Below, piece after piece: positions 1 through 64,000 of a DNA stretch of 64,000 nucleotides (position 1 is the first letter of the stretch; each line of letters begins with the position of its first letter). This DNA comes from Bilabrum cf. latius. Its lineage: Eukaryota. Both the position numbers and the translations under genes were made by a program. The DNA lies in the NCBI GenBank assembly GCA_965178125.1, contig OZ237774.1, forward strand, positions 124,001-188,000. The letters are read 5' to 3'. Under the pieces are notes generated by a model. The model made no database searches and had not been told where the DNA came from. It saw nothing but the letters and a program-made list of their open reading frames with translations.

Positions 1-2
1 CA

Positions 3-3000
3 AAGCCCGCGGGTGCAGGATCGGCATTCCGAGCAGCAGCAGCCGCCGCCGGCGCTTCGGCCTCGGGCGATGCCGGCGCCGCGCAGCCTTCCGATGTTCC
101 GCAATCCTTGTCGGAGGACGAGGGGCGCGACCTTGCGATCGCGGCGGGGCCACGCATGGCCGTGCTGTTTTCAGCTCCGGACGAATCGGTGCCCGGGCCC
201 GTATCGGCTTCTATCCAGGGTGCAGCGCACGGCAGTGCACCCGGGGATGTCTGGGCCGCGGACGGACTCGACGCATAGATCGCGGTTGCAACCGCCGTCC
301 TGATGGATTCGGAGCCACAACTCGCGGCGGAGGCAGCGCGGGTCTTGTGGGAGCACTTGGAAGGCGGCGAAACCGCAACCGGCAGAGGAAATGCGCGGCG
401 CCCCCCGGGCCCCCTGGCCATGGTTCCGCTGCTCCCCGCCCGGCTCACCACGGCGGACGGTCCCCTGCACGTGACCCCACGATGGGGGGGGATTTCCCCC
501 GAGTCCCACCGGCTGCTCCCCGGGCCCCTAGGCCTAGCCATCAGCCCCGCCCGGCTGCAGGTGCACGTCACTGCGGTGCTGCTGGCGTCCGGTGGGTCGC
601 AGAAGCCCTTCGATCCTGCGAGCGGAGCGATGCTTCCAGCAGATGACCGCCCATCAGCGGCCCAGCCACCGCGAGCTGCATCGTCATCATCGTCATCGTC
701 GTCGTCGTCGTCACATGCAGCCCAGGCCCAGGCCCTGGCCATCGCCATGCGGGGAGCCCCGGCCGGCGCGCTGGGGCCGTGGATGGGTCGGCTTGGGTCC
801 GGTGTGACGCGCGTGGATGGGGGGGCCTCGACGGGGGCGCTCGTGGGGGCGGCGGCGGGTCTGCGGGCCGCGGCTGACGTCAGCGGGTCATCAGCTCTGA
901 TGGTGCACTCGCTCGGGTCTAGGTGCCTGCGGGCGCCCACCGTGGCCGAGGAACAATCCGCGCTGGGAGTGCGCGGCGCCGGTTCCGCTGTGACGGGCAG
1001 GGTGCTCCGGGTGATGGGCCGGCGGGCGGTGTCGCAGGGCCTGGCGAGGGTGTGGGGCGGGCGTGTGACGAGTGCTGCGGCACGGTTCGGGAGTGGCGGC
1101 GGTGGTGACACGACTCGGGTCGCGGGGACAATTTCGGCACCGGATCTTGCCTGGCTCGCGGTGCGGGTCGCTTCCGGCGGGTCTGGTGGTTCGAGCCGAT
1201 CGAGTGCAGAGGTGGGCAGCAGCAGCAGCAGCAGCGGGAGCAGCATGGATGCCCAGTGGCTGGGGCGATTCGTTGTGTCGCTGCCTGGCGGTGCCCTCGA
1301 CCTCGAGATGGATGCTGGCGCACGGCAGAGGTCAGGGGGCCCTGAACACGATGACGATGGCGATGACGATGACGGTGATAATGGCCATGCTCCGCGATTG
1401 GACGCATAGTCACACCCAGGGCCCAGGGAACAAATGGGGCCCAGGGAACAACTGGGTCCCAGGGAACAACTGGGGCCCAGGGAACACGCCTTGGAAGCCG
1501 CACCCGCCGTGCGCGTGGCGGCGGGCTCGAGGAGCAGATGGCTGCTGACCCATCTCGGTGACCGACTGCGCTTGAGGGGTGGCCAAAGTGGCACCCCGGC
1601 GCGGGAGGGCCCTCGAGCAGCTTCTAATGCGCGAGGCAGGAGCGGCCTGTGGCACCCCTGGGAGGCACTGCCCCAGTACGGTCCCCCGCGCGGCGCCGAC
1701 GGAACCGAAGCGCCGCTGGCTGCGGATTTGACCGCGCTTGTGATGAACGGGCTCTTGTACGCCGGCGGTCTCCGCTCCGATGGAGACGAGGACGGCGGGC
1801 TCGCATCCGGGGAGGATGGTGTGACGAGTGGATCGGATCGCCGCGTGCTGCCGTCATCGCGCCGCCCCTCGGCCCGCGCCGTGCTCGGGCTCCTGGCCCA
1901 GTGGATCCACGAGGATCGGATCACCGTGCCTTGCTTGTTCCCTGGGGAACAGCAAGGACCGCGCGGCAGCACCGCCGGCGGCCAGGCCTCTCGGACCGAG
2001 GGGTCCTCAGGGTCGCAGGTCGATGATGCTGGCCTCGTTGCCGATGCGATCGCCGCCCTGGCCTGGATGGCGGCGGGCCCTCTGCAGCTGCCTGGGATGG
2101 GGGCCTGCGCTGCTGCCGCCTTGTCTGTCGTGGCGCCCGGTATGTTCCGAAGGATGGGGCGGCGGGAGTCGGGAGCGTCGGCCGTGCTGAGGGGTGGTCA
2201 AAGCGGCAGGGGTGGCACGTGGTCGCAGGCGGAGTGGGAGTGGTTCCGCTGCTGCGGCGCCGCGGCACTGCTGCGCGCCAGGCAGGCCACCCCCGGGGTC
2301 GATGGCGAGACTGGGGCAATGCACACAATCTCGATCGAGGTCGCGACGGGGGGCGTGCTACCCGGAGCTGAAACCCTGGCCGATGCCGCGGGGCACCTGT
2401 GGGGCGCCGCGCTTGCGGAACGGGAGCAGAGGCGCCGCGCACGGCTCTGGGCGGCCGCAACGGCTGCTGCCGACGCCGCCGTGGAGTCGTTCCTTCCCAT
2501 GGGTGCAGTGCACGGTGGTGCAGTCGGGTAGGACGCCTCCTCCAGCTGCGAGGGGGGCGGTGCTGGAGCTGCCAGCCCCGATGCGTCCGGCACGGCCATC
2601 GCCAGTGCCATCCCCAGCGCCACGGGTGCTGCTGATTCGAATCCGAGCGGTGCCAGCTCGAAGGCCCCCTTCCGGCACGACTTTGAGTCGCGGGCAGAGG
2701 TGCATCGCACTGTAGTGCTGCGGACCGCGCGCCTATTGCTCCGGATCGGATCTGTGATGGGACCCGAGCAGCTGCCCGAGTGTTCCCCGGAGGTTGCAAC
2801 CGCCGTGCAACGGGCCGCGGAACGGCTGCGGCTTGGCGCGCGCAATGAAGATGAAGAACACAATGCCGCGGGGCCATTGGAGGCTGAGGCCAGGACCGTC
2901 CGGGCCGAGGTCCGCGCGGCGCCTGCGGAACCAGTGGGCACCGGCCCTGCGGCCGACGATGGTCCTGCTCAAGTGCCCACCCCTCCGGTGTCCGATCCAA

Positions 3001-3998
3001 GGACCCGGAGCCGTGTCCTCGAGGTTGCAACCGCGGGTAATTTGCCACCTTCGTGGGCCCTGTGTGCCCTGGCCGCCGCCGCAGACACCGCCAGCAGGCA
3101 CCGGAACCGGGCCGTGCCTCGGGCAGAGCTGGACGACCCGTGCGGGTGGTGGAGGCGCGAGGCGGATCTGTGGGAGGTTGCAACCGCTGTGTACAGGGAG
3201 GTTGCAACCGGGGGGCGCGGGGAGGACAGGGGCGAGGAGGGGGCGGCGCACAGGGTGTTGCGCTCTTTGCGCGGCGCCGGCATGGCGGAACCTCTGGACT
3301 GGGTCTGCTTGGGCCTGGGCCGCATGCCCCGCGGGACGGACGCAGCGGTTGCAACCGCACGCAGGGAACAACTTGCGGAGGCCGCGCGGCGGGGGCGAGA
3401 GCAGAGCGACGGGGGAGCGGAGCGTGCAGGTGCCGGTGCCGGTGCCGGTGCCGGTGCTGGTGCTGGTGCTGGTGCTGGTGCTGGTGCTGGTGCTGGTGCT
3501 GGTGCTGGTGCTGGTGCTGGTGCTGGTGCTGGTGCTGGTGCTGGTGCTGGTGCTGGTGCTGGTGCTGGTGCTGGTGCTGGTGCTGGTGCTGGTGCTGGTG
3601 CTGGTGCTGGTGCTGGTGCTGGTGCTGGTGCTGGTGCTGGTGCTGGTGCTGGTGCTGGTGCTGGTGCTGGTGCTGGTGCTGGTGCTGGTGCTGGTGCTGG
3701 TGCTGGTGCTGGTGCTGGTGCTGGTGCTGGTGCCGGTGCCGGTGCCGGTGCCGGTGCCGGTGCTGGTGCTGGTGCTGGTGCTGGTGCTGGTGCTGGTGCT
3801 GGTGCTGGTGCTGGTGCTGGTGCTGGTGCTGGTGCAGGTGCCGGTGCTGGTGCTGGTGCTGGTGCTGGTGCTGGTGCTGGTGCTGGTGCTGGTGCTGGTG
3901 CTGGTGCAGGTGCCGGTGCTGGTGCTGGTGCTGGTGGGAATGTGGAGGATGCAGATCCCGAAGCTGAAGACGAGCAGAGCGTAAGGAATAACGATGGT

Positions 3999-4030
<32 letters not shown>

Positions 4031-7000
4031 GCACCAGGACGGCAGCGCAATGACGAGTCCAGCCACAGGCACGCACGCGGTTCCGTTCTTCGTCTTGCCC
4101 TTCGAGGCGCCGCGCGGGGGGCGGCGGAACCGGCCCCCCGGCCTGCAGGAGCTGCTCTGGAGGGCGCAGGAACAGGCCCTGGCGCAGTACCGAGGTTCCG
4201 TTAGCGCGCGGCGCCGCGCCGCCGAATCGGAGTCGGGGTGGTCAGAGTCGCCGGGGCTGCTCGAGGTCCAGAGGCTCCGGCGGCAGGCGAGCGGGCAAGG
4301 GGGCAGCTGGCCAGGCAAGCACACGAAGAGAAGCAAGGGCAAGGGCAAGGGCAAGGGCGGTGGGATCCACATGGGTGCCGAGGGGGCCGCGCTCGTCACA
4401 CCGCCCCGGCACCCCGGCTCCTTCGGTTCCATGGATGGATCCATGTCGGATTTGCCGGGCGCCTCTGCCCTTGAAGACCTGGATCAGGCCAGTGGAGATG
4501 GAGGTGGAGGTGGAGGTGGAGATGGCTCGGGCAGCGAGGCGGGGGGGTCGGCCGCGTCGGCCGCTTCGACCACGGGAGGGGGCTCCAGTGCACTGCATGG
4601 TGGTGCGAGCGGGATCGCAGCGAATGGCGGGAGGGGCGACCGGCTGGGCCGGGCCAGCCGGGGGGACTCGGAATCGATGCTTCCCGAGGAGAGGAGGGCC
4701 CTGAGGCGGGCGGCCAGGCGGCACCTGGGCTGGTGGGAGGCACCCGGCAAACCGGAAGAAGGCGCCGCGCACAGCGACACCAGGGCGGCCGAGGCCGCGC
4801 GGAACCGGGCCATCGAACGTTCGTCGGCCGAGAAGGAAGCCGAGGAGCTGCTTCGGTGTGACGAGGAGGACGAGGGGGCGGGCGGCGCCTGCCGGTGGCC
4901 GGGGCACGACCAGTGGCCCGAGGAGTGGGGCCCGGGGAACAGTGTGACGAGTGCGACGGAAGCGGGGGTGCCGGCGATGGAGGGGGTGCATGGGGTGGTG
5001 GGGGACGCGGTTGCAACCGAAGCCGCGGGCCGCGCTCTGGCAGCCGCCGCGGCCGCCGCCGAGGGTGCGACGCAAACCGGCGCCGCGCTTAGCGGAACCG
5101 GTTCCGCACTCGCAACGGACCCGGCGCCGGAGCATCTGCACCTCCCGTCGGACGTGGCCGCGATGCCGGTCGTTGGTTCCGCACAGCTGCTGCCGGCCGG
5201 CGCCGCGGCCCCAGGTCGCTCCCACCCCCCGGGCTCCCCTGCAGCCCTGGCCGAGTGGGTTTTCGGCTCCGAGTGGATGGGCCCCTGCATGGTGCGGGTG
5301 CTGGACCCCCAGGCGGTTGCAACCGGCGCGCAGGGGCACGCCGGCAGCACGACACGCGCGCGGCGCCGCGCGGTTGCGACCAAGCTGGCGCAGGAGGCGT
5401 CGCTGGACGCATCGGCCGCGCGCTCCGGGCGTGCGCGCACGATGGGCCGCGCCCTGGCGATTCTGGCTCCGGATTGCGAGATCGAGGTGCCGAGGGTGTT
5501 CGGAGGCGGGCGGCCGAGAGAGGGGGAGGATACATCCAAGGGTGCATCGCACGGTGGCGCGGGCGCGGCGGCTGGGACCGCCCGCGCACCAGCTGCGGGA
5601 AGCAGGCCCGGTTCCGTGCACGTGCGCGTGCGCGTGCGCGCCCTTGCGATGGGTGTGTCGCCCGACTGGGTGAGCTACCCTGTGCACTCGTCAGTGCTCC
5701 GCGCGGGCGGAGGCTCGCGACTCGGAGCCGCAATCTTGAGGGCCCGAGACAGTTCTTCCAGCGTCGGTGGTGGAGTTGGGGGCAGGGGCGCTGGGAGCCG
5801 AGACGGGTGTGACGAGGACGATTTGGATGGTGTCGCCGGAGCTGCGCCCGGATCTACGGTTTCTGGGGGGTTGGTTGATGGGACGGGCCTCCCGGGACCG
5901 ATTCCCGCTGGTCACGCCGTCCGCGTGCCGGAGCTGCAGCCCCCCGTCGCGGCGCCCGTGCTATTCGGAGCCTATAATGGGGTGGTTCCGCTACCCACGC
6001 GCACCGCCGTGGCCGTGCTTCAGAACGCGCGGCGCCTTGGTATGCGGAACCTGGCGGCGCAGGCGGCGTGGAGCGTGTGGGCCCACGGGATCGGGAGGGA
6101 GGACGCCGGCTCCCTGGCCGAGGCCGGTGTGACGAGTGGGGGGCTGGCCGGCCCCGCCGCCGCCGTCGCCGCCGCGTCTTCGTCCTCCATGGCGTCCTCG
6201 TCAGCCGGCGGCGCCGGTGGTGTGACGAGTGCGGCGGCCCAGCTGGAGAGAGCGCGGCTGTCGTTGCCCGGATCACGGGACTCGGCCAGGTCCTCCATGC
6301 GGGTGCCTCCCGTGGCGGCGGCGGTGCTGTCTTTGGCCACCCTGGCTCCCGCGTTCTCGGAGAGTGGTGGTCGGTCACAGGTTGGCTCGCTCCGGGTCCG
6401 AGCCAGCCTAGAACTGGGGGGCGCTGCGGGGCGGCGGGCGGCGCGGGGGGACGGCGGCGCGCTGCCTCCGCCTGTGGCTGCAGGGGGTGCTAGTGCCCAA
6501 GGGGGTGGCAAAACCGGATCCACCGGTGGAGTGCCTTCCTCTTCTTCTTCCTCAAAGCAGAAGAAAGCGCCGCTCATCGCGCGGTCCTAGGGCGCAAGTG
6601 CTGGCGATGGGGCAGGGACTGCACCTTAGGGTGTCGCAGCGGGTGGCATGGGCATGGGCAGGGGCAGGGGCAGGGGTGCTGGGGCTGGGGCTGGGGCTTC
6701 GCAGCGTGGTGGTGCATGGGGCGGCAGGGGCCGGGGCCGTGGCCGTGGCCGTGGAGTCACCGGAGTTGATTCCAGCTCCGAGTTCGTGTCCCTTGAGACG
6801 GCGCTTGCGATGCGGCAGTCGGCTGCATCGCACGGTAGTGCGCGCGGCGCCGGTGCATCGGTTCCGCTGACGAGTCGCCAGATCCGTCGCCAGAACGAGG
6901 AGAGGGAGATGGCGCTCCGCCGGCAAGCGGTGAGGCTTTAGGAGCAGGCGAGGCAAATGGGACTTCCGGTGGAGCTGGTGCGGCAGCTGGCTGTGGAGAG

Positions 7001-7280
7001 GGAGCGTGAGCGGGAGGCAGCGCTTCGGGAGAGTGTTAGTCGGCAGAGGGGCGGCGGGGGCAGCGGCACAGCGGACGCGTTCACGCTGGGGGGTGGAGGC
7101 GGTGTGACGAGTGGAAGCGGTGTGACGAGTGCTGGGCTGGGCCCCGGTCTGCTCGAGGGGAAGGACAGCGGGGGTTCCGGTTGGACGGGCGATGGCGATG
7201 ATGATGATGATGATGACGAGAGCAGCAGCAGCGGTAGCAGCAGCGACGGGGAGTGGGAACGAGAGGATAGTGACGAGTGA
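3..7280 (+). CDS. Large low-complexity protein of unknown function (5'-partial, >2400 aa), continuous only if TAG is a sense codon
   Basis: ORFs 303-1409, 1434-2531, 2700-6590, 6648-6941 and 6957-7280 share one frame and are separated only by TAG (276, 1407, 2529, 6588, 6627, 6939). The frame is open to the window edge and ends at TGA 7278-7280. No recognisable domain. Confidence 0.75.
1420..1487 (+). repeat. 4 x 18-bp tandem repeat (GGGCCCAGGGAACAACT-like), in coding sequence
   Basis: Read directly. Encodes GPREQ(L/M). The CAGGGAACA core also recurs in tandem near 13925-13960 (reverse) and 20918-20944. Confidence 0.85.
3426..3936 (+). repeat. (GGTGCY)n hexamer microsatellite, ~510 bp, encoding poly-(Gly-Ala)
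   Basis: About 85 consecutive GGTGCT/GGTGCC units, in frame with the surrounding CDS. Confidence 0.97.
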
Positions 7281-7455
7281 TATGGAATAGGTGTGACGAG
7301 TGATGGCGGGACGGGTTCAATCGACTGCCGCTCCACAGCCAAGCATTCAACATGCACAGAGCGCACTTGCCATTTTCTTATATTTGGAGGACCAAACCAC
7401 ACAGCACGCTCGCCCACCCACTCAACGGCGATCACACCGCTCTTCACACCGCTCG

Positions 7456-8373
7456 TCACACCGCTCCGTCCACAGCGGCCCGGATGGCCTCGATGGCACC
7501 CGCTGGGCTCTCCGCCTTGAAGACCCCCGTCCCGCTCACGATCACATTGGCCCCCGCCTTCCCCACGGCCTCGGCGGTTTCACCCGCCTTGATGCCCCCG
7601 TCCACCTGGATGTGCATGCCCGGGCACTTGCCCCGGATCGCGCTCACCTTGCCCATCTGGTCCGACATGAAGGACTGGCCCCCGAACCCCGGCTCCACTG
7701 TCATCACAAGAGCGAGTCCGACGAGTGGCCGGCGCTCTTCTCCTGCTCCCCCTGCTCCCACCTTCGATTCCCCTTCCCCGCTCGATTCAGTCCGCGACCC
7801 ACCACCCGCACCCCATAGCGCCCTCTCCTCCACCGCCACCTTCTCGGACCTCTTGCTCGCCTCCTCCTCCAGCTCGCGGAGAGTGTAGGTCTGCTCCAGG
7901 AGAGGCATCACGTCCTCGATCGCGGTTCCCGGCTTGATGGCCACGCCGGGTCGCATGCCCAGCCTTCGGATCTGCCGGCACAGTTCAGCGGCATCGTCGG
8001 CGCCCGAGCACGTCTCCCAGTGGAACGTGAATCCATCGGCGCCTGCGGCAGCAAACTGTTCAACCCATTTTCTAGGCTCGGAAACCATTAGATGACAGTC
8101 AAGGTACGCAGGTTTCTCGCCCTTTCCTCTCGGGAAGTGCGCCCTGAGCGCCTTGATAACCGGATGCCCGATCGTGAGATTTGGGACGAAGTGTCCGTCC
8201 ATCACATCCATGTGAAGCCAGTCAGCACCGCAATCAATCATGCGTTTGGCTTCGGAAGAAAGATTGGCAAAGTCGCTCGACAGCATGGATGGGGCAATGA
8301 TTGCTTTGGCCGCTTCCCCCTCGCGAACAACCGAAGGTTTAGCCGATGCAGCAGATGCTGAAATTCCTGCCAT
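7456..8373 (-). CDS. RPE: Ribulose-phosphate 3-epimerase
   Basis: Motifs IAPSMLSSDF, HMDVMDGHFVPNLTIG, DCHLMV, VMTVEPGFGGQ and IQVDGG. Likely ATG at 8373, TGA stop. Has a ~50-aa insertion before VMTVEPG. Confidence 0.93.
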   Translation of the reverse strand: MAGISASAASAKPSVVREGEAAKAIIAPSMLSSDFANLSSEAKRMIDCGADWLHMDVMDGHFVPNLTIGHPVIKALRAHFPRGKGEKPAYLDCHLMVSEPRKWVEQFAAAGADGFTFHWETCSGADDAAELCRQIRRLGMRPGVAIKPGTAIEDVMPLLEQTYTLRELEEEASKRSEKVAVEERALWGAGGGSRTESSGEGESKVGAGGAGEERRPLVGLALVMTVEPGFGGQSFMSDQMGKVSAIRGKCPGMHIQVDGGIKAGETAEAVGKAGANVIVSGTGVFKAESPAGAIEAIRAAVDGAV

Positions 8374-8579
8374 ACTGAAGTGATTCAACCTGGTGGTGAG
8401 CTGATATAATCGACAACTTGTTCTATTAATCCGTGCTAAATGGGCTGCTCGCATGCAAAGATGCGCATGATGCGCTGTAGTTGCTGTACGGTATACGTGT
8501 CCCAAACTGCACCTTATCTGATCCGATCCAATCCACCACGCCAACCCCGTACCTGCATTAGGAGGTTTTCGTCGTAGCC

Positions 8580-9305
8580 ATGGTGAGATATCTATAGAAA
8601 TATGCACTACGTGTGGCATATACATACTTGTTACCATGACTGATCAGTTGCGATTGTGCAACCGGTGAAACGGGCTAGGCAGGCCGAATTGTAGATGCAC
8701 TAAACCTGCACGCCTACTGTATTCGCGCTTTCTCAATGCAGGCGGACTTTTCCATGGGACCTGATTTCCAGTACATTCTGCGTATTCTGAACACCAACGT
8801 GGAGGGCCGCAGGAGTGAGTTGCCTCGCCAGCCTAACTAATTAGCACCCTGTTATCGAAGCGCCAACGGCAGGCACTGTCCCACCGGCCCCTCATTGCGT
8901 GCCACAATACCATGAAGCCCATGCGTTGTCTTAATTTCACTTCTTGCAGACATCATGTACGGGCTGACTGCCGTGAAGGGTATCGGCCGGCGTTTCAGCA
9001 ACTTGCTGCTCAAGCGCGCTGGTGTCGACACCAGGAAGCGCGCCGGTGAGCTGACCAAGAAGGAGACCGAGCTCGTGCTGCGAGTGCTCGAGAACCCCGC
9101 CGCGTTCGGCATCGAGGACTGGTTCCTCAACCGCCGCAAGGATTTCGACACGAACAAGAGCATGCAGGTGTACAGCAACACCCTGTCCACTGCCCTGCGT
9201 AACGATCTCGAGCGCATGAAGAAGATGCGCCTGCACCGTGGTGTGCGCCATTTCTGGAAGCTGAAGGTGCGCGGACAGCACACTTGCACCACCGGCCGCG
9301 GCTAA
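8580..9305 (+). CDS. RPS18: 40S ribosomal protein S18 (uS13); exons 8580-8582, 8742-8814, 8950-9305
   Basis: FQYILRILNTNVEGRR|NIMYGLTAVKGIGRRFS...HRGVRHFWKLKVRGQHT. Intron 8815-8949 (GTGAGT..GCAG) restores the frame. The first intron 8583-8741 is inferred; the alternative is an ATG at 8736. TAA stop. Confidence 0.93.
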
Positions 9306-9787
9306 GCGACTGGCTGGGAGCAGCATTGGTTGCAATGGTGAAAGGGGGAGCAGCGGAGGGATAGGTTGGTGGATTTGGGTGGGGAAGACCAGCAGGACGG
9401 CTCTGGTGCAAACAGGAATATGCACAGTCATTCTGTGTATTGTTTTGAGTAGTACCGATGGGAGTCTCGTGTCCTCTGGACCGAGAGGGCTGGATTAGAT
9501 TTGGTGCGAAGTTGAGCCATGCCAGCTCGTTGCATCTTGCGCCTCATTTGGTGCGTGGTGGCGACTGGACCGATATACCACTTCGTCTCCAAACTGTAGG
9601 TGGTGATTTCGCGAATTCAATTCATCATTTAGGTCCGAATAGACCTAAGCACTCAGCCTGGTGGTGCCTTCGTGCACGTGGCGGCAACTGTTGCACTTGG
9701 CACGACCCAAGAAAACTATAATTTCAATCACATACGCGCCATGGCAGTCAGTCACCTTCCCCGTAATGCTCACCGGGAAGCGCCGAT

Positions 9788-12700
9788 TCAGCCGGGCGGA
9801 GGTGCTGCACCGCTACTAGCACCGGGCGCTGGACCCGACACGGACGAGTCCGCCGCTGCAATTCTCCCGCTCCCCCCCCCCTACTGCAGACCACCAGCAC
9901 CCACTCCGGCGACGCCGCCGCCCGTGGTACCGCGATTCAATGCCATCGACCTGCCAGTGCCAGTGCCAGCGCCAGTGCCGCTCTCGTCGATCCTGGTACC
10001 CATGAGCACGCCGCTACCGCTGCCGGCAGCGCGGCCCGGCGGACCATCGCTGTGCGATGATGATCCAGTGCCAGCACTCGTCACACTGCGGGCGGACCCG
10101 CTCCGTGACATGCCCGCCGCCACGATGGGCGTGCCCGCAGCGACCAAGCCAGTAGGCCCATCGGGGGCGGGTCCAGGGCCGGGCCCTGCGCCCGTCGGCA
10201 GCCGAGGGGGTGCCATGCCGCCGCCTTCTGACCCGCCCTACCTGACTCCCATTGCACTCATCACACCGCCACCGCCGCTGCCACTCCCGGTGCCCCCCGG
10301 CAGCCCCCCGAACCCCCCCTGTTCCCCGCTCGGGGAGGCGCCGCTGCCTGCGCTGGCGGGCATGATCCCTGATCCGATCCCTGATCCGATCCGAAGGCCC
10401 TCGGTGCCCCTCGCCGACGATGCCCCGCGCGAGCCACTTCCACTCGTCACACCCCTCGCACTCATCACACCTGCGTCGGACCCCAGCGAGGACTCCCTCG
10501 TCATGCGGCTCGAGCCCATGGACATGGTGCGGCGCTGGGCCTGAGAGGCGTCCGCGGGTGCATTGCCTTGCCGTGCACCCGCATCGCCGCCGGCCTGATG
10601 CCCCATGGTCGTCCCGGTGCCCGCGCTTGGCAACGAGGTTCCGCTGAGCGTGCGCGCGGCGCCCTCGCGCCTGCCCTCCAGGTCCGCGCGGCCCATGAGG
10701 CTACGGTCCCCTAGCCCGGCTGCCGCCTCGTGGGCCCATCGCACCGCAGTGCGCTGCATCTAGTTTTGGCCCTGGCCCTGGCCGCTGCCGACCAGCTGCG
10801 GAGGCGGGGCTCTGTTCGACGCGCTCGTCACACTGACACCGCCACCGGAACCGTGCGACTGAACCGACCCGCGGGTTGCGTCCGGCGGCGAGCCGTGCCT
10901 GCTTGCGGAACCGGTTCTGCGCGGCGCCGCAACGCTCCCGCTCGCAAAGCTCCGCTCCGACTAGCGCCGGACTCCGTCCCGGGCCCAGACGCCCTGATCC
11001 GATCCCTGATCCGATCTCGGCCCCTGCTCCAGACCGGCCATGGCCGCCGCCTGCAGCAGCTCCATGGCCCGGGCCCGGGGGAGCGTCCCCGCGGCGGGGC
11101 CCGGGGTAGCACCTCCCGCACTCGTCACACCGGATCCACCCAGAGCGGAGCCGCTTCCTAAGGTGCCACCTGCTGATCCGATCCTTGTGCCTGATCCGAT
11201 CCCTGCGTCGGCCGTGGGGGTCGCAGCCTTCGCGGCGCCGCGACCCGCGCCCGCGCTCCCGCTTGCACTCGTCACACCTCCTGCGTCCGCTCCGCTCTTT
11301 GCTCTCGGCTTGGTTGGCTGTATTGTCAGCTTCTGACCCCCCTGTTGGTGTGACGAGTGCCCCGAACCCGGCACGTTCATCGGCGGCATCGCCCTCAGCA
11401 TCGACTGCGCCACGGCGCGGCCCACGTCCTCATTTTCGGCTCCGAGTTGCTGCACCATCCAGTTTGCGACCAGCCGCGCGGCGGCGTTCCTGAAGTCCCT
11501 AAGCACCCCGATGGTCTTGTACCCCCTGAGTTCCCCGAACTTGTTCCTCTTGTCCTGCAGGCTCTCCAGCTTCCTGCCCGCCAGTTTGGCCATCTTTTCG
11601 ATCTGGTCCAGGTGGCCCTTCCGCTCGTCCTGCTCCTTTTTGTGCAGGGTGGCTTGGCGGTCCCGCAGCCGCTGCTCCGCTCGCTGCCTGGACCTCGAGC
11701 CCCCATTCGAACCATTTCCGGCTCCGGGTCCGGGGGCGGTTCGGGTGCCACCCGCTCCTGCACCGCTTCCCATTCCAGTGCCCGTGCCAGTGCCAGTGCC
11801 CGTGCCTGCGTCACCGCCGCTGAGACCGCCCGACTCCGCGCCGGCGCCACTCGTCACACCGAGTTGCTCCTCGAGCTCCTTCTTCCTCTTGCTGGTCTCG
11901 TGCCGCTGCATGGCGTAGTCCCTTTCCTCCCTCCTCCGCGCGTCTAGTGCATCCCGCCGCCACCTGCGGGCCTCGTCCGCCAGCCCCTTCATCTTGCGCT
12001 GCTCCTATTTGCTCTCCTTCTCCAACTGGCGCCGCGAGCTGGCGGCCTGCCGCACCACCTGGTTCCGCAGCTGGTCCCTGGTATCGTATCCGTTGAGTTT
12101 CTCCGCCAGATCCATGCGCCCGGACTGCACGGCCAGCGACCCCGCCACCTGCAAGCCCTCGCCCAGCCCCCTGAGAGCTGCAGCCTCGAGCCCCTGCATG
12201 CCGCGCATGGCCGCTTGCTCCACCTCTGCAGATGCCTCATCCTGCTGCGCGGGCAGCAACCGGAGCTTGCCCAGCAGGTCGGATTCGAGCTCCAGATCTA
12301 GGCCCCCCCCCGCCCCGGCTCCCGTGGAGGGGGGGCGCCCCGCCTGCGCTCCCGTTCGGAGCCGACCCGCGGCATCGTAGGCCTCCTCCTGTCCCTGTCG
12401 CATGAGCTGGTCCGCGACGCTCTGAAGCTCGCGGCGGTCTGCGGAACCAGATGGCGCCGCGACAGGTGGACGTCCGTCACCGGCTGCGGAACCATTCTGC
12501 GCGGCGCCTGCTGTCCCAGAAGCGACAGCGCCGCCCACGATCGGGGGTCCGCCCATGCCATTCCCCTGCCCCTGCCCCTGCAAATGACCCTGCAAACGCC
12601 CCTGCCCCTGGCCCTGCCCCTGGCCCTGCCCCATTCCAAATGTTGCAGGCGTGTGCACGCGCTGGCCTCCCCGGATAGCGGAACCGTTCTGCGCGGCGCC

Positions 12701-15700
12701 CCCGCTGGTGGTGCTGGTGGTGCTGGTGGCAGATCCGGTGGAGAGCTTGCGCTCGGAGGAGTGAGCAGCGACTGCGGAACCGGATACTTGCGCGGCGCCG
12801 CGGGCCGAAGAGGGACGGATGCCGGTGTGCTGGTGCTGAGCACTCGTCACACCCGCTTGCTACCCGTCCAGCGAGAAATGGCTCCCTTGTTCCCTGGTAC
12901 GGTCGTGCACCATGGGGGACTGGTCGCCCGGCGGAACCGGCGCCGCGTCGTGCGTCCCCCCACGCTGCGGCTCCACTAACCCGTCTGCTGCGGAACCTTC
13001 GGCACTTGCGCGGCGCCACTGGTCGCCACCCTGCGACCAAGCGGTCTGCGCCACGTGCGGCTGCGGCTGCCGCTGCTGCTAGTAAGGCTAGAACAGAGGC
13101 CGGGGCTGTTCCCTCCACTGCACCCCCTGCCGCTCCAAAAGCGCACGCAACATTCCCGCCACATCCCCCATCTGCCGCTCCAGACCCCCCAGCCGCTCGT
13201 GGAGCCGTCGCACCTCTCTCCCCACCGCGGTGCGGAGCTCCTGCACCTCGCTCGATTGCGCGGCGCCGCGACCGGTTGCGGAACTTTGACCGCCGGCACG
13301 AGAGGCGTCGTAGGCGGCAGAGTAGGGGCCAGGACTTGCACCGTGTGACCCTGCGTCGTGGTGGCGTTGCTGATCGTGCGCTCCGGAACTACCGCCCCGG
13401 GAATCACGGTTCGCAGGTGCAGGCGCGTGCGTGGATCCAGTGCTCCCGGTCGCAACCTGGGTCGCGCCCCCATTCTCGGTGTGACGAGTGTACTCGTGCC
13501 CGGTGCCACCAGCTGCGGGGTGCGGCCCTCCCTCCCCATGCCCCTGGGCGAGGCCTCCTTCAGCGCCGCTCGGATGGCTCCGATCGGGTGAGGCACCGGA
13601 TCCACCGTCGGACCCCGGGTCTGCACCACTGCCGTTCGCGTCCATGCCCTGACCCTGACCCTGACCCTGACCCTGACCCTGACCCGTGCCTCCTTGTTCT
13701 CCCTCTTGTCCTCCTTCTTGCCCTCCTTCACCTCTACGCAGCTCCTGTCCCACCACGCCCTGCTGATGCACCTGCAGTCCAGCCTCCCCGCCAGAGGCAC
13801 TGACGGAGGACCCGGTGCCGCCGTCTCCAGCACCACCATGCAGTGCACCCCCCCCGCTCATGCCCGGGGAAGGTGCTGGCACCTAGCTTGTGGTTCCACC
13901 GGTGTTGGTGCCCTGCCCGTCGTTGTTCCCTGGACTTGTGTTCCCTGGACTTGTGTTCCCTCCCTGATGCTCCTCGTCATCGGCCACGTCAGGGGGGAGC
14001 GCGTCCGTCACCGTCCTGCGCGCGGCGCCGCCGGTGCTTGCGGAACCTCCGCTGGACCCGTCGTGCGCCGCGCTGCCGCTACCCACCTCCCCCTGATTCT
14101 GATCCGATCCTTGGCCCTGGCTCTGATCCTACGCCTAGGTCTGTGCCGTCTGCCGGGCCAGCTCGGCGGCAGCTGCAGCAGCGGCGGCTTCCTCGGCTTC
14201 CGCAGCGGCGGCAGCGGCAGCCGCTGCAGAAGCGGCCGCAGCAGCCTCAGCCGCCGCTGCCTACTCGGCAGCCTGTGCCCTGGCCCTCTCCTCCTTCTGG
14301 GCTTCACGAACCTTCGCTCGGAATCTCTCGCGAGCCTCGTCCAGCACCCGCCTGGCAGCGGCCTGCGCGGCGGCTTCGGCTGCCTCAATCTGCGCCGCAG
14401 TGGGCTGCACCTGTTTGGCGCTGACGGACCGGGCACCCGCAGCCGCGCCCCCCCCTGACCCCCCGGCACCGCCCGGAGCGCCCCCAGGGGATGTTGATGT
14501 CCCCTGCGCGGGGTCACCGCCACCGTCCCCAGAACCCCCCGCAGCTGCCTGCGAGGTTGCAGCCGCCTGATCCAGGCTTGCCTTGCGCGCCGCCCTTGCC
14601 GCCTGGATGGCCTGCCTCATGGACCGCGTGTCGATGGCGAAATCATCCAGGTCCCTGTCGCTGAGTGTGCCCCCGGCCTCGAGGACGCCTGCCAGGAGAG
14701 CGCTGGAGGCGTGCTTGCCTGTCCCCAGGGGGCTGGTGGAGGCACCCCCGGCCCCCATGCCCCCCCCTAGTGGGGGCGGGACGGGGACGGCCCCCGCGGT
14801 GCCAGGGGTATTCCCTCCCCCATCCTCCCCCGCTGCACCCCCCCCCACAGGCTTGAGGAGCTGCTGACCCCCCTGCAGGAACGGATGCCTCATGAGATCG
14901 GAGGCTTCCGGTCTGACCCAGCGGAACCTTTTCGGCGGCGCCGCGCTCGGCATCACCATGCCCTCGGGGTCAACGGCTAGGCCCACCGCCCCCCCCGCGC
15001 CGGCGCCCTGCCCGCCCCCAGAATGCCCCCCAGGCCCTTGATCCGATCCTTTCGCCGCCGCCACCCACCCCTCGGGCGGGGTGGCCCCGGCCTGATGGAA
15101 GGAGGGGGCAGCAGACGCAGCGGCGTGCCGGTGGGTGGGGGTGTGCGCGGCGCCGGTTCCGCTTGGCGTCGATTCGGGATGCTGGTCCTGGTCATGATCT
15201 GGCTCTTCTTCCTCCTCGCCCTCGCCCTCGCCCTCGCCGGGCATGGGGCTCCCTTGTTCCCTAGCTCTTGCGACCATCCGTTGCGACCCCTCGGCCGAGT
15301 GCTCCTACAGCGCGGGCGAGTCCGCTCCATCGCCGTCATCATCTTCATCTTCGCCGTTGTCGTCGTCCTCCTCCGGGCCGCTGGCCTGCCTGGCGGCCTG
15401 GCCGTCGCCGGTGCCGGTGCCGGTGCCATGGGATGCGCCTGAGCCTGGGCCGCTGCCTCCCGTGGCGACAGCTCCGGCGGCCGCCTTCTTTTTCAGCGTC
15501 ATCTTCGAATCGCGACCGCCACTCTCTCCGGATGCTGCTCCTAGGGCTGATGCTGCTGCCTCATTGGCCTCGGACTTGGACTCCTCGTCTGCTCCGATCG
15601 GCACGCGGGTCCCCATGCAATGCCTCACGAAGTCGTACGCCTCCGGCCAGGCATACCTCATGTCCCTCAAGCCCTGGGGCTCCTCCCCCGCGCTCACCGC

Positions 15701-17358
15701 AGTCATGATCTCGCCCAGAGTGCGGTGCTCGGAGTAGGGGGTCCGGTTGGTGACCATCTCCACCACGCACATGGCGAAGGCCCAGATGTCCACGGTGTGC
15801 GTGTAGGTGCTGCGGCTGCTCCTGTCAGCTTCGTACATATCCGGAGCCATAAATTCTGGCGTGCCCGTGACGGTCATGCCGCTGCCTACCGTGCGAGCAA
15901 GTCCCAGATCCCCGATCTTGATGGAGCGGCCCTTCATGAAGATGTTGTCGCACTTGATGTCGCGGTGGATGATGCAGGGCTTTGTTCCCTGGGGCTGGTG
16001 GAGGTAGTGGAGGCAAGAGAGGATCTCCTGGCAGTAGTGCTTGAGGATGCGGCGAGAAATGGGCCACCTGCCCACGAACTTCCTGAGAGTGCCTGAGTGC
16101 ATCAGCTCCGTGATGAACACCACGCACTGCTTCTCGCGGGCAAACCACGCTCCATAGAAACCGATCAAGTTGGGATGCTCGAGGTCCCTGAGCAGCTTGA
16201 CCTCGTTCAGGATCCTCCTCTTGGCCTTGTCCGTGTACCCCCCGATCTTGACTTCGTTCCAGGCCAGCATGATGCCATGCTCCATGTCCTGGGCCTTGTA
16301 GACCACCTTGAAGGAACCCTTGCCGATCTCCTCGGCGAACTGCGGGACGGTGTGACGAGCGGATGGTGTGACGAGTGGGGCAGGCGGCGGGTCGGCGTTG
16401 GCAAGCGATCCGTTCGGTGGGCAGGGGCCAAGGCTAGGACAAGGAGCGGCAGTGCATTCAACCCTCGCAATCAAGGGCACCGCAACGCAATGGATCGCAT
16501 ATCACCGAAAGGTGGCGCACCATTCGTGTTTCTTGTTCTCTCTCTCACCCTGACGTAGTTCCCCATGGGGCTCTTCTCGACGAAATCGCGCTCCTCCTCC
16601 TCGTTCTCCTCGTCTTCTTCCTCTTCCTCGCTGTCCGTCTCTCCGACCCCTGCACCCGCTTTCTTCTTCTTCTATTTCTGCATATCCTCTTTCTCTTCGG
16701 CGGCCCCTTTCTCTCCGTGCGGGGAAGCCCCCACACCCTGCGGCTGAGCCGGCTTGGAGGAGGAGTCTGGCTCGGTGCCGGGCTGGGCCGGCTCGGCAGG
16801 GGCAGGTGCAGGTGCAGGCGCAGGCGCAGGTGTAGGTGTGTTGGGGCTGTTAGCTTCGCCCGCGGCTGCAACCGCAGCGTCCGCTGCAGCTTCTACAGGC
16901 GCAACTGTACCAGGACTCGGGTGCGCTGCCGTCGGTGGCTGCTGCTGTTCCATCTGCGGGGTTCCAGGGATGCTTGTAGACACCGCTGCAGCTTCTTCTG
17001 CACGGTCGTTGTATGTTGGATCGGCATGTTCCTGCGAAGCAGCAGAATGCTCTGCAGGTGGCGTGCTGCTGGCCGCGAGGAGATGAGAAGTGCTGCTGCT
17101 CGCCTCTGTTTCCGCTGCGCCTCCCGCCACTGGCATTACCTAGTCACCGCCAAGCTTTCCATCTTTCACATCAGAGCGCAAAACATCGCTGCCAGCTGCT
17201 ACTGGGCTCTACGTAGGGGCTGCCTCGTCGGTTGCATTGCCTGAGCTGGTCGGTGCCGGGCGTAGCGGCCCCGGACTAGTGTTGGATGCATCGCGCGCCT
17301 CACTTGCAGCTGCATCAAGTCCCTAGGTATGAGCTTGGCCCTCTGCAGATGCTTCCAT
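9788..17358 (-). CDS. WNK: WNK-family Ser/Thr kinase (~2450 aa); exons 17358-16549 and 16339-9788
   Basis: GKGSFKVVYK (Lys in subdomain I), AWNEV, HRDIKCDNIF, DLGLA and GTPEFMAP. Phase-0 intron 16548-16340. 17 in-frame TAGs join the ORF fragments. ATG at 17358, TGA at 9788. Confidence 0.88.
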
Positions 17359-18252
17359 ACTTCACTCTATTCGTTGCCCGCAAGCCCCTGGCGTGGTTGT
17401 ATACGTGCTGTGCTGCGCTCCCAGTCCGTCGGCAATACGGTTAATCCGTGGATACAGATCCTGGAAATTTGTCTAAATATCAATTAAACTAGAAATATGT
17501 GCCTCGTTTCCTGCTATATCTTGGTTCAGCAATCCAGAGACCCTTCAAGCATTGCTACCTACTTCGTTGACTGTTCGCCTTCTCAGTGCACTCCAACGGA
17601 TAGAAGCCGGCTTGCGAACGACTCGGGATATGAATACAAAATATAAATTTGTACTTCTAGCGAATGTGACAGTCCGATTACTGCCTTCCACAGCTCAGAC
17701 CTATGACACTTTTACCGAGTGCCTCTCCAACTTACACAAGCTTGCTACTAGCGTATTTCTTCAATATGTATAGAGTATACTGCATCAACGGATTGTCCAC
17801 CTGAAAAGGTGTGACATACTAGAACTTTACAAATTAACAGAGAAAATTAGCATGGTCCCTGCGAAAGGATGACACTCAACCGCAACGGATGGGTACAGAT
17901 ATTTTTTTTATTTTGCTTCCAAGGGCCTACTTCCCTCGTTACAGATGTGTATTCCATTGAGATTTTTAACCTCTTATATCATGCGCTACGAATACTCTGG
18001 ACCCTGCTGAGGGTCATTTTCATGTGGTTGGCTCCCCTCACTGAGGCTCTCAGCAACGAACCCAGCAAGTATGACCACGGCTTGATAAGGCCGTACAAGG
18101 TGCAGCGACGGGCAGGTCATCCAGGAGCCAGTGACACAACTGATATACAATGATGGGTGGTAACAGATCTTTCACCCAATCGGTGCGCAGACTCGTAGCT
18201 TAGCACGGCCCGGGGCGGGTGAGGGGGGCGACAAACCCGGAAGTAGGCCCGC

Positions 18253-21200
18253 ATGGTCAGTTGTTTGCGTCCCGCACACGCGGGGCCATCAGGAGAACTG
18301 GAGATTCTGCAAGCCATGCCCGGTAAGCCAATCTCAGATCATGCAACGAACAACCAGAGCATGCCTGGAACTCAAGGGGCAGAAAAGAGGATCGAGCCGC
18401 CGCAAGGCACCCATTCCAACAGCGTAGCAGATTTGGGTGGAGATACCGCGCTCGGCCAGCAGCGCATGTCGCCCGGCGTAAGCCGGCAATGCAGCCGCTC
18501 TGTCATACATATGACTAACAATCGACTGGTAAGGAGGCCATCCGCAGCTCATTTCGCATCTGGCCCCAGCGCTTACGCCACAGCATGCGAGGACCGGGTG
18601 ACGGTATCACCCGCTGCTCGGTTGAGGCCTTTTGGGGCGAACGGGGGCGATTTACCCAAGGATCGGCTCAGCAGAATATCCACGGTTGAAAATACAGACT
18701 CTTTTCGCGAATTGCTGCGGGATGATCAAGTACACGCTAGTACTAGCCATACAGGTCCAGGCAGGATTCGGTCATATTCTGTGGGGCATGCCGCTGGGGA
18801 GTGCCTCGAGTGCCTTGGTGAGGCGCAATCGAAAGCGATGGCGTAGCGTCATGAACACCAATCAAAGAGGCAACTTGATTCCGTACCGTAGCCGAATGCA
18901 CCCAGCGATTGGTGCAGACTGGTCCAGGCAAGCTCTCGGCTGGCAAGCACCGATCAGGCAGCAGCCGATGGCAACTTGAGCGATGATATTTGCAGCAGAT
19001 CTCTAGATACATCACAAGAAAATATAGTGAATTATGATTTGGCGAAAACTGGGCATTTAGAGCAGTGTATGGCACCTGCCAGTGCATGGGGCAAAGGCGG
19101 ACAGACGCAGCAGGTGGCAGTTCGTCCCCACTGGCACCAGCCCGCTGGCAGGCCGACGACCCTGACGGAAGCTAGGGAACCCGCGTTGGCAAACACAGAG
19201 GCTGCCAAGGCACTGCCTGGATGGCTGTGTTAGTCTCGTTGCCTGGACTGCACCACGACGCAAATCACCGATGTCGATTTGTCCTCCATCGCTGACGTGC
19301 TCTCCACAGGCACATGCCTGCGACAGCTCGACGTAAGCGACTAGCCAGGACCGATGGACGTAGGGCTCGTTCGGCTGGCGCAAGCCCTAGCGAACAACTG
19401 CTCGCTGCTTCAGCTGAACATATCCCACTGCACAGCGACCAGCCGCCGGGGATTAAAGGCGCTGGGCGCGTCGCTGCAGTGCAATGCATCCATCCAGTCC
19501 CTCCGCCTATCCGGGACGCCGCTCTCTCGCGGAGCCGCGCTGTCGCTGGCCGGCGGGCTCGCCCGCAACCGCTCCTTGCTCGAACTACGGCTGGCGGGGT
19601 GCCGCCTGTGTGACGAGTGCGGCGAGGCGATGGTGCGCGCGGCCTGCAGGCACCCCATGATGCAAGCGCTGGATCTTTCGGGCAACCGCAGCTGCGGCGG
19701 TGACGGTGGCGGTCATGACGATGGCGATGGCGATGGCGCGCACCGCGGCCTCACCGCACCATGCACCGGCCATCGGTGTGACGAGTGCGATTGTCATACG
19801 CCATCTCAAGGCATTGGCATGCGCACAGCCAGGGCCGCCCTTCTCTCCATGCGTGAGAGCATGACCATGCAGCTGATCGACATCGGAGCCGGTGCTTCCA
19901 CCGTCGGCCATGGCGGCAATCCCGAGCTGCTGCTGCTGGCAGCGGTGCGGCAGCTGGCCGCAGAGCCCCCAAGGAGAGGAAGAGGAAGAGGGAGAGTACA
20001 AGGACACTTGTCAGGTACGTCTTCGTCATCACCTGCATCTTCATCTTCACCAGCGCCGGCCGCAGTGGCAGCTCAAGACGTGTCCGATGGAAACAGTCCC
20101 ACTCGTCACAGCAGAAGCAATCGTCACACCGTGATCCGCTCTTCGTTTCTGCTGGACCGGATCGAGAGGATTCCGAGGCGGGTCACGATGCAAGCAGCCC
20201 AGAGGGCCAACCAACTGGCTCGGGCTGCTGGCGTGCACGGTCCGTGTGACGAGTGCTGCACCTCAGGGTCACTCGTGTGCCATCCAAAGAGGGCGCAGAG
20301 TCGGCTCGGCCAAGCGGCAACAGCCGTTGCTTCGGCAGTTGCTGCCTGCATCCGCTAGCTGGCCGCCCGGGATACGAGCCGCATACAGACGCACTCGTCA
20401 CACATCGCACCCTCCGGGCCCCGCCTCAGACGCCGCCGCCGACCGCTGCAGTCCCGGAAGCATGGTCGTGCAATGCACCTAGCAGCAGCAGCAGGGGCAG
20501 GCCCCGCCCCTAGGGGATAGAACTAGGTTGGGGACAGACCTGGCCAGGGCGGTGTGACGAATGGACACAGCGCCAACGGAGCCCCCCATTCCGGCACTAG
20601 CAGCAGCAGCAGCAGCAGCAGCTCCAGAAGCCTGACGATGCCCAGAAGGGGCGCCCTGATCCACCGGTGGATCCGGGAAGAGGCAGAAGAAGAGCAGAGG
20701 AGCGCGCTGTGCGAACACCCATGTGACGAGTGCGCTGTGGGACTGGGTGAATTCTGCATGCGCGCTGCGGCTGCCGTCCGCGTGGCTGGCCAGGAGCCGG
20801 GCGTTAGTGTGACGAGTGCGCTCGGTGTAGCCGCTTCGGCGCTCCGCCGCTGCAGCCGCATACTCGCTGCTCCCACCGCGATGGATGTGACGAGTGAGCA
20901 CAATGGCGCGGGACCTCTCCAGGGAACACAGTTCCAGGGAACACGACTTGACCCCGGGATGGCTGCAGCCCTCGCTGTTCTCCTTCGCGCGCTGCTGGAC
21001 GGGACTGACCACGCAGAGGGGCTGCGGCGGCTGCCGGGCGCGGAGTGTGACGAGTGTGAGGTGGGGAGTAGTAGCGCGGCTAGTGGCGAGATCGTGCCGC
21101 TTGCGTGCCTCGGGTACATCGGTGTGACGAGTGCGGTGGGTGAGCTCCAAGCCGCACTGGCAGACAGGGCGAGAGCCGGAGCAGGAGTAGGGGCAGGAAT

Positions 21201-21351
21201 CGAAGACAAATTGAGAAGGTGCTCCCTGTGCGTGACAGCTGCACCGAATGAAGCATGCATGCTCAATTGTCCGTCACCTAGGACGGAGCAGTAGGTGATG
21301 TGGCTGTGCGATCAGCTGCTCGGCGACTCAGAAGGGGAGTACGGGAAATGA
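18253..21351 (+). CDS. RNI-like leucine-rich repeat protein (~1030 aa)
   Basis: LRR units LAQALANNCSLLQLNIS, LQCNASIQSLRLSG, LARNRSLLELRLAGC and MQALDLSGN. Fragments share one frame across TAGs at 18844, 18889, 19231, 19342, 20356, 20518, 20524 and 21292. TGA at 21349. Start uncertain. Confidence 0.75.
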
Positions 21352-21599
21352 CGCGCAAGCAAATGAAAACCCAGAACACAAGAAAATATTACGCAATGGA
21401 TCATGCTGTGAGTTTTCGATTGCGTGCGCTCAATTTGCCGGTCATCCCAGGGGCTTCCGTATGTGAGGTTGCAACCGCATTGGAAGCGAGCACGGGTTGC
21501 CGTTGTCGCGCGTTGCAGCCTTTGCTCATTCACAGCTACTGGCTCGCAACCAACAGCGAGGCAGCGTATTCGAAACAAACCTCAACCAAATTGACAACC

Positions 21600-23525
21600 A
21601 TGTCCGACATCATCCCTGTTGCCACGGCACGAATGCATCCAATGCCGCCTGGAATTCCAGCCGCGGAGCATGTGGCAGAGTCGACGCCCGGCTCCAGCGC
21701 GGATGCGTTTCGAGTCGCGTCATCGATCGCGCAAGTACAGTCGGATTTGGAACTGATGGCGCCTGTTCCTGACAGCGAGCAGCAGCTGTCGCTACTGAGC
21801 AAGTACCTGCAGAAGCACGGCGGGACTGCGCTGCTTCCGCCTCTGGCAGAGCTGCTGCGAGCCGAGCAGCAAGAAACACAATCAAGGAAAAGGTTATCAA
21901 TTGCCATGTAGGAGCTGAAAGACATCGAACTGGAGATGGGGGTCACGAAAATGTCATCTCCCGGCAAGCACCGAAGAAGGAATTCAGTCCTGGGACGCAG
22001 GGGCAGCCTGCTTGGCCGCAGAGGAAGCACGTAGGGAGGCTACGGAGCAGCATCTGAAGAGCATCAAACAGGCTTTAATTAGATGGATGCTTCTTATTCC
22101 AGTGCTCCCAGATTCGATCCCGGGACGAGCGCATATCCGCTGGAATCGCACGGCGGCAGCCAATTCGATTTGGTCGCTTCCTCCAAAGATGCCCAGCACG
22201 GTACAAAGAAGGCCACCAGCAGCGAGAGCAAATCGTCTGTGGAGACCTTTGACTCAGCCACAGGCCCGGTCGCAGCTGCAAAGCGCCGGGTGGATCGCGC
22301 GAGACAATAGCACACCGCGGCTCTCACCCTCCACAGGGCTGCCGTGAGGCATCTTCTCCGGATGCTCCGATCGGATCAAGAGGCATGGACACACCTTGCT
22401 GCCGGCATGCAGCGGATCCGGAAGGTGCTCACTGCTGGTGCTGCCGCGCCCGTCGCTGGAGGTAGCAGGAGAAGCAGCCGCGGAGGCATACGCACACGCT
22501 CCTTTCGAAGCGGGGTGGGACCAGGAGCAGGACCAGCTGAAGAAGAAGGCAGTCATCATCACGGACATTCAAAGCGGCATGGCGCACCGGAGGGCCCATC
22601 GGTTGCAACCAAGCCAGGCAGCGAAGCCCTATCCTAGTCGGGGGCAGCAGACCCAACGGGCCGGAGCCGTCCTCACTCGTCACACAGCTCGCTGCGCAGC
22701 CACTCCCCAGCCCGAATGGTCGCAAACATTGCGACCAAGCTGCCCCTCGGCAGACTAGCCGTTGAGCTGGAGAAGCTCCGTTTCTTGGAGCTGGCCCACA
22801 TGCAGGTCTCGGGCGACCTGCGCATCCTGCTGGACGACAGGCACGCCCATGCGCTCGAAGAGGTGCGTAGGGCAGTGAAGAAGCTTGAGATCGTGGAGAG
22901 GGAAATCAAGAGGCACGGGGAGACAAAAGAGGAGCAGGATAAGGACCTTGGTGCTCTGATCGCCCGGCTGGAGCTGGATCTTCTTCGCCTGAACGACCTG
23001 GAGGCCATCCAGAAGCAGCAGCTGAAGGAAGTTGCGACCATCGAGAGGAGTGCGCTGCTGTCGCACCGGGATGACCAGGTGGCCAAATGCGAGGCGGAAA
23101 GATCCAAGACGGAGGCCCCCCTCAAGTCCGAGGAAGCCGCCCACTTTGACCATGCAGCCGGTGCCAGGCTGAAGATCAAGCGAGCCAAGCTGGAGGTGCG
23201 AGCGGCGCAGCGGAAGCAGCTGGAGGAAAACGTAAAGCTGGATCGCGCCATCCAGGAGGAGTAGGAAGCGATCGAATGGCTGCAGCAGACCATCGGGACG
23301 GTGCGAGGCTTCCTCGAGGAGAGCGACGAGATCGCCGCAGAGGTGGCTAAAGAGGAAGCAGTCCACCGGTGGATCGAAGAGCGGGACGCGAGGCTCCGCA
23401 CCATGACACGGGAGGCGATGGGGCGCAAGATCCGGGACTGGTTCCGGCTGGTCAAGGAGCAGAAGGACTCCGTCGATAAGGAGCTGGCGGCTCTAGTAAA
23501 GGAAAAGGAGCAAGATGGCAAGTGA
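21600..23525 (+). CDS. Coiled-coil protein of unknown function (~640 aa)
   Basis: One frame across TAGs at 21909, 22032, 22080, 22308, 22635 and 23262. E/K/R/L-rich helical C-terminal half. TGA stop. Confidence 0.7.
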
Positions 23526-23946
23526 ATGGTTGTGGGAGAGTATAGTTCTTTTGTAGAGAAATTGGACAGGTTTACTTGATGCATGTATGGCCATATAGAC
23601 TTGTCCATTCTGGCACTGCCTCACTGTGTGATGAATGGGACACGTCCCTTGCAAATGACGGCAACAGTCGCTCGAAATGGGCGAAAGCCTGTAGAACGAT
23701 GACAATCATGGGTCAATATTGAAGTAGCTCCATCGTGCTTACATGACCGAGTGTTCAATTGTAGGAGTCCCAGAGCGGCTGTCTGGAGGAGCAGTGAATA
23801 CTGTGAACCGAATCTCAGTTTTGAATCGTGAGAATTCAACCGCAACCAAGTTTGTATGCCGTCCAATCTTGGGCTAGTTAGCAAATGAATAGTACTTCTG
23901 CTGTATGTTATGGCCCTGAAAACTTGCCGCTGCTACAAACGAATGA

Positions 23947-26211
23947 ATGGTATCTGGATTCGACTTGTTATCGTCCCAAGCAGAGTCATTCGGAACCCCT
24001 AGCGAAGCAATCGAATCCGAAAGCAGTACTCAAACTATGGTGGTAAAGCACGCGGCAGACACGCTCGCCGCAAACCCGAGCATACCGCTCGACAGCAGCA
24101 GGCTCATGTTCGAGGTAGCGGCGCTACAATGGGCTGCATCTGGGTCCCTGCTGCCTCAACTCGGCCCCTCCCCACCGACTCACCGGCTCATCAGCACCGA
24201 ATCAACGGCAATCGGAACCACAGCCGCAACAGCCCCCCATGCAGCGCCGGGTGCAGAGGCCGCGCCAGCAGTTCTGGTGCCTCGAGTGCTTGGTTCCGCT
24301 CTTGATGCGGCGCCGCGCATCGCCGTTCTGGAGGATCTGGGACCACCCATTGCTCTACCGAGGTTCGATCCTCGGCTCCCTGATCATCAAACGGGGGGAC
24401 ACGCATCAGGTCGTGGACGAACCGACGACGATGGAACGTCGGGTCACCCCTGCAGGCCAACGGCATCGAGCGTTGATGCACATCCAGATGCACCTGCATC
24501 GCACTGCGATGCACCGTTCATCGACTCGATCCAGTCCGTCATGGATCTCACGGCAGGTGCATCGCACTGCGGCGCAACAGAGGCGCTGGAGAGAGCCCAG
24601 CGGGCCGCGGTGCAGGCAACCGGGCCAGTCGGGGCGGCCATCCGGAAGATCCACGATTCCGGTTTTAAAACGAACCCCCAGGAACGTTCGCTCTTCGGTG
24701 GTGCTGGATCTGCACCTGCTCCCGGCCCCGGTCACGTCAACCTGCCCATCCAGCGCACTCGTCACACCGTGCAGTACGCATCGGCGGCCGGTCACCTGGC
24801 AACGTGCCTGGACCGAACCGCTGGGGGCAGCAGCGGAGACGGACCCGACGATGACGACGCTGGCGATGTTAAAAGGGCAAGTGCTGGCAAAGTCCCGGCG
24901 GTGCCGGTGCCGGTGCCGGTGCCGGTGCCGGTGCCGGTGCCGGTGCCGGTGCCGGTGGCTGCAGCCCGTCTCTCGGTGATGGCTGCCGTGCTGGGGATCT
25001 CGCTGCGGGACGGCACGTATGTTCCGCACGGCACAGCGCAGGCAGCGTGTGATCGCCTGGTGGATGCGTGGTATGTAGCGCGCGGTGCCCGAGGTTCCGC
25101 CAGCGGAACCACGGCGGCGCTGCGCGAATGGGCATCGCAGGCGGCCGATCGGGTAGCAACGGAAACAGCCGCTCACCCACACCCACCGCAACTTCCGCTT
25201 CGATCCCGCCTTGCGGTAGGCAAGGAAGGGTGCGGCGAGGGCACCGAGAAGGGAACAGGGGATGCATCTAGTACTTCTTGCGCACCATCTGCAGATGCAT
25301 CGCATGGTGGCGCAGCATCAGCTCCCCCCACTCTTCGCTTCGGCGTGTGCATGACTCACGGGGACCTTTGGCCTGCTTCCGTGCTGCTTCGAGTGCACCG
25401 CACTGCAGACCTTGAACACGAAGGGAAGCGCCCGGACAGCCTCTAGACGGGGTTACGTGGTCCCTCTCATCGTGTGACGAGTGTCCAGCCGTGCCTCATC
25501 GACTGGGAAATGTCTCATTTCGGCAGGCCGCTGCAGGACTGCGCGCATTTCCTGGCGCACTGCATTGCAGCGGATCTACGGGCGGGTAGGGGCAGCACTG
25601 TTCCCTGGGGCCACTGGAACATCTCGGGTGCGCTCGGTCGGCTTGGTGGGTTGTTCTCTAGCTTTACGGCTGGTGCTTCTGGTAGTGCCACTGTGACCGA
25701 CGAGAACGGCACTGATGGGCCTGGTAGGTGCGCGGATGGGACTGCTGCAGACGCAGCCGAAGGTACACAGCGTGATGGGAAGAGAGACGCATCGGTCACT
25801 GCTGTGGGTAGCGCGGGTGACGAGTGTCCAGAAGACGCTGCGCTGGGTGGGGCAGGGGCTGGCACGAGCCAGCAGGGCGAGCGCGATGTCCCACAACCGC
25901 ATGCACCCAGTTGGCTTGGCCAGCGACTATGGGAGTCCTTCGCGGATGGGTACAGTGGTGTTGCTTGTGTGACGAGTGAAAAGGGTGTGACGAGTGGCAT
26001 AGAGGGGCTGAAGGCGCCGTCGGCCCACGATGCGGCTGTGGCTGTCGCGCTGCACATCAGCGAGCGGGCGCGGGATATGCCTGACGGTGGCAGCCAAGAC
26101 GTTGGCTATGGGTGTGAAGAGTGCCGATGGGGGCTCGTGCACGCAGCCTCAGAGCTGCTTGTCAGGGCGTGCAGCAGCTTTGCGTTTGCTGAGCTCAAGT
26201 CAGATTTGTGA
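23947..26211 (+). CDS. APH/choline-kinase-fold phosphotransferase (methylthioribose-kinase-like)
   Basis: VVKHA, RLMFEVAAL, HGDLWPASVLL and IDWEMSHFGRPLQDCAHF. The HGD and IDWE catalytic motifs are separated by an in-frame TAG at 25444. TGA stop. 5' end uncertain. Confidence 0.78.
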
Positions 26212-26391
26212 TGATCCCGGATTGCGTACGTATTACTCAAGTCAGAATCCGAAAAACACAACGTAACTTACTGTCGCGCTGATGGGGTTTTACGGAGTTT
26301 GCTTCGAAACGTAACCAGGGCCACAATGAGAACAACTCATTTTTAACGCACGTTCCTTTATAACTAATCCCTGGGAGGGCAGTCGAAATGC

Positions 26392-29300
26392 TCAGTCAGT
26401 TGCCCCGCAATACATACCGTGGACAGCGGACCAAAGCCCCAGGCACGCCTGCCTTGCCCCCTCCGCGGGCCAGCAGCCATCCACCGTTGGACGACGATTG
26501 AAACCCACCGCAGAGTCCCCTGCACTCGCCATACCAGTCCCACTGCTGATACCATTGGCATCGCCACCATGTCGACCCCGCGAGGCACCGAAATCGAGTC
26601 GCCTGCCCTGCCCCAGCATGCTGCCCGCCTCCGCCCCTGCTCCGCCCGCAGCGGCTTCACGAGCGGCTGCAATCTCCTCCTTCGCTTCCGAGTGCATCCG
26701 CGCCAGCCGCAACGCAGCCCTGCGGAGCCGGACGAGCCTTCTCGCGTGCCCCGCCGCACTCGTCACACCTGCCTCCTCCAGGCCGTCCAGCGACAGCTGC
26801 ACCAGCTGCGCTGCGGCCCCGATGGAGGCGCCCACCCAGCTCTCCAGCGCCTAGATCGCACTCGTCACCCTGGCATCACCCGCAGAGCGCGCGGTTTCTT
26901 TTTCTTCTGTTCCTGCCAGGCTTCTTCCTCGCTTTGATCCACCGGTGGGCTTTGCGCCGGACATCCAGGACTCCCCGGTGACCATGTGCGCGTTGCGGGC
27001 GTTGCTGGTGCGTGTGACGAGCTAAGGGGGTAGGAAAGGACCCGGAGCCGGAGGCAGGGTCGCGACCAGCGCCTCCCACGGCGGCAGCTCCCCTGGGGGT
27101 AAGTTCCGCACGGCGCCGCGCAATCCATCTGCCAGGGTCTGCTCGCCAGCCACCTCGATGGCTTGCCTGAATCCCGCCGCAGTGCGATGCACGTCGGGCA
27201 CGAGCGCGCCTCCGTGCATTGCACCCGTCGAAGGCCCCGCACCAGCCCCCGCACCGCTCTATGCCTCACCATTCGATCGGAGCAATCCGGCCCCCTGCTC
27301 CTTCAGCTCCAGCCTGGGCAGCTCGGGGGCGATCACAGGCACCCCATGGGCCCTGTGGCCCCGGGGCGCGACCACGACCGTCGGCTCCGCAGGACAGCGG
27401 AACCGATCCACGGCCTCCACGGCGCCGCGCAGATCCGCAAAACCGGAAGAGCGAAGAGACTCCCAGGGAGAGGCCTTGACTCCGCTACCACCGTGCGATG
27501 CACCCTCATCCCCACCGTCTCGCTCCTGCCCTCCCGCGGATAATATCGGCTCCGAGTGACTCATCGTCATCATCGCCCCAGCGTCTGCGAGAGCAGCGTC
27601 CAGCTGGTCCTGAAGGTCTGCCTGCAGCCCCAGGCCGGCCCACCGCCCCCCCGAACCGGCCTCAAAATGCAAGGCAGACTCCAGAGGCATCGGCGGTGCG
27701 CCGTCGTGCGATGCACCTTCACGGTGCCCGTAGGCAGGACCCGCCACGTCAGGCAGGGAGTCGCGGTCCTGCCCCCCCTCGCTCTCTTCGGCTCCTGCCT
27801 GCCCGTCCGTATCTGCACCACCGTGCGATGCACCCTCGAACACCGAGCCGCCACGTTCTGACCCCTGCGGGGTCAGTGGCCGCTGCTCCTCTGCCCCACG
27901 GGGTGTCAGTCTGCTCCCCTTCGGTGTCAGATTGCCCCCCATGCCCCCCCGGGGGGTCAGCAGGGGCGCGTCCCCCGGGATACCACCCCCCCCATCCAGC
28001 GGTACCCCCACCTCCGAACCGGTCGCAACCGACATGGCAGAAGCAGAGGCCTCCTGACCCGTTTGCAAATGAAGATGAAGATGAGATCCGGGCCGCTTGA
28101 ACGAGCTCCCCGGTGCGCCGCTGGGTCGGCCCCCCATAGGCTGCCCCTCCGCGGCGGCAGCTCTAGGGCCGCGAGCACTTTCGATTCCGGGTGCATCGAG
28201 GCCGCCTCGCTCCCCGCGGCGGCGGCTGCTCGACCTCGACCGGCTTGCGGAACCAACGCTCAGAAGCGCGGCGCCCCACGGGGCCACCGGCACGCCGAGC
28301 ATACCCACCTGCAGCCCGCCGGCACCTGCCGGTGCCGTGCCAGCCGCACTCGTCACACCAGCTGCCCCAGCGCCCACCATTGGCATACCCCCGACACGCC
28401 CCGTAGGCGCACTCGTAACAGCATCGGCGGCTCTGCCCAAGAGCTGCACGGCCGCTTCCTCCTGCCCCGCACCACCGTGCGCTGCACCCTCGGCCAGCGC
28501 GCCCCCCTCTCTTCTCTCAAGCACCCGCCTGCACACTCTCCTTAGCACTGCAGTGGGATGCTCCAGCCGGCAGCTGCCCCCGAGCGATTTCCGGCCCACC
28601 ATGGACCTGGTCACCGTGGTGAAGACAAAGTCTTCAAACCCGCAGCTGCGCGCGTACAGCCGCATCTCCTCTCTGGTCAGGCCCAGCTCCCGCTCCGCAC
28701 TCGTCACACCGTCCACGTCCAATTCTCCGGACGAGGTGCCGGCCTGCATGCCCCCCCTGCCATCGCCCCCCGGGCCGCCAACCCCCCCACCCCCACCGTC
28801 CCTTGCGCCCTTCTGGGCCTTCCTCTGGATCACAACCAGCCCGCCCGTGTCTTCGGCCTGCTGCTGCTGCACCTGTGAGGCACCTGCCTGCAGCTCCCGG
28901 ACGATCGGAGCCGAACCGTCCCCGCCCACGGTGCCCCCGCGCACGCCCCTAGCTCCACCCTGAATGCCAGCGCCCGCGATCCGATCCTGACCCGCGCCGG
29001 TTTGACCACCCCCGTCCCGATCCGATCCGTAGCGATACCTGCTGCTGCCTCTCGCACCACCTCTAGCCCCGCCTCCCCCCATCCGGTCGGTGTATCCCCC
29101 CGACCCCTCCTCCTCGTCCTCGTACTCCTCTTCCGTTGCGTGCACCGTGGGCAGCATGTCTGCCCTATGCGTCATCAGCACCATCTCCGTCCCTTCCGCC
29201 CTTGCCCGCCTTTGCACCACCTCCCTCCAGTCGTCCACCGCCTCGGCCCCCGCGTCATCCCCGCCGTCCAGCACGAACAGGATGGCATCCGCCGATCGGA

Positions 29301-30162
29301 GCAGCAGGCCAAGGTGCTCCGAGGACCCCCCCAGGAGCTCGCAGTATGGCACCTCCCACAGGAAAAGTGACACCGAGGCGTCGCTGTCAGAAACTGACCC
29401 CGAGGATGCCCCTCCGGATCGATGGCCCCGGGCCGGCCCACTCGTCACACCGGAAACCGTGGCACGCCGGCCGCTGCTCCTTCCACTCCCGGACCGCTGC
29501 ACCGCCGTCGCGCGCGGCGCCGCGTCCGAAATGCGGAACCGTTTCACGACCGTCAGCTCCGCACCCACCGTCATCCGCCTCTGAGTGGGTTCCGGTTTCC
29601 CCGCGATGCACCGCACGATGGTGCTCTTGCCCGAGCCGTTGGCGCCGACCAGCAGCACCGTCACGTTTCTCCTCGCCTGGAGGGACTGGAGGGCTCCAAG
29701 GTCAGCAGCGTACGCGTGGGAACTCTTCGTGACGTTTCGCAGACATGCCCGGGAAATGTCTCGGACCTTCTTTCGCGCAATGCGATGCACCTTGAGGACG
29801 GCCCGGGCGTCGGGTGGCTACGGGGCACCGGCCGTCTTTCGTGCCTCACCAGCGCTCCAATCGGATCTACGCCGGGTGAGCTTTGATGACCCGTCCCTGC
29901 TCCGTCGGTCTCCTCGTGTCAGCGAACGTTCCTCCACTGATGGTTCGCCGTTGGAGCGGGAGGACGCTGCCTTGCGGGCGAGCGGCGGAAGGGAGCCAGC
30001 AGCAGCTGCCGCCGAAGTGTCGTATCCTCCCACGGTTCTGCGGCGACCGTGCGCGCCAGCACTTTCAGTTATACTGGAGGCGCCGTCGTACTGGCTGCGG
30101 TCCACGCTGGACTGGGCGTCAGAGGGGCGCCTGTCGCTCGATCGATCCGGTTCCATGGCCAT
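26392..30162 (-). CDS. Atypical Ras/Rab-like P-loop GTPase-domain protein with a long disordered C-terminus (~1250 aa)
   Basis: G1 VLLVGANGSGKS, G2 MTVG, G3-like LFLWEVP, ADAILFVLD and G4-like MTHRAD. TAGs at 29818, 27259, 27022 and 26851. TGA at 26392. Confidence 0.7.
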
Positions 30163-30589
30163 CGCAAAAATGCGGCTTTGAATCAGCTTTCAATTTGCTG
30201 CAAACCGTGGAGAGCATACATGATGAATAAGGTCAAGCAGTGAATGGCATAGTTTGGATCCAGCACGCCAAATCAAGCAGGGTGCCATCGGAGTGCAAGC
30301 ATGTGCAACCGCGCTCCACATGCAAACACAGCCAGAACTCACGATGTCCACCTTGCTTGCACTGAGTTGTTAACTTATAAACTTACTAAATGACGAATAT
30401 TTACTGCAAATGCACGAGCACAGGCGACAGTACGCGAAACCGAGCAATTTGCTATGCTGCTCAATAGCGAAGGTTCTTCTTGGGTTCGTTGACCAAAAAA
30501 TGAGGCGAGTTCTTTGGCTCATTTTTGGCTCTCGCAGCCATCACTCGCGCACAGCTATCTCACGAACTGTTTAAGAGTGATTTCAACAG

Positions 30590-33500
30590 ATGGGAGTCCC
30601 CGCATTTTTCCGATGGCTCAAGGAGAAGTACCCAAAGATTCTGCTCGAGTTGATCGAGAGCGAAGTTGTGGACCTACCAGATGGTACCCGAGTGCCACCA
30701 GATTGGACTAAACCGAATCCAAATGGCGTGGAATTTGATAATTTATATATTGACATGAATGGGTGAGATTCTCGCTTATTTAAAGCTGCATTCATCGTTC
30801 GGCAATTGCTTGCGTTCTGAAGTTACTTCCGTTTCAGGCCAGGCAAAGCTGTACATTATTTCGCAGCGTTATTCACCCATGTGTACACCCGGAAGATATG
30901 GCAGCCCCGCGTAGCGAGCAGGAGATGTTCCGAAACGTGAGCACAGACACTATCGATGTCGCTCCCGAGCCTGCACGTTCCACTCGAGCACCGTACCATG
31001 ATCACACCACAACCAGCCCGCATAAACATGACACCCATTGCCATCTAATCCGCAGATTTGCCTGTACATCGACCGTCTCATGGCTGCCGTGCGCCCCCGC
31101 CGCCTGCTCTACCTCGCCATCGACGGCGTGGCTCCCAGGGCCAAGATGAACCAGCAGAGGACGCGCAGGTTCAAGACCGCCAAGGAGATCTCGGAGCACG
31201 AACGTGTGGAGAAACAGGTCAGGAAGGAACGGCTCCGGGCCCTCGAGAAGAAAAAAAGAAAGAAGAGAAAGAAGAGGGGCGGTGAGGGGGACGCCTCCAG
31301 CGGGGCTGGGGGGGACGACACAGTAGCAGGCGAAATGCAGGACGGCGATGACGATGACGAGGATGATGACGAGGACGAAGAGGAGGAGCTGTCCGAGCTT
31401 CCTCGCCAGACGGACGATTTTGGCAGGATCCTCGGCAAGTTCGACCACAACGTGATCACCCCAGGCACGCGTGAGCGTAGCAGTGTCTGCTTGCATTGCA
31501 GTGCATTGCAGTGGATTGTTCCCCGCAGGCACACGCCTTGACTCTCCAGGAGTACTTTCTGTTTTCTCTTATCCACACACGATTCTCTTTGGCCTCGCAG
31601 CGTTCATGGATCGCCTGGCCCGGTTCCTCAGGTTCTACATCGCGGAGCGGCTGAACAACCACCCGGGGTGGGACGGTGTGGAGGTCGTGTTCTCGGACGC
31701 TTCCGCCCCGGGAGAGGGGGAGCACAAGATCATGCAGTTCATCAGGGCACAAAGGGCGCAGCCGGGGTACGACCCGCACACTCGTCACGTGCTCCACGGC
31801 CTGGACGCCGATCTGATCATGCTGGGTTTAGCCACCCACGAGGCGCACTTCTCCATCCTCAGGGAACAAGTGTTCCCCAACAGACGGAGGGGAGGCCGTG
31901 CGGCGCAGAAGGAGGAAGAGGAGAAGTTCCGCAGGGAAAATCTTGCGCGGCGCCGGCGGATCTTCCGCGACGGCGACGTGGGCGTCCCCTTGAAACCGCT
32001 GCAGCTGCTGCAGATCTCGGTGCTTCGGGAGTATCTGGCCGCGGAGTTCTCCTCCCTGGACCCGAAAAGTGACCCCGCGCTCCGGGCTCAGATGGCCAGA
32101 GCGGCAGAAGGGGGTCAGTTTGCGGCACGAGGCCAGGCGCACACCCCCTTGCCCTTCCCCTTTGACATCGAGCGGATCGTTGACGACTTCGTGTTCATGT
32201 GCTTCTTCGTCGGTAACGATTTCTTGCCACACCTGCCCTCTTTGGACATCCGCGAGGGCGCCTTGGATCTTTTGATCGAGACCTACAAGCAGGTCCTGCC
32301 GGCACTGGGCGGCTATTTGACCAAGGAGGGCGAGATTGACCTGGTGCTGGCCGACGTGCTGCTCTCCAGGATCGGGCTGGTGGAGGACGAGATTTTCAGG
32401 AGGAGGCGGGAGAACGAAGAACGGATGGCGAGGAGGAGGGCGAGTCAGATGCACCAGCAGGCGCAGGGTGGCCAAAGTGGGCACAGAGGGCCCGGGGGCA
32501 GGGGCGGTGCAGCACCGGCCCCCGCCGCCATCCACGACATGATGCCGGCACGGGGACAGGGACAGGGGCAGGGCTCGGGGGGTCATGGACAAGGGAGGGG
32601 CGGAGGGCATGGAGGCACCGGCGCGAGCGGGCTGCTGGGCGGCGCCCCTCCTGGTTCCGCAAGCGCGGCGCCGGCAGGGCTCGGGCGCCAGGACAGCGTG
32701 CAGTCGGCCGCCAGTGCGGCATCCTCCACAGCCACCGGCGGCGCCGCGCATTCGCAGGGTGGCGGTTCCGCAGACCTATCGGAGGAAGCGCGGGAAGCGG
32801 CGCGCTCGGTGGCGGATCGGATCAGGAACGCGGGTGGCGGTGCCATGAACGTTGCGGCCAGGAGTCACGCCGTTGATCTCTCGGGTCAGGGGTAGCAGGC
32901 TCGGGCGCGACTCGCGGGTCACGACGCGTCGCAGGAGGCCCCCGGGCTCGATCTCGGGATCGAAGGCGGCTAGGGTGGTCAAAGCGGCGCGGCCTCTGGT
33001 GCCGGCTCCGAATCCAAGACCCAGAACCAGAGCGCTGCGGACGCTTTGCGGGACCGTATGCGCAAGGGCAAGGGCAAGGGCAAGGCAAAGGGCGGAACGG
33101 GCGAAAAGCGCGACAAGCCTCAGAAAAAGGCAAAGCAGGACAAGGAGCATCCGTCGGCCAAGGGGTCGTCGTCATCGTCATCGTCATCGTCATCCAGGAG
33201 CAAGCAGGCCGCAGCTGCTTCCAGTGCAGCCTGCGAGGACGCGGCACAGGCGGCCATGGTCGACGCCGAAGGTTCCTCGGAATTCAGCAAACCCGCTGAC
33301 GTGGCATCCGACCCGGTTGCAACCGCAGCTGGGGGCGACGGCCCGCCCGAAGATGCCGAGGGGGCGGACGAGGACGAGGACGAGGACGAGGCTGCATCGG
33401 CGGAAGAGCTGGAGGACTTGGAGGGAGTGGACGGAGCGGGGGGGTTGGACCTGCTGCCCGAAGGTGTGACGAGTGGGTCTGTTCCCATGGAGGGGGGCGA

Positions 33501-35748
33501 TGCCGGCGCTGCCGCAGCATCGAAGCCACCGTCCTCCTCCTCGTCCTCGTCCTCCTCCTCGTCCTCTTCTTCGAGCAAGGCCACCACTGCCGCTGCCGCT
33601 GCCACCGCCGCCAGCACGCCCGAATTCGAGCAGGAAGTCAAGCGTGCGGTGAAGCTCGCCATGGAAGACCTCCGTGCTGTGGACGAGCTTAAGCTGAGAG
33701 AAACCGATGAGGTGAGGCTGGGCGAGGCGGGCTGGAAAGAGAGATACTACAGGTGCAAATTCGGTGCCAAAGGGGTAGAGGGGGGCCAGCTGCGGAAGCT
33801 CATCTGCAGGAAATACGTAGAGGGTCTGCAGTGGGTGTACGGGTACTACTACAAGGGGGTTTGTTCCTGGGACTGGTACTACCCCTTCCACTACGCCCCA
33901 TTTGCGAGCGATCTGAACCAGGTGGATCAGTACAGGGCGACTTTCTCCCTCGGGAGGCCCTTCAAGCCCATTGAGCAGCTCATGTCGGTGCTGCCTGGGA
34001 GGTCTGCTCACTGCCTTCCGCCCGCGTGCGCGAGGCTCATGCGGCTCAAGTCTTCGCCCATTGCAGATTTCTATCCGTTGGATTTCCCCGAGGATCCCAA
34101 CGGGCACAGGTACCAGTGGCAGTGGGTGGCACTCCTGCCATTCATCGACGAGAAGAGGCTCCTGGAGCAGGTTCGCTAGCTGGAGGGAACGTTCACTGAG
34201 GAGGAGAACAGGCGGAACAGCCTAGGGATGGACCTGGTCGTGGCCAGGAGGACGCACCCCCTGGTCCGGGGGATCGGATCAAAGCTGGTGGTGTCCATCG
34301 AGGACGATGATGACGACGATGCAGCCGTCGCCGCAGCTGCAGCGGGAGAGAAGGCCGAATCTTCATCTGCATCTTCATCTTCATCGAGCGCGTCTGCCCC
34401 GGGGGGTGCGTCGAGTGACGGTGGGGGCCGGGAAGTGGTTCCGTTTTCGCACGAAGACGGGCGCCGCGCAGCGAACCGCCCGCTTGGCACGTCCGGCCGC
34501 TTGCTCAAGATGGCAAAGGGGCACTTCTGGCCCGTCGACTCGCGGATCGACCCCTACCGGCTCGGGATCTGGGCCGTGTCCGAGGACTTCGACGCGGCGC
34601 CGCGCAGCGGTGGTTCCGCAATCGGGGGAGGCGGCCCGATGGGCGTCCTGCGGAACTTCGCAGAGGGCGTGCTGCGCAGCGCCGCCGCCGCCTTCTCGTT
34701 GCTGCCTCCCCCTGCACGGCCGCACGCGTGTCACCTGCTGCCCGGTGCTCGCGAGGATAGCCCGGTGCTCAGGCAGGGGGATTACCTGGGTAAGATACCC
34801 AGGCTGAGCAGGGGCGTGTCGGTGGTGGATCTGGTGCTGGGGCCCGGCGCGGGAGGCGGGTACAGGGGGGGCGGGGGCAGGGGCGGATACCGGGGGGGGA
34901 GGGGGGGCAGAGGAGGTCGGGGAGGTAGAGGGGGCTGGGGCGGTGGTGGGCGGGGGCGAGGTGGTGGGGGACCCCCCGGGTGGGGGGGACCCCCCGGGGG
35001 GTATCGCCAGGGGTAGCAGTGGCAGGGACAGGGATACAACCGCAGTGCGATGCATCCGCCACAGGCTTAGCATTGGCAGCAGCAGCACCACCACCAACAG
35101 CCGAGCGGTGCCTATCCACAGCACCAGCACCAGCAACACCACCAGCAGCACCACCAGCACCAGCAACACCACCACCACCAGTAGGGGCAGTATTAGGGCC
35201 ATGGGCAGTACCAGGGGCAGCAGGGGAACGGCAGGTTTCAGCCCCGTCCTCGAATGGGGAACACGCCCCACGGGTACCCGCCGCACTCGTCACACGGGTA
35301 CCAGCCCCAGCCCCAGGGCCATTACCAGCCCCAGCCCCAGCAGCAGCACCATGCTCCCGGGGGTGGCATGGGCTGGGGTCCCCCCGCGCCCGGCAGTGCC
35401 GGTGCAGGGTATGGCCAGTATGCCGCTGGGGGTGCATCGCACGGTGGTGCACCCGGCATCGGTGCCAAGCGGTCGGCGGGTGCTGCGGGACTTGGCGCGG
35501 GGCCTGTGGCATAGCAGGGGGGGGCGTACGGGGGGCCGGCAGGGGCGGGTGCATCGCACGGCGGTGCCCCGTCGGCTGGCAGTGCTATGGGTGCTCAGGC
35601 GGCTGCCCTACTCAGCGGGAATTGGTCGGCGGTGCGGGGTCGGGGTCGGGGGCGCGGTGGCGGCAGGGGCAGGGGCAGGGGCAGGGGCGGCAGCAGCAGC
35701 AGGGGAGGAGGCGGAGGCGGATTCTCGTTCCGTGGGTTCTAGGGGTGA
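30590..35748 (+). CDS. XRN2: 5'-3' exoribonuclease 2 (Rat1/XRN2); exons 30590-30762, 30867-30936, 31056-31470, 31601-35748
   Basis: [78 protein letters not shown] and LPFIDEKRL. Three GTGAG..GCAG introns, 9 in-frame TAGs, RGG/Q-rich tail, TGA at 35746. XRN2 rather than XRN1 is inferred from length and tail. Confidence 0.92.
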
Positions 35749-36419
35749 TGATGCGGGCGACGACACCAGTGCGACCGTGAGGAGAATCGTACTGGTTGCA
35801 TCGGCATGAAGATGCTTGTTCCTATATGGTCGGGCGATGCAAGGGAGCGACGGGGAGCTTTCCGATTCGGCTTGTCCCTACAGCGTGATTCGGGTCGAAG
35901 CATTTGGAGTATCAGCCGCAAACAGTGTTCCTCGAGAAATACTCTACATGGGCTCCGAACATTTGCTCGTATTGAATAGAATTTGTGGATGGTCCAACTG
36001 CAACCGACGATTGCGGCGATACCGGCTCTGGCCCAGTACTGCTCCGTTCGCTCACGCTCCCCTCAATTTCGATTTAATGGAAGATTACGGTGGAGTGCAC
36101 GTGGGGTTTAGGCGGCGAAGACCGCCACTTTGACCCACTTTTGAGGCATATTGCAGAAGTGCAACTCGGCAGGGCCCAGGACAGAGTGCGTACGTCAGAG
36201 TTTGAATGGGTGTATATTCGGCAATAATCACTAAATGTACGTATTTCAAGCATTTACACGGAAATAAATAGTCACAATTTTGCCATGCTGCCGACGTGCA
36301 CCTTGTTTCAGCGGTGCGAACGGGCTCTACGCGACCACTTGACCTCGTGCGACCGCGATGATGCAAACCAATTGGCGCGTGCCCGATGAAGAAAGTCGTC
36401 GAATGGCTACAATGCAGCG

Positions 36420-37013
36420 TTACATGGGCCTGGTCGATACAAATATAGCCTCATCGGTTGACATTCCGATAAATCTGCAGAACTTGCGCTGGTATCGCTT
36501 CATGAAAAGGCTCGAATCGCGCTCGCTCATGGAAATGTCTACCATGCCGGCATGCTTGCCGTTCTTGTCGGGCCAAATCTCGCGTAGTTCGATCGGTTCG
36601 ATACCATGATCCTAAAGCCAACCCTGCATTGCTTCTAGATCTGTTCTCGTCGGTGATATCAACACCCTTTTCCTCGCTAAATGGCTTCGGTTTCCGTCGT
36701 CAGGAATCCTCCGCGAACACCGTACCACGGTCGAAACAGGCGATCCATGCCCAGACCCCAACTCTGAGCCTCCCGGAGGTAATGATGTAGAGCTGAATAT
36801 CCTGTTGCGCGCGCCCGCTGTCCTTGTGGGAGTGTTGGCCGCGTCGGAGGACGGCAGCTCCGGTGCGACCACGTTTCCACAACTTTGGCGTTCTTTCCCG
36901 GCTGGGGTCGCCTGACTCTGGGCAGATTTAACGCTGTTTTCTGGCTCAGATGAATCAACGCTTACATTGGTCTCAATTGATGCAACAGATGCAGTGCTAG
37001 CGCACATTCCCAT
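36420..37013 (-). CDS. Small protein with one copy of an unrecognised domain, paralogous to 38215-39042
   Basis: ORF 36612-37022 continues through TAG 36612 to TAA 36420. KRVLISPT..WL*DHGI..GKHAGMVDISM aligns with KSVIFAPT..WLMEHGI..GEHIGVFDLIM of the neighbouring gene. Confidence 0.55.
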
Positions 37014-38214
37014 GGCGTGCAAGACGATTGAACGATGGCTTGCGCTTGCTGAATCAGCATTAACATGGTTCCGGTTTTTGTGACAGGGGCTTGATTGGCC
37101 GCTTGCCTTCTGCTTGCAAAGCAGATTTGCCGCAAAATGTCTTTGGATTGGTGTTGTATGTGCCGTCGATTATAGTTTACGACATGATTGCCCAGCCAGA
37201 TTTGGTTTAACCTCTTCTACCGTGAGTATATCAGCTTTCATGTTCTTTTTTCTGCACAGGTTCGCAATAGCTCCGTCACTAAGCCTAGAACTAAAATTTC
37301 ATTGTAGCAATATACTGTACGAAAGTAATTCGCAACTGCATGAATCTAGCCTCTTGCCAACTATGCGCTCCCACGTATAGACTCAAGGTGATTGCAGCCC
37401 AACGCCAACATTACCACAGCCGCCAGTGGGCCGATGGTACTCAGACGCACACGCATACTGTAGGACAGTTGTTTAATGTGAAAAGTACATGACCACCAGT
37501 CGGCTCTAGGCCAGCTTGCCTACCTCGGCCGCGCTTGTCGGACCTTGGCGAGCTACTACAGCGCACTGCGGCATTTCCCCATTAAACTATGGATATGTAC
37601 GAGTCAGACGGGATCCATCCACGTTGAGCGTGGTGGAGATATTATTCGCAAATGGGGCCAGCCAGGACGGGGAGTTTTCTGATGGAGCGGCGGCTGCTTA
37701 GGCTGCTCATTGCAAGGCGCACGAGGAGTCGAGCTGCCAGTGGAACGGCGAATGCCCCAGCCTCAGTGCGCTGGATTCGCGCACTTGCAAAGCATTGACA
37801 CTTTATTAATTAGCATCCATCAATCATATACCAAGCTGATCATATATGTTTCTGCTTCCCTGCCTTCTCCCCCTCGGACTCATCCCTCCAGAGGATGTCA
37901 GGGGGCAGAGAGCACAGTGCAGTGCAGTGCAGCCGCTGTGCCAGTACTAGTGTCGCCGACCGCCGGTGAGCGTGCCCCCGGAGATCCAGGGTAGGGCAAA
38001 CTCACCTGATCACTGCATCGGGATTGGTCCACTCGGTGCCTCCACAATCCGTCCCCCCTCCATAGGCACATATTCAAGCACCACATTCTCGGGAAGGAAT
38101 CCCAGCAGGCCAATTAAGTCCAACAGAATGCCGTCCTGGTCCTCCACCAACTGGGTCGGGCCCGCTGCAATGCCCTGCATACTAGCGGCACCAACAGGCG
38201 CAATCCACACTCAC

Positions 38215-39042
38215 TCAGTACGGCGGCCTGATCCGCACAGCAACACGGGAACCAGTGATGCCACCATTGGAACGCCCATTCTTCGTCGGCCCATGGTTCG
38301 GCGGGCGCTGGCAGAGGCGAATGAACTGTAGCACAGCACGGTCAGGATGTAATGCCATGGCCCGCATGAACCTCCTTCCGATGCGCCTATGGTTCTCCAC
38401 CAACTTGAGAGCGTCCAGCGGAGGCATGATCAGGTCGAACACGCCGATGTGCTCCCCTGAGCTGGGATGGGAGAGCAGTTTCACCTCCGCGCGGATGCCA
38501 TGCTCCATGAGCCATAGAGCCACGAATGCAGCATTGGCCTCGGTGGGCGCGAAGATGACCGACTTGGCACCGGTCCTGTCCTTGCTCCTGCTGAGTCTGA
38601 CCGTGGCTGTGAACACCGTGTTGTGCTCGCTCATCTGCAGCTTGGCCAGGAAGGCCTTCTTGTTCCCTGGCTGCATGAGCCTGGCGATGTCCTCCCGAGG
38701 CATGCTCATCTCAAACTGCGGGTTGGTGCCTTGCAGCCGCCGCACGTCATGCGCACAGTAGCCGTTCTCCTTCAGCCATGCAACGATCTCTCTCACCGGG
38801 GTCTTGTAGCTCGTCCGCGTGATGATCTTGGTGCACTGGACGTACATGCAGCGTGGGCGTGGAATCCCATCCGGCTGCCGAGGTGGTTGCAACCGGTGTG
38901 CGGCACCAGCGTGTTGTTGAGCGCGCGCGTGCATAACACGAGAATCAACGTCGACGATGGGGCCGCCATCGTCGAAGTCAATTTTAGCGTTTGGCACGAC
39001 TTTGCCACCCCGATCTGCTCGATTCTAGCCTAGAACCGACAT
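38215..39042 (-). CDS. Protein with two tandem copies of an unrecognised (possibly RRM-like) domain
   Basis: ATG at 39042 reached through TAG 39025, TGA at 38215. Internal similarity IVAWLKENGY..FEMSM versus VALWLMEHGI..FDLIM. Confidence 0.6.
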
Positions 39043-40734
39043 CACCCAATCATAGCAGCCTATTGTTACCGTTGCAGTCTCGCCGGTTCTAGCTGGATCC
39101 CGTCTGCCGCCGCTGTCTGACTTTGGCTCGTTCAGCGCTTCATTTACTCGCTGGCCACCCGCTTGAAACGTGACGCCAGGCAGATCAAGCTAGTATTTGC
39201 GATTCATGAGAACATGGTCGTATGAACCGGGCCCGATTCGCATATTGGTAGCTGCGCCAGCGGTGTCTGCGACGCGTATCCAACCGGAACGGTGAAAGGA
39301 CATGGCGGCGAAAATATGCTAAATCTTCGAACATGAGAGCATTCGCTGGATCAAATTAGGCATACAATAGACACCAGTATGGCAACTGTACCAGTCACTC
39401 ACTCTATTGGACTGCTTTCCTGTTGGAAACCTTCTGTTCTTGGAAGTTTCCGAAGGCATTTCTGGCTGGAGCGGGGTCCTTAGCAGTATCTGCCGTATTG
39501 ACAAGTCGACTGGACTTGTAACCTACGGAATAAAACGACACACACGGCGCTAGATTGTGTCAACATATGCAGTTTGCTCGATGTTACGCCTTGGCGAGCA
39601 GTGCTAGATCTACTCACTGGTGTTCTAATGGGGCGGACCAGCCTTGGTCTACCTACTGGGGAAATCAGCTACAGTATTATTCATCCTATTGCCGGGCAAT
39701 AGAGTCTGAATAATACTAAGCTTGTTTGTGTGGCAAAAAGTGGGGGACACTGTCTGTGTAAAACTGAATTAAATTCAACCACACATAACAAATCACTTAC
39801 CCGCCAAGACCTACATCTTGCCAGAAAGAACTAAAAGGGGTGGCCGAAGCGAGTTGCCCCAACGCGATCCCCAAATTGCCCCCACCATCCCATCAATCCC
39901 TGACATCCCAGTCCTCTCTGCCTGCGCGAAGCTATTCATCGCTTCGGGAGGACGACGTCTGCGAGTGCTATGAGCCTCTACCATTCCAGCAAGCACGATT
40001 CCATGCTGCCTCCGGACAGAGTGAATGATTTTATTCAAACTGGCCTCGGGATCAACCATGATCTAATTCCTGCCCCCTGTCTGCTTCTACTCTGGAGCCC
40101 CACTGACTGTCCTTCCGGAGTCTCTTCCCAACCAATACCTTCGTACGGTTCAGTTACACGTTCTCATACTATCCTATCATCAAAACCATGTCAAGGCCCT
40201 CCGCACGAGCAAGCGCAAGTATATGTCTTCTCGAACTCGGGATACCCCGTCACCTGCAACTACCAACTGTTGTACAACTGCTTCTCTTCCAATGAACTGT
40301 CTTCGTTAGGTCCAACCCTCAAAAAGGGATATACTACTGAGCAAGGAATACCATGGCATGACAGCCGGGAGTTGGAGTTGTGAGTGCCAGAAGTGGGGGT
40401 GCTCGAGCTCTAAACGGCTACATCGCTTTCGCGCGCAGCCGCACAGGATTAACCTGCCGCGTTAGACGCCCTAGCCAACCACCAGCACCTCAAACACAAG
40501 GTTCAACTATCGAGTAATATGTTTCTGCTGTCACTCTACCCGTAGATGACCGTATCGGTTCGCGCTGAGGCTGAAGACGACAGGACTAGACAATTAGGTC
40601 ACCGAGGGTCCGGGTGCGAATCACCAGCTGTCGGACCCCCCAAACAGGCAGCACAGACAAACTCCACATATTAGTTCTCAAGTATACCGCGTGTTGCACT
40701 TACAACTCCATGGTATTTCCCCATGGGGACACTT

Positions 40735-43056
40735 GGGGGGGATCTGATATTTTGTGGACTCAACTCAAAAGCGCACGCTATCACGAAGAAACATCTGGAA
40801 CGAGGGCCCGGGACCTACCAGACTTCACGCTTCAGCTGCAATGGCCTAAACCACCTAAGCTCCACCCTGGGGACCCATTTCCCCATGGGGAGCGTCAGCA
40901 TTCACGTTCCCTCCGGCGCCCGCTGCCGGCACCCCGTCCTGCTGCCCGTTCTGAGCCAACCCTGCCTTGACGTTGGCGATCGCCACGGCGAGGTTGTTGT
41001 TTTCGGCTGCCCCTACAGCCAGGCTGGCAAAGTCCTCTCGGACCGCCCTTGCGAGCGCCCGTTTGGCCTTCGCTGCAGCCCTCCTCGATCCCTTCGAGAC
41101 AAAATCGAGGATCCTTGAGTGGTCCTGCATGACCCGTGAGTACATAGTGTGGTACACACGCTGTTCCCCGCGCACGTGCTGGTGCTAGGCGGCAACGGAG
41201 AGGCGAGCCTTTGCCACGGAAGACCACGAGAGGCGCGCGTTGGCCGGACGAGTCGGAACCCGCCGCCCTTTGTCCTCCTGCCTCTTCTTCCGCAGCTTAT
41301 CGAGCACCTACAGGAACTCGACCGACTTCTCCCCGATCCCCCCCAACACGTCCACCACGAAGGGTACGACCCGCACGCCACTGCGTACCGCCCCTTTCTG
41401 CGTCCTCACGGTCCCAGGACACCACTTGTCTTCTCCTCCGATCCGGACGCCGAGCGCTCCGAGGTCGACGGGCCTGCCGTAACTGGCCAGCTTCGTGGCA
41501 TGCGCGGCCCGCAGAGCAGACCCCTCTTGCCAGTCGCTGCCAATCCTCCACGACGAGCGGTCCCACCGGTAAGTTGCCGCAGTGGAATCAACCACCGTGA
41601 CATCGATGAGATAAGCCGTCCCCTCGTGCTCAAAGAATAGGTCGCCTCGTGGCACGAGCGGACCGCGCCGACCCGGCAGCCGGGCCACTTGGCCCTCTGG
41701 CTCCCGGATAGGGCGTCTGCCCGTGGCCTCGCGGACCACCTGCTCGAGCACGTTGAGCACCCGGAAGTGCCTGCGGCCTGGAAGGCCTCCGCAGACACGC
41801 TTGTCCTTGCACGTGGCACCGTGGCGAACTGACTAGATCAGTTCGACTACCTTGCCCTGCTTCCGGCACCCCGGGCAGATCTGCGTGACGCGCCACGCCT
41901 CCCCACATGCACCGTGCGTTGCCCCAAGAGGTTGTGGGGGACAGCTGCACGGCTGTGGGATGGCGAGACGCTGGCAGAACATGCCCCGGGCATCTTCAGG
42001 CTGGACTCGGCTCAGGACAGAGAGCGGCGCATGCAGCCAAGACCCGGCTCCTTGGGACCTGGCGGCGCGGATTGTGGCTCGCGCCACTCCTGCGTACTCT
42101 CTGGTGACTGCATCGACTGGAGCGAGTCTGTCGTGCGCAAGCGGAGATGAGGCATCCCAGAGGAGCCTCTCCACCTGCACTCGCTCAGCCAGTGCCGTCA
42201 CATGGCTCTGGTTGTGCCCTCCTGCGGCACCTTCGAGAAAACGAATAACCGCCTGCGATGCAGTGGGTGCCGGCTGCTCCCCAGCCAGCTGCCTCGTCAC
42301 CCATGCCCGAAGGTCCTTCACCTCCAGGCGCCAGGGTTCAGTGGCCCCACCGCACAGCTCCATACGGGCTGCCTTCTCGGCTGGGCTGCCCAGGAGTTCC
42401 GAAGTGCGGGCTGTGTCCCACACCATACCATAGCGTGGGGGGACGTCAGCCTCCGGAACAAGTGGAAGCAACGGCAGGAGCAACGGACTCGGGAAACCAG
42501 CCATCCCGAAATTGTCTTGCTTCCCCTCTTGTACGAGTCTACAGACAAAGAGCATTGTATTGCAAGCGTTGCGCAGATCCATGCGGTGGACTGCATGACG
42601 GAATGCAAGGATTCGATTATTTTGGGATCGGCTGGCGCCGCGCACATCACGGCAACTAGATGTTCCGCATATCTCAACAAGTCTAGGCACCCATGTGCAT
42701 AACCATCCCAGTGCTGCCAGCTTGCACCACGATAAGACGCGTACCATGCACGATACGCCTGCGCCAGCGTCACCAGAGGGTTGCCCCGCGAGTCCTTGGT
42801 CAGTGGCTTGACAGCCCTGCACATGGCCACCAGTTCCGGAGCGCGGCACCCCTCCTGTTGATACATCCACGAGCCTGAATTGATATGCTACTAATCCTTC
42901 GCCCGCCCCCTGGAATGCTTCATCTACCATCTCATCCACCCCCGTGTCCTCTTCATCTTCACTCTCCTCATCTTCCTCCAAGCCCGCAGCTACTCCCATC
43001 TCGCCATCACCTGCAGCCCCAGCGCGCGATGCAGCGTGATCCTGCGCCTGCTCCAC
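40735..43056 (-). mobile_element. CRE-like non-LTR retrotransposon (Cys/His region plus restriction-like endonuclease), no intact RT seen; 5' limit uncertain
   Basis: AGSWL..P, CxC/CxxC..RH, EP..RGDL..LIDVTV, K..Y, VPFVVDVLGG and RLSVAA* follow the C-terminal motif order of RLE-type elements. The ORF runs through TAGs at 41833, 41308, 41185, 40855 and 40846 to TGA 40825. The 3' end is a C7 run. Confidence 0.8.
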
Positions 43057-43399
43057 GAGGTCCGCGTATCCGCGTCGAAGTCCGCGATGTGGGTCACCGC
43101 TGGTGGCAGATGCGATCTTCCCAGCCGGTAGCCGCCTGCGTAGGCCTGGGCCAGTGCCGCTCGCTTGGCTGCCGCAGGATCGGGCTTGGAGGCAGCGGGC
43201 CGCCGCATCCCGTGCAGCCCGAGCATGCAGCGCGCGAAGGGAGTCGAATGGGATCAGCAGCTTTAGCTACGCGTCTACATGCTGCGTGAGAAGCAGTGCC
43301 TGGTGCAGGTGTGGCAGCCCGGCAGCAGCAGGGCCCACGGAGCGACGCTGCATGGGAAGAACCCACTGCTGTAACAGTCAAGCATGTCTTGCTCAGACC

Positions 43400-46300
43400 T
43401 CATCTACGACGTCTACGCTTTACTTGTTGGGCAATAGTGCCGTCTTTCGACGTGACATTAATGGCACTATGCTCTTTGTGACTAGGCTACCTAGATAATA
43501 CTGAATCGCCACCCGCAGACCCCGTCTCATCGCCACCTGGTGCTGCTGCCCCCCATGGATCGCCACCAGCAGACCTCGTCATTTTGTCTCCAACCGACGC
43601 TGCTGGTAGTTTCAAACGATCCTAAGCTCGTTTTAGCAGTCTCTCTACCGACAGGCAGGGCCGCCTAGCAGATCGTAGCTGGGCCAGTAGATCGCTCCCA
43701 GGCACTGTATCACCCTCTGTGCCCTCGGGGGGATGCATGGCCAGCGACGCAACCAGGGAGGAGGCACAGCCAGCACCATGCCCTGCAGATGCCATGCGCG
43801 CCTCCCACGCCTCCACCAGGACTCTCATGCACTCATCATGTTTTCCAAGCACGGCCGCCATCAGCGGACCACTCCGCCACCCCGATTGCCCAGGCCCGGG
43901 GATATCTACCACTGCTATAGGGCCACGAATCTCCATCCCACCCGCCAGCTTGCCCAGCCTCAGTCGCTTGGCCAGCTCCAGCGGCCTGCCCTCCCTTGCA
44001 GCTCGGTGCACCATGACAGCATCTCGTTTGGCCTCCACGGCCCTCCTCCACCGGGCCAAATGCAGGATCCTCGGGATGAACTCCCGGATGAGCCTGGCCG
44101 TGGCTGACTTCCTTTTGTAGTCTGCTTCCTCTGCCGGGGTGTGTCCGAACTGCAGCAGTAAGGTACAATGCGCAATACGTACATGAATATGTTAGTAGTT
44201 TGAGAAGTAAACTAATCCCCAAGAAAATCCATCTCACGCTGCCCTTGGCCGTCCTGCTGGCTCCGGCCCCCAGCAGAGCGAGAGCCGAGGCGTCCTGGCC
44301 CCAGTAGGCGGCCTTATGCAGAGGGGTATCCTTGTCCTGCGGAATCAAAGGGCCAAAGACGAATATTATCATCTCAAGCCATATTCCATATCACAATCAC
44401 GTTCAAGGTCCGCAGGGGAGGACTCATGAGCAGCTATTGACTTGGATCGACCGATTTCCGGTTTCTAGACTACCGCTGGCGTGCTCCGCTCTGGTCGCGA
44501 ATTCAGCCACCCAATAGCATGCAAATATGCAAAACAAACGCATCAAATACAATCAAATTAATCAGCAAGCCAATCATAGTCATTCACATGCGAGAAACGG
44601 GCTAGGTGGGCCTGGCCGACGAACATGATACTCGAGGCAAGCAACTGCTTCGGCTCTGGAATCCGTTGATTCAACATCTAAATTCAGCACTCAGGTGCGC
44701 TGATTCCAATGGTACCAATTTAGTCGTCTAGTTCCGCTTGCATCCCGAGCTAGCCCGGCTCCAAGACACAAGCGCTCCTCGGCCACCTCACGGCCAGGCC
44801 GCACCCCTCCCATCCCGACTCACAGGGAACACAGACCAGCCAGCACGCATCCATCACCTCCAGCATGCTCCCAAATATCCAATCATCCCATCCATACATA
44901 CATCACAAACACTCACAATGTCCTCAGCATTCACATTGGCCCCCGCTGCCACCAGCGCATCCACCACGTCGGCGCGGCCACTGCGGGCTGCCCTGTGCAG
45001 CGGGGTGTACTTGTCCTGTGAGGAAGGGAAGCGAGGGAGACCAAAGGGGGGATGATAAGGAATGGCATGGAAAGGGGGACAACAGGGGGAGCCAGCGAGA
45101 GGAAACTGGGAAGCAGAAGGGTCGGCGCCGCGCAATCCACCCATAGACGGGCATCTGCCAGCCACAGGTTCCGCTGCACCCACTCGCCCCAGCAACAAGC
45201 CGGCACTGCCGGCATTCCCGCATATCAACCCACAATCCCAAATACAATCACACAACCGCATCGCCAGACCATCCAGCCAGGACTGCGGCAAGGCTGGCTG
45301 GTGGTCATGGTTGCAAGCTCGCGAAGCGCAGTCAGCTGAAGGTGGTAGATCGCAAATGCTGTACCGTGTGCAAGTGGCGCCCATCGGACGCAGCTCCACG
45401 AGAGGACTCAGAATCTGGTTGGATCGCCGTGTGGCTCCGCCTGCATCCCGAGCTAGCCCGGCTCCAAGACACAAGCGCTCCTCGGCCACCTCACGACCAG
45501 GCCGCACCACTCCCATCCCGACTCACAGGGAACACAGACCAGCCAGCACGCATCCAGCACCTCCAGCATGCTCCCATCCATCCAATCATCCCAGCCACAC
45601 ATACATCACAAACACTCACTTTGTCCTCAGCATTCACATTGGCCCCCGCTGCCAACAGCGAACCCACCACGTCGGCGTCGCCCCTTTGGGCTGCCCAGTG
45701 CAGCGGGGTGTTCTTGTACTGTGAGGAAGGAAGGCGAGGGAGACCAAGGGGGGGATGGCAGGGATGGCATGGAAAGGGAGACAAAAGGGGGATACCATGG
45801 TCGCAAGCTGGGCGATGCGCAGTCGGCTGAAATCGTTAGATCGCAAATGTTGTACCGTGTGCAAGTGGCGCCCATCGGACGCAGCTCCACGAGAGGACTC
45901 AGAATCTGGCTGGATCGCCGTGTGGCTCCGTCTGCATCCCTAGCTAGCCCGGCTCCAAGACCACAGCGCTCCATAGCCACCTCACGACCAGGCCGCACCA
46001 CTCCCATCCCGACTCACAGGGAACACAGACCAGCCAGCACGCATCCATCAACTCCAGCATGCTTCCATGCATCCAATCATCCCAGCCACACATACATCAC
46101 AAACACTCACATCATCCTCAGCATTCACGTTGGCCCCCGCTGCCACCAGCGCACCCACCAAGTCGGCGTCGCCCGTTTGGGCTGCCTCGTGCAGCGGGGT
46201 GCTCTTGTCCTGTGTGAGGAAGGAAAGCGAGGGAGGGCAAGGGGGAGATGGCGGCGAGAGGGAACTGGGAAGCAGAGGGTCGGCGCCGCGCAATCCACCC

Positions 46301-49300
46301 ATGGACGGGCCTCTGGCGCCCACAGGTTCCGCTGCACCCACTCGCCCCACCAACAAGCCGACACTAGCGGCATTCCAGCATTTACACCCACAATCCCAAA
46401 TACAAGCCCACAACCAAATCGCCAGACCATCCAGCCATTCAGCCAGGACTGCGGCAAGCCCGACCGGCGACCATGATCGCAAGCTGGGCGAAGCGCAGTG
46501 GGCTGAAGGTGGTAGATCGCAAATGTTGTATCGTGTGCAATTGGCGCCCATCGGACGCAGCTCCACGAGACGATTCATGCGCAAGCGCTCCTCGGCCACC
46601 TCACGACCAGGCCGCACCCCTCCCATCCCAACTCACAGGGAACACAGACCAGCCAGCACGCATCCATCAACTCCAGCATGCTCCCAAATATCCAATAATC
46701 CCAGCCACACATACATCACAAACACTCACAATGTCCTCAGCATTCACATTGGCCCCCGCTGCCACCAGCGGACCCACCACGTCGGCGTGGCCATTTTCGG
46801 CTGCCAAGTGCAGCGGGGTCTACTTGTTCTGTGAGGAAGGAAAGCGAGGGAGGGCAAGTCGGAGGTGGCGGGGATGGCAAGTGGGTCTCAGCAGGTCGGC
46901 GCCGCGCAATCCACCCATGGACGGGCATCTGGCGCCCACTGATTCCGCTGCACCCACTCGCCCCAGCAACGAGCCGGCACTGCCGGCATTCCCGCATATC
47001 AACCCACAATCCCAAATACAATCCCACAACCGCATCGCCAGACCATCCAGCCATCCAGCCATCCAGCCAGGACTGCGGCAAGGCCGGCCGTTGGCCATGG
47101 TCGCCAGCTGGGCGAAGCGCAGTCGGCTGAAGGTAGATCGCAAATGTTGTATTGCGTGCAAGTGGCGCCCATCGGACGCAGCTCCACGAGAGGACTCAGA
47201 ATCTGGTTGGATCGCCGTGTGGCTCCGCCTGCATCCCGAGCTAGCCCGGCTCCAAGACCACAGCGCTCCATAGCAACCTCACGACCAGGCCGCACCACTC
47301 CCATCCCAACTCACAGGGAACACAGACCAGCCAGCACGCATCCATCACCTCCAGCATGCTCCCATCCATCCAATCATCCCAGCCATACATACATCACAAA
47401 CACTCACAATGTCCTCAGCATTCACATTGGCCCCCGCTGTCACCAGCGGACCCACCACGTCGGCGTCCTCCACCAGGGCTGCCCTGTGCAGTGGGGTGTA
47501 CTTGTACTGTGTGAGGAAGGAAAGCGAGGGAGGGGGGGAGGGGGGGTGAGGGGTGGGAGGGCAGGCAAAGGAAAGGGGGACAAAAGGGGGACGCAGCGAG
47601 AGGGAACTGGGAAGCAGAGGGTCGGCGCCGCGCAATCCACCCATGGACGGGCCTCTGGCGCCCACAGGTTCCGCTGCACTCACTCGCCCCAGCAACGAGC
47701 CGGCACTGCCGGCATTCCCGCATATCAACCCACAATCCCAAATACAAGCCCACAACCAAATCGCCAGACCATCCAGCCATCCAGCCAGGACTGCGGCAAG
47801 GCCGGCCGTTGGCCATGGTCGCCAGCTGGGCGAAGCGCAGTCGGCTGAAGGTAGATCGCAAATGTTGTATCGTGTGCAAGTGGCGCCCATCGGACGCAGC
47901 TCCACGAGAGGACTCAGAATCTGGCTGGATCGCCGTGTGGCTCCGCCTGCATCCCGAGCTAGCCCGGCTCCAAGACCACAGCGCTCCATAGCAACCTCAC
48001 GACCAGGCCGCACCACTCCCATCCCGACTCACAGGGAACACAGACCAGCCAGCACGCATCCATCAACTCCAGCATGCTCCCAAATATCCAATCATCCCAT
48101 CCATACATACATCACAAACACTCACTTTGTCCTCAGCATTCACATTGGCCCCCGCTGCCAACAGCGCACCCACCACGTCGGCATTGCCATTTTCGGCTGC
48201 CCAGTGCAGCGGGGTGTTCTTGTACTGTGAGGAAGGACAGCCACGGAGAGCAGGAGGGGGATAACAGGGCAGGCAAGGGTAAGGAGGACAAAATGGGGAC
48301 GCAGCGAGAGGAAACTGGGAAGCAGAGGGTCGGCGCCGCGCAATCCAACCATGGACGGGCCTCTGGCGCCCACAGGTTCCGCTGCACCCACTCGCCCCAG
48401 CAACAAGCCGGCACTGCCGGCATTCCCGCATCTACACCCACATTCCCCAATACAATCCCACAACCGAATCGTTAGGCCATCCAGCCATCCAGCCAGGACT
48501 GCGGCAAGGCCGGCTGGCGGCCATGGTCGCAAACTGGGCGAAGCGCAGCCGGCTGATGGCGGCAGATCGCAAAAGTTGTATTGCGTGCAGGTGGCGCCCA
48601 TCGGACGCAGCTTGACGAGAGGACTCAGAATCTGGTTGGATCGCCTTCTGATCCCGTCTTGGTGTCCCTGGAAGCAGCCCCGGCCCCATGCCCGCCCCCA
48701 CACCCACTTCAGTCCGGCTTGATACAGCCCAGTGCAGATGTACAGCCGGAGAGATGGTTATACTACTGCTTCGCGATCTTGATGAGCATATGCTACCTGC
48801 TGCGCATCCAGCATCGGGCTGTTCGTTCGCACCCCAGCCAGCCGTGGCAGGCACACCATGCCGGCGGGCGATAGGAAGAGTTTGCATGCCATTCAAGTGT
48901 AATGCAAGCAGCTCCACAGACATTTCACGCCCCCTGTCTGTCAGTATGGCACCACCTAATGGCCCCATCCTCCGCTGCGCAGGAAAGCTGAGTTTTGTCC
49001 CAGCCGCGCCGATCAAATGCCAAATGGATATGGAAGCACTTCGGAACCAAGCGAAGGGCCCCAATTCAATCACATACGAACAAAACGTCAAACAGTCCCC
49101 GTCTGCTACCCGCAACCAATTGCGCTCTGCCTGCATCGATGCAGAAGATCATGCCCAACTATTCCACCATGCCGGAAGCAGGATTCCTCGCGCTTAAACA
49201 CACCCCGCCACATGAATCAGCTTGATGCCCACGCGAAATGTCAAACAAGTCATACCATGGGCACACCACAAGCAGGTACCACGCATTACAAACCATGTTT

Positions 49301-50063
49301 CAATCGATCTAGTGGCCCGTGATGGGCCCCTGAAGAGTGCTTTCGCGTCGCCAAGGAGAATGACAGCCACGTTTGGAGCCCGATTCGCATCCATGATAGA
49401 CACGAATCACTTATTCTATGTATGGACTCACGCTATCTTGGGCATCGACTGCTCCCCCAGCCTCCAGCAGCGGCGCGATGAACGCCTTGTGTCCGTTGTA
49501 GCTCGCCCAATGCAGCGGGGTCCATTCCTTGTAGAACCTTGCTCCCTGCGATCCAATCAAGGTTGATACTTGTAAGTCATTTAAAAATGTGAGCGCCGTG
49601 GCTTGTGATTGGGCCGGTGGCAGGAAGTAGCCACGCACTCCGGATTGGTGGCAATCTAGCCTACAGCTGCAGCCGCACACGGACAAGAACCAACCGGCAA
49701 TCGATGATTCTGGCCGACACCATCCCTTTTAACACCCATATTCGCCAGTAAGTATCCCTTGTGTCTAGCACACCACCTAATATGAGTGCGCACTCACGTC
49801 TCCTGTCACGTTTGCGCTCGTCCCAGATGCCAGCGCCGACTGCAGGGCGTCTAACTGGCCGTCCTTGGCCGCTTCAAGGAGAGCAGCTGACCTGCAGAAG
49901 GTGAAGATCACTTTTAATACCATTTATCTTACTTCATGCCAAGCAAACACTACGTTTATCCTACACGTTCGGAACAAAGTCATCGAGCAATCCAGACACC
50001 AATGCGTGGCCTAACCATCCATCAAGGAGAAGTTATGCATGGAACGTTATATTGCACTCACAT
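43400..50063 (-). CDS. Ankyrin-repeat protein; exons 50063-50062, 49891-49798, ~49545-49432, 48224-48126, 47506-47408, 46828-46730, 46209-46111, 45718-45620, 45015-44917, 44336-44238, 44149-43400
   Basis: Seven 99-bp phase-0 exons each encode one TPLHxAA..G..LL.AGA ankyrin repeat between CAG| and |GTGAG splice sites. TAGs at 46820, 43622 and 43487. TGA at 43400. Confidence 0.85.
44739..48645. repeat. Six tandem ~490-720-bp units, each an ankyrin exon plus a near-identical intron
   Basis: Recurring blocks such as CTCACAGGGAACACAGACCAGCCAGCACGCATCC and GTGGCGCCCATCGGACGCAGCTCCACGAGA. Exon spacings are 703, 491, 619, 678 and 718 bp. Confidence 0.95.
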
Positions 50064-50192
50064 GGTCCAAGGATGCAGGCGGATGAGTTGTAAGTGTCGG
50101 GTAGTTTGCTGTGGGGGCTGTCACCTCTCGCTGGCAAGAGTTGCGGCACATCGTCACACCATCGCCATCCGATCCGGATCCAGAAACATTGC

Positions 50193-50662
50193 GGGGGGAT
50201 CTGATATTTTGTGGACTCAACTCAAAAGCGCACGCTATCACGAAGAAACATCTGGAACGAGGGCCCGGGACCTACCAGACTTCACGCTTCAGCTGCAATG
50301 GCCTAAACCACCTAAGCTCCACCCTGGGGACCCATTTCCCCATGGGGAGCGTCAGCATTCACGTTCCCTCCGGCGCCCGCTGCCGGCACCCCGTCCTGCT
50401 GCCCGTTCTGAGCCAACCCTGCCTTGACGTTGGCGATCGCCACGGCGAGGTTGTTGTTTTCGGCTGCCCCTACAGCCAGGCTGGCAAAGTCCTCTCGGAC
50501 CGCCCTTGCGAGCGCCCGTTTGGCCTTCGCTGCAGCCCTCCTCGATCCCTTCGAGACAAAATCGAGGATCCTTGAGTGGTCCTGCATGACCCGTGAGTAC
50601 ATAGTGTGGTACACACGCTGTTCCCCGCGCACGTGCTGGTGCTAGGCGGCAACGGAGAGGCG
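50193..50662 (-). mobile_element. 5'-truncated 470-bp copy of the CRE-like retroelement with a target-site duplication
   Basis: Matches 40736-41205 with no differences seen. Flanked by the direct repeat AGAAACATTGC at 50182-50192 and 50663-50673. Confidence 0.92.
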
Positions 50663-51035
50663 AGAAACATTGCTTTACTCATTAGTAACGCGCGGTTTTC
50701 CGGAACGCGCAGTAGTAGCGAATCAGAGTCGCTAGGCAAAAAGCACGTTACCCCGAAACCATATCAGATGTGGTTTCGTGATAGCGTGCGCTTTTGATTT
50801 GAGTTCATCTGGAACACCCCCCGCCCCTTATATAAGATCTGTATTGCCGGGGCGGCTGTGCCGAGACTGAGACAACCACAATCATGATGGGGGAGTCAAC
50901 GAACTGGGACATGATCGGCCGTTGTGCTACCCCACCACTGGCAGCCGCTTGCGCAGCTCGGGATTGCAAACCGAGCACCACTCCCCTTCGCTGGGTCTTC
51001 TGCAATCATAAATCCCAACCATTCCATTCGATGAT

Positions 51036-53789
51036 TCACTGCACCGATCCAGGCGGGGCCCCCAGGGTCACCACCAGCCGGCTCTGAGGGAGTCGGGCGA
51101 ATTCGGCGGCCCAGGCAGCGTGCCAGCGGGTCGGACCCACTGCAATGCCCTGCACCTAGCCACCGGCAGGCACACGCACCCGCTGGAAGCCCAGCAGGGT
51201 GGCGTTGGGCAAGGGGACGTCTTTGCCCACCCCATGGCTCCCGCACGATCCCGCATCCGGCACGGCATACAGCGCCACCACCGCATCAGCTGACAGGCCC
51301 CCGGGCCCATTCGTCACACCAACCGTCTGCCACAGGCCGGCCTCCGCCCGCCCCTGCACTTTGCCTACGGGCCAGCCCTGGTACGAGTCCCGGATCGGCC
51401 ACACGGTGGTCGCGTCGCCGGTGGCCAAACCGGCGCCCTCCCACAGCGTGGACGCGTCAAGAAGGGCCGGTGCGATGCTCGCGTTGCTCACGCACCCGAA
51501 GTCCAATCCACCGGTGGAAAGCCGGCGCACCCGCCCTACCTACGGGTTCACTTCACCCGCGAGAGCACGCCGTCTATCCACGCCATAGGAACTAGGGACT
51601 AGGGTGAGGTTGCCGTACGTGCGGCCCGCGCCGAAGCTCGCCTCCATTGCGATTCCGGATACCTGGGCCGGGTCGTAGAAACGGTACGTCCGCCCTGGGG
51701 TAGCGTCGTACGCCATGTGAGTCAGGTTTGCGTGTGCGACGGTCAGGAATTGGTCGGGATACAGACCGAAAGGCATGCGACCGAACAGCCCGCGCACGGG
51801 CTTGAGGTCACCGGGGCTCGATCCCAGGGTGTCCACGTTGAAAATCGCCTCTGCAATCGCGGTTCCGCCCGTGCCGCCGGGATACACCGCGTACAGCAGC
51901 GCGTGCTGAAGCTCACCGCCCTGGCCCGCGGGTGGGACGGGGGTGAGGTGGGCACTCCCCAAGGAGAGTGCCTCACCGGTGATGACGACCGCGATTATGG
52001 GCTTGAGGAGCGATTTGGCCACTTCCACGACGCTGCCCTGCTGCCCGGGGAGGGTGATGCTCACCTTGTCCATGGTCTCGTGCGACTGCTTGACCGTTGA
52101 ACCCAGGGCCAGCACCACCACGTCCACGGCCTGCTCCTGGGCAGCCCTCTCCATCTGGTGCAATATGTCCGTTGAGAGGTTCTGGCAGGGGATGCCGTCG
52201 AGGCACGGGTTGAACTGCAGGATCGCGGGCGCGGAGCTGTTCCCCAGTTTGGCCACCCTGGCGATGCTGGCGTTGAGAGACGGCACGCATCCGAACGTGT
52301 CGTTGAAGCAGGCCTCGCCTCCATAGTTCCCCACCATGCCCTGCTGCAGGCCCGCCCACGGGCCCACGATCATGATCTTCTGGCCTTTGCGAGGGTCCAG
52401 CGGCAGCAGTTCCCTTGTTCCCTGGGAGTCCATGCCGCGGTCCAGCATCACGATGCCCTGCCTCGCTGCCCTCAGGTTCTCCTAAGCGGACTCTGACGTC
52501 CCCAGCGCCTCGGGGGGAATGTTGGCGTGCGGCTGCTCCTGCCAGCCGTCACCGTCCAAGCCCCCCGCCATCATGAGGCTCTGCATGACCCTAGACGCGG
52601 ACTACAGGATCTGCGCGTCCGTGATGTTCCCAGCGGCATACGCGTCCCCGAGTGGGGTCCCCTTCCCGCCGTACTCGGTTCCGCAGTTGAGATCCACGGA
52701 TCCGGCCAGCAGCGCCACTTTGGCCGCCTCGGGTGCCGAGTTGACCAGGTGCTTGGAGGACCAGATGGCGGCCAAACACGCGCAGTCCGATTCAATGTAG
52801 CCCCCCGCAGCCCCCGTGCCGTCCCGGAGCGGATCCGAAGATCCGTTCCCGAACCCCCAAGATCGGAGCACATCCTGGTTAAAGTGGCTAGATCCGCACC
52901 ATGCCACCACATCAGGCCCCTCCTTGGGTGCCCTGCTCCCCAGCACCATCGTCCTGTTGTAGGCGGGGTATGCCGCCATCACCCCGAGAGGGCGCGCAGC
53001 CCGCACCGTGTACTCGAACTGGGGAAGGAACAGCTGGTCCATGTCCCGAGGCCTCACCTGATCGATGAAGGAGAACCGGTTGGTCTCGATGTTGTACACG
53101 AAGGTGTGCTTTAGCTCGCTCCAGACCCTCACGTACTTGCTCGCCTCGAGCATTCCGTCGGGCCCGATCGTCTCGGAGCCTGGATCGTCCACTCCCTGCA
53201 TTCCCCTGACGAGTGCGGCGCCGTACAGGCCTGCCAGCACCGGGTCGGAAGAAGGGCTGTTGTGGTTCCTGCCCCAGCGCGGGTCGCGGTTGTTTATGTT
53301 GAGGATGGGAGCGCGCGAGAGCAGTCCCATCGGCTCGCCGTTCTGCCGCACTCCGCCGCGATTCACGACGGAGCGCTGCTCCGTGGAGACAACCACGCCC
53401 ATCGTTTCCCACAACGTAGCGTTGAATGCGGCCGCCATGGCGGGTGGGGAGGGGAATGTGGTGGGGCAGCGAACTTCGCCGCTGTCGAGCTTGTGGCACA
53501 CGCCGCCGAGGCCGTGCGCCGATTCCGGCCCGTCATAGCACTGTCCTCCCAGCGAGGCTGCATCAAATGATGGCTGCGTTTTATCGTTCATTCTCTCCAT
53601 CCATGTTTCGATTGGAACGGCCTTCATGAGAGCGTTGAGGCGATCCACGACCGGAAGGCTGCTGTCGCACCACGCAAACCGCTTCGAATCGCCGGGCTTA
53701 GTGCATCCATAGCTAAACGGGGGCGATGCAGCTACAGAAAAAGAGCATTGGATTGCAAGCGTTATGCAGATCCATGCGGTGGACTGCAT
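51036..53789 (-). CDS. Secreted glycoside hydrolase family 3 (beta-xylosidase/beta-glucosidase-like), ~917 aa
   Basis: Signal peptide MQSTAWICITLAIQCSFSVAA; ESAHG, PTTFP, RDPRWGR, KH, GYIESDC (nucleophile), AARQGIVML, YPG..GG.AIAE, GRTYRFY and LLGFQRV. TAGs at 52602, 52482, 51540 and 51156. TGA at 51036. Confidence 0.9.
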
Positions 53790-53950
53790 GGTGGAGTGCA
53801 AGGATTCGATTATTTTGGGATCCACTGGCGCCGCGCACATCGCGACAACTAGAATGTTCCGCATACCTCAACAAGTCTAGGCACCCGTGTGCATAACCAT
53901 CCCAGTGCTGCCAGCTTGCACCACGATAAGACGCGTACCATGCACGATAC
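53732..53950. repeat. ~220-bp segment duplicated at 42539-42756
   Basis: Direct alignment in the same orientation, about 14 differences. Confidence 0.9.
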
Positions 53951-54092
53951 ACTCCAGCGCACCCCCACCCGCTCGCCGAACCCGACCCTCGCCGGCATGA
54001 TCCATGATGCTGCCCGTCACAAGTGGGTGTTGTCCCGCTTCGAGCTTGCTCCTACTAACCCCAACCAACCGTTGGCTGACAATTCATTCGCA

Positions 54093-55280
54093 TCAGGTTG
54101 GTATAGCTATGCTTGGCGGCAGTGGGGGGGCGCTTGCACCGGTCTCATGTAGCAGTGCCCCATCGGTGCGACTCCAAGTTTGCACAACTTGGCTCAACAT
54201 GTATGGTTGACCACCTTCCCGTTCCCCCGGCCGAGGCACTTCAACCATATATCCGTGTAGGTGCGGAGTCTACTACTATGCACGTTGCTGGCCGGGTCGA
54301 CGTGGGGCCGCGCAACAAGGGACGGTACACTTGAATCTTGGAGTGATTAGCGGCAGGTACCCAGCTTGAAGTAGAATGCTGCTACAGACAAGATGCAGGG
54401 TCCAAGCTATGCTCGCTGAGTACGTCTGGGGACTGTTCATTGCAAGCTCGATCTCCCATTCTGACCAACTGTTCAGCCTTAGCCGTTCTACAATAGCGAC
54501 AGTCCATTGGCTTGCCACTGCAAGGAAGCCCACACTCGCGTATATCAGGCACATCAGGATCGCACCATCTGGAGGAGTACTGGAGATCCCCACCCAGGTC
54601 ACCTCCATAGATCGCCACAGTGATAGTAAGGGGAAGAACAGCGCAACTAGGCTATCCCCTATCCCTATGGAGCAAGCCACCAGTCCGGACAGCCCCAGTC
54701 CCAGCAGAGCATCGGGCATCAAGCCTCGCAGCTCATGCCACACGTTTCCCTTTGCTTCGCCTGATACGCAGTAGTTCATCCCAATGCTTTGAAACTTTGT
54801 GTCGTAGATAAATGGATCGTGGCCGTCAAGTCCAGTCGGAAGCCTGCCGGCTGCAGCGATCGACGAGCGTCCTTCTCCTTGGTCATCCGGGACATCCACG
54901 GGGTACTCCCACAGTGGGAACTCAGCGATTCTTGGATCAACTTGCAGTTGGTTTTGAGTGACTCTAGCCGTCCAGTTGCCTAGTGTTGTGGTTTGGGATC
55001 GAATCAAGTCAGATGCCGATTGATCTGTCGCGCCGTCTCCAAGAATCCGCTTGGCATAAAATATCCCGGCGTCGTCTCTACTGACAAGGTATGCAGGGAA
55101 CATTAGATGCTCAGTTTCCCGTGTAATTACGTGCCGCCTTCCCACAACGCACGACAAATCGAGCTGCCTTCCGATAAGGCTGCCAACCTAGGACTACACT
55201 AGCATGATAATACTGCAGACCGTCGCGGTACATAGACTGGCAACCATGTTAAGGAAGAGAAAATGCCGTAACTTGGCCAT
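54093..55280 (-). CDS. Membrane protein of unknown function (N-terminal hydrophobic segment, large loop, about three further TM segments), ~395 aa
   Basis: ORF 54276-55157 extends through TAGs 55194 and 55188 to ATG 55280, and through a TAG-TAG-TAG run (54278-54270) to TGA 54093. Confidence 0.65.
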
Positions 55281-56084
55281 TTTAGTTTCCGTCCTCCGCC
55301 AAATCAAAGCAGAATCAGTGTTTGTAGTTTCTACTCTGTTGGTGCCGACGACGCGGGGTGGAAACATGCTAGTTCCGGCTTAACGAACAAAAAGAGCAAT
55401 GTTGGATGAGGCGTGCAGTTGGTCCCGACCCCATCGTTACAGTAGCATAAACAAGAGAGGAAGTTATAATTCACCAACACACTCTGGAGCTCGGCGTATC
55501 TTCCGACCAATTGCAAGCTTTAGTCCCCCGCTGTACTTCGTACCCCAACCTCACCTCGCCTTGCGCAATGGTAGCGGGCGCCACATCGACACATGGTCAA
55601 AATGCACCTCATTGCCACCGGGGCGGACGACCACTACCCTAATTAGGGTAACCTCTTCCTATTCTGTTGCTTCCCTCGTCACTGGGCCGTACCGCTGTGC
55701 CATAGACCACGCTGTACATGGATCGAGGAGAGCTGCAGCAGGCTCCACTGGCAGTATGAATGTACTGCTACGTCACACAGGTCCTTAATGCGCCTCTTTG
55801 CTGAGCCGACATGTCGTTCCAGGTGCATGACTGAATTGACTCAGAGTACATAGAGGCTTTTCGCAGTTCCATCGTCCATTTTACAAGTTTTCGCTTGCTG
55901 TGTAAACGGAAGCCTAGGTAGCCATATGGGTGGACTAGCTTGATTGCTTTAGGTGGGCCCCGGCACGTTGTGTCCGGAGCTGTCTGATGTATAATTTCCC
56001 GCAACAGCGCAGTATCGAAAGCGGTATCTGTTAGATCTTAACTCTTCGCGTGGCCAGCCCATGTCATGACGGCTGTCTGAATTC

Positions 56085-56399
56085 GTGTATCCGTGTTTCA
56101 CTTCCCGGACTCCAAGTTCGTGGCCAGACCCATGGTGTCTGATGGAAGGGAAAAAAAGAGCAACGACAGCCGCTGTCAAGTGTGGCGAGTGTGGCATAAT
56201 CGAAGATGAAGACAATACACCCCGGCAGCGCGTGCCATCACCAAAACTCCGCGTGCTCACTTCGCACTTCAAGCGACACCACACAGTCCATTACCCGGCA
56301 TTTGTCCGTCGGGAATTGGTTACAATATATGTAAGCAATACATTTTTATCTGTTAATTATGTGTGCGTGGCTATATCTAGCTCTGTGTCTGCCGTTTAA
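56085..56399 (+). other. Isolated BED-type zinc-finger-like coding stretch (possible hAT transposase relic or small exon)
   Basis: W..VKCGEC....LTSHFKRHH pattern. No transposase core or TIRs seen. Confidence 0.35.
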
Positions 56400-56481
56400 A
56401 GAAATGATCAAGCGGCACGCGCCACTCTGCCACGACTCGACTCGCGAGAATCAAACTCCTTTGCCGCAGCAATACAACGCC

Positions 56482-59400
56482 ATGAAGGCTGCACTATGCT
56501 CACTAGTAGTTGTATTTAGTTTGGCGGCCGCGTCGGACCCCCTGAAGGACGGTATTGGTGATGACGTGGAACTGCTTATCCACCTGGACTTTTCAACCAA
56601 TTCCAGAGCGCGAGTAAACTCGCAAAAGAACTCTAATAAGGCAAAACTGCAATCTGGATCTTGGCAAGGCTTGCGTGCGGCGTACAGCGCGTGGTCTAAC
56701 ACGCAGATGTCGCCGTGGGTGTACACGAGTCGAGTGGGGTGTTTCTCAGCCGCCACCATGGGCAGCTTTACGATCATGGAGTACGTCCCTGCGACAACCG
56801 AGGCCGACGATATGAAGAAGATCGACATCAGTAGCAACCACAACAGGTACATTTTTGCGGTAGGAAAGCCTTACACGTACCCAATGCCATTGTATCCTTG
56901 GGAGGTCATGAGCATGGGTGAGAGACGTATAGCGCCTGTTGCACTCTTTTAATGTCACCATGAGCCGCCAATGCCTGTAGCGTTGTATTATTGTTTGGTC
57001 AAATAGATCGACATGGCATGGGCGTTCCATGACGCATCCCCTCGGATTTATTCTGTGTCGCAGGCCGCATCGTCAGGGGCTATGGTCAGCGCGTTCGCAA
57101 CGGCTGGAACTTCGGCTGGGACGGCACCGTAACTTAGTACTACTACGCCAACCCGGCCTCTGCCAGAAACCGCCCTGTGCTAGGATTCATGGGCCGGTCC
57201 GGAACCGCTGGCTCAGCCAACTCGCAGGCACAGGCGTCGCTCAAAAAGGAGGAGCTGCCGTACAACTTCGCTTTCTTCTCGTACAGCGGCTGGCGTGACG
57301 AGAACCCGATGGTAATGGCGGGCTGGACCAAGAAGGTAGGAGCTGAGCACCAGTTCCACGTGGGTCTGAACGACGACATCACCGAGAGCCCTGCCTCGGG
57401 CACTAGGAACCAGGAGAGGTTCCAAGGCGTGTCGGCTTCTTACTCGAGTCTGCGGGACTTTAGCGGAGCCGTCTACTCAACTGGTGAGCAATACTAGAGC
57501 CATCGTTGCGAAATTAGAAATCTGCACAGCCCATGCGCGCTGTCCTTGTCTACTTGACTCCTAACTCTCGCAGCCAACCGCCTCCGCATCGGCAGGGACT
57601 ATGGGGAGGTGCAGGGGCGCACAATTAACGGGATGCCATACGTAGTGAGCTTGCCACGGACATGGCTGGTTTGCTTCATAATTTGATAAATGGATTGCAT
57701 GCAAGAAGCCATGGCGATTGAACTGGTGTTACTTTCTACAATTAAATGAATGAATCCACCCTTCGCAGAACGAAATCAGGCCGAGGAGCGGCATCCAGTA
57801 CATGCTCGAGTACCTCGTGTACACGTCCCCCGCCGACAAGCCCATGAACACCACCACCATGAAGCGGATCAGTACGCATCTTCAGAACAAGTACAAGCCC
57901 TCAGTGCTCCCAGCCGTGAGCCAGCTGGTCCCCACCAGCTGGCTGCCCGACTACCAGAACGAGCTAAGCCGATCCGGATGCGGCACCTACAACTCCACAT
58001 CACGGACCTTCTCGCTGCCACTAACCCGAAACTCTGCCTGCTAGATGTTCTGCAACGGAGGAAGGACATTCTCTCAGGGGTACTACATGTCCTGGTCCAG
58101 GACGAGCTGGTACACGTTCGGCTCTGCAAGCTCCGGCACCTGGAACAGCGGGATGGGACGGTGCGGACGGAACTGCCCCAACCTGGGCATGCCCGAGAAC
58201 ACTGAATCCTGCAGGCGCGTGCACAACTACATGGGCTTCGGGGACGACCTGGACGAACTCGAGAGCAAAGAAGGACCGGAGTGGTACCCCATGCTTGTGC
58301 CGCTGCCCACTTTTTCTTCTTCCATCAACGCGGCAGGCGACGCCTGGAAGGTCGAGAACAAGCGGCTGGTGCACAAGGATGCTAGCGAGGATAACGGCTG
58401 CCCCAGTGGATCGTCATCTACAAACGCCAAGCCCGTTGCTGACTTTGACTACCTTGGAGCCATGGGCAGCGCGCAGACGTACCGGCACACGTTCGGGCGC
58501 ACGCTCAACGTTGAGGCCAAGTTCATTGTACCGGAGGGGACGAGGGCGCAGCTGCTGCTCCGCAAGACCACTTCCATCTCGAGCGGGTACGCTGTCAGCC
58601 TCAAGGGCGGCGAGGACAGGCACCACATGACCTACTGGAGCTATGGGTACGACGCGACGGAGCGAAGGTGGATGTTCACGGAGACGGAAGTCCGCTTTAC
58701 AAAGGACTGCAGCATTCCCACAGACGACACGGAGGAGCCCCAGCTCATCCGAGCCGTGCAGGACTCCACCAACATCAAGGTGTACTGCGGCGACGAGCTC
58801 GTGTCCACGTTCAGCGATCCATCCCGGAGCGTCCCACTCAACTTCGGCATGCAGGGCATTGCGGCGCAGGGTGACGGCGTGGAGATCGACGATTTCAAGG
58901 TGTGGACTGACTGCAAGGACAGCACGCAGTGCGATGGAATCGTGACTGGAGAGTCCTGCGAGTTCTCGTGCAGGGAGGGATACGTGGCCGCTGCCAACTC
59001 TGACCCGCTGAGGTCCTGCGACTCGAACGGCGACTTTGCCGGCGAGGACTTGAAGTGCCAGCCGGCGCCCCCAACTATTCCTGAGCTCGATGATGCGCTG
59101 GAGGTGGAGGAGCGCGTGATGCCCGGCACGCTGGTAGGCAGCCCGATCCAGGGCACCACGCTGAGCGACGACCAGGCCATCCTATGGTCCATCAAGCCGG
59201 AAGGGAACAACGACGGGCAGACAAAGGACGCAAGCGATAACTTCTTGCCTGTGTTCACGATCGGGCTGTGCGACGGCTAGATCAAGGTGGCCAATGCTAT
59301 CCTGGACTACGCCGTCAAGACCCAGTACGTGATAACCGTGGTAGGCAAGACGGACGGCAAGGATATCGCTGCCAGCGAGGTTGAAGTGACCATCAACGTG

Positions 59401-62400
59401 CTGGACCGCAACGATCCTCCAGTCATGGACCAGATGGATCCCGTGATGGTCACCGTGAACGAGAACTCTGCAGTGGGCACCAACGTGGTGCCAGGGCCGT
59501 TTACTGCAACCGACCCAGACGGCGAGACAGAATTCAAGTGGGAGATCCTGGCCGGCAACGATGATGGCTTCTTCACGATCGGCGAATCATCAGGCCAGCT
59601 GTCGGTGGCCAAAGAGGGTCTCAACTACGAGGAGAAGAAAGAGCACCTGCTGTTCGTGACCGTGGCGGATGCAGAGGGCCTCAACGACGGGCGCGCCATC
59701 AACGTGACTCTCAACGACGTCAACGATCCTCCGGAGGTACCGCCTACTGTCCACGTGGTGGGAGAGCTCAACGCGACCGCGGGTTTCCCCATTGCGGTGC
59801 TGCAGTAGGATGATGAGGACAACGATGACATCGATTACAGCATCGTGTCTGTCACTCGGCTGCCTGACTTCGTGGACGGAAACTTCCTGACCGACACGTC
59901 CGAGTCTCGCACAGCACTGCCGGCGAACGAGATCATTTTTGATCTTCGGGACACGCCAGCCACCAACGACCCCACCGGCACCAAGCAGCTCGAGTTCAAC
60001 GTGGACCTGACCTACCACACGGCCCCCCAGGAAGACGACGACATGTACCCCATCGAGTACGAGGGCAGGCTAGTGAGGGGCGTGTACGAGGTCGAGCTGG
60101 CGGCGGATGACGGGCGCGTGTCGACTCCCACCGTCGGCAAGCAGATGGTCATCATCGCATCTGACCTCACCGCTCGTGACCTCGCCTCTGAGCCCCTGCT
60201 GACTGCCGTGCAGGTGTGCGACGGGCAGTGCAACGACCAGGTGCGGGAGGAGGAGGAGTACGTCTACCGGGCCATGCTGACTAGGGGAACTGCCGGGGGG
60301 CGCACCCAGGGCGTGAGGCTGCTGGGGCTCAACCTGGTGGATACCACAAACCTCAAGGTCTGGTACGAATCGGTGACCATGATGCCCAAGCTGTCGTACA
60401 ACGCCACCAACTGCGTGGTAAAGAAGAGCGGTGACATGGATGACGAGGGCAACGATCTCGACTACATGACGTGCGAGGTGCCTCCAGGCGTGGGACGCGG
60501 CCTGCGATGGCACGTGGTCATGCGAGGGGAACAGGTGCGTACCCTGGAGCCGCTGTTCGCCGACTATGGAGCGCCTGCCGTGACCTCTATCGCCGGCCCG
60601 AACGATCTCGTCAACACACGGCCCATAAGCACGGCAGGCGGTGAGACGATCATCCTGACTGGCGCCAACTTGGGCTTCGAAGGGATGGACCTGAACCTGG
60701 TGCAGGTCAGGTACGGCTTCTAGTCCGACCTCATGGGTCCCGTGGATGCTAGCAACTTTGACAGTTTGCCATTCTAGGCGTCTGTGCAGGCGGATGGAGT
60801 GGAGTACGATGAGCTCAGAGTCAAGACCGACGAGGGGTACGGGCAGGGACTGAGCCTGTACGTGCGCGTGGGAGGGAGTGTGTCAGAGGTGGCTGCTGCG
60901 GACCAGATCGAGTACGCCGCTCCTGAGGTGACGAGTGTGAGCGTGCCAGCCGGAGCCATGCATGGCTTGGACTCGATGGACGCTGCGGGCGGCGAGACCA
61001 TCGTGGTGGAGGGTCGCAACTTCGGGCCCATGACCGACATCAGCTCCAGAGCGCTTGTGCCCCGCGTGTCGTATGGCACCAGGCCCAGCACCATCCCCGG
61101 GCTGGTGACTGGCATTGGTGATCACGAGTACGTGAGCGACGTGACGTGCACCAAGGACGTCGGGTCGGAGCACACGAGGCTGACGTGCACCACGGGGGCT
61201 GGTGTGGGCCGGAACCACCGCCTCAAGGTGGTGATGCCCGGGCAGGTGTCCACCACATTCGACCTGGAGAGCAGCCCCTCCTCGGAGCAGCTGAGCTACC
61301 TGCCACCGGTGATCACCCGCGTGTTCGGGCCAGGTGCCAAGGAGGCCTCCACCTCTGGGGGAGATCTCGTGGAGATCGACGGCGAGCACTTCGGACCTGT
61401 GGCCATGAACGCCATCGAGGTGGTGCAGTTCGGGCTGGAGAGCGATTTCCCGGCGGGCAGCGGCCTGTACGAGATGGACCAGGACGAGGCCACGGGAGCA
61501 TGCGAGGTGGTGCGTGACCCGGCCAGGCACGGCGTCAGTCGCGTCAACTGCCGACTCATCCCGGGCCGCGGTTCGGGCTACTCGTGGGCCCTGCGCGTGG
61601 GCGGGCAGATGACCGAGGCTATTTTCGAGGCCAACTCGAGCTACTCTGCCCCGACAATCGCGGGCTTTGACGATGTCTCAGATGCCGAGAACATCGATGC
61701 GGTGAAGCAGGGTCGCACGCAAGGCGGGGACCTCATCGAGATCTACGGCGACAACTTCGGCCCCGTGATGGACGACCACGTGGCCATCTCGTACAGACTG
61801 GTCATGGCCCGTTTCGACGAGAGCGGCAATGCCCTGGACCCCGAGATCAAGACGTTTGCCGTGGATGGCAGCAGCTGCAGCATGGTGGTGGACCACAAGC
61901 GGATCCGGTGCGAGCTGGCCGTGGGTGGCGGTGCCGACCTCAAGTGGACCATGGTGGTGGCTGGGCTGACTTCCAGAGACCCAGTGACTGCGTATGCCCT
62001 GCCTGTGATCGACTCGATCGAGCGCTTCAACGGGGCCGGGCTGTTCCCTGCCACGGTGAGTGGCGAGCCCATCTCGGTGGACCCCATGCCCGCCATGCCT
62101 CAGGACCGGCAGCTGAGCCCCGAGGGTGGAGACTACGTGGAGCTCGTGGGCCGCAACTTCGGGCCGTCGGGAGACGAGCAGCTGCTGCAGGAGGTGCGCT
62201 TCGGCAACGGGGCCCACCAGTACGTGCTACCCGAGTCCGAGTACCGCATCATGACGGACCACCAGAGGATCAGGGTGCGGGTGCCCCCAGGTGTGGGTGC
62301 TGATATGCGGTTCGTGGTTGTTGTGGCCGACCAGGAGTCGTCCGAGTCCCAGTCCACCGTGTCGTATGCCGCGCCCGAAGTCATGTCAATCTCGCCTGCC

Positions 62401-64000
62401 TTCGGGCACGCGCAGCAGGACGAAGAGAGCCCCCAGATGGTCAAGGTGACTGGCAAGCACTTCGGATTCGCGGACAGCCGATCCACGCTGACCGTCAAAT
62501 TTGGCCACGCTGCTGACGGCACGATGACTGCCGGTATCGCAACTACGGAGCCCATGTCTGGCACGGGTCGCTTCGAGCCTGCTGCTGGCAATGCCACGTA
62601 CCCGGCCGGATATGATCGGGAGGCAGTGCAGACGGTCAAGTTCGCGCTGCCCTCTGGAGTGGGCAAAGACAGGGCGGTGGTGCTGGTCAACTCACCCGCA
62701 GGCTTCCCCCAGCTGGCACTTCGCAGCGCCGTGGACGTGTCGGCCTACACGACCATGGTGACCGAGGGACCCATCAATACGTCCGTGGTGGTGACCGACC
62801 CCAAGGTGTTCACCTACCAGAACCCCTCGATCGACTTCCTCTCACTGGATCCCATCGGCACCACGGGCCCGTACGCCAACCAGCGGGCCAACTTGTTCCC
62901 CGGATAGGAGGGCATCAAGCTGCTGCGCGTGTACGGCCGCAACTTTGGTGCCTCGGCTCAGGAGCTCAACGACCAGGTGGAGCGTAAGGTGCTCATCGCG
63001 CCCTCGGACGACCCGTCGGACTTCTCGGCAGATACGGGCCGCGTGCAGGTGGTGGACTGGACCGACACCGTGATCGAGGTCATGACGGACGTGGACTCTG
63101 GGTTCGCGAAGGTTCACCTGGGTTCCTTCTCATACGACGGTGCCATGGAGAAGAGCCAGACGTCTCCTGCCGCCCAGTACTACGACGTGTCTCCTCAGGT
63201 GGCAGGCCTGCAGGGAGCCGACGCCTTCAACACGGCGGGAGGGGAGATCCTCGAGCTCAAGGTGGCCCGCATCGGGCAGGCACAGAGCATCCAGGTGGAC
63301 GTGGGCGGACAGCCGTGCCCACTGGTGCTACCCTCCGACCCGTCGCAGACCGTGTCCGATGCCGACTTCCCCACTGTCATCCTGCAGGCCCAGGTGGATG
63401 CCAATCCGAGCTACAACTCGCTCATTGACGCGGATAATGGAGGCATGCAGTGGGACATCGCCTGCGTGATGCCGGCTGGGCCCCGCGGTGAGTTCGTGAA
63501 CGACGGCTCGCAGGTGCCGGTGGTGGTGCAGCGTTTCTCGGCCGGCAGCGATGGCATCGTGTCTGGTCCGCAGTATATCTCGTACGCGCCTCCGTCCATC
63601 ACAGAGGTGCAGGTCTGGCACGACACGTCGGCCAACCCATCAGGACAGCCCGACGAGGTGTTCACTCCAGCTGACGGCGTGGTATACACGCCTACTCGAG
63701 GGGCCATCATGCGCATCGTGGGTGAGAACTTCGGGCTGTGCCCCCAGGTGCGCCTTGGCTTCAGCAACATGTTCGAGATGGGCGAGCAGTACCAGGACGA
63801 GTCATCGGCGTGCAGACACACGACCCAGGACCCGGCCCGCCGCAGCCGCTCGCACACCATGCTGGAGCTGCGTGTGCCCCAGGGCGAGGGCGACGGCACG
63901 GACCCGGCCCTGGGAGGCATGCCGTTTGCCTTCCGCGTGACGGTGGGCGGGCAGGACTCGCAGCCCATGGTGCACTCTCACACGCCCCCCGCCATCCAGA
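56482..64000 (+). CDS. Giant secreted/cell-surface protein with lectin-like region, sushi/CCP, cadherin repeats and multiple IPT/TIG repeats (3'-partial); exons 56482-56917, 57064-57483, 57574-57644, 57769->64000
   Basis: Signal peptide MKAALCSLVVVFSLAAA; CEFSCREGY..C..G..C; cadherin motifs LDY, DRNDPP, ATDPD, LNYE and DVNDPP; repeated GxNFGP. Three phase-consistent introns. TAGs at 57135, 58042, 59278, 59806, 60721, 60775 and 62905. Confidence 0.9.

What the first reader, a model, noticed from the sequence alone, without database searches (positions are those of the whole stretch)
1063..35296. Highly over-represented dispersed motif GTGTGACGAGTG / CACTCGTCACAC
Seen: about 50 exact or near copies (e.g. 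1063, 1819, 7102, 7120, 7291, 10441, 12841, 16350, 16366, 21122, 25985, 35284), where well under one 10-mer match is expected by chance in 64 kb. It occurs on both strands and in different frames (GVTS, CDEC, LVT, TRH, HSSH), in the WNK intron and in a 3' UTR. It even supplies the TGA stops of RPE and the first gene. Inference: it is maintained at the DNA level and imprints the proteome, reminiscent of bacterial uptake sequences or cyanobacterial HIP1. Candidates are a chromatin/protein-binding site (TGACG is a bZIP half-site), a methylation target or a biased mutation/repair process.
Basis: partly seen in the sequence, partly recalled or inferred. Interest (0 to 1): 0.8.

Follow-up and report, generated by a model that had tools for sequence, protein, structure and literature searches.

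The report
Hyper-abundant 12-base word in protist genes
A single 12-base DNA word is repeated about once per kilobase through the genes of an unidentified GC-rich protist, is kept at the DNA level rather than for the peptide it encodes, and resembles bacterial uptake or HIP1 words, which have no known counterpart in eukaryotic nuclei.

Summary
GTGTGACGAGTG occurs 35 times exactly (0.02 expected) and 16 times with one mismatch, all exact copies in the first 35.3 kb. With TAG read through, the window resolves into giant ORFs that all end in TGA. Of the 35 copies, 33 lie in coding sequence, one in the WNK intron and one in a 3' UTR. Twenty-three use one sense frame, giving G-V-T-S. A synonymous-codon shuffle gives 0.36 copies against 34 observed, and 26 of 31 VTS tripeptides use the same nine bases, so the word drives the peptide. 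It has sharp 12-14 nt edges, no shared flanks, no variable target duplications, and it is not the splice site. Other words behave similarly. About 20 independent metagenome contigs share the word, frame bias and TAG code. Density follows a chromosomal domain, not coding status. Best reading: a DNA-level genomic word kept by a sequence-specific process, filtered by protein tolerance. The mechanism is unproven.

The parts
1..35748 (.). Word-rich, GC-rich domain A. It holds 8 consecutive genes, all 35 exact copies and most copies of the companion words.
35749..64000 (.). Word-free domain B. It has 0 exact copies, although 11 kb of its 250-nt tiles have GC of 0.62 or more. It contains a satellite and dispersed duplicates. 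Its genes still carry in-frame TAG codons.
1063..1074 (+). Exact copy. ORF 3-7280, sense, frame R-V-T-S.
1819..1830 (+). Exact copy. ORF 3-7280, sense, G-V-T-S.
4942..4953 (+). Exact copy. ORF 3-7280, sense, S-V-T-S.
6127..6138 (+). Exact copy. ORF 3-7280, sense, G-V-T-S.
6220..6231 (+). Exact copy. ORF 3-7280, sense, G-V-T-S.
7102..7113 (+). Exact copy. ORF 3-7280, sense, G-V-T-S. First of an 18-nt tandem pair.
7120..7131 (+). Exact copy. ORF 3-7280, sense, G-V-T-S. Second of the pair.
7291..7302 (+). Exact copy, 11 nt after the TGA of ORF 3-7280, so in the 3' UTR and in sense orientation.
7438..7461 (-). One-mismatch copy at 7450, which supplies the RPE stop TGA, and a two-mismatch copy at 7438. 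Together they belong to a run of three in-frame TGAs at 12-nt period.
10075..10086 (-). Exact copy. WNK-like kinase ORF, sense, S-V-T-S.
10441..10452 (-). Exact copy. Kinase ORF, sense, G-V-T-S. Paired at 18 nt with the one-mismatch copy at 10459.
11119..11130 (-). Exact copy. Kinase ORF, sense, G-V-T-S.
11266..11277 (-). Exact copy. Kinase ORF, sense, G-V-T-S.
11348..11359 (+). Exact copy. Kinase ORF, antisense, read as H-S-S-H.
11848..11859 (-). Exact copy. Kinase ORF, sense, G-V-T-S.
12841..12852 (-). Exact copy. Kinase ORF, sense, G-V-T-S.
13479..13490 (+). Exact copy. Kinase ORF, antisense, read as T-R-H-T.
16350..16377 (+). One-mismatch copy at 16350 and exact copy at 16366. Both lie in the last 36 nt of the WNK intron, antisense to the gene.
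19608..19619 (+). Exact copy. LRR protein, sense, C-D-E-C. It lies inside an LRR_6 repeat match with no length change.
19776..19787 (+). Exact copy. LRR ORF, sense, C-D-E-C.
20244..20255 (+). Exact copy. LRR ORF, sense, C-D-E-C.
20392..20403 (-). Exact copy. LRR ORF, antisense, H-S-S-H.
20807..20818 (+). Exact copy. LRR ORF, sense, S-V-T-S.
21045..21056 (+). Exact copy. LRR ORF, sense, C-D-E-C.
21122..21133 (+). Exact copy. LRR ORF, sense, G-V-T-S.
22674..22685 (-). Exact copy. ORF 21252-23525, antisense, H-S-S-H.
24756..24767 (-). Exact copy. ORF 23947-26211, antisense, T-R-H-T.
25472..25483 (+). Exact copy. ORF 23947-26211, sense, R-V-T-S.
25967..25978 (+). Exact copy. ORF 23947-26211, sense, C-V-T-S. 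First of a pair at 18 nt with an unrelated spacer.
25985..25996 (+). Exact copy. ORF 23947-26211, sense, G-V-T-S.
26757..26768 (-). Exact copy. P-loop/ABC-like ORF 26392-30189, sense, G-V-T-S.
28347..28358 (-). Exact copy. P-loop ORF, sense, G-V-T-S.
28698..28709 (-). Exact copy. P-loop ORF, sense, G-V-T-S.
29439..29450 (-). Exact copy. P-loop ORF, sense, G-V-T-S.
33464..33475 (+). Exact copy. XRN ORF, C-terminal low-complexity part, sense, G-V-T-S.
35284..35295 (-). Exact copy and the last one in the window. XRN ORF, antisense, H-S-S-H.
4390..4401 (-). One-mismatch copy. ORF 3-7280, antisense.
10255..10266 (-). One-mismatch copy (C7 to T). Kinase ORF, sense, G-V-M-S.
10459..10470 (-). One-mismatch copy (C7 to T). 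Kinase ORF, sense.
10822..10833 (-). One-mismatch copy (T11 to C, synonymous). Kinase ORF, sense.
20100..20129 (-). Two one-mismatch copies 18 nt apart. LRR ORF, antisense.
20552..20563 (+). One-mismatch copy. LRR ORF, sense, G-V-T-N.
20721..20732 (+). One-mismatch copy. LRR ORF, sense, C-D-E-C.
20885..20896 (+). One-mismatch copy. LRR ORF, sense, D-V-T-S.
25815..25826 (+). One-mismatch copy. ORF 23947-26211, sense, G-D-E-C.
26112..26123 (+). One-mismatch copy. ORF 23947-26211, sense, C-E-E-C.
26859..26870 (-). One-mismatch copy. P-loop ORF, sense, R-V-T-S.
51308..51319 (-). One-mismatch copy in domain B. GH3 ORF, sense, G-V-T-N.
56180..56191 (+). One-mismatch copy in domain B, intergenic.

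Best explanation
GTGTGACGAGTG (fuller form G-GTGTGACGAGTG-C) is a lineage-specific genomic word recognised and kept as duplex DNA. It is not a peptide motif, a transposon relic or a splice signal.

Shown:
- Copies are exact, including at synonymous sites.
- The edges are sharp at 12-14 nt.
- No flanking sequence is shared.
- The word occurs on both strands and also in an intron and a 3' UTR.
- It is shared with independent environmental contigs that use the same TAG-sense code.
- It is confined to one chromosomal domain, irrespective of GC content and coding status.

Inferred:
- A sequence-specific process acts on DNA in that kind of domain and favours the exact word. I think the most likely form is biased correction or gene conversion linked to recombination, carried out by or together with a protein that reads about 12 bp. 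New copies would then arise mainly by point substitution of near-matches and by local duplication.
- Selection on the encoded proteins decides where copies survive. The frame with an in-frame TGA is lethal except at gene ends. The frame xGT GTG ACG AGT Gxx (G-V-T-S-A/G) fits weakly constrained Gly/Ala/Ser-rich segments and dominates. The other four frames are each about ten times rarer.
- The eightfold excess of VTS tripeptides is therefore a by-product of the word.
- Several shorter companion words (GGTTGCAACC, GGCGCCGCGC, GGTTCCGC, TGCATCGCAC, GATCGGATC) follow the same logic.
For: - **Abundance.** 35 exact copies against 0.02 expected.
- **Nucleotide level, not peptide level.** 34 copies in ORFs against a mean of 0.36 and a maximum of 4 in 1000 synonymous shuffles. 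26 of 31 VTS tripeptides are GTGACGAGT, although AGT and GGT are minor codons. VTS is expected 4.0 times.
- **Discrete unit.** Information drops to 0.6 bit or less outside the 12-mer in 35 window copies and 63 metagenome copies. The pairwise flank-extension distribution equals the column-shuffle null.
- **Exact copies outnumber one-mismatch copies.** 35:16 in the window and 67:10 in 20 related loci; the latter are ascertained on exact pairs.
- **Non-coding copies in either orientation.** An intron pair is antisense. The 3' UTR and stop-codon copies are sense.
- **Substitution rather than insertion in one testable case.** C-D-E-C at 19608 lies inside an LRR_6 match, 21 residues to 21 profile positions.
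- **Frame pattern.** The sense C-D-E-C frame (4 in the window, 2 in relatives) is no commoner than each antisense frame. This fits a protein-tolerance filter rather than an intrinsic strand preference.
- **Domain effect.** In 1-35.5 kb, coding tiles with GC of 0.62 or more hold 31 copies in 24.25 kb, and non-coding tiles with GC 0.55-0.68 hold 2 in 2.5 kb. In 35.5-64 kb, 11 kb of tiles with GC of 0.62 or more hold none.
- **Independent occurrence.** 19 metagenome loci with in-frame TAG and TGA stops carry 51 ORF copies, 36 of them in the same sense frame. One locus recurs at 99.8% identity in a second metagenome.
- **Companion words are locked to one strand and frame.** For example GGTTGCAACC is read V-A-T in 11 of 12 cases.
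Against: - No reader protein, modification or recombination data exist, so the drive step is pure inference.
- 27 of 33 coding copies are sense (38 of 51 in relatives). The stop and 3' UTR copies are sense too. An RNA-level element would also predict this.
- In tandem arrays and close pairs the word is not visibly better protected than its spacers. In L091, 2 of 7 units carry a change in the word, and several window pairs have a mutated partner.
- 4 of 5 close pairs in the window have unrelated spacers. This fits insertion next to an existing copy, or selection for paired sites, as well as it fits drive.
- Non-coding DNA in domain A is small (5.25 kb), so 'no coding preference' rests on 2 copies.
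- Domain B could be word-free because it is young or foreign, not because it recombines less.
- The link to recombination rests only on higher GC and fewer repeats in domain A.
Confidence: 0.5

Rival explanations
1. RNA-level cis-element. The word acts in the sense transcript as the site of a sequence-specific RNA-binding protein that reads about 12 nt. A PUF- or PPR-like helical-repeat protein is a candidate, because the RNA contains UGUGA (that PUF proteins start at UGU is recalled, not tested). It would mark a regulon of mRNAs. Antisense copies would be non-functional by-products.
For: - 27 of 33 coding copies in the window and 38 of 51 in relatives are sense.
- The RPE stop-region copies and the 7291 copy are sense to their genes.
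- Non-ORF pairs in L021, L023 and L092 are sense to the adjacent ORF.
- Sense copies cluster in the 3' halves of the kinase, LRR and 23947-26211 ORFs (positions).
- Some long ORFs lack the word altogether, as expected for a regulon.
Against: - The intron pair at 16350/16366 is antisense.
- About a quarter of copies are antisense.
- The sense C-D-E-C frame is not enriched over antisense frames.
- The word's presence follows a contiguous 35-kb block of 8 genes, then 5 genes without it. That looks positional rather than gene-specific.
- The sense bias can be produced by the coding filter alone, as described for bacterial uptake sequences (abstract of PMC2817400).
Confidence: 0.17
2. Neutral insertional or mutational process. 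A repair or polymerase activity repeatedly pastes the same 9-12 nt oligonucleotide (GTG-TGACGA-GTG has an internal 9-nt period) into DNA, often next to an existing copy. In-frame, tolerated insertions persist and then decay.
For: - Sharp edges and unrelated flanks.
- The length is a multiple of 3.
- 5 close pairs in the window where about 0.7 is expected from density (my estimate), 4 of them with unrelated spacers.
- The ratio of exact to one-mismatch copies would correspond to only about 4% average decay (my estimate).
Against: - The 19608 copy replaces residues of an LRR_6 repeat without any length change.
- TGACGA is flanked by identical triplets other than GTG in only 2 of 95 cases, so no variable target duplication exists.
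- The near-copy in the TIG gene is ordinary coding sequence.
- No known mechanism inserts a fixed 12-mer.
- The word is absent from 29 kb of domain B, including unconstrained DNA.
Confidence: 0.13
3. Recombination scar or pointer. The word is the single site left in the sequenced (somatic) genome after a site-specific recombinase removes elements flanked by direct repeats of the word. It must stay exact to be recognised, and it survives in genes only in translatable frames.
For: - Exact conservation with sharp edges.
- All 39 close pairs are direct repeats and none is inverted.
- Some companion words are perfect 10-bp palindromes, like recombinase core sites (GGTTGCAACC, CCACCGGTGG).
Against: - There is no evidence of a germline/soma split or of any inserted element.
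- The LRR copy looks like substitution within a repeat.
- No reads could be laid, so this was not tested.
Confidence: 0.07
4. Peptide-level short linear motif. G-V-T-S-[A/G] is a selected protein motif, for example a modification site in disordered regions, and the DNA identity is incidental.
For: 23 of 33 coding copies in the window and 36 of 51 in relatives encode G/S/R-V-T-S. They lie in segments slightly enriched in small residues (0.483 against 0.449).
Against: - 26 of 31 VTS tripeptides use one codon set that includes rare codons.
- The synonymous shuffle gives 0.36 against 34.
- 10 coding copies encode other peptides.
- Copies occur in an intron and a UTR.
Confidence: 0.03
5. Assembly, adapter or contamination artefact.
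For: None found.
Against: - Copies keep reading frames open across ORFs of up to 2425 codons.
- The same word, in the same frame, occurs in about 20 contigs of independent metagenome assemblies.
- The run index lists the 10-kb stretch in runs of 3 studies at half or more of its words.
Confidence: 0.01

Closest known systems
Bacterial DNA uptake sequences (USS of Pasteurellaceae, DUS of Neisseria)
   Same: - A 9-12 nt word at roughly one per kb.
- Exact copies outnumber near copies.
- Most copies lie in genes, in preferred reading frames and in poorly conserved parts.
- The frequency of the encoded tripeptides is measurably raised. The abstract of PMC2817400 reports about a doubling; here VTS is about 8-fold up.
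- Recently acquired genes lack the word, which is one possible reading of domain B.
   Different: - The host is a eukaryote, with a U6 snRNA and spliceosomal introns, so uptake-driven bias cannot be assumed.
- Close pairs are all direct (39 of 39). DUS/USS often form inverted-repeat terminator pairs (recalled).
- Several different words coexist here.
HIP1 (GCGATCGC) of cyanobacteria
   Same: A hyper-abundant word inside and between ORFs, maintained rather than neutral, with no peptide or RNA role found and the function still open (abstract of PMC5861425). It is linked to sequence-specific DNA enzymes, namely methyltransferases (search listing of PMC4390886). Two companion words here are perfect palindromes.
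   Different: The main word is not a palindrome and is 12-14 nt long. The host is a eukaryotic nucleus. The distribution is by domain (all or none over tens of kb). I could not test periodicity.
Chi and other polar chromosomal words (KOPS/AIMS) of bacteria
   Same: Over-represented oriented words that lie within genes and are read by a DNA-processing machine (recalled knowledge).
   Different: Here orientation flips with gene orientation on a kb scale, not with a replichore. Eukaryotes have no RecBCD or FtsK counterpart acting this way.
Zinc-finger-specified recombination motifs (PRDM9-type) and the fission-yeast M26/CRE hotspot
   Same: A 7-15 bp motif read by a DNA-binding protein and associated with recombination and GC-rich DNA. 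The word contains a TGACG half-site (recalled knowledge).
   Different: Hotspot motifs are eroded by their own activity, whereas this word is accumulating. The full CRE palindrome is absent.
In-frame mobile inserts in genes (Rickettsia palindromic elements, introners, MITEs)
   Same: Dispersed repeats tolerated inside coding sequence and translated (recalled knowledge).
   Different: Those are 100 nt or more, with shared internal sequence and target duplications. Here nothing beyond 12-14 nt is shared and no variable duplications exist.

Membership tests
DNA uptake sequences (DUS/USS) | Short word hundreds of times over-represented, with exact copies commoner than one-mismatch copies | tested here: met
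   35 copies against 0.02 expected. Exact to one-mismatch ratio is 35:16.
DNA uptake sequences (DUS/USS) | Reading-frame bias and raised frequency of the encoded tripeptides | tested here: met
   23 of 33 coding copies use one frame. VTS occurs 31 times against 4.0 expected.
DNA uptake sequences (DUS/USS) | A naturally competent bacterium whose uptake machinery prefers the word | not testable with these tools
   The host is a eukaryote (U6 snRNA; GTGAG...GCAG introns). No uptake data exist.
DNA uptake sequences (DUS/USS) | Frequent inverted pairs acting as terminators (recalled feature) | tested here: not met
   0 of 39 close pairs are inverted.
HIP1-like iterated palindromes | The word is a palindrome | tested here: not met
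   The reverse complement CACTCGTCACAC differs from the word. Only the companion words GGTTGCAACC and CCACCGGTGG are palindromes.
HIP1-like iterated palindromes | A cognate DNA methyltransferase and methylated sites | not testable with these tools
   No base-modification data. No reads could be laid.
Transposon, MITE or introner relic | Copies share sequence beyond the core, or carry terminal repeats | tested here: not met
   Flank extensions match the shuffle null; the longest shared extension is 7 nt. The logo is flat outside -1 and +1.
Transposon, MITE or introner relic | Target-site duplications that vary from copy to copy | tested here: not met
   Of 95 TGACGA cores, 35 have GTG on both sides and only 2 have any other identical triplet pair.
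Spliceosomal splice signal | The word coincides with intron 5' ends | tested here: not met
   The 4 introns I read (3 in XRN, 1 in WNK) start with GTGAG and end with GCAG. ORFs run through the word for thousands of codons.
Peptide short linear motif | Synonymous codons vary among copies | tested here: not met
   26 of 31 VTS tripeptides use identical codons. The synonymous shuffle gives 0.36 against 34.
bZIP/CRE binding site | Palindromic TGACGTCA, or binding by a bZIP protein | tested here: inconclusive
   Only the half-site TGACG is present in the word (sequence). Binding cannot be tested.
Simple tandem repeat or minisatellite | Copies lie head to tail with a constant unit | tested here: not met
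   Only 7093-7131 and 7432-7466 are TRF arrays; the other copies are dispersed. By contrast, most of the 120 metagenome pattern hits and all 27 prokaryotic or viral hits are such minisatellites.

The most novel reading that the evidence does not exclude
A eukaryotic nucleus runs a sequence-specific molecular drive. A small family of DNA readers, each with its own 8-14 bp word, biases mismatch correction or gene conversion toward the exact words in recombining chromosomal domains. The words therefore spread through genes, write recurrent peptides (GVTS, VAT, ASH, GSA, GAAQ) into disordered protein regions, and mark long-resident recombining DNA against word-free, repeat-rich or newly arrived DNA. 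This would be a nuclear counterpart of uptake-sequence or HIP1 biology, in a lineage that has also turned TAG into a sense codon.
Probability: 0.2. Interest if true: 0.92.

Novelty: new variant of a known kind. Interest (0 to 1): 0.8.

Why it matters
Hyper-abundant genomic words maintained at the DNA level are known from bacteria (uptake sequences, HIP1, Chi). They have been used there to study molecular drive, DNA uptake and chromosome organisation. I found no description of the same thing in a eukaryotic nuclear genome. The exact-string and keyword searches returned only primers and unrelated papers.

If the word is kept by a sequence-specific drive or reader, this lineage offers several openings:
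- a tractable case of nucleotide-level forces shaping disordered protein sequence;
- a natural marker that separates chromosomal domains, or resident DNA from recently arrived DNA;
- a simple sequence signature for recognising this organism in metagenomes.

The TAG-sense code found along the way also matters in practice. Standard-code annotation breaks these genes into fragments and invents introns.

Tried and rejected
- **Whole genome.** None is held for this window.
- **Reads.** Read laying gave nothing. Raw-read support, base modification, splice joints and strain differences are therefore untested.
- **RNA runs.** No RNA holder was listed by the look-up of sequencing runs.
- **Coding-potential model.** A model trained on conserved domains failed on the low-complexity ORFs. 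The TAG-sense ORF map replaced it.
- **5' splice site.** Rejected.
- **Transposon footprint with variable target duplication.** Rejected.
- **Variable-tract copy-paste.** Rejected.
- **Link to translation termination.** 2 of 12 window ORF ends and 1 of 52 ORF ends in relatives use a copy.
- **Off-frame stop ('ambush') role.** The word supplies only a minority of +1-frame TGAs, for example 7 of 26 in ORF 3-7280, and such a role would not explain a 12-mer.
- **Orthologues for gain/loss analysis.** The kinase C-terminal segment found no homologue. RPE and XRN have no relative above 58% and 62% identity. No metagenome locus overlaps the window.
- **tRNA with a CUA anticodon.** No tRNA was found in the window or in 19 related loci.
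- **Prokaryotic genomes and viral contigs.** The 25 and 2 pattern hits are local minisatellites in standard-code contexts, not this phenomenon.
- **Earlier findings of this scan.** Nothing was returned.
- **Lineage.** Unresolved. The best named XRN hit is Cafeteria roenbergensis (62%), whereas the Atlas top cluster is mostly Haptophyta.

Full report
**Observation.** GTGTGACGAGTG occurs 35 times exactly in the 64-kb window, 21 times on + and 14 on -. Dinucleotide shuffles give a mean of 0.02 and never more than 1. The 10-mer core occurs 43 times against 0.18 expected. All but one of these (60928) lie in the first 35.3 kb. Allowing mismatches gives 35 exact, 16 one-mismatch and 14 two-mismatch sites.

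**Gene models and genetic code.**
- A long cadherin/IPT-TIG gene at 57754-63999 has five in-frame stops. All five are TAG and sit inside conserved repeat motifs.
- With TAG read through, the window resolves into giant ORFs: 3-7280 (+, 2425 codons), RPE 7456-8643 (-), a WNK-like kinase gene 9788-16340 (-), an LRR protein 18223-21351 (+), 21252-23525 (+), 23947-26211 (+), a P-loop protein 26392-30189 (-), XRN 31456-35748 (+), a GH3 glycosidase 51036-53867 (-) and the TIG gene. Searches give the domains.
- All 12 ORF ends are TGA.
- In ten ORFs there are 59 in-frame TAG codons, no in-frame TAA and 49 off-frame TAA. So TAG is sense, TGA is the main stop, and TAA is probably still a stop.
- Which amino acid TAG encodes is open. 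It aligns with R (Q, V or M in other HECT ligases, recalled) in a HECT catalytic motif of a related contig, and with T and A in GH3.
- Canonical GTGAG...GCAG introns exist in the 5' part of XRN and before the kinase domain.
- All 22 tandem-repeat rows have periods that are multiples of 3, as expected for dense coding sequence.

**Where the copies lie.** Of the 35 exact copies, 33 are in coding sequence. One (16366) is in the WNK intron together with its one-mismatch neighbour 16350. One (7291) lies 11 nt after the stop of ORF 3-7280. Among the coding copies:
- 23 are sense in the frame xGT GTG ACG AGT Gxx, read as G/S/R/C-V-T-S followed by A or G;
- 4 are sense in the C-D-E-C frame;
- 6 are antisense (4 H-S-S-H, 2 T-R-H-T).

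The third sense frame contains TGA and is used only at gene ends. The RPE stop lies in a one-mismatch copy and is followed by two more in-frame degenerate copies.

**DNA word, not peptide.** Shuffling synonymous codons within each gene keeps every protein and each gene's codon usage. It gives 0.36 copies on average and at most 4 in 1000 trials, against 34 observed. VTS occurs 31 times where amino-acid composition predicts 4.0. Twenty-six of those are GTGACGAGT, although AGT is a minor Ser codon and the GGT that usually precedes the word is not the commonest Gly codon. The five remaining VTS match expectation. The word creates the peptide excess, not the reverse.

**A discrete unit.**
- The logo is flat outside the word, except G at -1 (23 of 35) and C at +1 (20 of 35). 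The same holds for 63 copies from related metagenome contigs.
- How far pairs of copies agree beyond the 12-mer matches a column-shuffle null. The longest shared extension is 7 nt. Copies were therefore not spread as parts of longer segments.
- The core TGACGA is flanked by GTG on both sides 35 times, and by any other identical triplet pair only twice in 95 cases. This excludes a footprint with variable target duplication.
- The word is not the 5' splice site, which reads GTGAG.
- One copy can be tested for insertion against substitution. C-D-E-C at 19608 lies inside an LRR_6 repeat match of 21 residues to 21 profile positions, so no length change.
- Close pairs are frequent and always direct (39 of 39 in the window plus relatives), with spacing mostly a multiple of 3 (32 of 39). 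Only one of the five window pairs is a plain tandem duplication.

**Companion words.** An order-3 Markov screen shows other over-represented words:
- GGTTGCAACC at 12 sites;
- GCGCGGCGCC, 44 times;
- GCGGAACC, 40 times;
- CAGGGAACA, 24 times;
- GATCCGATC, 17 times;
- GTGCGATGCA, 12 times;
- CCACCGGTGG at 5 sites.

Each prefers one strand and frame: V-A-T in 11 of 12, A-S-H in 9 of 12, G-S-A in 16 of 36, G-A-A in 13 of 39. They are also concentrated in the first 35 kb.

**Independent occurrence.**
Most are unrelated minisatellites built on a 9-nt unit.
- Nineteen loci carry the companion words, giant ORFs with many in-frame TAG codons, and TGA stops. These are L002, L014, L019, L021, L023, L037, L039, L059, L061, L068, L085, L091, L092, L094, L099, L104, L113, L115 and L119.
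- Of the 51 copies in their ORFs, 36 are in the same sense frame, 2 in the C-D-E-C frame and 13 antisense.
- One locus recurs at 99.8% identity in a contig of another metagenome. None overlaps the window.
- The same scan of prokaryotic reference genomes (25 loci) and viral contigs (2 loci) found only local repeats in standard-code contexts.

The word is therefore a property of a lineage, not of this assembly.

**Domain structure.** Density rises with GC, but GC does not explain the pattern.
- In 1-35.5 kb, coding tiles with GC of 0.62 or more hold 31 copies in 24.25 kb. Non-coding tiles at GC 0.55-0.68 hold 2 copies in 2.5 kb.
- In 35.5-64 kb, 11 kb of tiles with GC of 0.62 or more, coding and non-coding, hold none.
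- Eight consecutive genes carry the word or a near copy, and the next five do not.
- The second part holds a roughly 700-bp satellite (44.6-48.7 kb) and dispersed duplicates. Its genes still use TAG as a sense codon.
- Small-residue content around copies is only slightly raised (0.483 against 0.449).

**Mechanism.** Shown: the word is discrete, conserved at the nucleotide level, occurs on both strands, is present in non-coding DNA in either orientation, depends on the domain and is shared across the lineage. Inferred: a sequence-specific process acting on duplex DNA favours the exact word, and selection on proteins filters frames.

The filter explains the frame pattern. The sense C-D-E-C frame is as rare as each antisense frame, which points to peptide tolerance rather than an intrinsic strand preference. 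The favoured frame is also the only one with a purine at every first codon position, so it fits ordinary coding periodicity.

I favour a recombination-linked bias (correction or conversion toward the word). My reasons are that presence is domain-wide, goes with higher GC and fewer repeats, and does not depend on coding status. No data here test recombination, binding or modification.

An RNA-level element remains a serious rival, given the sense excess and the sense copies at stops and in UTRs. A pasting mechanism and an excision scar are not excluded.

**Comparison with known systems.** The nearest are bacterial uptake sequences. According to the abstract of PMC2817400, they double the frequency of their encoded tripeptides, show reading-frame bias, prefer poorly conserved positions and are missing from recently acquired genes. 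HIP1 is also close. According to the abstract of PMC5861425, it is 15- to 300-fold over-represented, conserved within and between ORFs, without peptide or RNA function, and possibly linked to chromosome structure.

This case differs in four ways:
- it is nuclear and eukaryotic;
- it is non-palindromic and 12-14 nt long;
- it comes with a vocabulary of companion words;
- its distribution is all-or-none by domain.

Exact-string and keyword searches found no report of it.

**Limits.**
- No whole genome, reads, RNA data or orthologues were available.
- The ORF map rests on open frames and domain hits, not transcripts, so some 'coding' copies may be intronic.
- Non-coding DNA in the word-rich domain is small.
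- The related loci were selected for having a pair of exact copies, so their densities and exact-to-near ratios are biased upward.
- The lineage is unresolved. The best named XRN hit is Cafeteria roenbergensis at 62% identity, a genus with about 70% GC according to PMC6972860 (passages). The Atlas top cluster is mostly Haptophyta.
- Known UAG-only reassignments are cited from a search listing only (PMC5304391 and PMC11687900).
- I did not ask for supplementary files.

Noticed in passing
whole window, e.g. 59278, 59806, 60721, 60775, 62905: TAG is a sense codon. Ten ORFs contain 59 in-frame TAG codons and no in-frame TAA, against 49 off-frame TAA. All 12 ORF ends are TGA. The encoded amino acid is undetermined: TAG aligns with R (Q in other ligases, recalled) in a HECT motif of L099, and with T and A in GH3. 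A TAG-only reassignment in a GC-rich, possibly stramenopile, protist may itself be unreported.
   Followed up: partly
window 283-35500: Further over-represented short words, each locked to one strand and frame: GGTTGCAACC (V-A-T), GGCGCCGCGC (G-A-A), GGTTCCGC (G-S-A), TGCATCGCAC (A-S-H), GATCGGATC, CAGGGAACA and CCACCGGTGG. GGCGCCGCGC and GGTTCCGC often lie 5-20 nt apart and then encode G-A-A-Q-x-G-S-A.
   Followed up: partly
window 17795-17904 (+): U6 spliceosomal snRNA gene (58.3 bits, E=4e-12), lying between the kinase gene and the LRR gene.
   Followed up: no
window 3424-3936: An 85-copy hexamer array, (GTGCTG)n by TRF, inside ORF 3-7280. It encodes about 170 residues of alternating Gly-Ala. 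Similar arrays lie at 24899-24957 and 35119-35181.
   Followed up: no
window 44641-48660; 40729/50186; 42539/53732: A satellite of units about 490-720 bp long, and two dispersed duplicated segments (99% and 91-98% identical, about 9.5 and 11.2 kb apart), in the word-free half of the window. An inverted 43-nt repeat lies at 40755, 50212 and 50765.
   Followed up: no
window 7740-7900 (-): The RPE protein carries an insertion of about 55 residues of low-complexity sequence (E/G/S-rich) between conserved blocks, relative to a Blastocladiella homologue. GC content rises from about 48% in the 5' part of the gene to about 65% in the 3' part (GC read by eye from the sequence).
   Followed up: no
window 30600-31610 (+) and 16341-16546 (-): Four spliceosomal introns of about 100-205 nt with GTGAG at the 5' end and (C/T)GCAG at the 3' end. 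They are more AT-rich than the exons. The first XRN exons lie upstream of the long ORF.
   Followed up: partly
L005, L040, L053, L101, L117, L135, L142 and others: Many unrelated metagenome and prokaryotic contigs contain minisatellites built on GTGTGACGA-like 9-nt units, or longer units that happen to include the 12-mer. They are a source of false positives when the word is used as a search key.
   Followed up: partly
L099:3-8126: A related metagenome contig encodes a HECT-type ubiquitin ligase of 2708 codons with 30 in-frame TAG codons and no copy of the word. The next ORF on the same contig has two copies, so word presence is patchy there as well.
   Followed up: no

Follow-up and report, generated by a model that had tools for sequence, protein, structure and literature searches.

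What does the codon UAG mean in the genes of this DNA? The question is posed by the Q/H-rich C-terminal tail (35014..35230, + strand) of an XRN2-like gene, in which TAG occurs in frame at 35014-35016, 35068-35070, 35182-35184 and 35194-35196. The original prediction read UAG as glutamine, as in translation table 15, from five alignments spread over the window (the whole stretch of 64,000 nt analysed here). The window is very probably nuclear DNA of a GC-rich eukaryote in which cytoplasmic UAG encodes Gln, UGA stands at gene ends and UAA is kept out, a pattern that matches table 15.

The XRN2-like gene

This 5′-3′ exoribonuclease gene (31032..35748, +; Pfam XRN_N 1.5e-37 and XRN_M 4.3e-127) contains nine in-frame TAG codons. 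It is mapped from 31032 on, the mapped part consisting of an exon to 31470, an intron at 31471-31600, an exon at 31601-35745 and a terminal TGA at 35746-35748. Alignments with Rat1/Xrn2 structures of the PDB (E 1e-127) cross the TAG at residue 908 without a gap. In the corresponding column, 101 of 120 homologues (most of them plants) have K; the closest matches are only 54% identical and those with names are again mostly plants. The repetition of GQYQG by GQYXG (X standing for TAG throughout) was the first of the five alignments, and it is found in the tail with TAG at 35182-35184 and 35194-35196 (ggg cag tat tag ggc beside ggg cag tac cag ggg), in a Q-rich segment of low complexity where it is weak evidence alone.

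TAG is a sense codon in the genes of the window

Eleven stop-to-stop ORFs, covering 14,302 codons, contain 74 TAG, 0 TAA and 0 TGA in frame, although some TAGs in their 5′ parts are probably untranslated since the ORFs run from stop to stop. Each of the 11 has at least one TAG. Position-specific base composition leads one to expect 161 TAG, 50 TAA and 56 TGA; the counts in the two remaining frames of this DNA are 115, 53 and 444, respectively. The absence of TAA from the ten longest ORFs is not built in, because delimitation with TGA as the only stop leaves their limits unchanged and brings no TAA into frame. The eleventh ORF (38218-39768), with eight of its nine TAGs within the first 193 codons, then gains one TAA at its 5′ edge. 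Glutamine codons amount to 498 CAG and 111 CAA, beside which TAG would make up about one-tenth of all Gln codons, in DNA with a G+C content of 54-71% and a GC3 of 0.6-0.8. Homology extends across TAG in XRN2 and glycoside hydrolase family 3 (GH3), in both cases ungapped, and in iduronidase, esterase and HECT domains. Collectively, TAG is a sense codon in these genes. The summed ORF length under alternative stop sets was also considered and discarded as non-discriminating: TGA read-through opens more spurious ORFs than TAG read-through, and such totals are uninformative because dropping TGA opens even more spurious frames in GC-rich DNA.

TAG is found in proteins of diverse kinds. An ORF for a WNK-like protein kinase, extended by a long tail of low complexity (9791..16501, -; Pkinase 1.3e-41 at residues 56-285) has 13 in-frame TAGs, none within the kinase domain. 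The strings formerly quoted from it, AQTXAXDQSQGQG (residues 789/791, at 14137) and FXPYXQQRQPQ (residues 1138/1141, at 13090), are indeed present, Q-rich and weak alone. An ORF for a cadherin and IPT/TIG repeat protein (57754..63999, +), running past the window end, has six TAGs including that at 59278-59280. The latter lies in FTIGLCDGXIKV, and the next repeat, with which it was said to align, reads FTIGESSGQLSV; when repeat 1 is compared by BLASTP with P0286, a copy 99% identical to repeat 2, the second HSP sets this TAG opposite Q. A TIG cluster of the Atlas has three haptophyte members, too weak a sign for taxonomic placement. The ORF at 40828..43377 (-; six TAGs), earlier called a retroelement, contains the string RLSVAAXH with TAG at 41185-41187. 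Its reading as the RLSxAxQRGN motif of CRE-type elements is putative; at E<=0.1 the ORF matches no Pfam family, and its look-alikes in the Atlas are eukaryotic clusters without names. TAG is likewise in frame in a low-complexity ORF of 2425 codons that is open at the start of the window and ends in TGA (3..7277, +; six TAGs), a 1042-codon ORF with a weak leucine-rich-repeat match (18223..21348, +; nine), a 757-codon coiled-coil-like ORF (21252..23522, +; seven), an ORF of 754 codons that faintly matches a kinase-like (APH) family (23947..26208, +; one) and a 1265-codon ORF for a P-loop protein (26395..30189, -; four).

Gene ends

Gene ends were taken as ORF ends. TGA is present at 10/10 mapped ends in the window and TAA at 0/10, a count that is weak on TAA, given that about 89% of the out-of-frame TGA-or-TAA triplets are TGA (444 versus 53). 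UGA behaves as a stop, with no in-frame occurrence against the 56 expected and the 444 in the other frames. It is unlikely that UAG still terminates translation in some of the genes. Such residual termination would be compatible with the small sample of 10 gene ends and with two late TAGs, namely that at XRN2 residue 1429 of 1430, two codons ahead of the terminal TGA, and that at GH3 residue 904, 39 codons before the end. Against it, every ORF with a mapped end runs in frame to TGA, and the frame stays open for the 39 codons that follow GH3 residue 904. Moreover, for the gene at 21252-23522, contigs of runs X6 and X8 enclose six of the seven TAGs and both end at 23581, 56 nt past the TGA and not past a TAG. 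Contigs of X6-X8 are called RNA-like here, their RNA nature being a guess: X6 is marked ‘probably DNA’ and no run is recorded as RNA.

Related loci and a 12-nt element

About 20 metagenome contigs share with the window a 12-mer, peptide motifs and the TAG pattern. Their 19 ORFs (18,056 codons) have 145 in-frame TAGs, and end in TGA in 13 cases and in TAA in one, the remaining five running off the contig end. The case for kinship between these contigs and the window organism is made by the 12-mer, the peptides and the use of TAG that they have in common; nucleotide similarity between the window and the related loci was nil. Among the fetched loci, homologous pairs were near-identical copies only, with no diverged pairs, and a protein-level search among the TAG-using loci likewise gave no usable diverged pair.

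The 12-nt element may be hyper-abundant and, being in frame within the mRNA of numerous genes, would be translated as G-V-T-S-A; it would be a second peculiarity that marks the lineage. Within genes, 27 of 34 copies are on the sense strand, in the two stop-free frames, and of the 18 copies in 18001-38000, 11 are traversed by RNA-like contigs. A role as 5′ splice site, suggested by its beginning (G|GTGTGA), was rejected on account of this read-through and the sense-frame bias. A double 12-mer also occurs at 26 loci in prokaryotic genomes and at two in viral contigs, none of which gives a TAG read-through signal; the presence of the motif pair in prokaryotic and viral collections means that it is not exclusive to the lineage.

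The residue specified by UAG

Sixteen TAG sites could be aligned with a homologue; 10 of them lie in metagenome contigs, which stem almost entirely from a single project. With only the best homologue of each site taken, TAG is matched by Q at five sites, K, A, R and L at two each, and V, E and H at one each. The probability of five or more Q among 16 is 5e-4. True Q codons of the same proteins, compared with the same relatives, have a Q partner in 65 of 131 cases. One Q site is in the nucleophile elbow G-X-S-A-G-A-H of an esterase, for which the closest homologue has GQSAGAH; an esterase fragment with X at TAG, used as query, retrieved one homologue only. Two others are in an alpha-L-iduronidase and correspond to Q in human IDUA, one of them being also Q in a second GH39 structure. 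On the other hand, a further iduronidase TAG pairs with L and a galactocerebrosidase TAG with E. Summed BLOSUM62 support reaches 22.5 bits for Q, 14 ahead of Glu (8.5), with 6.0 for K, 5.0 for R, -4.5 for S and -14.5 for L (14-site run).

A second line of evidence comes from the gene calls of relatives, which are broken into pieces. In 11 such fragments the alignment reaches the last residue, and the next codon of the window is TAG in three, Q in five, and E, F and G once each; five or more Q among the eight informative ends has a probability of about 5e-6. From the three ends that fall on window TAGs, we infer that the fragments of relatives end at TAG in their own DNA. In the cadherin/TIG ORF, the same-species fragments P0288 and P0286 terminate at TAG residues 509 and 685, and another same-species fragment, P0284, ends just ahead of a window E. 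TAG at TIG residue 1718 is V in the 69% relative P0283. This fragmentation has a practical side: standard gene callers cut genes at every TAG, so that public protein collections hold the genes of this organism and of its relatives as fragments, and annotation or binning of the window organism requires table 15.

The GH3 gene (51039..53867, -) illustrates both lines, with PDB alignments that are ungapped across TAG. Its in-frame TAGs are at 52602-04 (residue 422), 52482-84 (residue 462), 51540-42 (residue 776) and 51156-58 (residue 904). Residues 422 and 776 are Q, and residue 462 is A, in relatives P0137 and P0133; the relatives that pair Q with TAG at 422 and 776 are 61% and 81-88% identical, and the A at 462 is that of the 61%-identical one. 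The gene call of P0133 ends exactly at TAG residue 904. The string SAXENLRAARQGIV, which had been placed at the H-Q position of the family, is present with TAG at 52482-52484, but the alignment puts the claimed position off by one column. Around residue 462, the family reads H-[Q/R]-[A/Q/E]-L-A-L and TAG is in the A/Q/E column, where 143 aligned residues from 150 homologues include 44 A, 32 Q and 20 E.

Could UAG be sense and specify another residue, most plausibly Glu, Lys or Arg? This has a slightly smaller chance than residual termination at UAG. Its basis is the non-Q partner at 11 of the 16 sites (e.g. K at XRN2 residue 908, E in galactocerebrosidase and L in iduronidase), together with the one fragment end that precedes E. 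However, no alternative residue occurs more than twice among the 16 sites, the bit scores of E, K, R, S and L all fall below that of Q, and five of the eight informative fragment ends are on Q. Furthermore, the spread of partners is that of genuine Q codons, which themselves meet Q in just 50% of the comparisons with these relatives. Glutamine thus appears, from the 16 sites and the eight informative ends, to be clearly the best-supported meaning of TAG. This agrees with the original prediction, the strongest support coming from outside the five alignments first quoted: the pairing of GH3 TAGs 422 and 776 with Q and the fragment ends on window Q weigh more than those alignments. Q is also the residue most enriched within three positions of TAG (1.84-fold in the window and 1.45-fold in the related loci). 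Correlation of neighbour profiles for TAG was tried as well and was uninformative, the best matches being W or H.

UAA is excluded from reading frames

If UAA also encoded Gln and were used relative to UAG as CAA is to CAG (111:498), about 16 TAA would be expected in the window; the ten longest ORFs have none. In the related loci (CAA 202, CAG 374), about 78 would be expected, and none is in frame. Thus, UAA behaves as a stop or unused codon that is excluded from reading frames. A code with Gln as the meaning of TAA as well as TAG (table 6), TAA being too rare to show in a GC-rich window, is a poorer candidate than either alternative above and very unlikely. TAA is indeed missing from the 10 gene ends of the window and GC3 is high, but CAA is not rare, and in the related loci, where it reaches 35% of CAR, ORFs of 1,700-2,700 codons proceed without TAA. 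In addition, TAA closes a plausible zinc-finger gene of these loci, the single such case in 14 mapped ends. TAG as sense codon with the probable meaning Gln, TAA absent in frame and TGA at gene ends correspond to the predicted table 15.

RNA-like contigs

The GT..AG intron at 31471-31600 (130 nt) of the XRN2-like gene is skipped in contigs of X6, X7 and X8 and is not skipped in the DNA-like X1; the spliced contigs stop short of any TAG codon. The region 18001-38000 has 31 TAG codons; unbroken X6-X8 contigs cover 21 of these, 13 being covered in X7 or X8, and the number of differing letters listed is 0. For example, seven of the nine TAGs of ORF 18223..21348 are inside one unbroken X6 contig (18288-20588), three of the four TAGs of ORF 26395..30189 are inside an X6 contig, and the XRN2 TAG at 35194 falls in the RNA-like X7 contig 35189-35471, again with 0 differing letters. 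The stretch is represented in contigs of four studies, none of which lists a differing letter at TAG. That the TAGs belong to introns or pseudogenes, are mistakes of assembly or become CAG by RNA editing is the least probable explanation of all: many TAGs do lie in low-complexity stretches devoid of homologues, stop-to-stop ORFs take in untranslated 5′ parts and the kind of sequencing runs is guessed, but TAG is in every ORF whereas TGA is in none and TAA in one only, at a 5′ edge, TAGs fall within aligned conserved domains, their positions recur in other strains and species (with three fragment ends on window TAGs), the contigs of four studies agree at TAG, and the only real intron observed is of the normal GT..AG type and cleanly skipped.

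Decoding and termination factors

By analogy with other eukaryotes in which UAG is reassigned, a tRNAGln with anticodon CUA would read UAG. Likewise, eRF1 would have lost recognition of UAG and kept that of UGA, as may be the case in Iotanema, where a T-to-G change in the GTS motif of eRF1 has been proposed behind the lost recognition of UAG (PMC9161772). With ARAGORN, neither the window nor any of 60 loci gave a tRNA gene, and Rfam detected none in the window or in 20 loci; the Rfam scan of the window gave one U6 gene and nothing else. No eRF1 gene was present in the window or in the fetched loci.

Comparison with known genetic codes

Code 15 with TAG as Gln is known from crAss-like and other gut phages (PMC9523058). 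Here, in contrast, the genome is eukaryotic and nuclear, with a spliceosomal intron, a U6 snRNA and genes for XRN2, a WNK kinase, HECT and SMC proteins. The long genes, the GT..AG intron of 130 nt and the neighbouring U6 gene are also unlike ciliate macronuclear DNA.

Table 6 is used by many ciliates, Ulvophyceae, Hexamita, Streblomastix and Amoeboaphelidium (PMC11687900). These codes have in common with the window organism that a UAR stop is read as Gln and that reassigned codons occur in Q-rich tracts (cf. PMC10942620). They differ in their use of UAA as Gln, whereas in the window UAA is absent from frames against ∼16 expected. A decoupling of UAG from UAA in a nuclear code, as observed here, is found in the rhizarian exLh, with UAG read as Leu (PMC5304391), and in TARA phyllopharyngean MAGs and Scotinosphaera, with UAG read as Leu and Ser, respectively (PMC11687900). 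Both readings score far below Gln in the window organism.

The closest parallels are the users of table 15 (UAG = Gln; UAA and UGA stop), namely the fornicate Iotanema spirale (PMC5304391) and the ciliates Hartmannula sinica, Trochilia petrani and Protocruzia tuzeti (PMC11687900). As in the window organism, UAG alone is reassigned, Gln is its best meaning, UAA is not a sense codon and the use of UAG is wide. The difference resides in termination. Gene ends in Iotanema comprise 104 UAA versus 15 UGA (PMC5304391) and the table 15 ciliates have 93.5-100% UAA stops (PMC11687900), in contrast to the GC-rich window organism with TGA at all 10 mapped ends and at 13 of 14 in the related loci. A literature search over full text, with few subscription journals and no supplements, retrieved no GC-rich non-ciliate combining UAG as Gln with UGA stops.

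Being GC-rich and ending its genes in TGA, unlike the UAA-preferring users of table 15, the window organism is probably a new lineage. It is tempting to go further and propose, tentatively and at somewhat less than even chances, an undescribed GC-rich lineage in which UAG came to mean Gln by a change separate from those in ciliates and fornicates, with UGA as nearly sole terminator, UAA almost unused and the 12-mer in addition. Public runs from four studies, together with three or more metagenome projects, would contain a lineage of this kind. If so, reassignment would have proceeded under GC and not AT pressure, near to the textbook scheme of stop-codon capture, and the case would be useful for the order of events, i.e. 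whether disuse of the stop codon (codon capture) or change in tRNA and eRF1 came first. Nuclear codes that split UAG from UAA are rare, with one fornicate and three ciliates for Gln and a few cases for Leu or Ser, all UAA-preferring in the literature cited; the window organism would then add another independent case, from the other end of the compositional range than these UAA-preferring users.

Gene content of the window

The window, with a G+C content of 54–71%, is eukaryotic nuclear DNA. It encodes an XRN2-like exoribonuclease, a WNK-like kinase, a family-3 glycoside hydrolase (GH3) and a protein with cadherin and IPT/TIG repeats. Rfam matches a single feature of the window, a full-length U6 spliceosomal snRNA gene on the forward strand at 17795–17904 (58.3 bits; gathering score, 44). 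The XRN2 gene, whose product is 54% identical to its best-matching relatives, is interrupted by a 130-nt GT..AG intron at 31471–31600, the sole intron evidenced in 20 kb holding five long genes. Public sequencing runs from four studies contain 26001–36000. Contigs of runs X6, X7 and X8 (guessed to be RNA, X6 being marked ‘probably DNA’) and of the DNA-like run X1 were compared with 18001–38000. X6, X7 and X8, which come from two studies, each have a contig lacking 31471–31600, with GT..AG ends, and X1, where the intron is present, has none. Once the intron is removed, the two XRN2 reading frames are correctly in register and re-form the conserved ...ITPGT / AFMDRL... junction.

Other parts of the window are repetitive. 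At 3424–3936, Tandem Repeats Finder reports a 6-nt unit (GTGCTG) in 85 tandem copies within a 2425-codon ORF, translated as ∼170 residues of alternating Gly-Ala. A short ORF on the reverse strand (43403–44191) adjoins the ‘retroelement’ ORF on its upstream side. Two metagenome loci that use TAG, L119 (667–1638) and L072, have ORFs in which a stretch of 49–78 residues is 50–65% identical to part of this ORF; it may be a shared mobile element or gene family. Between 44400 and 49200, ORFs overlap in several frames, and one ORF (46218–47546) carries an internal duplication of a ∼60-residue segment in two copies. No Pfam family matches this region; it resembles repeated element DNA that is probably non-coding or degenerate.

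Evidence for a sense UAG codon

When TAG is not counted as a stop, the window has 11 long stop-to-stop ORFs, with 14,302 codons in all. In frame, they contain no TAA, no TGA and 74 TAG, an upper bound on sense TAGs because some of those counted at 5′ ends are probably untranslated; in ORF 38218–39768, 8 of 9 TAGs fall within the first 193 codons. Position-specific base composition predicts 161 TAG, 50 TAA and 56 TGA for the same ORFs, and the two other frames of this DNA have 115, 53 and 444, respectively. In the ten longest ORFs, the lack of TAA does not follow from how they were delimited: with TGA as the sole delimiter, their limits are unchanged and they still contain no TAA; in the eleventh (38218–39768), one TAA then appears at the 5′ edge. 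The summed length of ORFs under alternative stop sets is uninformative, because in DNA this rich in G+C many spurious frames open once TGA is dropped.

Homology extends across TAG codons. A gapless alignment to solved Rat1/Xrn2 structures (E ∼1e-127) spans the TAG at XRN2 residue 908, and an alignment to solved beta-xylosidases spans those at GH3 residues 422 and 462. Judged by these alignments, homology across TAG in both proteins is direct evidence for a sense codon. Removal of TAG from the RNA by splicing or editing is disfavoured by the RNA-like contigs: in 18001–38000 the listed ORFs have 31 TAG codons, of which 21 are covered by unbroken contigs of X6–X8 (13 by X7 or X8), and at the covered codons no letter differing from the window is listed. 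Therefore, as far as contigs can show, TAG is neither spliced out nor edited. The spliced contigs end before the first XRN2 TAG, so that splicing and TAG are linked by run and gene and not by a single molecule. Collectively, it is virtually certain that TAG is a sense codon.

Recurrent motifs and related loci

The 12-mer GTGTGACGAGTG occurs in 35 copies in the first 35 kb (1063–35295) against 0.02 expected, and in none in 36–64 kb of the window. Long ORFs contain 34 copies, 27 in sense and 7 in antisense orientation; 23 of the sense copies read G-V-T-S-A/G, four read C-D-E-C and none lies in the third frame, where the element would contain a TGA. Flanks are not conserved. Of the 18 copies in 18001–38000, 11 lie inside RNA-like contigs, and therefore the element is not spliced out. 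A second motif, with the core GTGCATCGCAC, has nine copies in the window (e.g. 35420–35454 and 5530–5566), often arranged as GGTGCA-TCGCACGGTGG-TGCACC, an imperfect inverted repeat that resembles a hairpin. It translates as A-S-H-G-G-A, and similar xHGGA peptides occur in the related loci.

These loci were found by probing a metagenome collection for two copies of GTGTGACGAGTG within 30 nt, which retrieved at least 120 loci. Among the matches listed, ∼20 have 55–60% G+C, GVTSA and ASHGG-like peptides and TAG behaving as in the window; nearly all come from one project, and they hold 61 copies of GTGTGACGAGTG in 103 kb. None has nucleotide similarity to the window, and we infer their kinship with its organism from motif, peptides and code. 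Nineteen of their ORFs (18,056 codons) contain 145 in-frame TAG, including 30 in a HECT ligase ORF of 2708 codons and 14 in an SMC ORF of 1722 codons. Paired copies of GTGTGACGAGTG at this spacing are not confined to these loci: 26 prokaryotic genome contigs, two viral contigs and many AT-rich metagenome contigs have them, some as tandem arrays (28 copies in L040, 22 in L117), and none of these contigs shows TAG read-through.

Protein collections hold fragments 50–99% identical to the GH3 and cadherin/TIG proteins; these come from gene calling on the same species and on relatives. Five of them (P0284 and P0286–P0289), from a single 30,582-nt contig, are 91–99% identical to the window cadherin/TIG gene and therefore derive from another strain of the same species. 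One of these, P0287, stops at a position that is CAG in the window, suggesting that strains are polymorphic for TAG/CAG at this site.

Probable assignment of UAG to glutamine

At 16 alignable TAG sites, each compared with its single best homologue, the partner is Q five times, K, A, R and L twice each, and V, E and H once each. Q stands at GH3 residue 422 in a 61% identical relative and at residue 776, next to an indel, in a relative of 81–88% identity. In the esterase of locus L037, TAG lies in the nucleophile elbow G-X-S-A-G-A-H, which is GQSAGAH in the closest homologue. Two TAG sites in the alpha-L-iduronidase of locus L113 have Q in human IDUA, one of them also in a second GH39 structure. 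The HECT site was entered as R, its best match, though HUWE1 has Q. Other partners are K at XRN2 residue 908 (101 of 120 homologues, mostly plant), E in galactocerebrosidase, L at one further iduronidase site, L, R or S in SMC, V at TIG residue 1718, A at GH3 residue 462, and H and K at two weakly aligned sulfatase sites. Both GH3 domain columns are variable among 150 homologues (A 27, T 26, R 18 and Q 15 at 422; A 44, Q 32 and E 20 at 462). At a 4.5% background, five Q among 16 has a chance of ∼5e-4. Genuine Q codons in the same proteins and relatives have a Q partner in 65 of 131 cases, and 5 of 16 is also how a real glutamine codon behaves here.

Fragment ends give a second measure. Genes of the relatives are stored in pieces because standard gene callers stop at TAG, and their fragments presumably end where TAG stands. 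In 11 fragments the alignment reaches the last residue. The next window codon is TAG in three (P0133, P0286 and P0288), which are therefore TAG sites; it encodes Q in five (P0134, P0139, P0216, P0287, and P0283 with P0285, counted once) and E, F and G in one each. Q makes up 4.0% of these proteins, and at that rate five Q among the eight remaining ends has a chance of ∼5e-6. Summed BLOSUM62 scores over partners and fragment ends are 22.5 bits for Q, 8.5 for E, 6.0 for K and 5.0 for R; Leu scored −14.5 in a 14-site run.

Q is also the residue most enriched within three positions of TAG (1.84× in the window, 1.45× in the related loci). This agrees with the Q-rich surroundings from which the original prediction argued in the XRN2 tail and the kinase. 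The tail (35014–35230) is Q/H-rich with four in-frame TAGs, two of them in the string quoted, which is present. The strings quoted from the WNK-like kinase (14137–14100, 13090–13070), the cadherin repeat (59278), the ‘retroelement’ ORF (41185) and GH3 (52482) are likewise found in place. In a BLASTP alignment of the two cadherin repeats, a Q in the second stands opposite the TAG in the first, as proposed; the GH3 column placement was off by one. The central proposal, that UAG is glutamine as in translation table 15, is supported by homologue partners, fragment ends and Q context.

UAA, UGA and decoding

A code in which UAA is also glutamine (table 6) was rejected: such synonymy of TAA with TAG predicts ∼16 in-frame TAA in the window and ∼78 in the related loci, and none occurs though CAA is common (111 CAA versus 498 CAG in the window). 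The pattern is therefore that of table 15. TGA closes all 10 window ORF ends, which says little on TAA because out-of-frame TGA is ∼8 times commoner by composition. Terminal stops of the 19 related-locus ORFs are TGA in 13 and TAA in one, the only UAA at a gene end, and five ORFs run off the contig. UAG may have a dual role, also terminating at some gene ends. Reading continues past TAG to a TGA. That UAG is glutamine, with UAA not a sense codon, is highly probable. By analogy with other systems, a tRNA-Gln(CUA) would read UAG, and eRF1 would not recognize it; neither gene lies in the window or the related loci.

Comparison with known codes

Passages of PMC5304391 and PMC11687900 describe reassignment of UAG alone to glutamine in Iotanema spirale, Hartmannula sinica, Trochilia petrani and Protocruzia tuzeti, to leucine in a rhizarian and in TARA ciliate MAGs, and to serine in Scotinosphaera. 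According to the same passages, UAA is the main stop in Iotanema, the rhizarian and phyllopharyngean ciliates. An excerpt of PMC9161772 relates that the GTS motif is changed in Iotanema eRF1, which is thought to cause the same UAG/UAA split. In the literature searched (incomplete coverage), no description was found of a GC-rich organism with UAG as glutamine and TGA gene ends. As far as those passages go, the window organism differs from Iotanema, the rhizarian and the phyllopharyngean ciliates in being GC-rich, with genes that end in TGA. Its genes are long, and it has a U6 gene and a GT..AG intron of 130 nt. It uses a known kind of code (table 15) and probably represents a new lineage.
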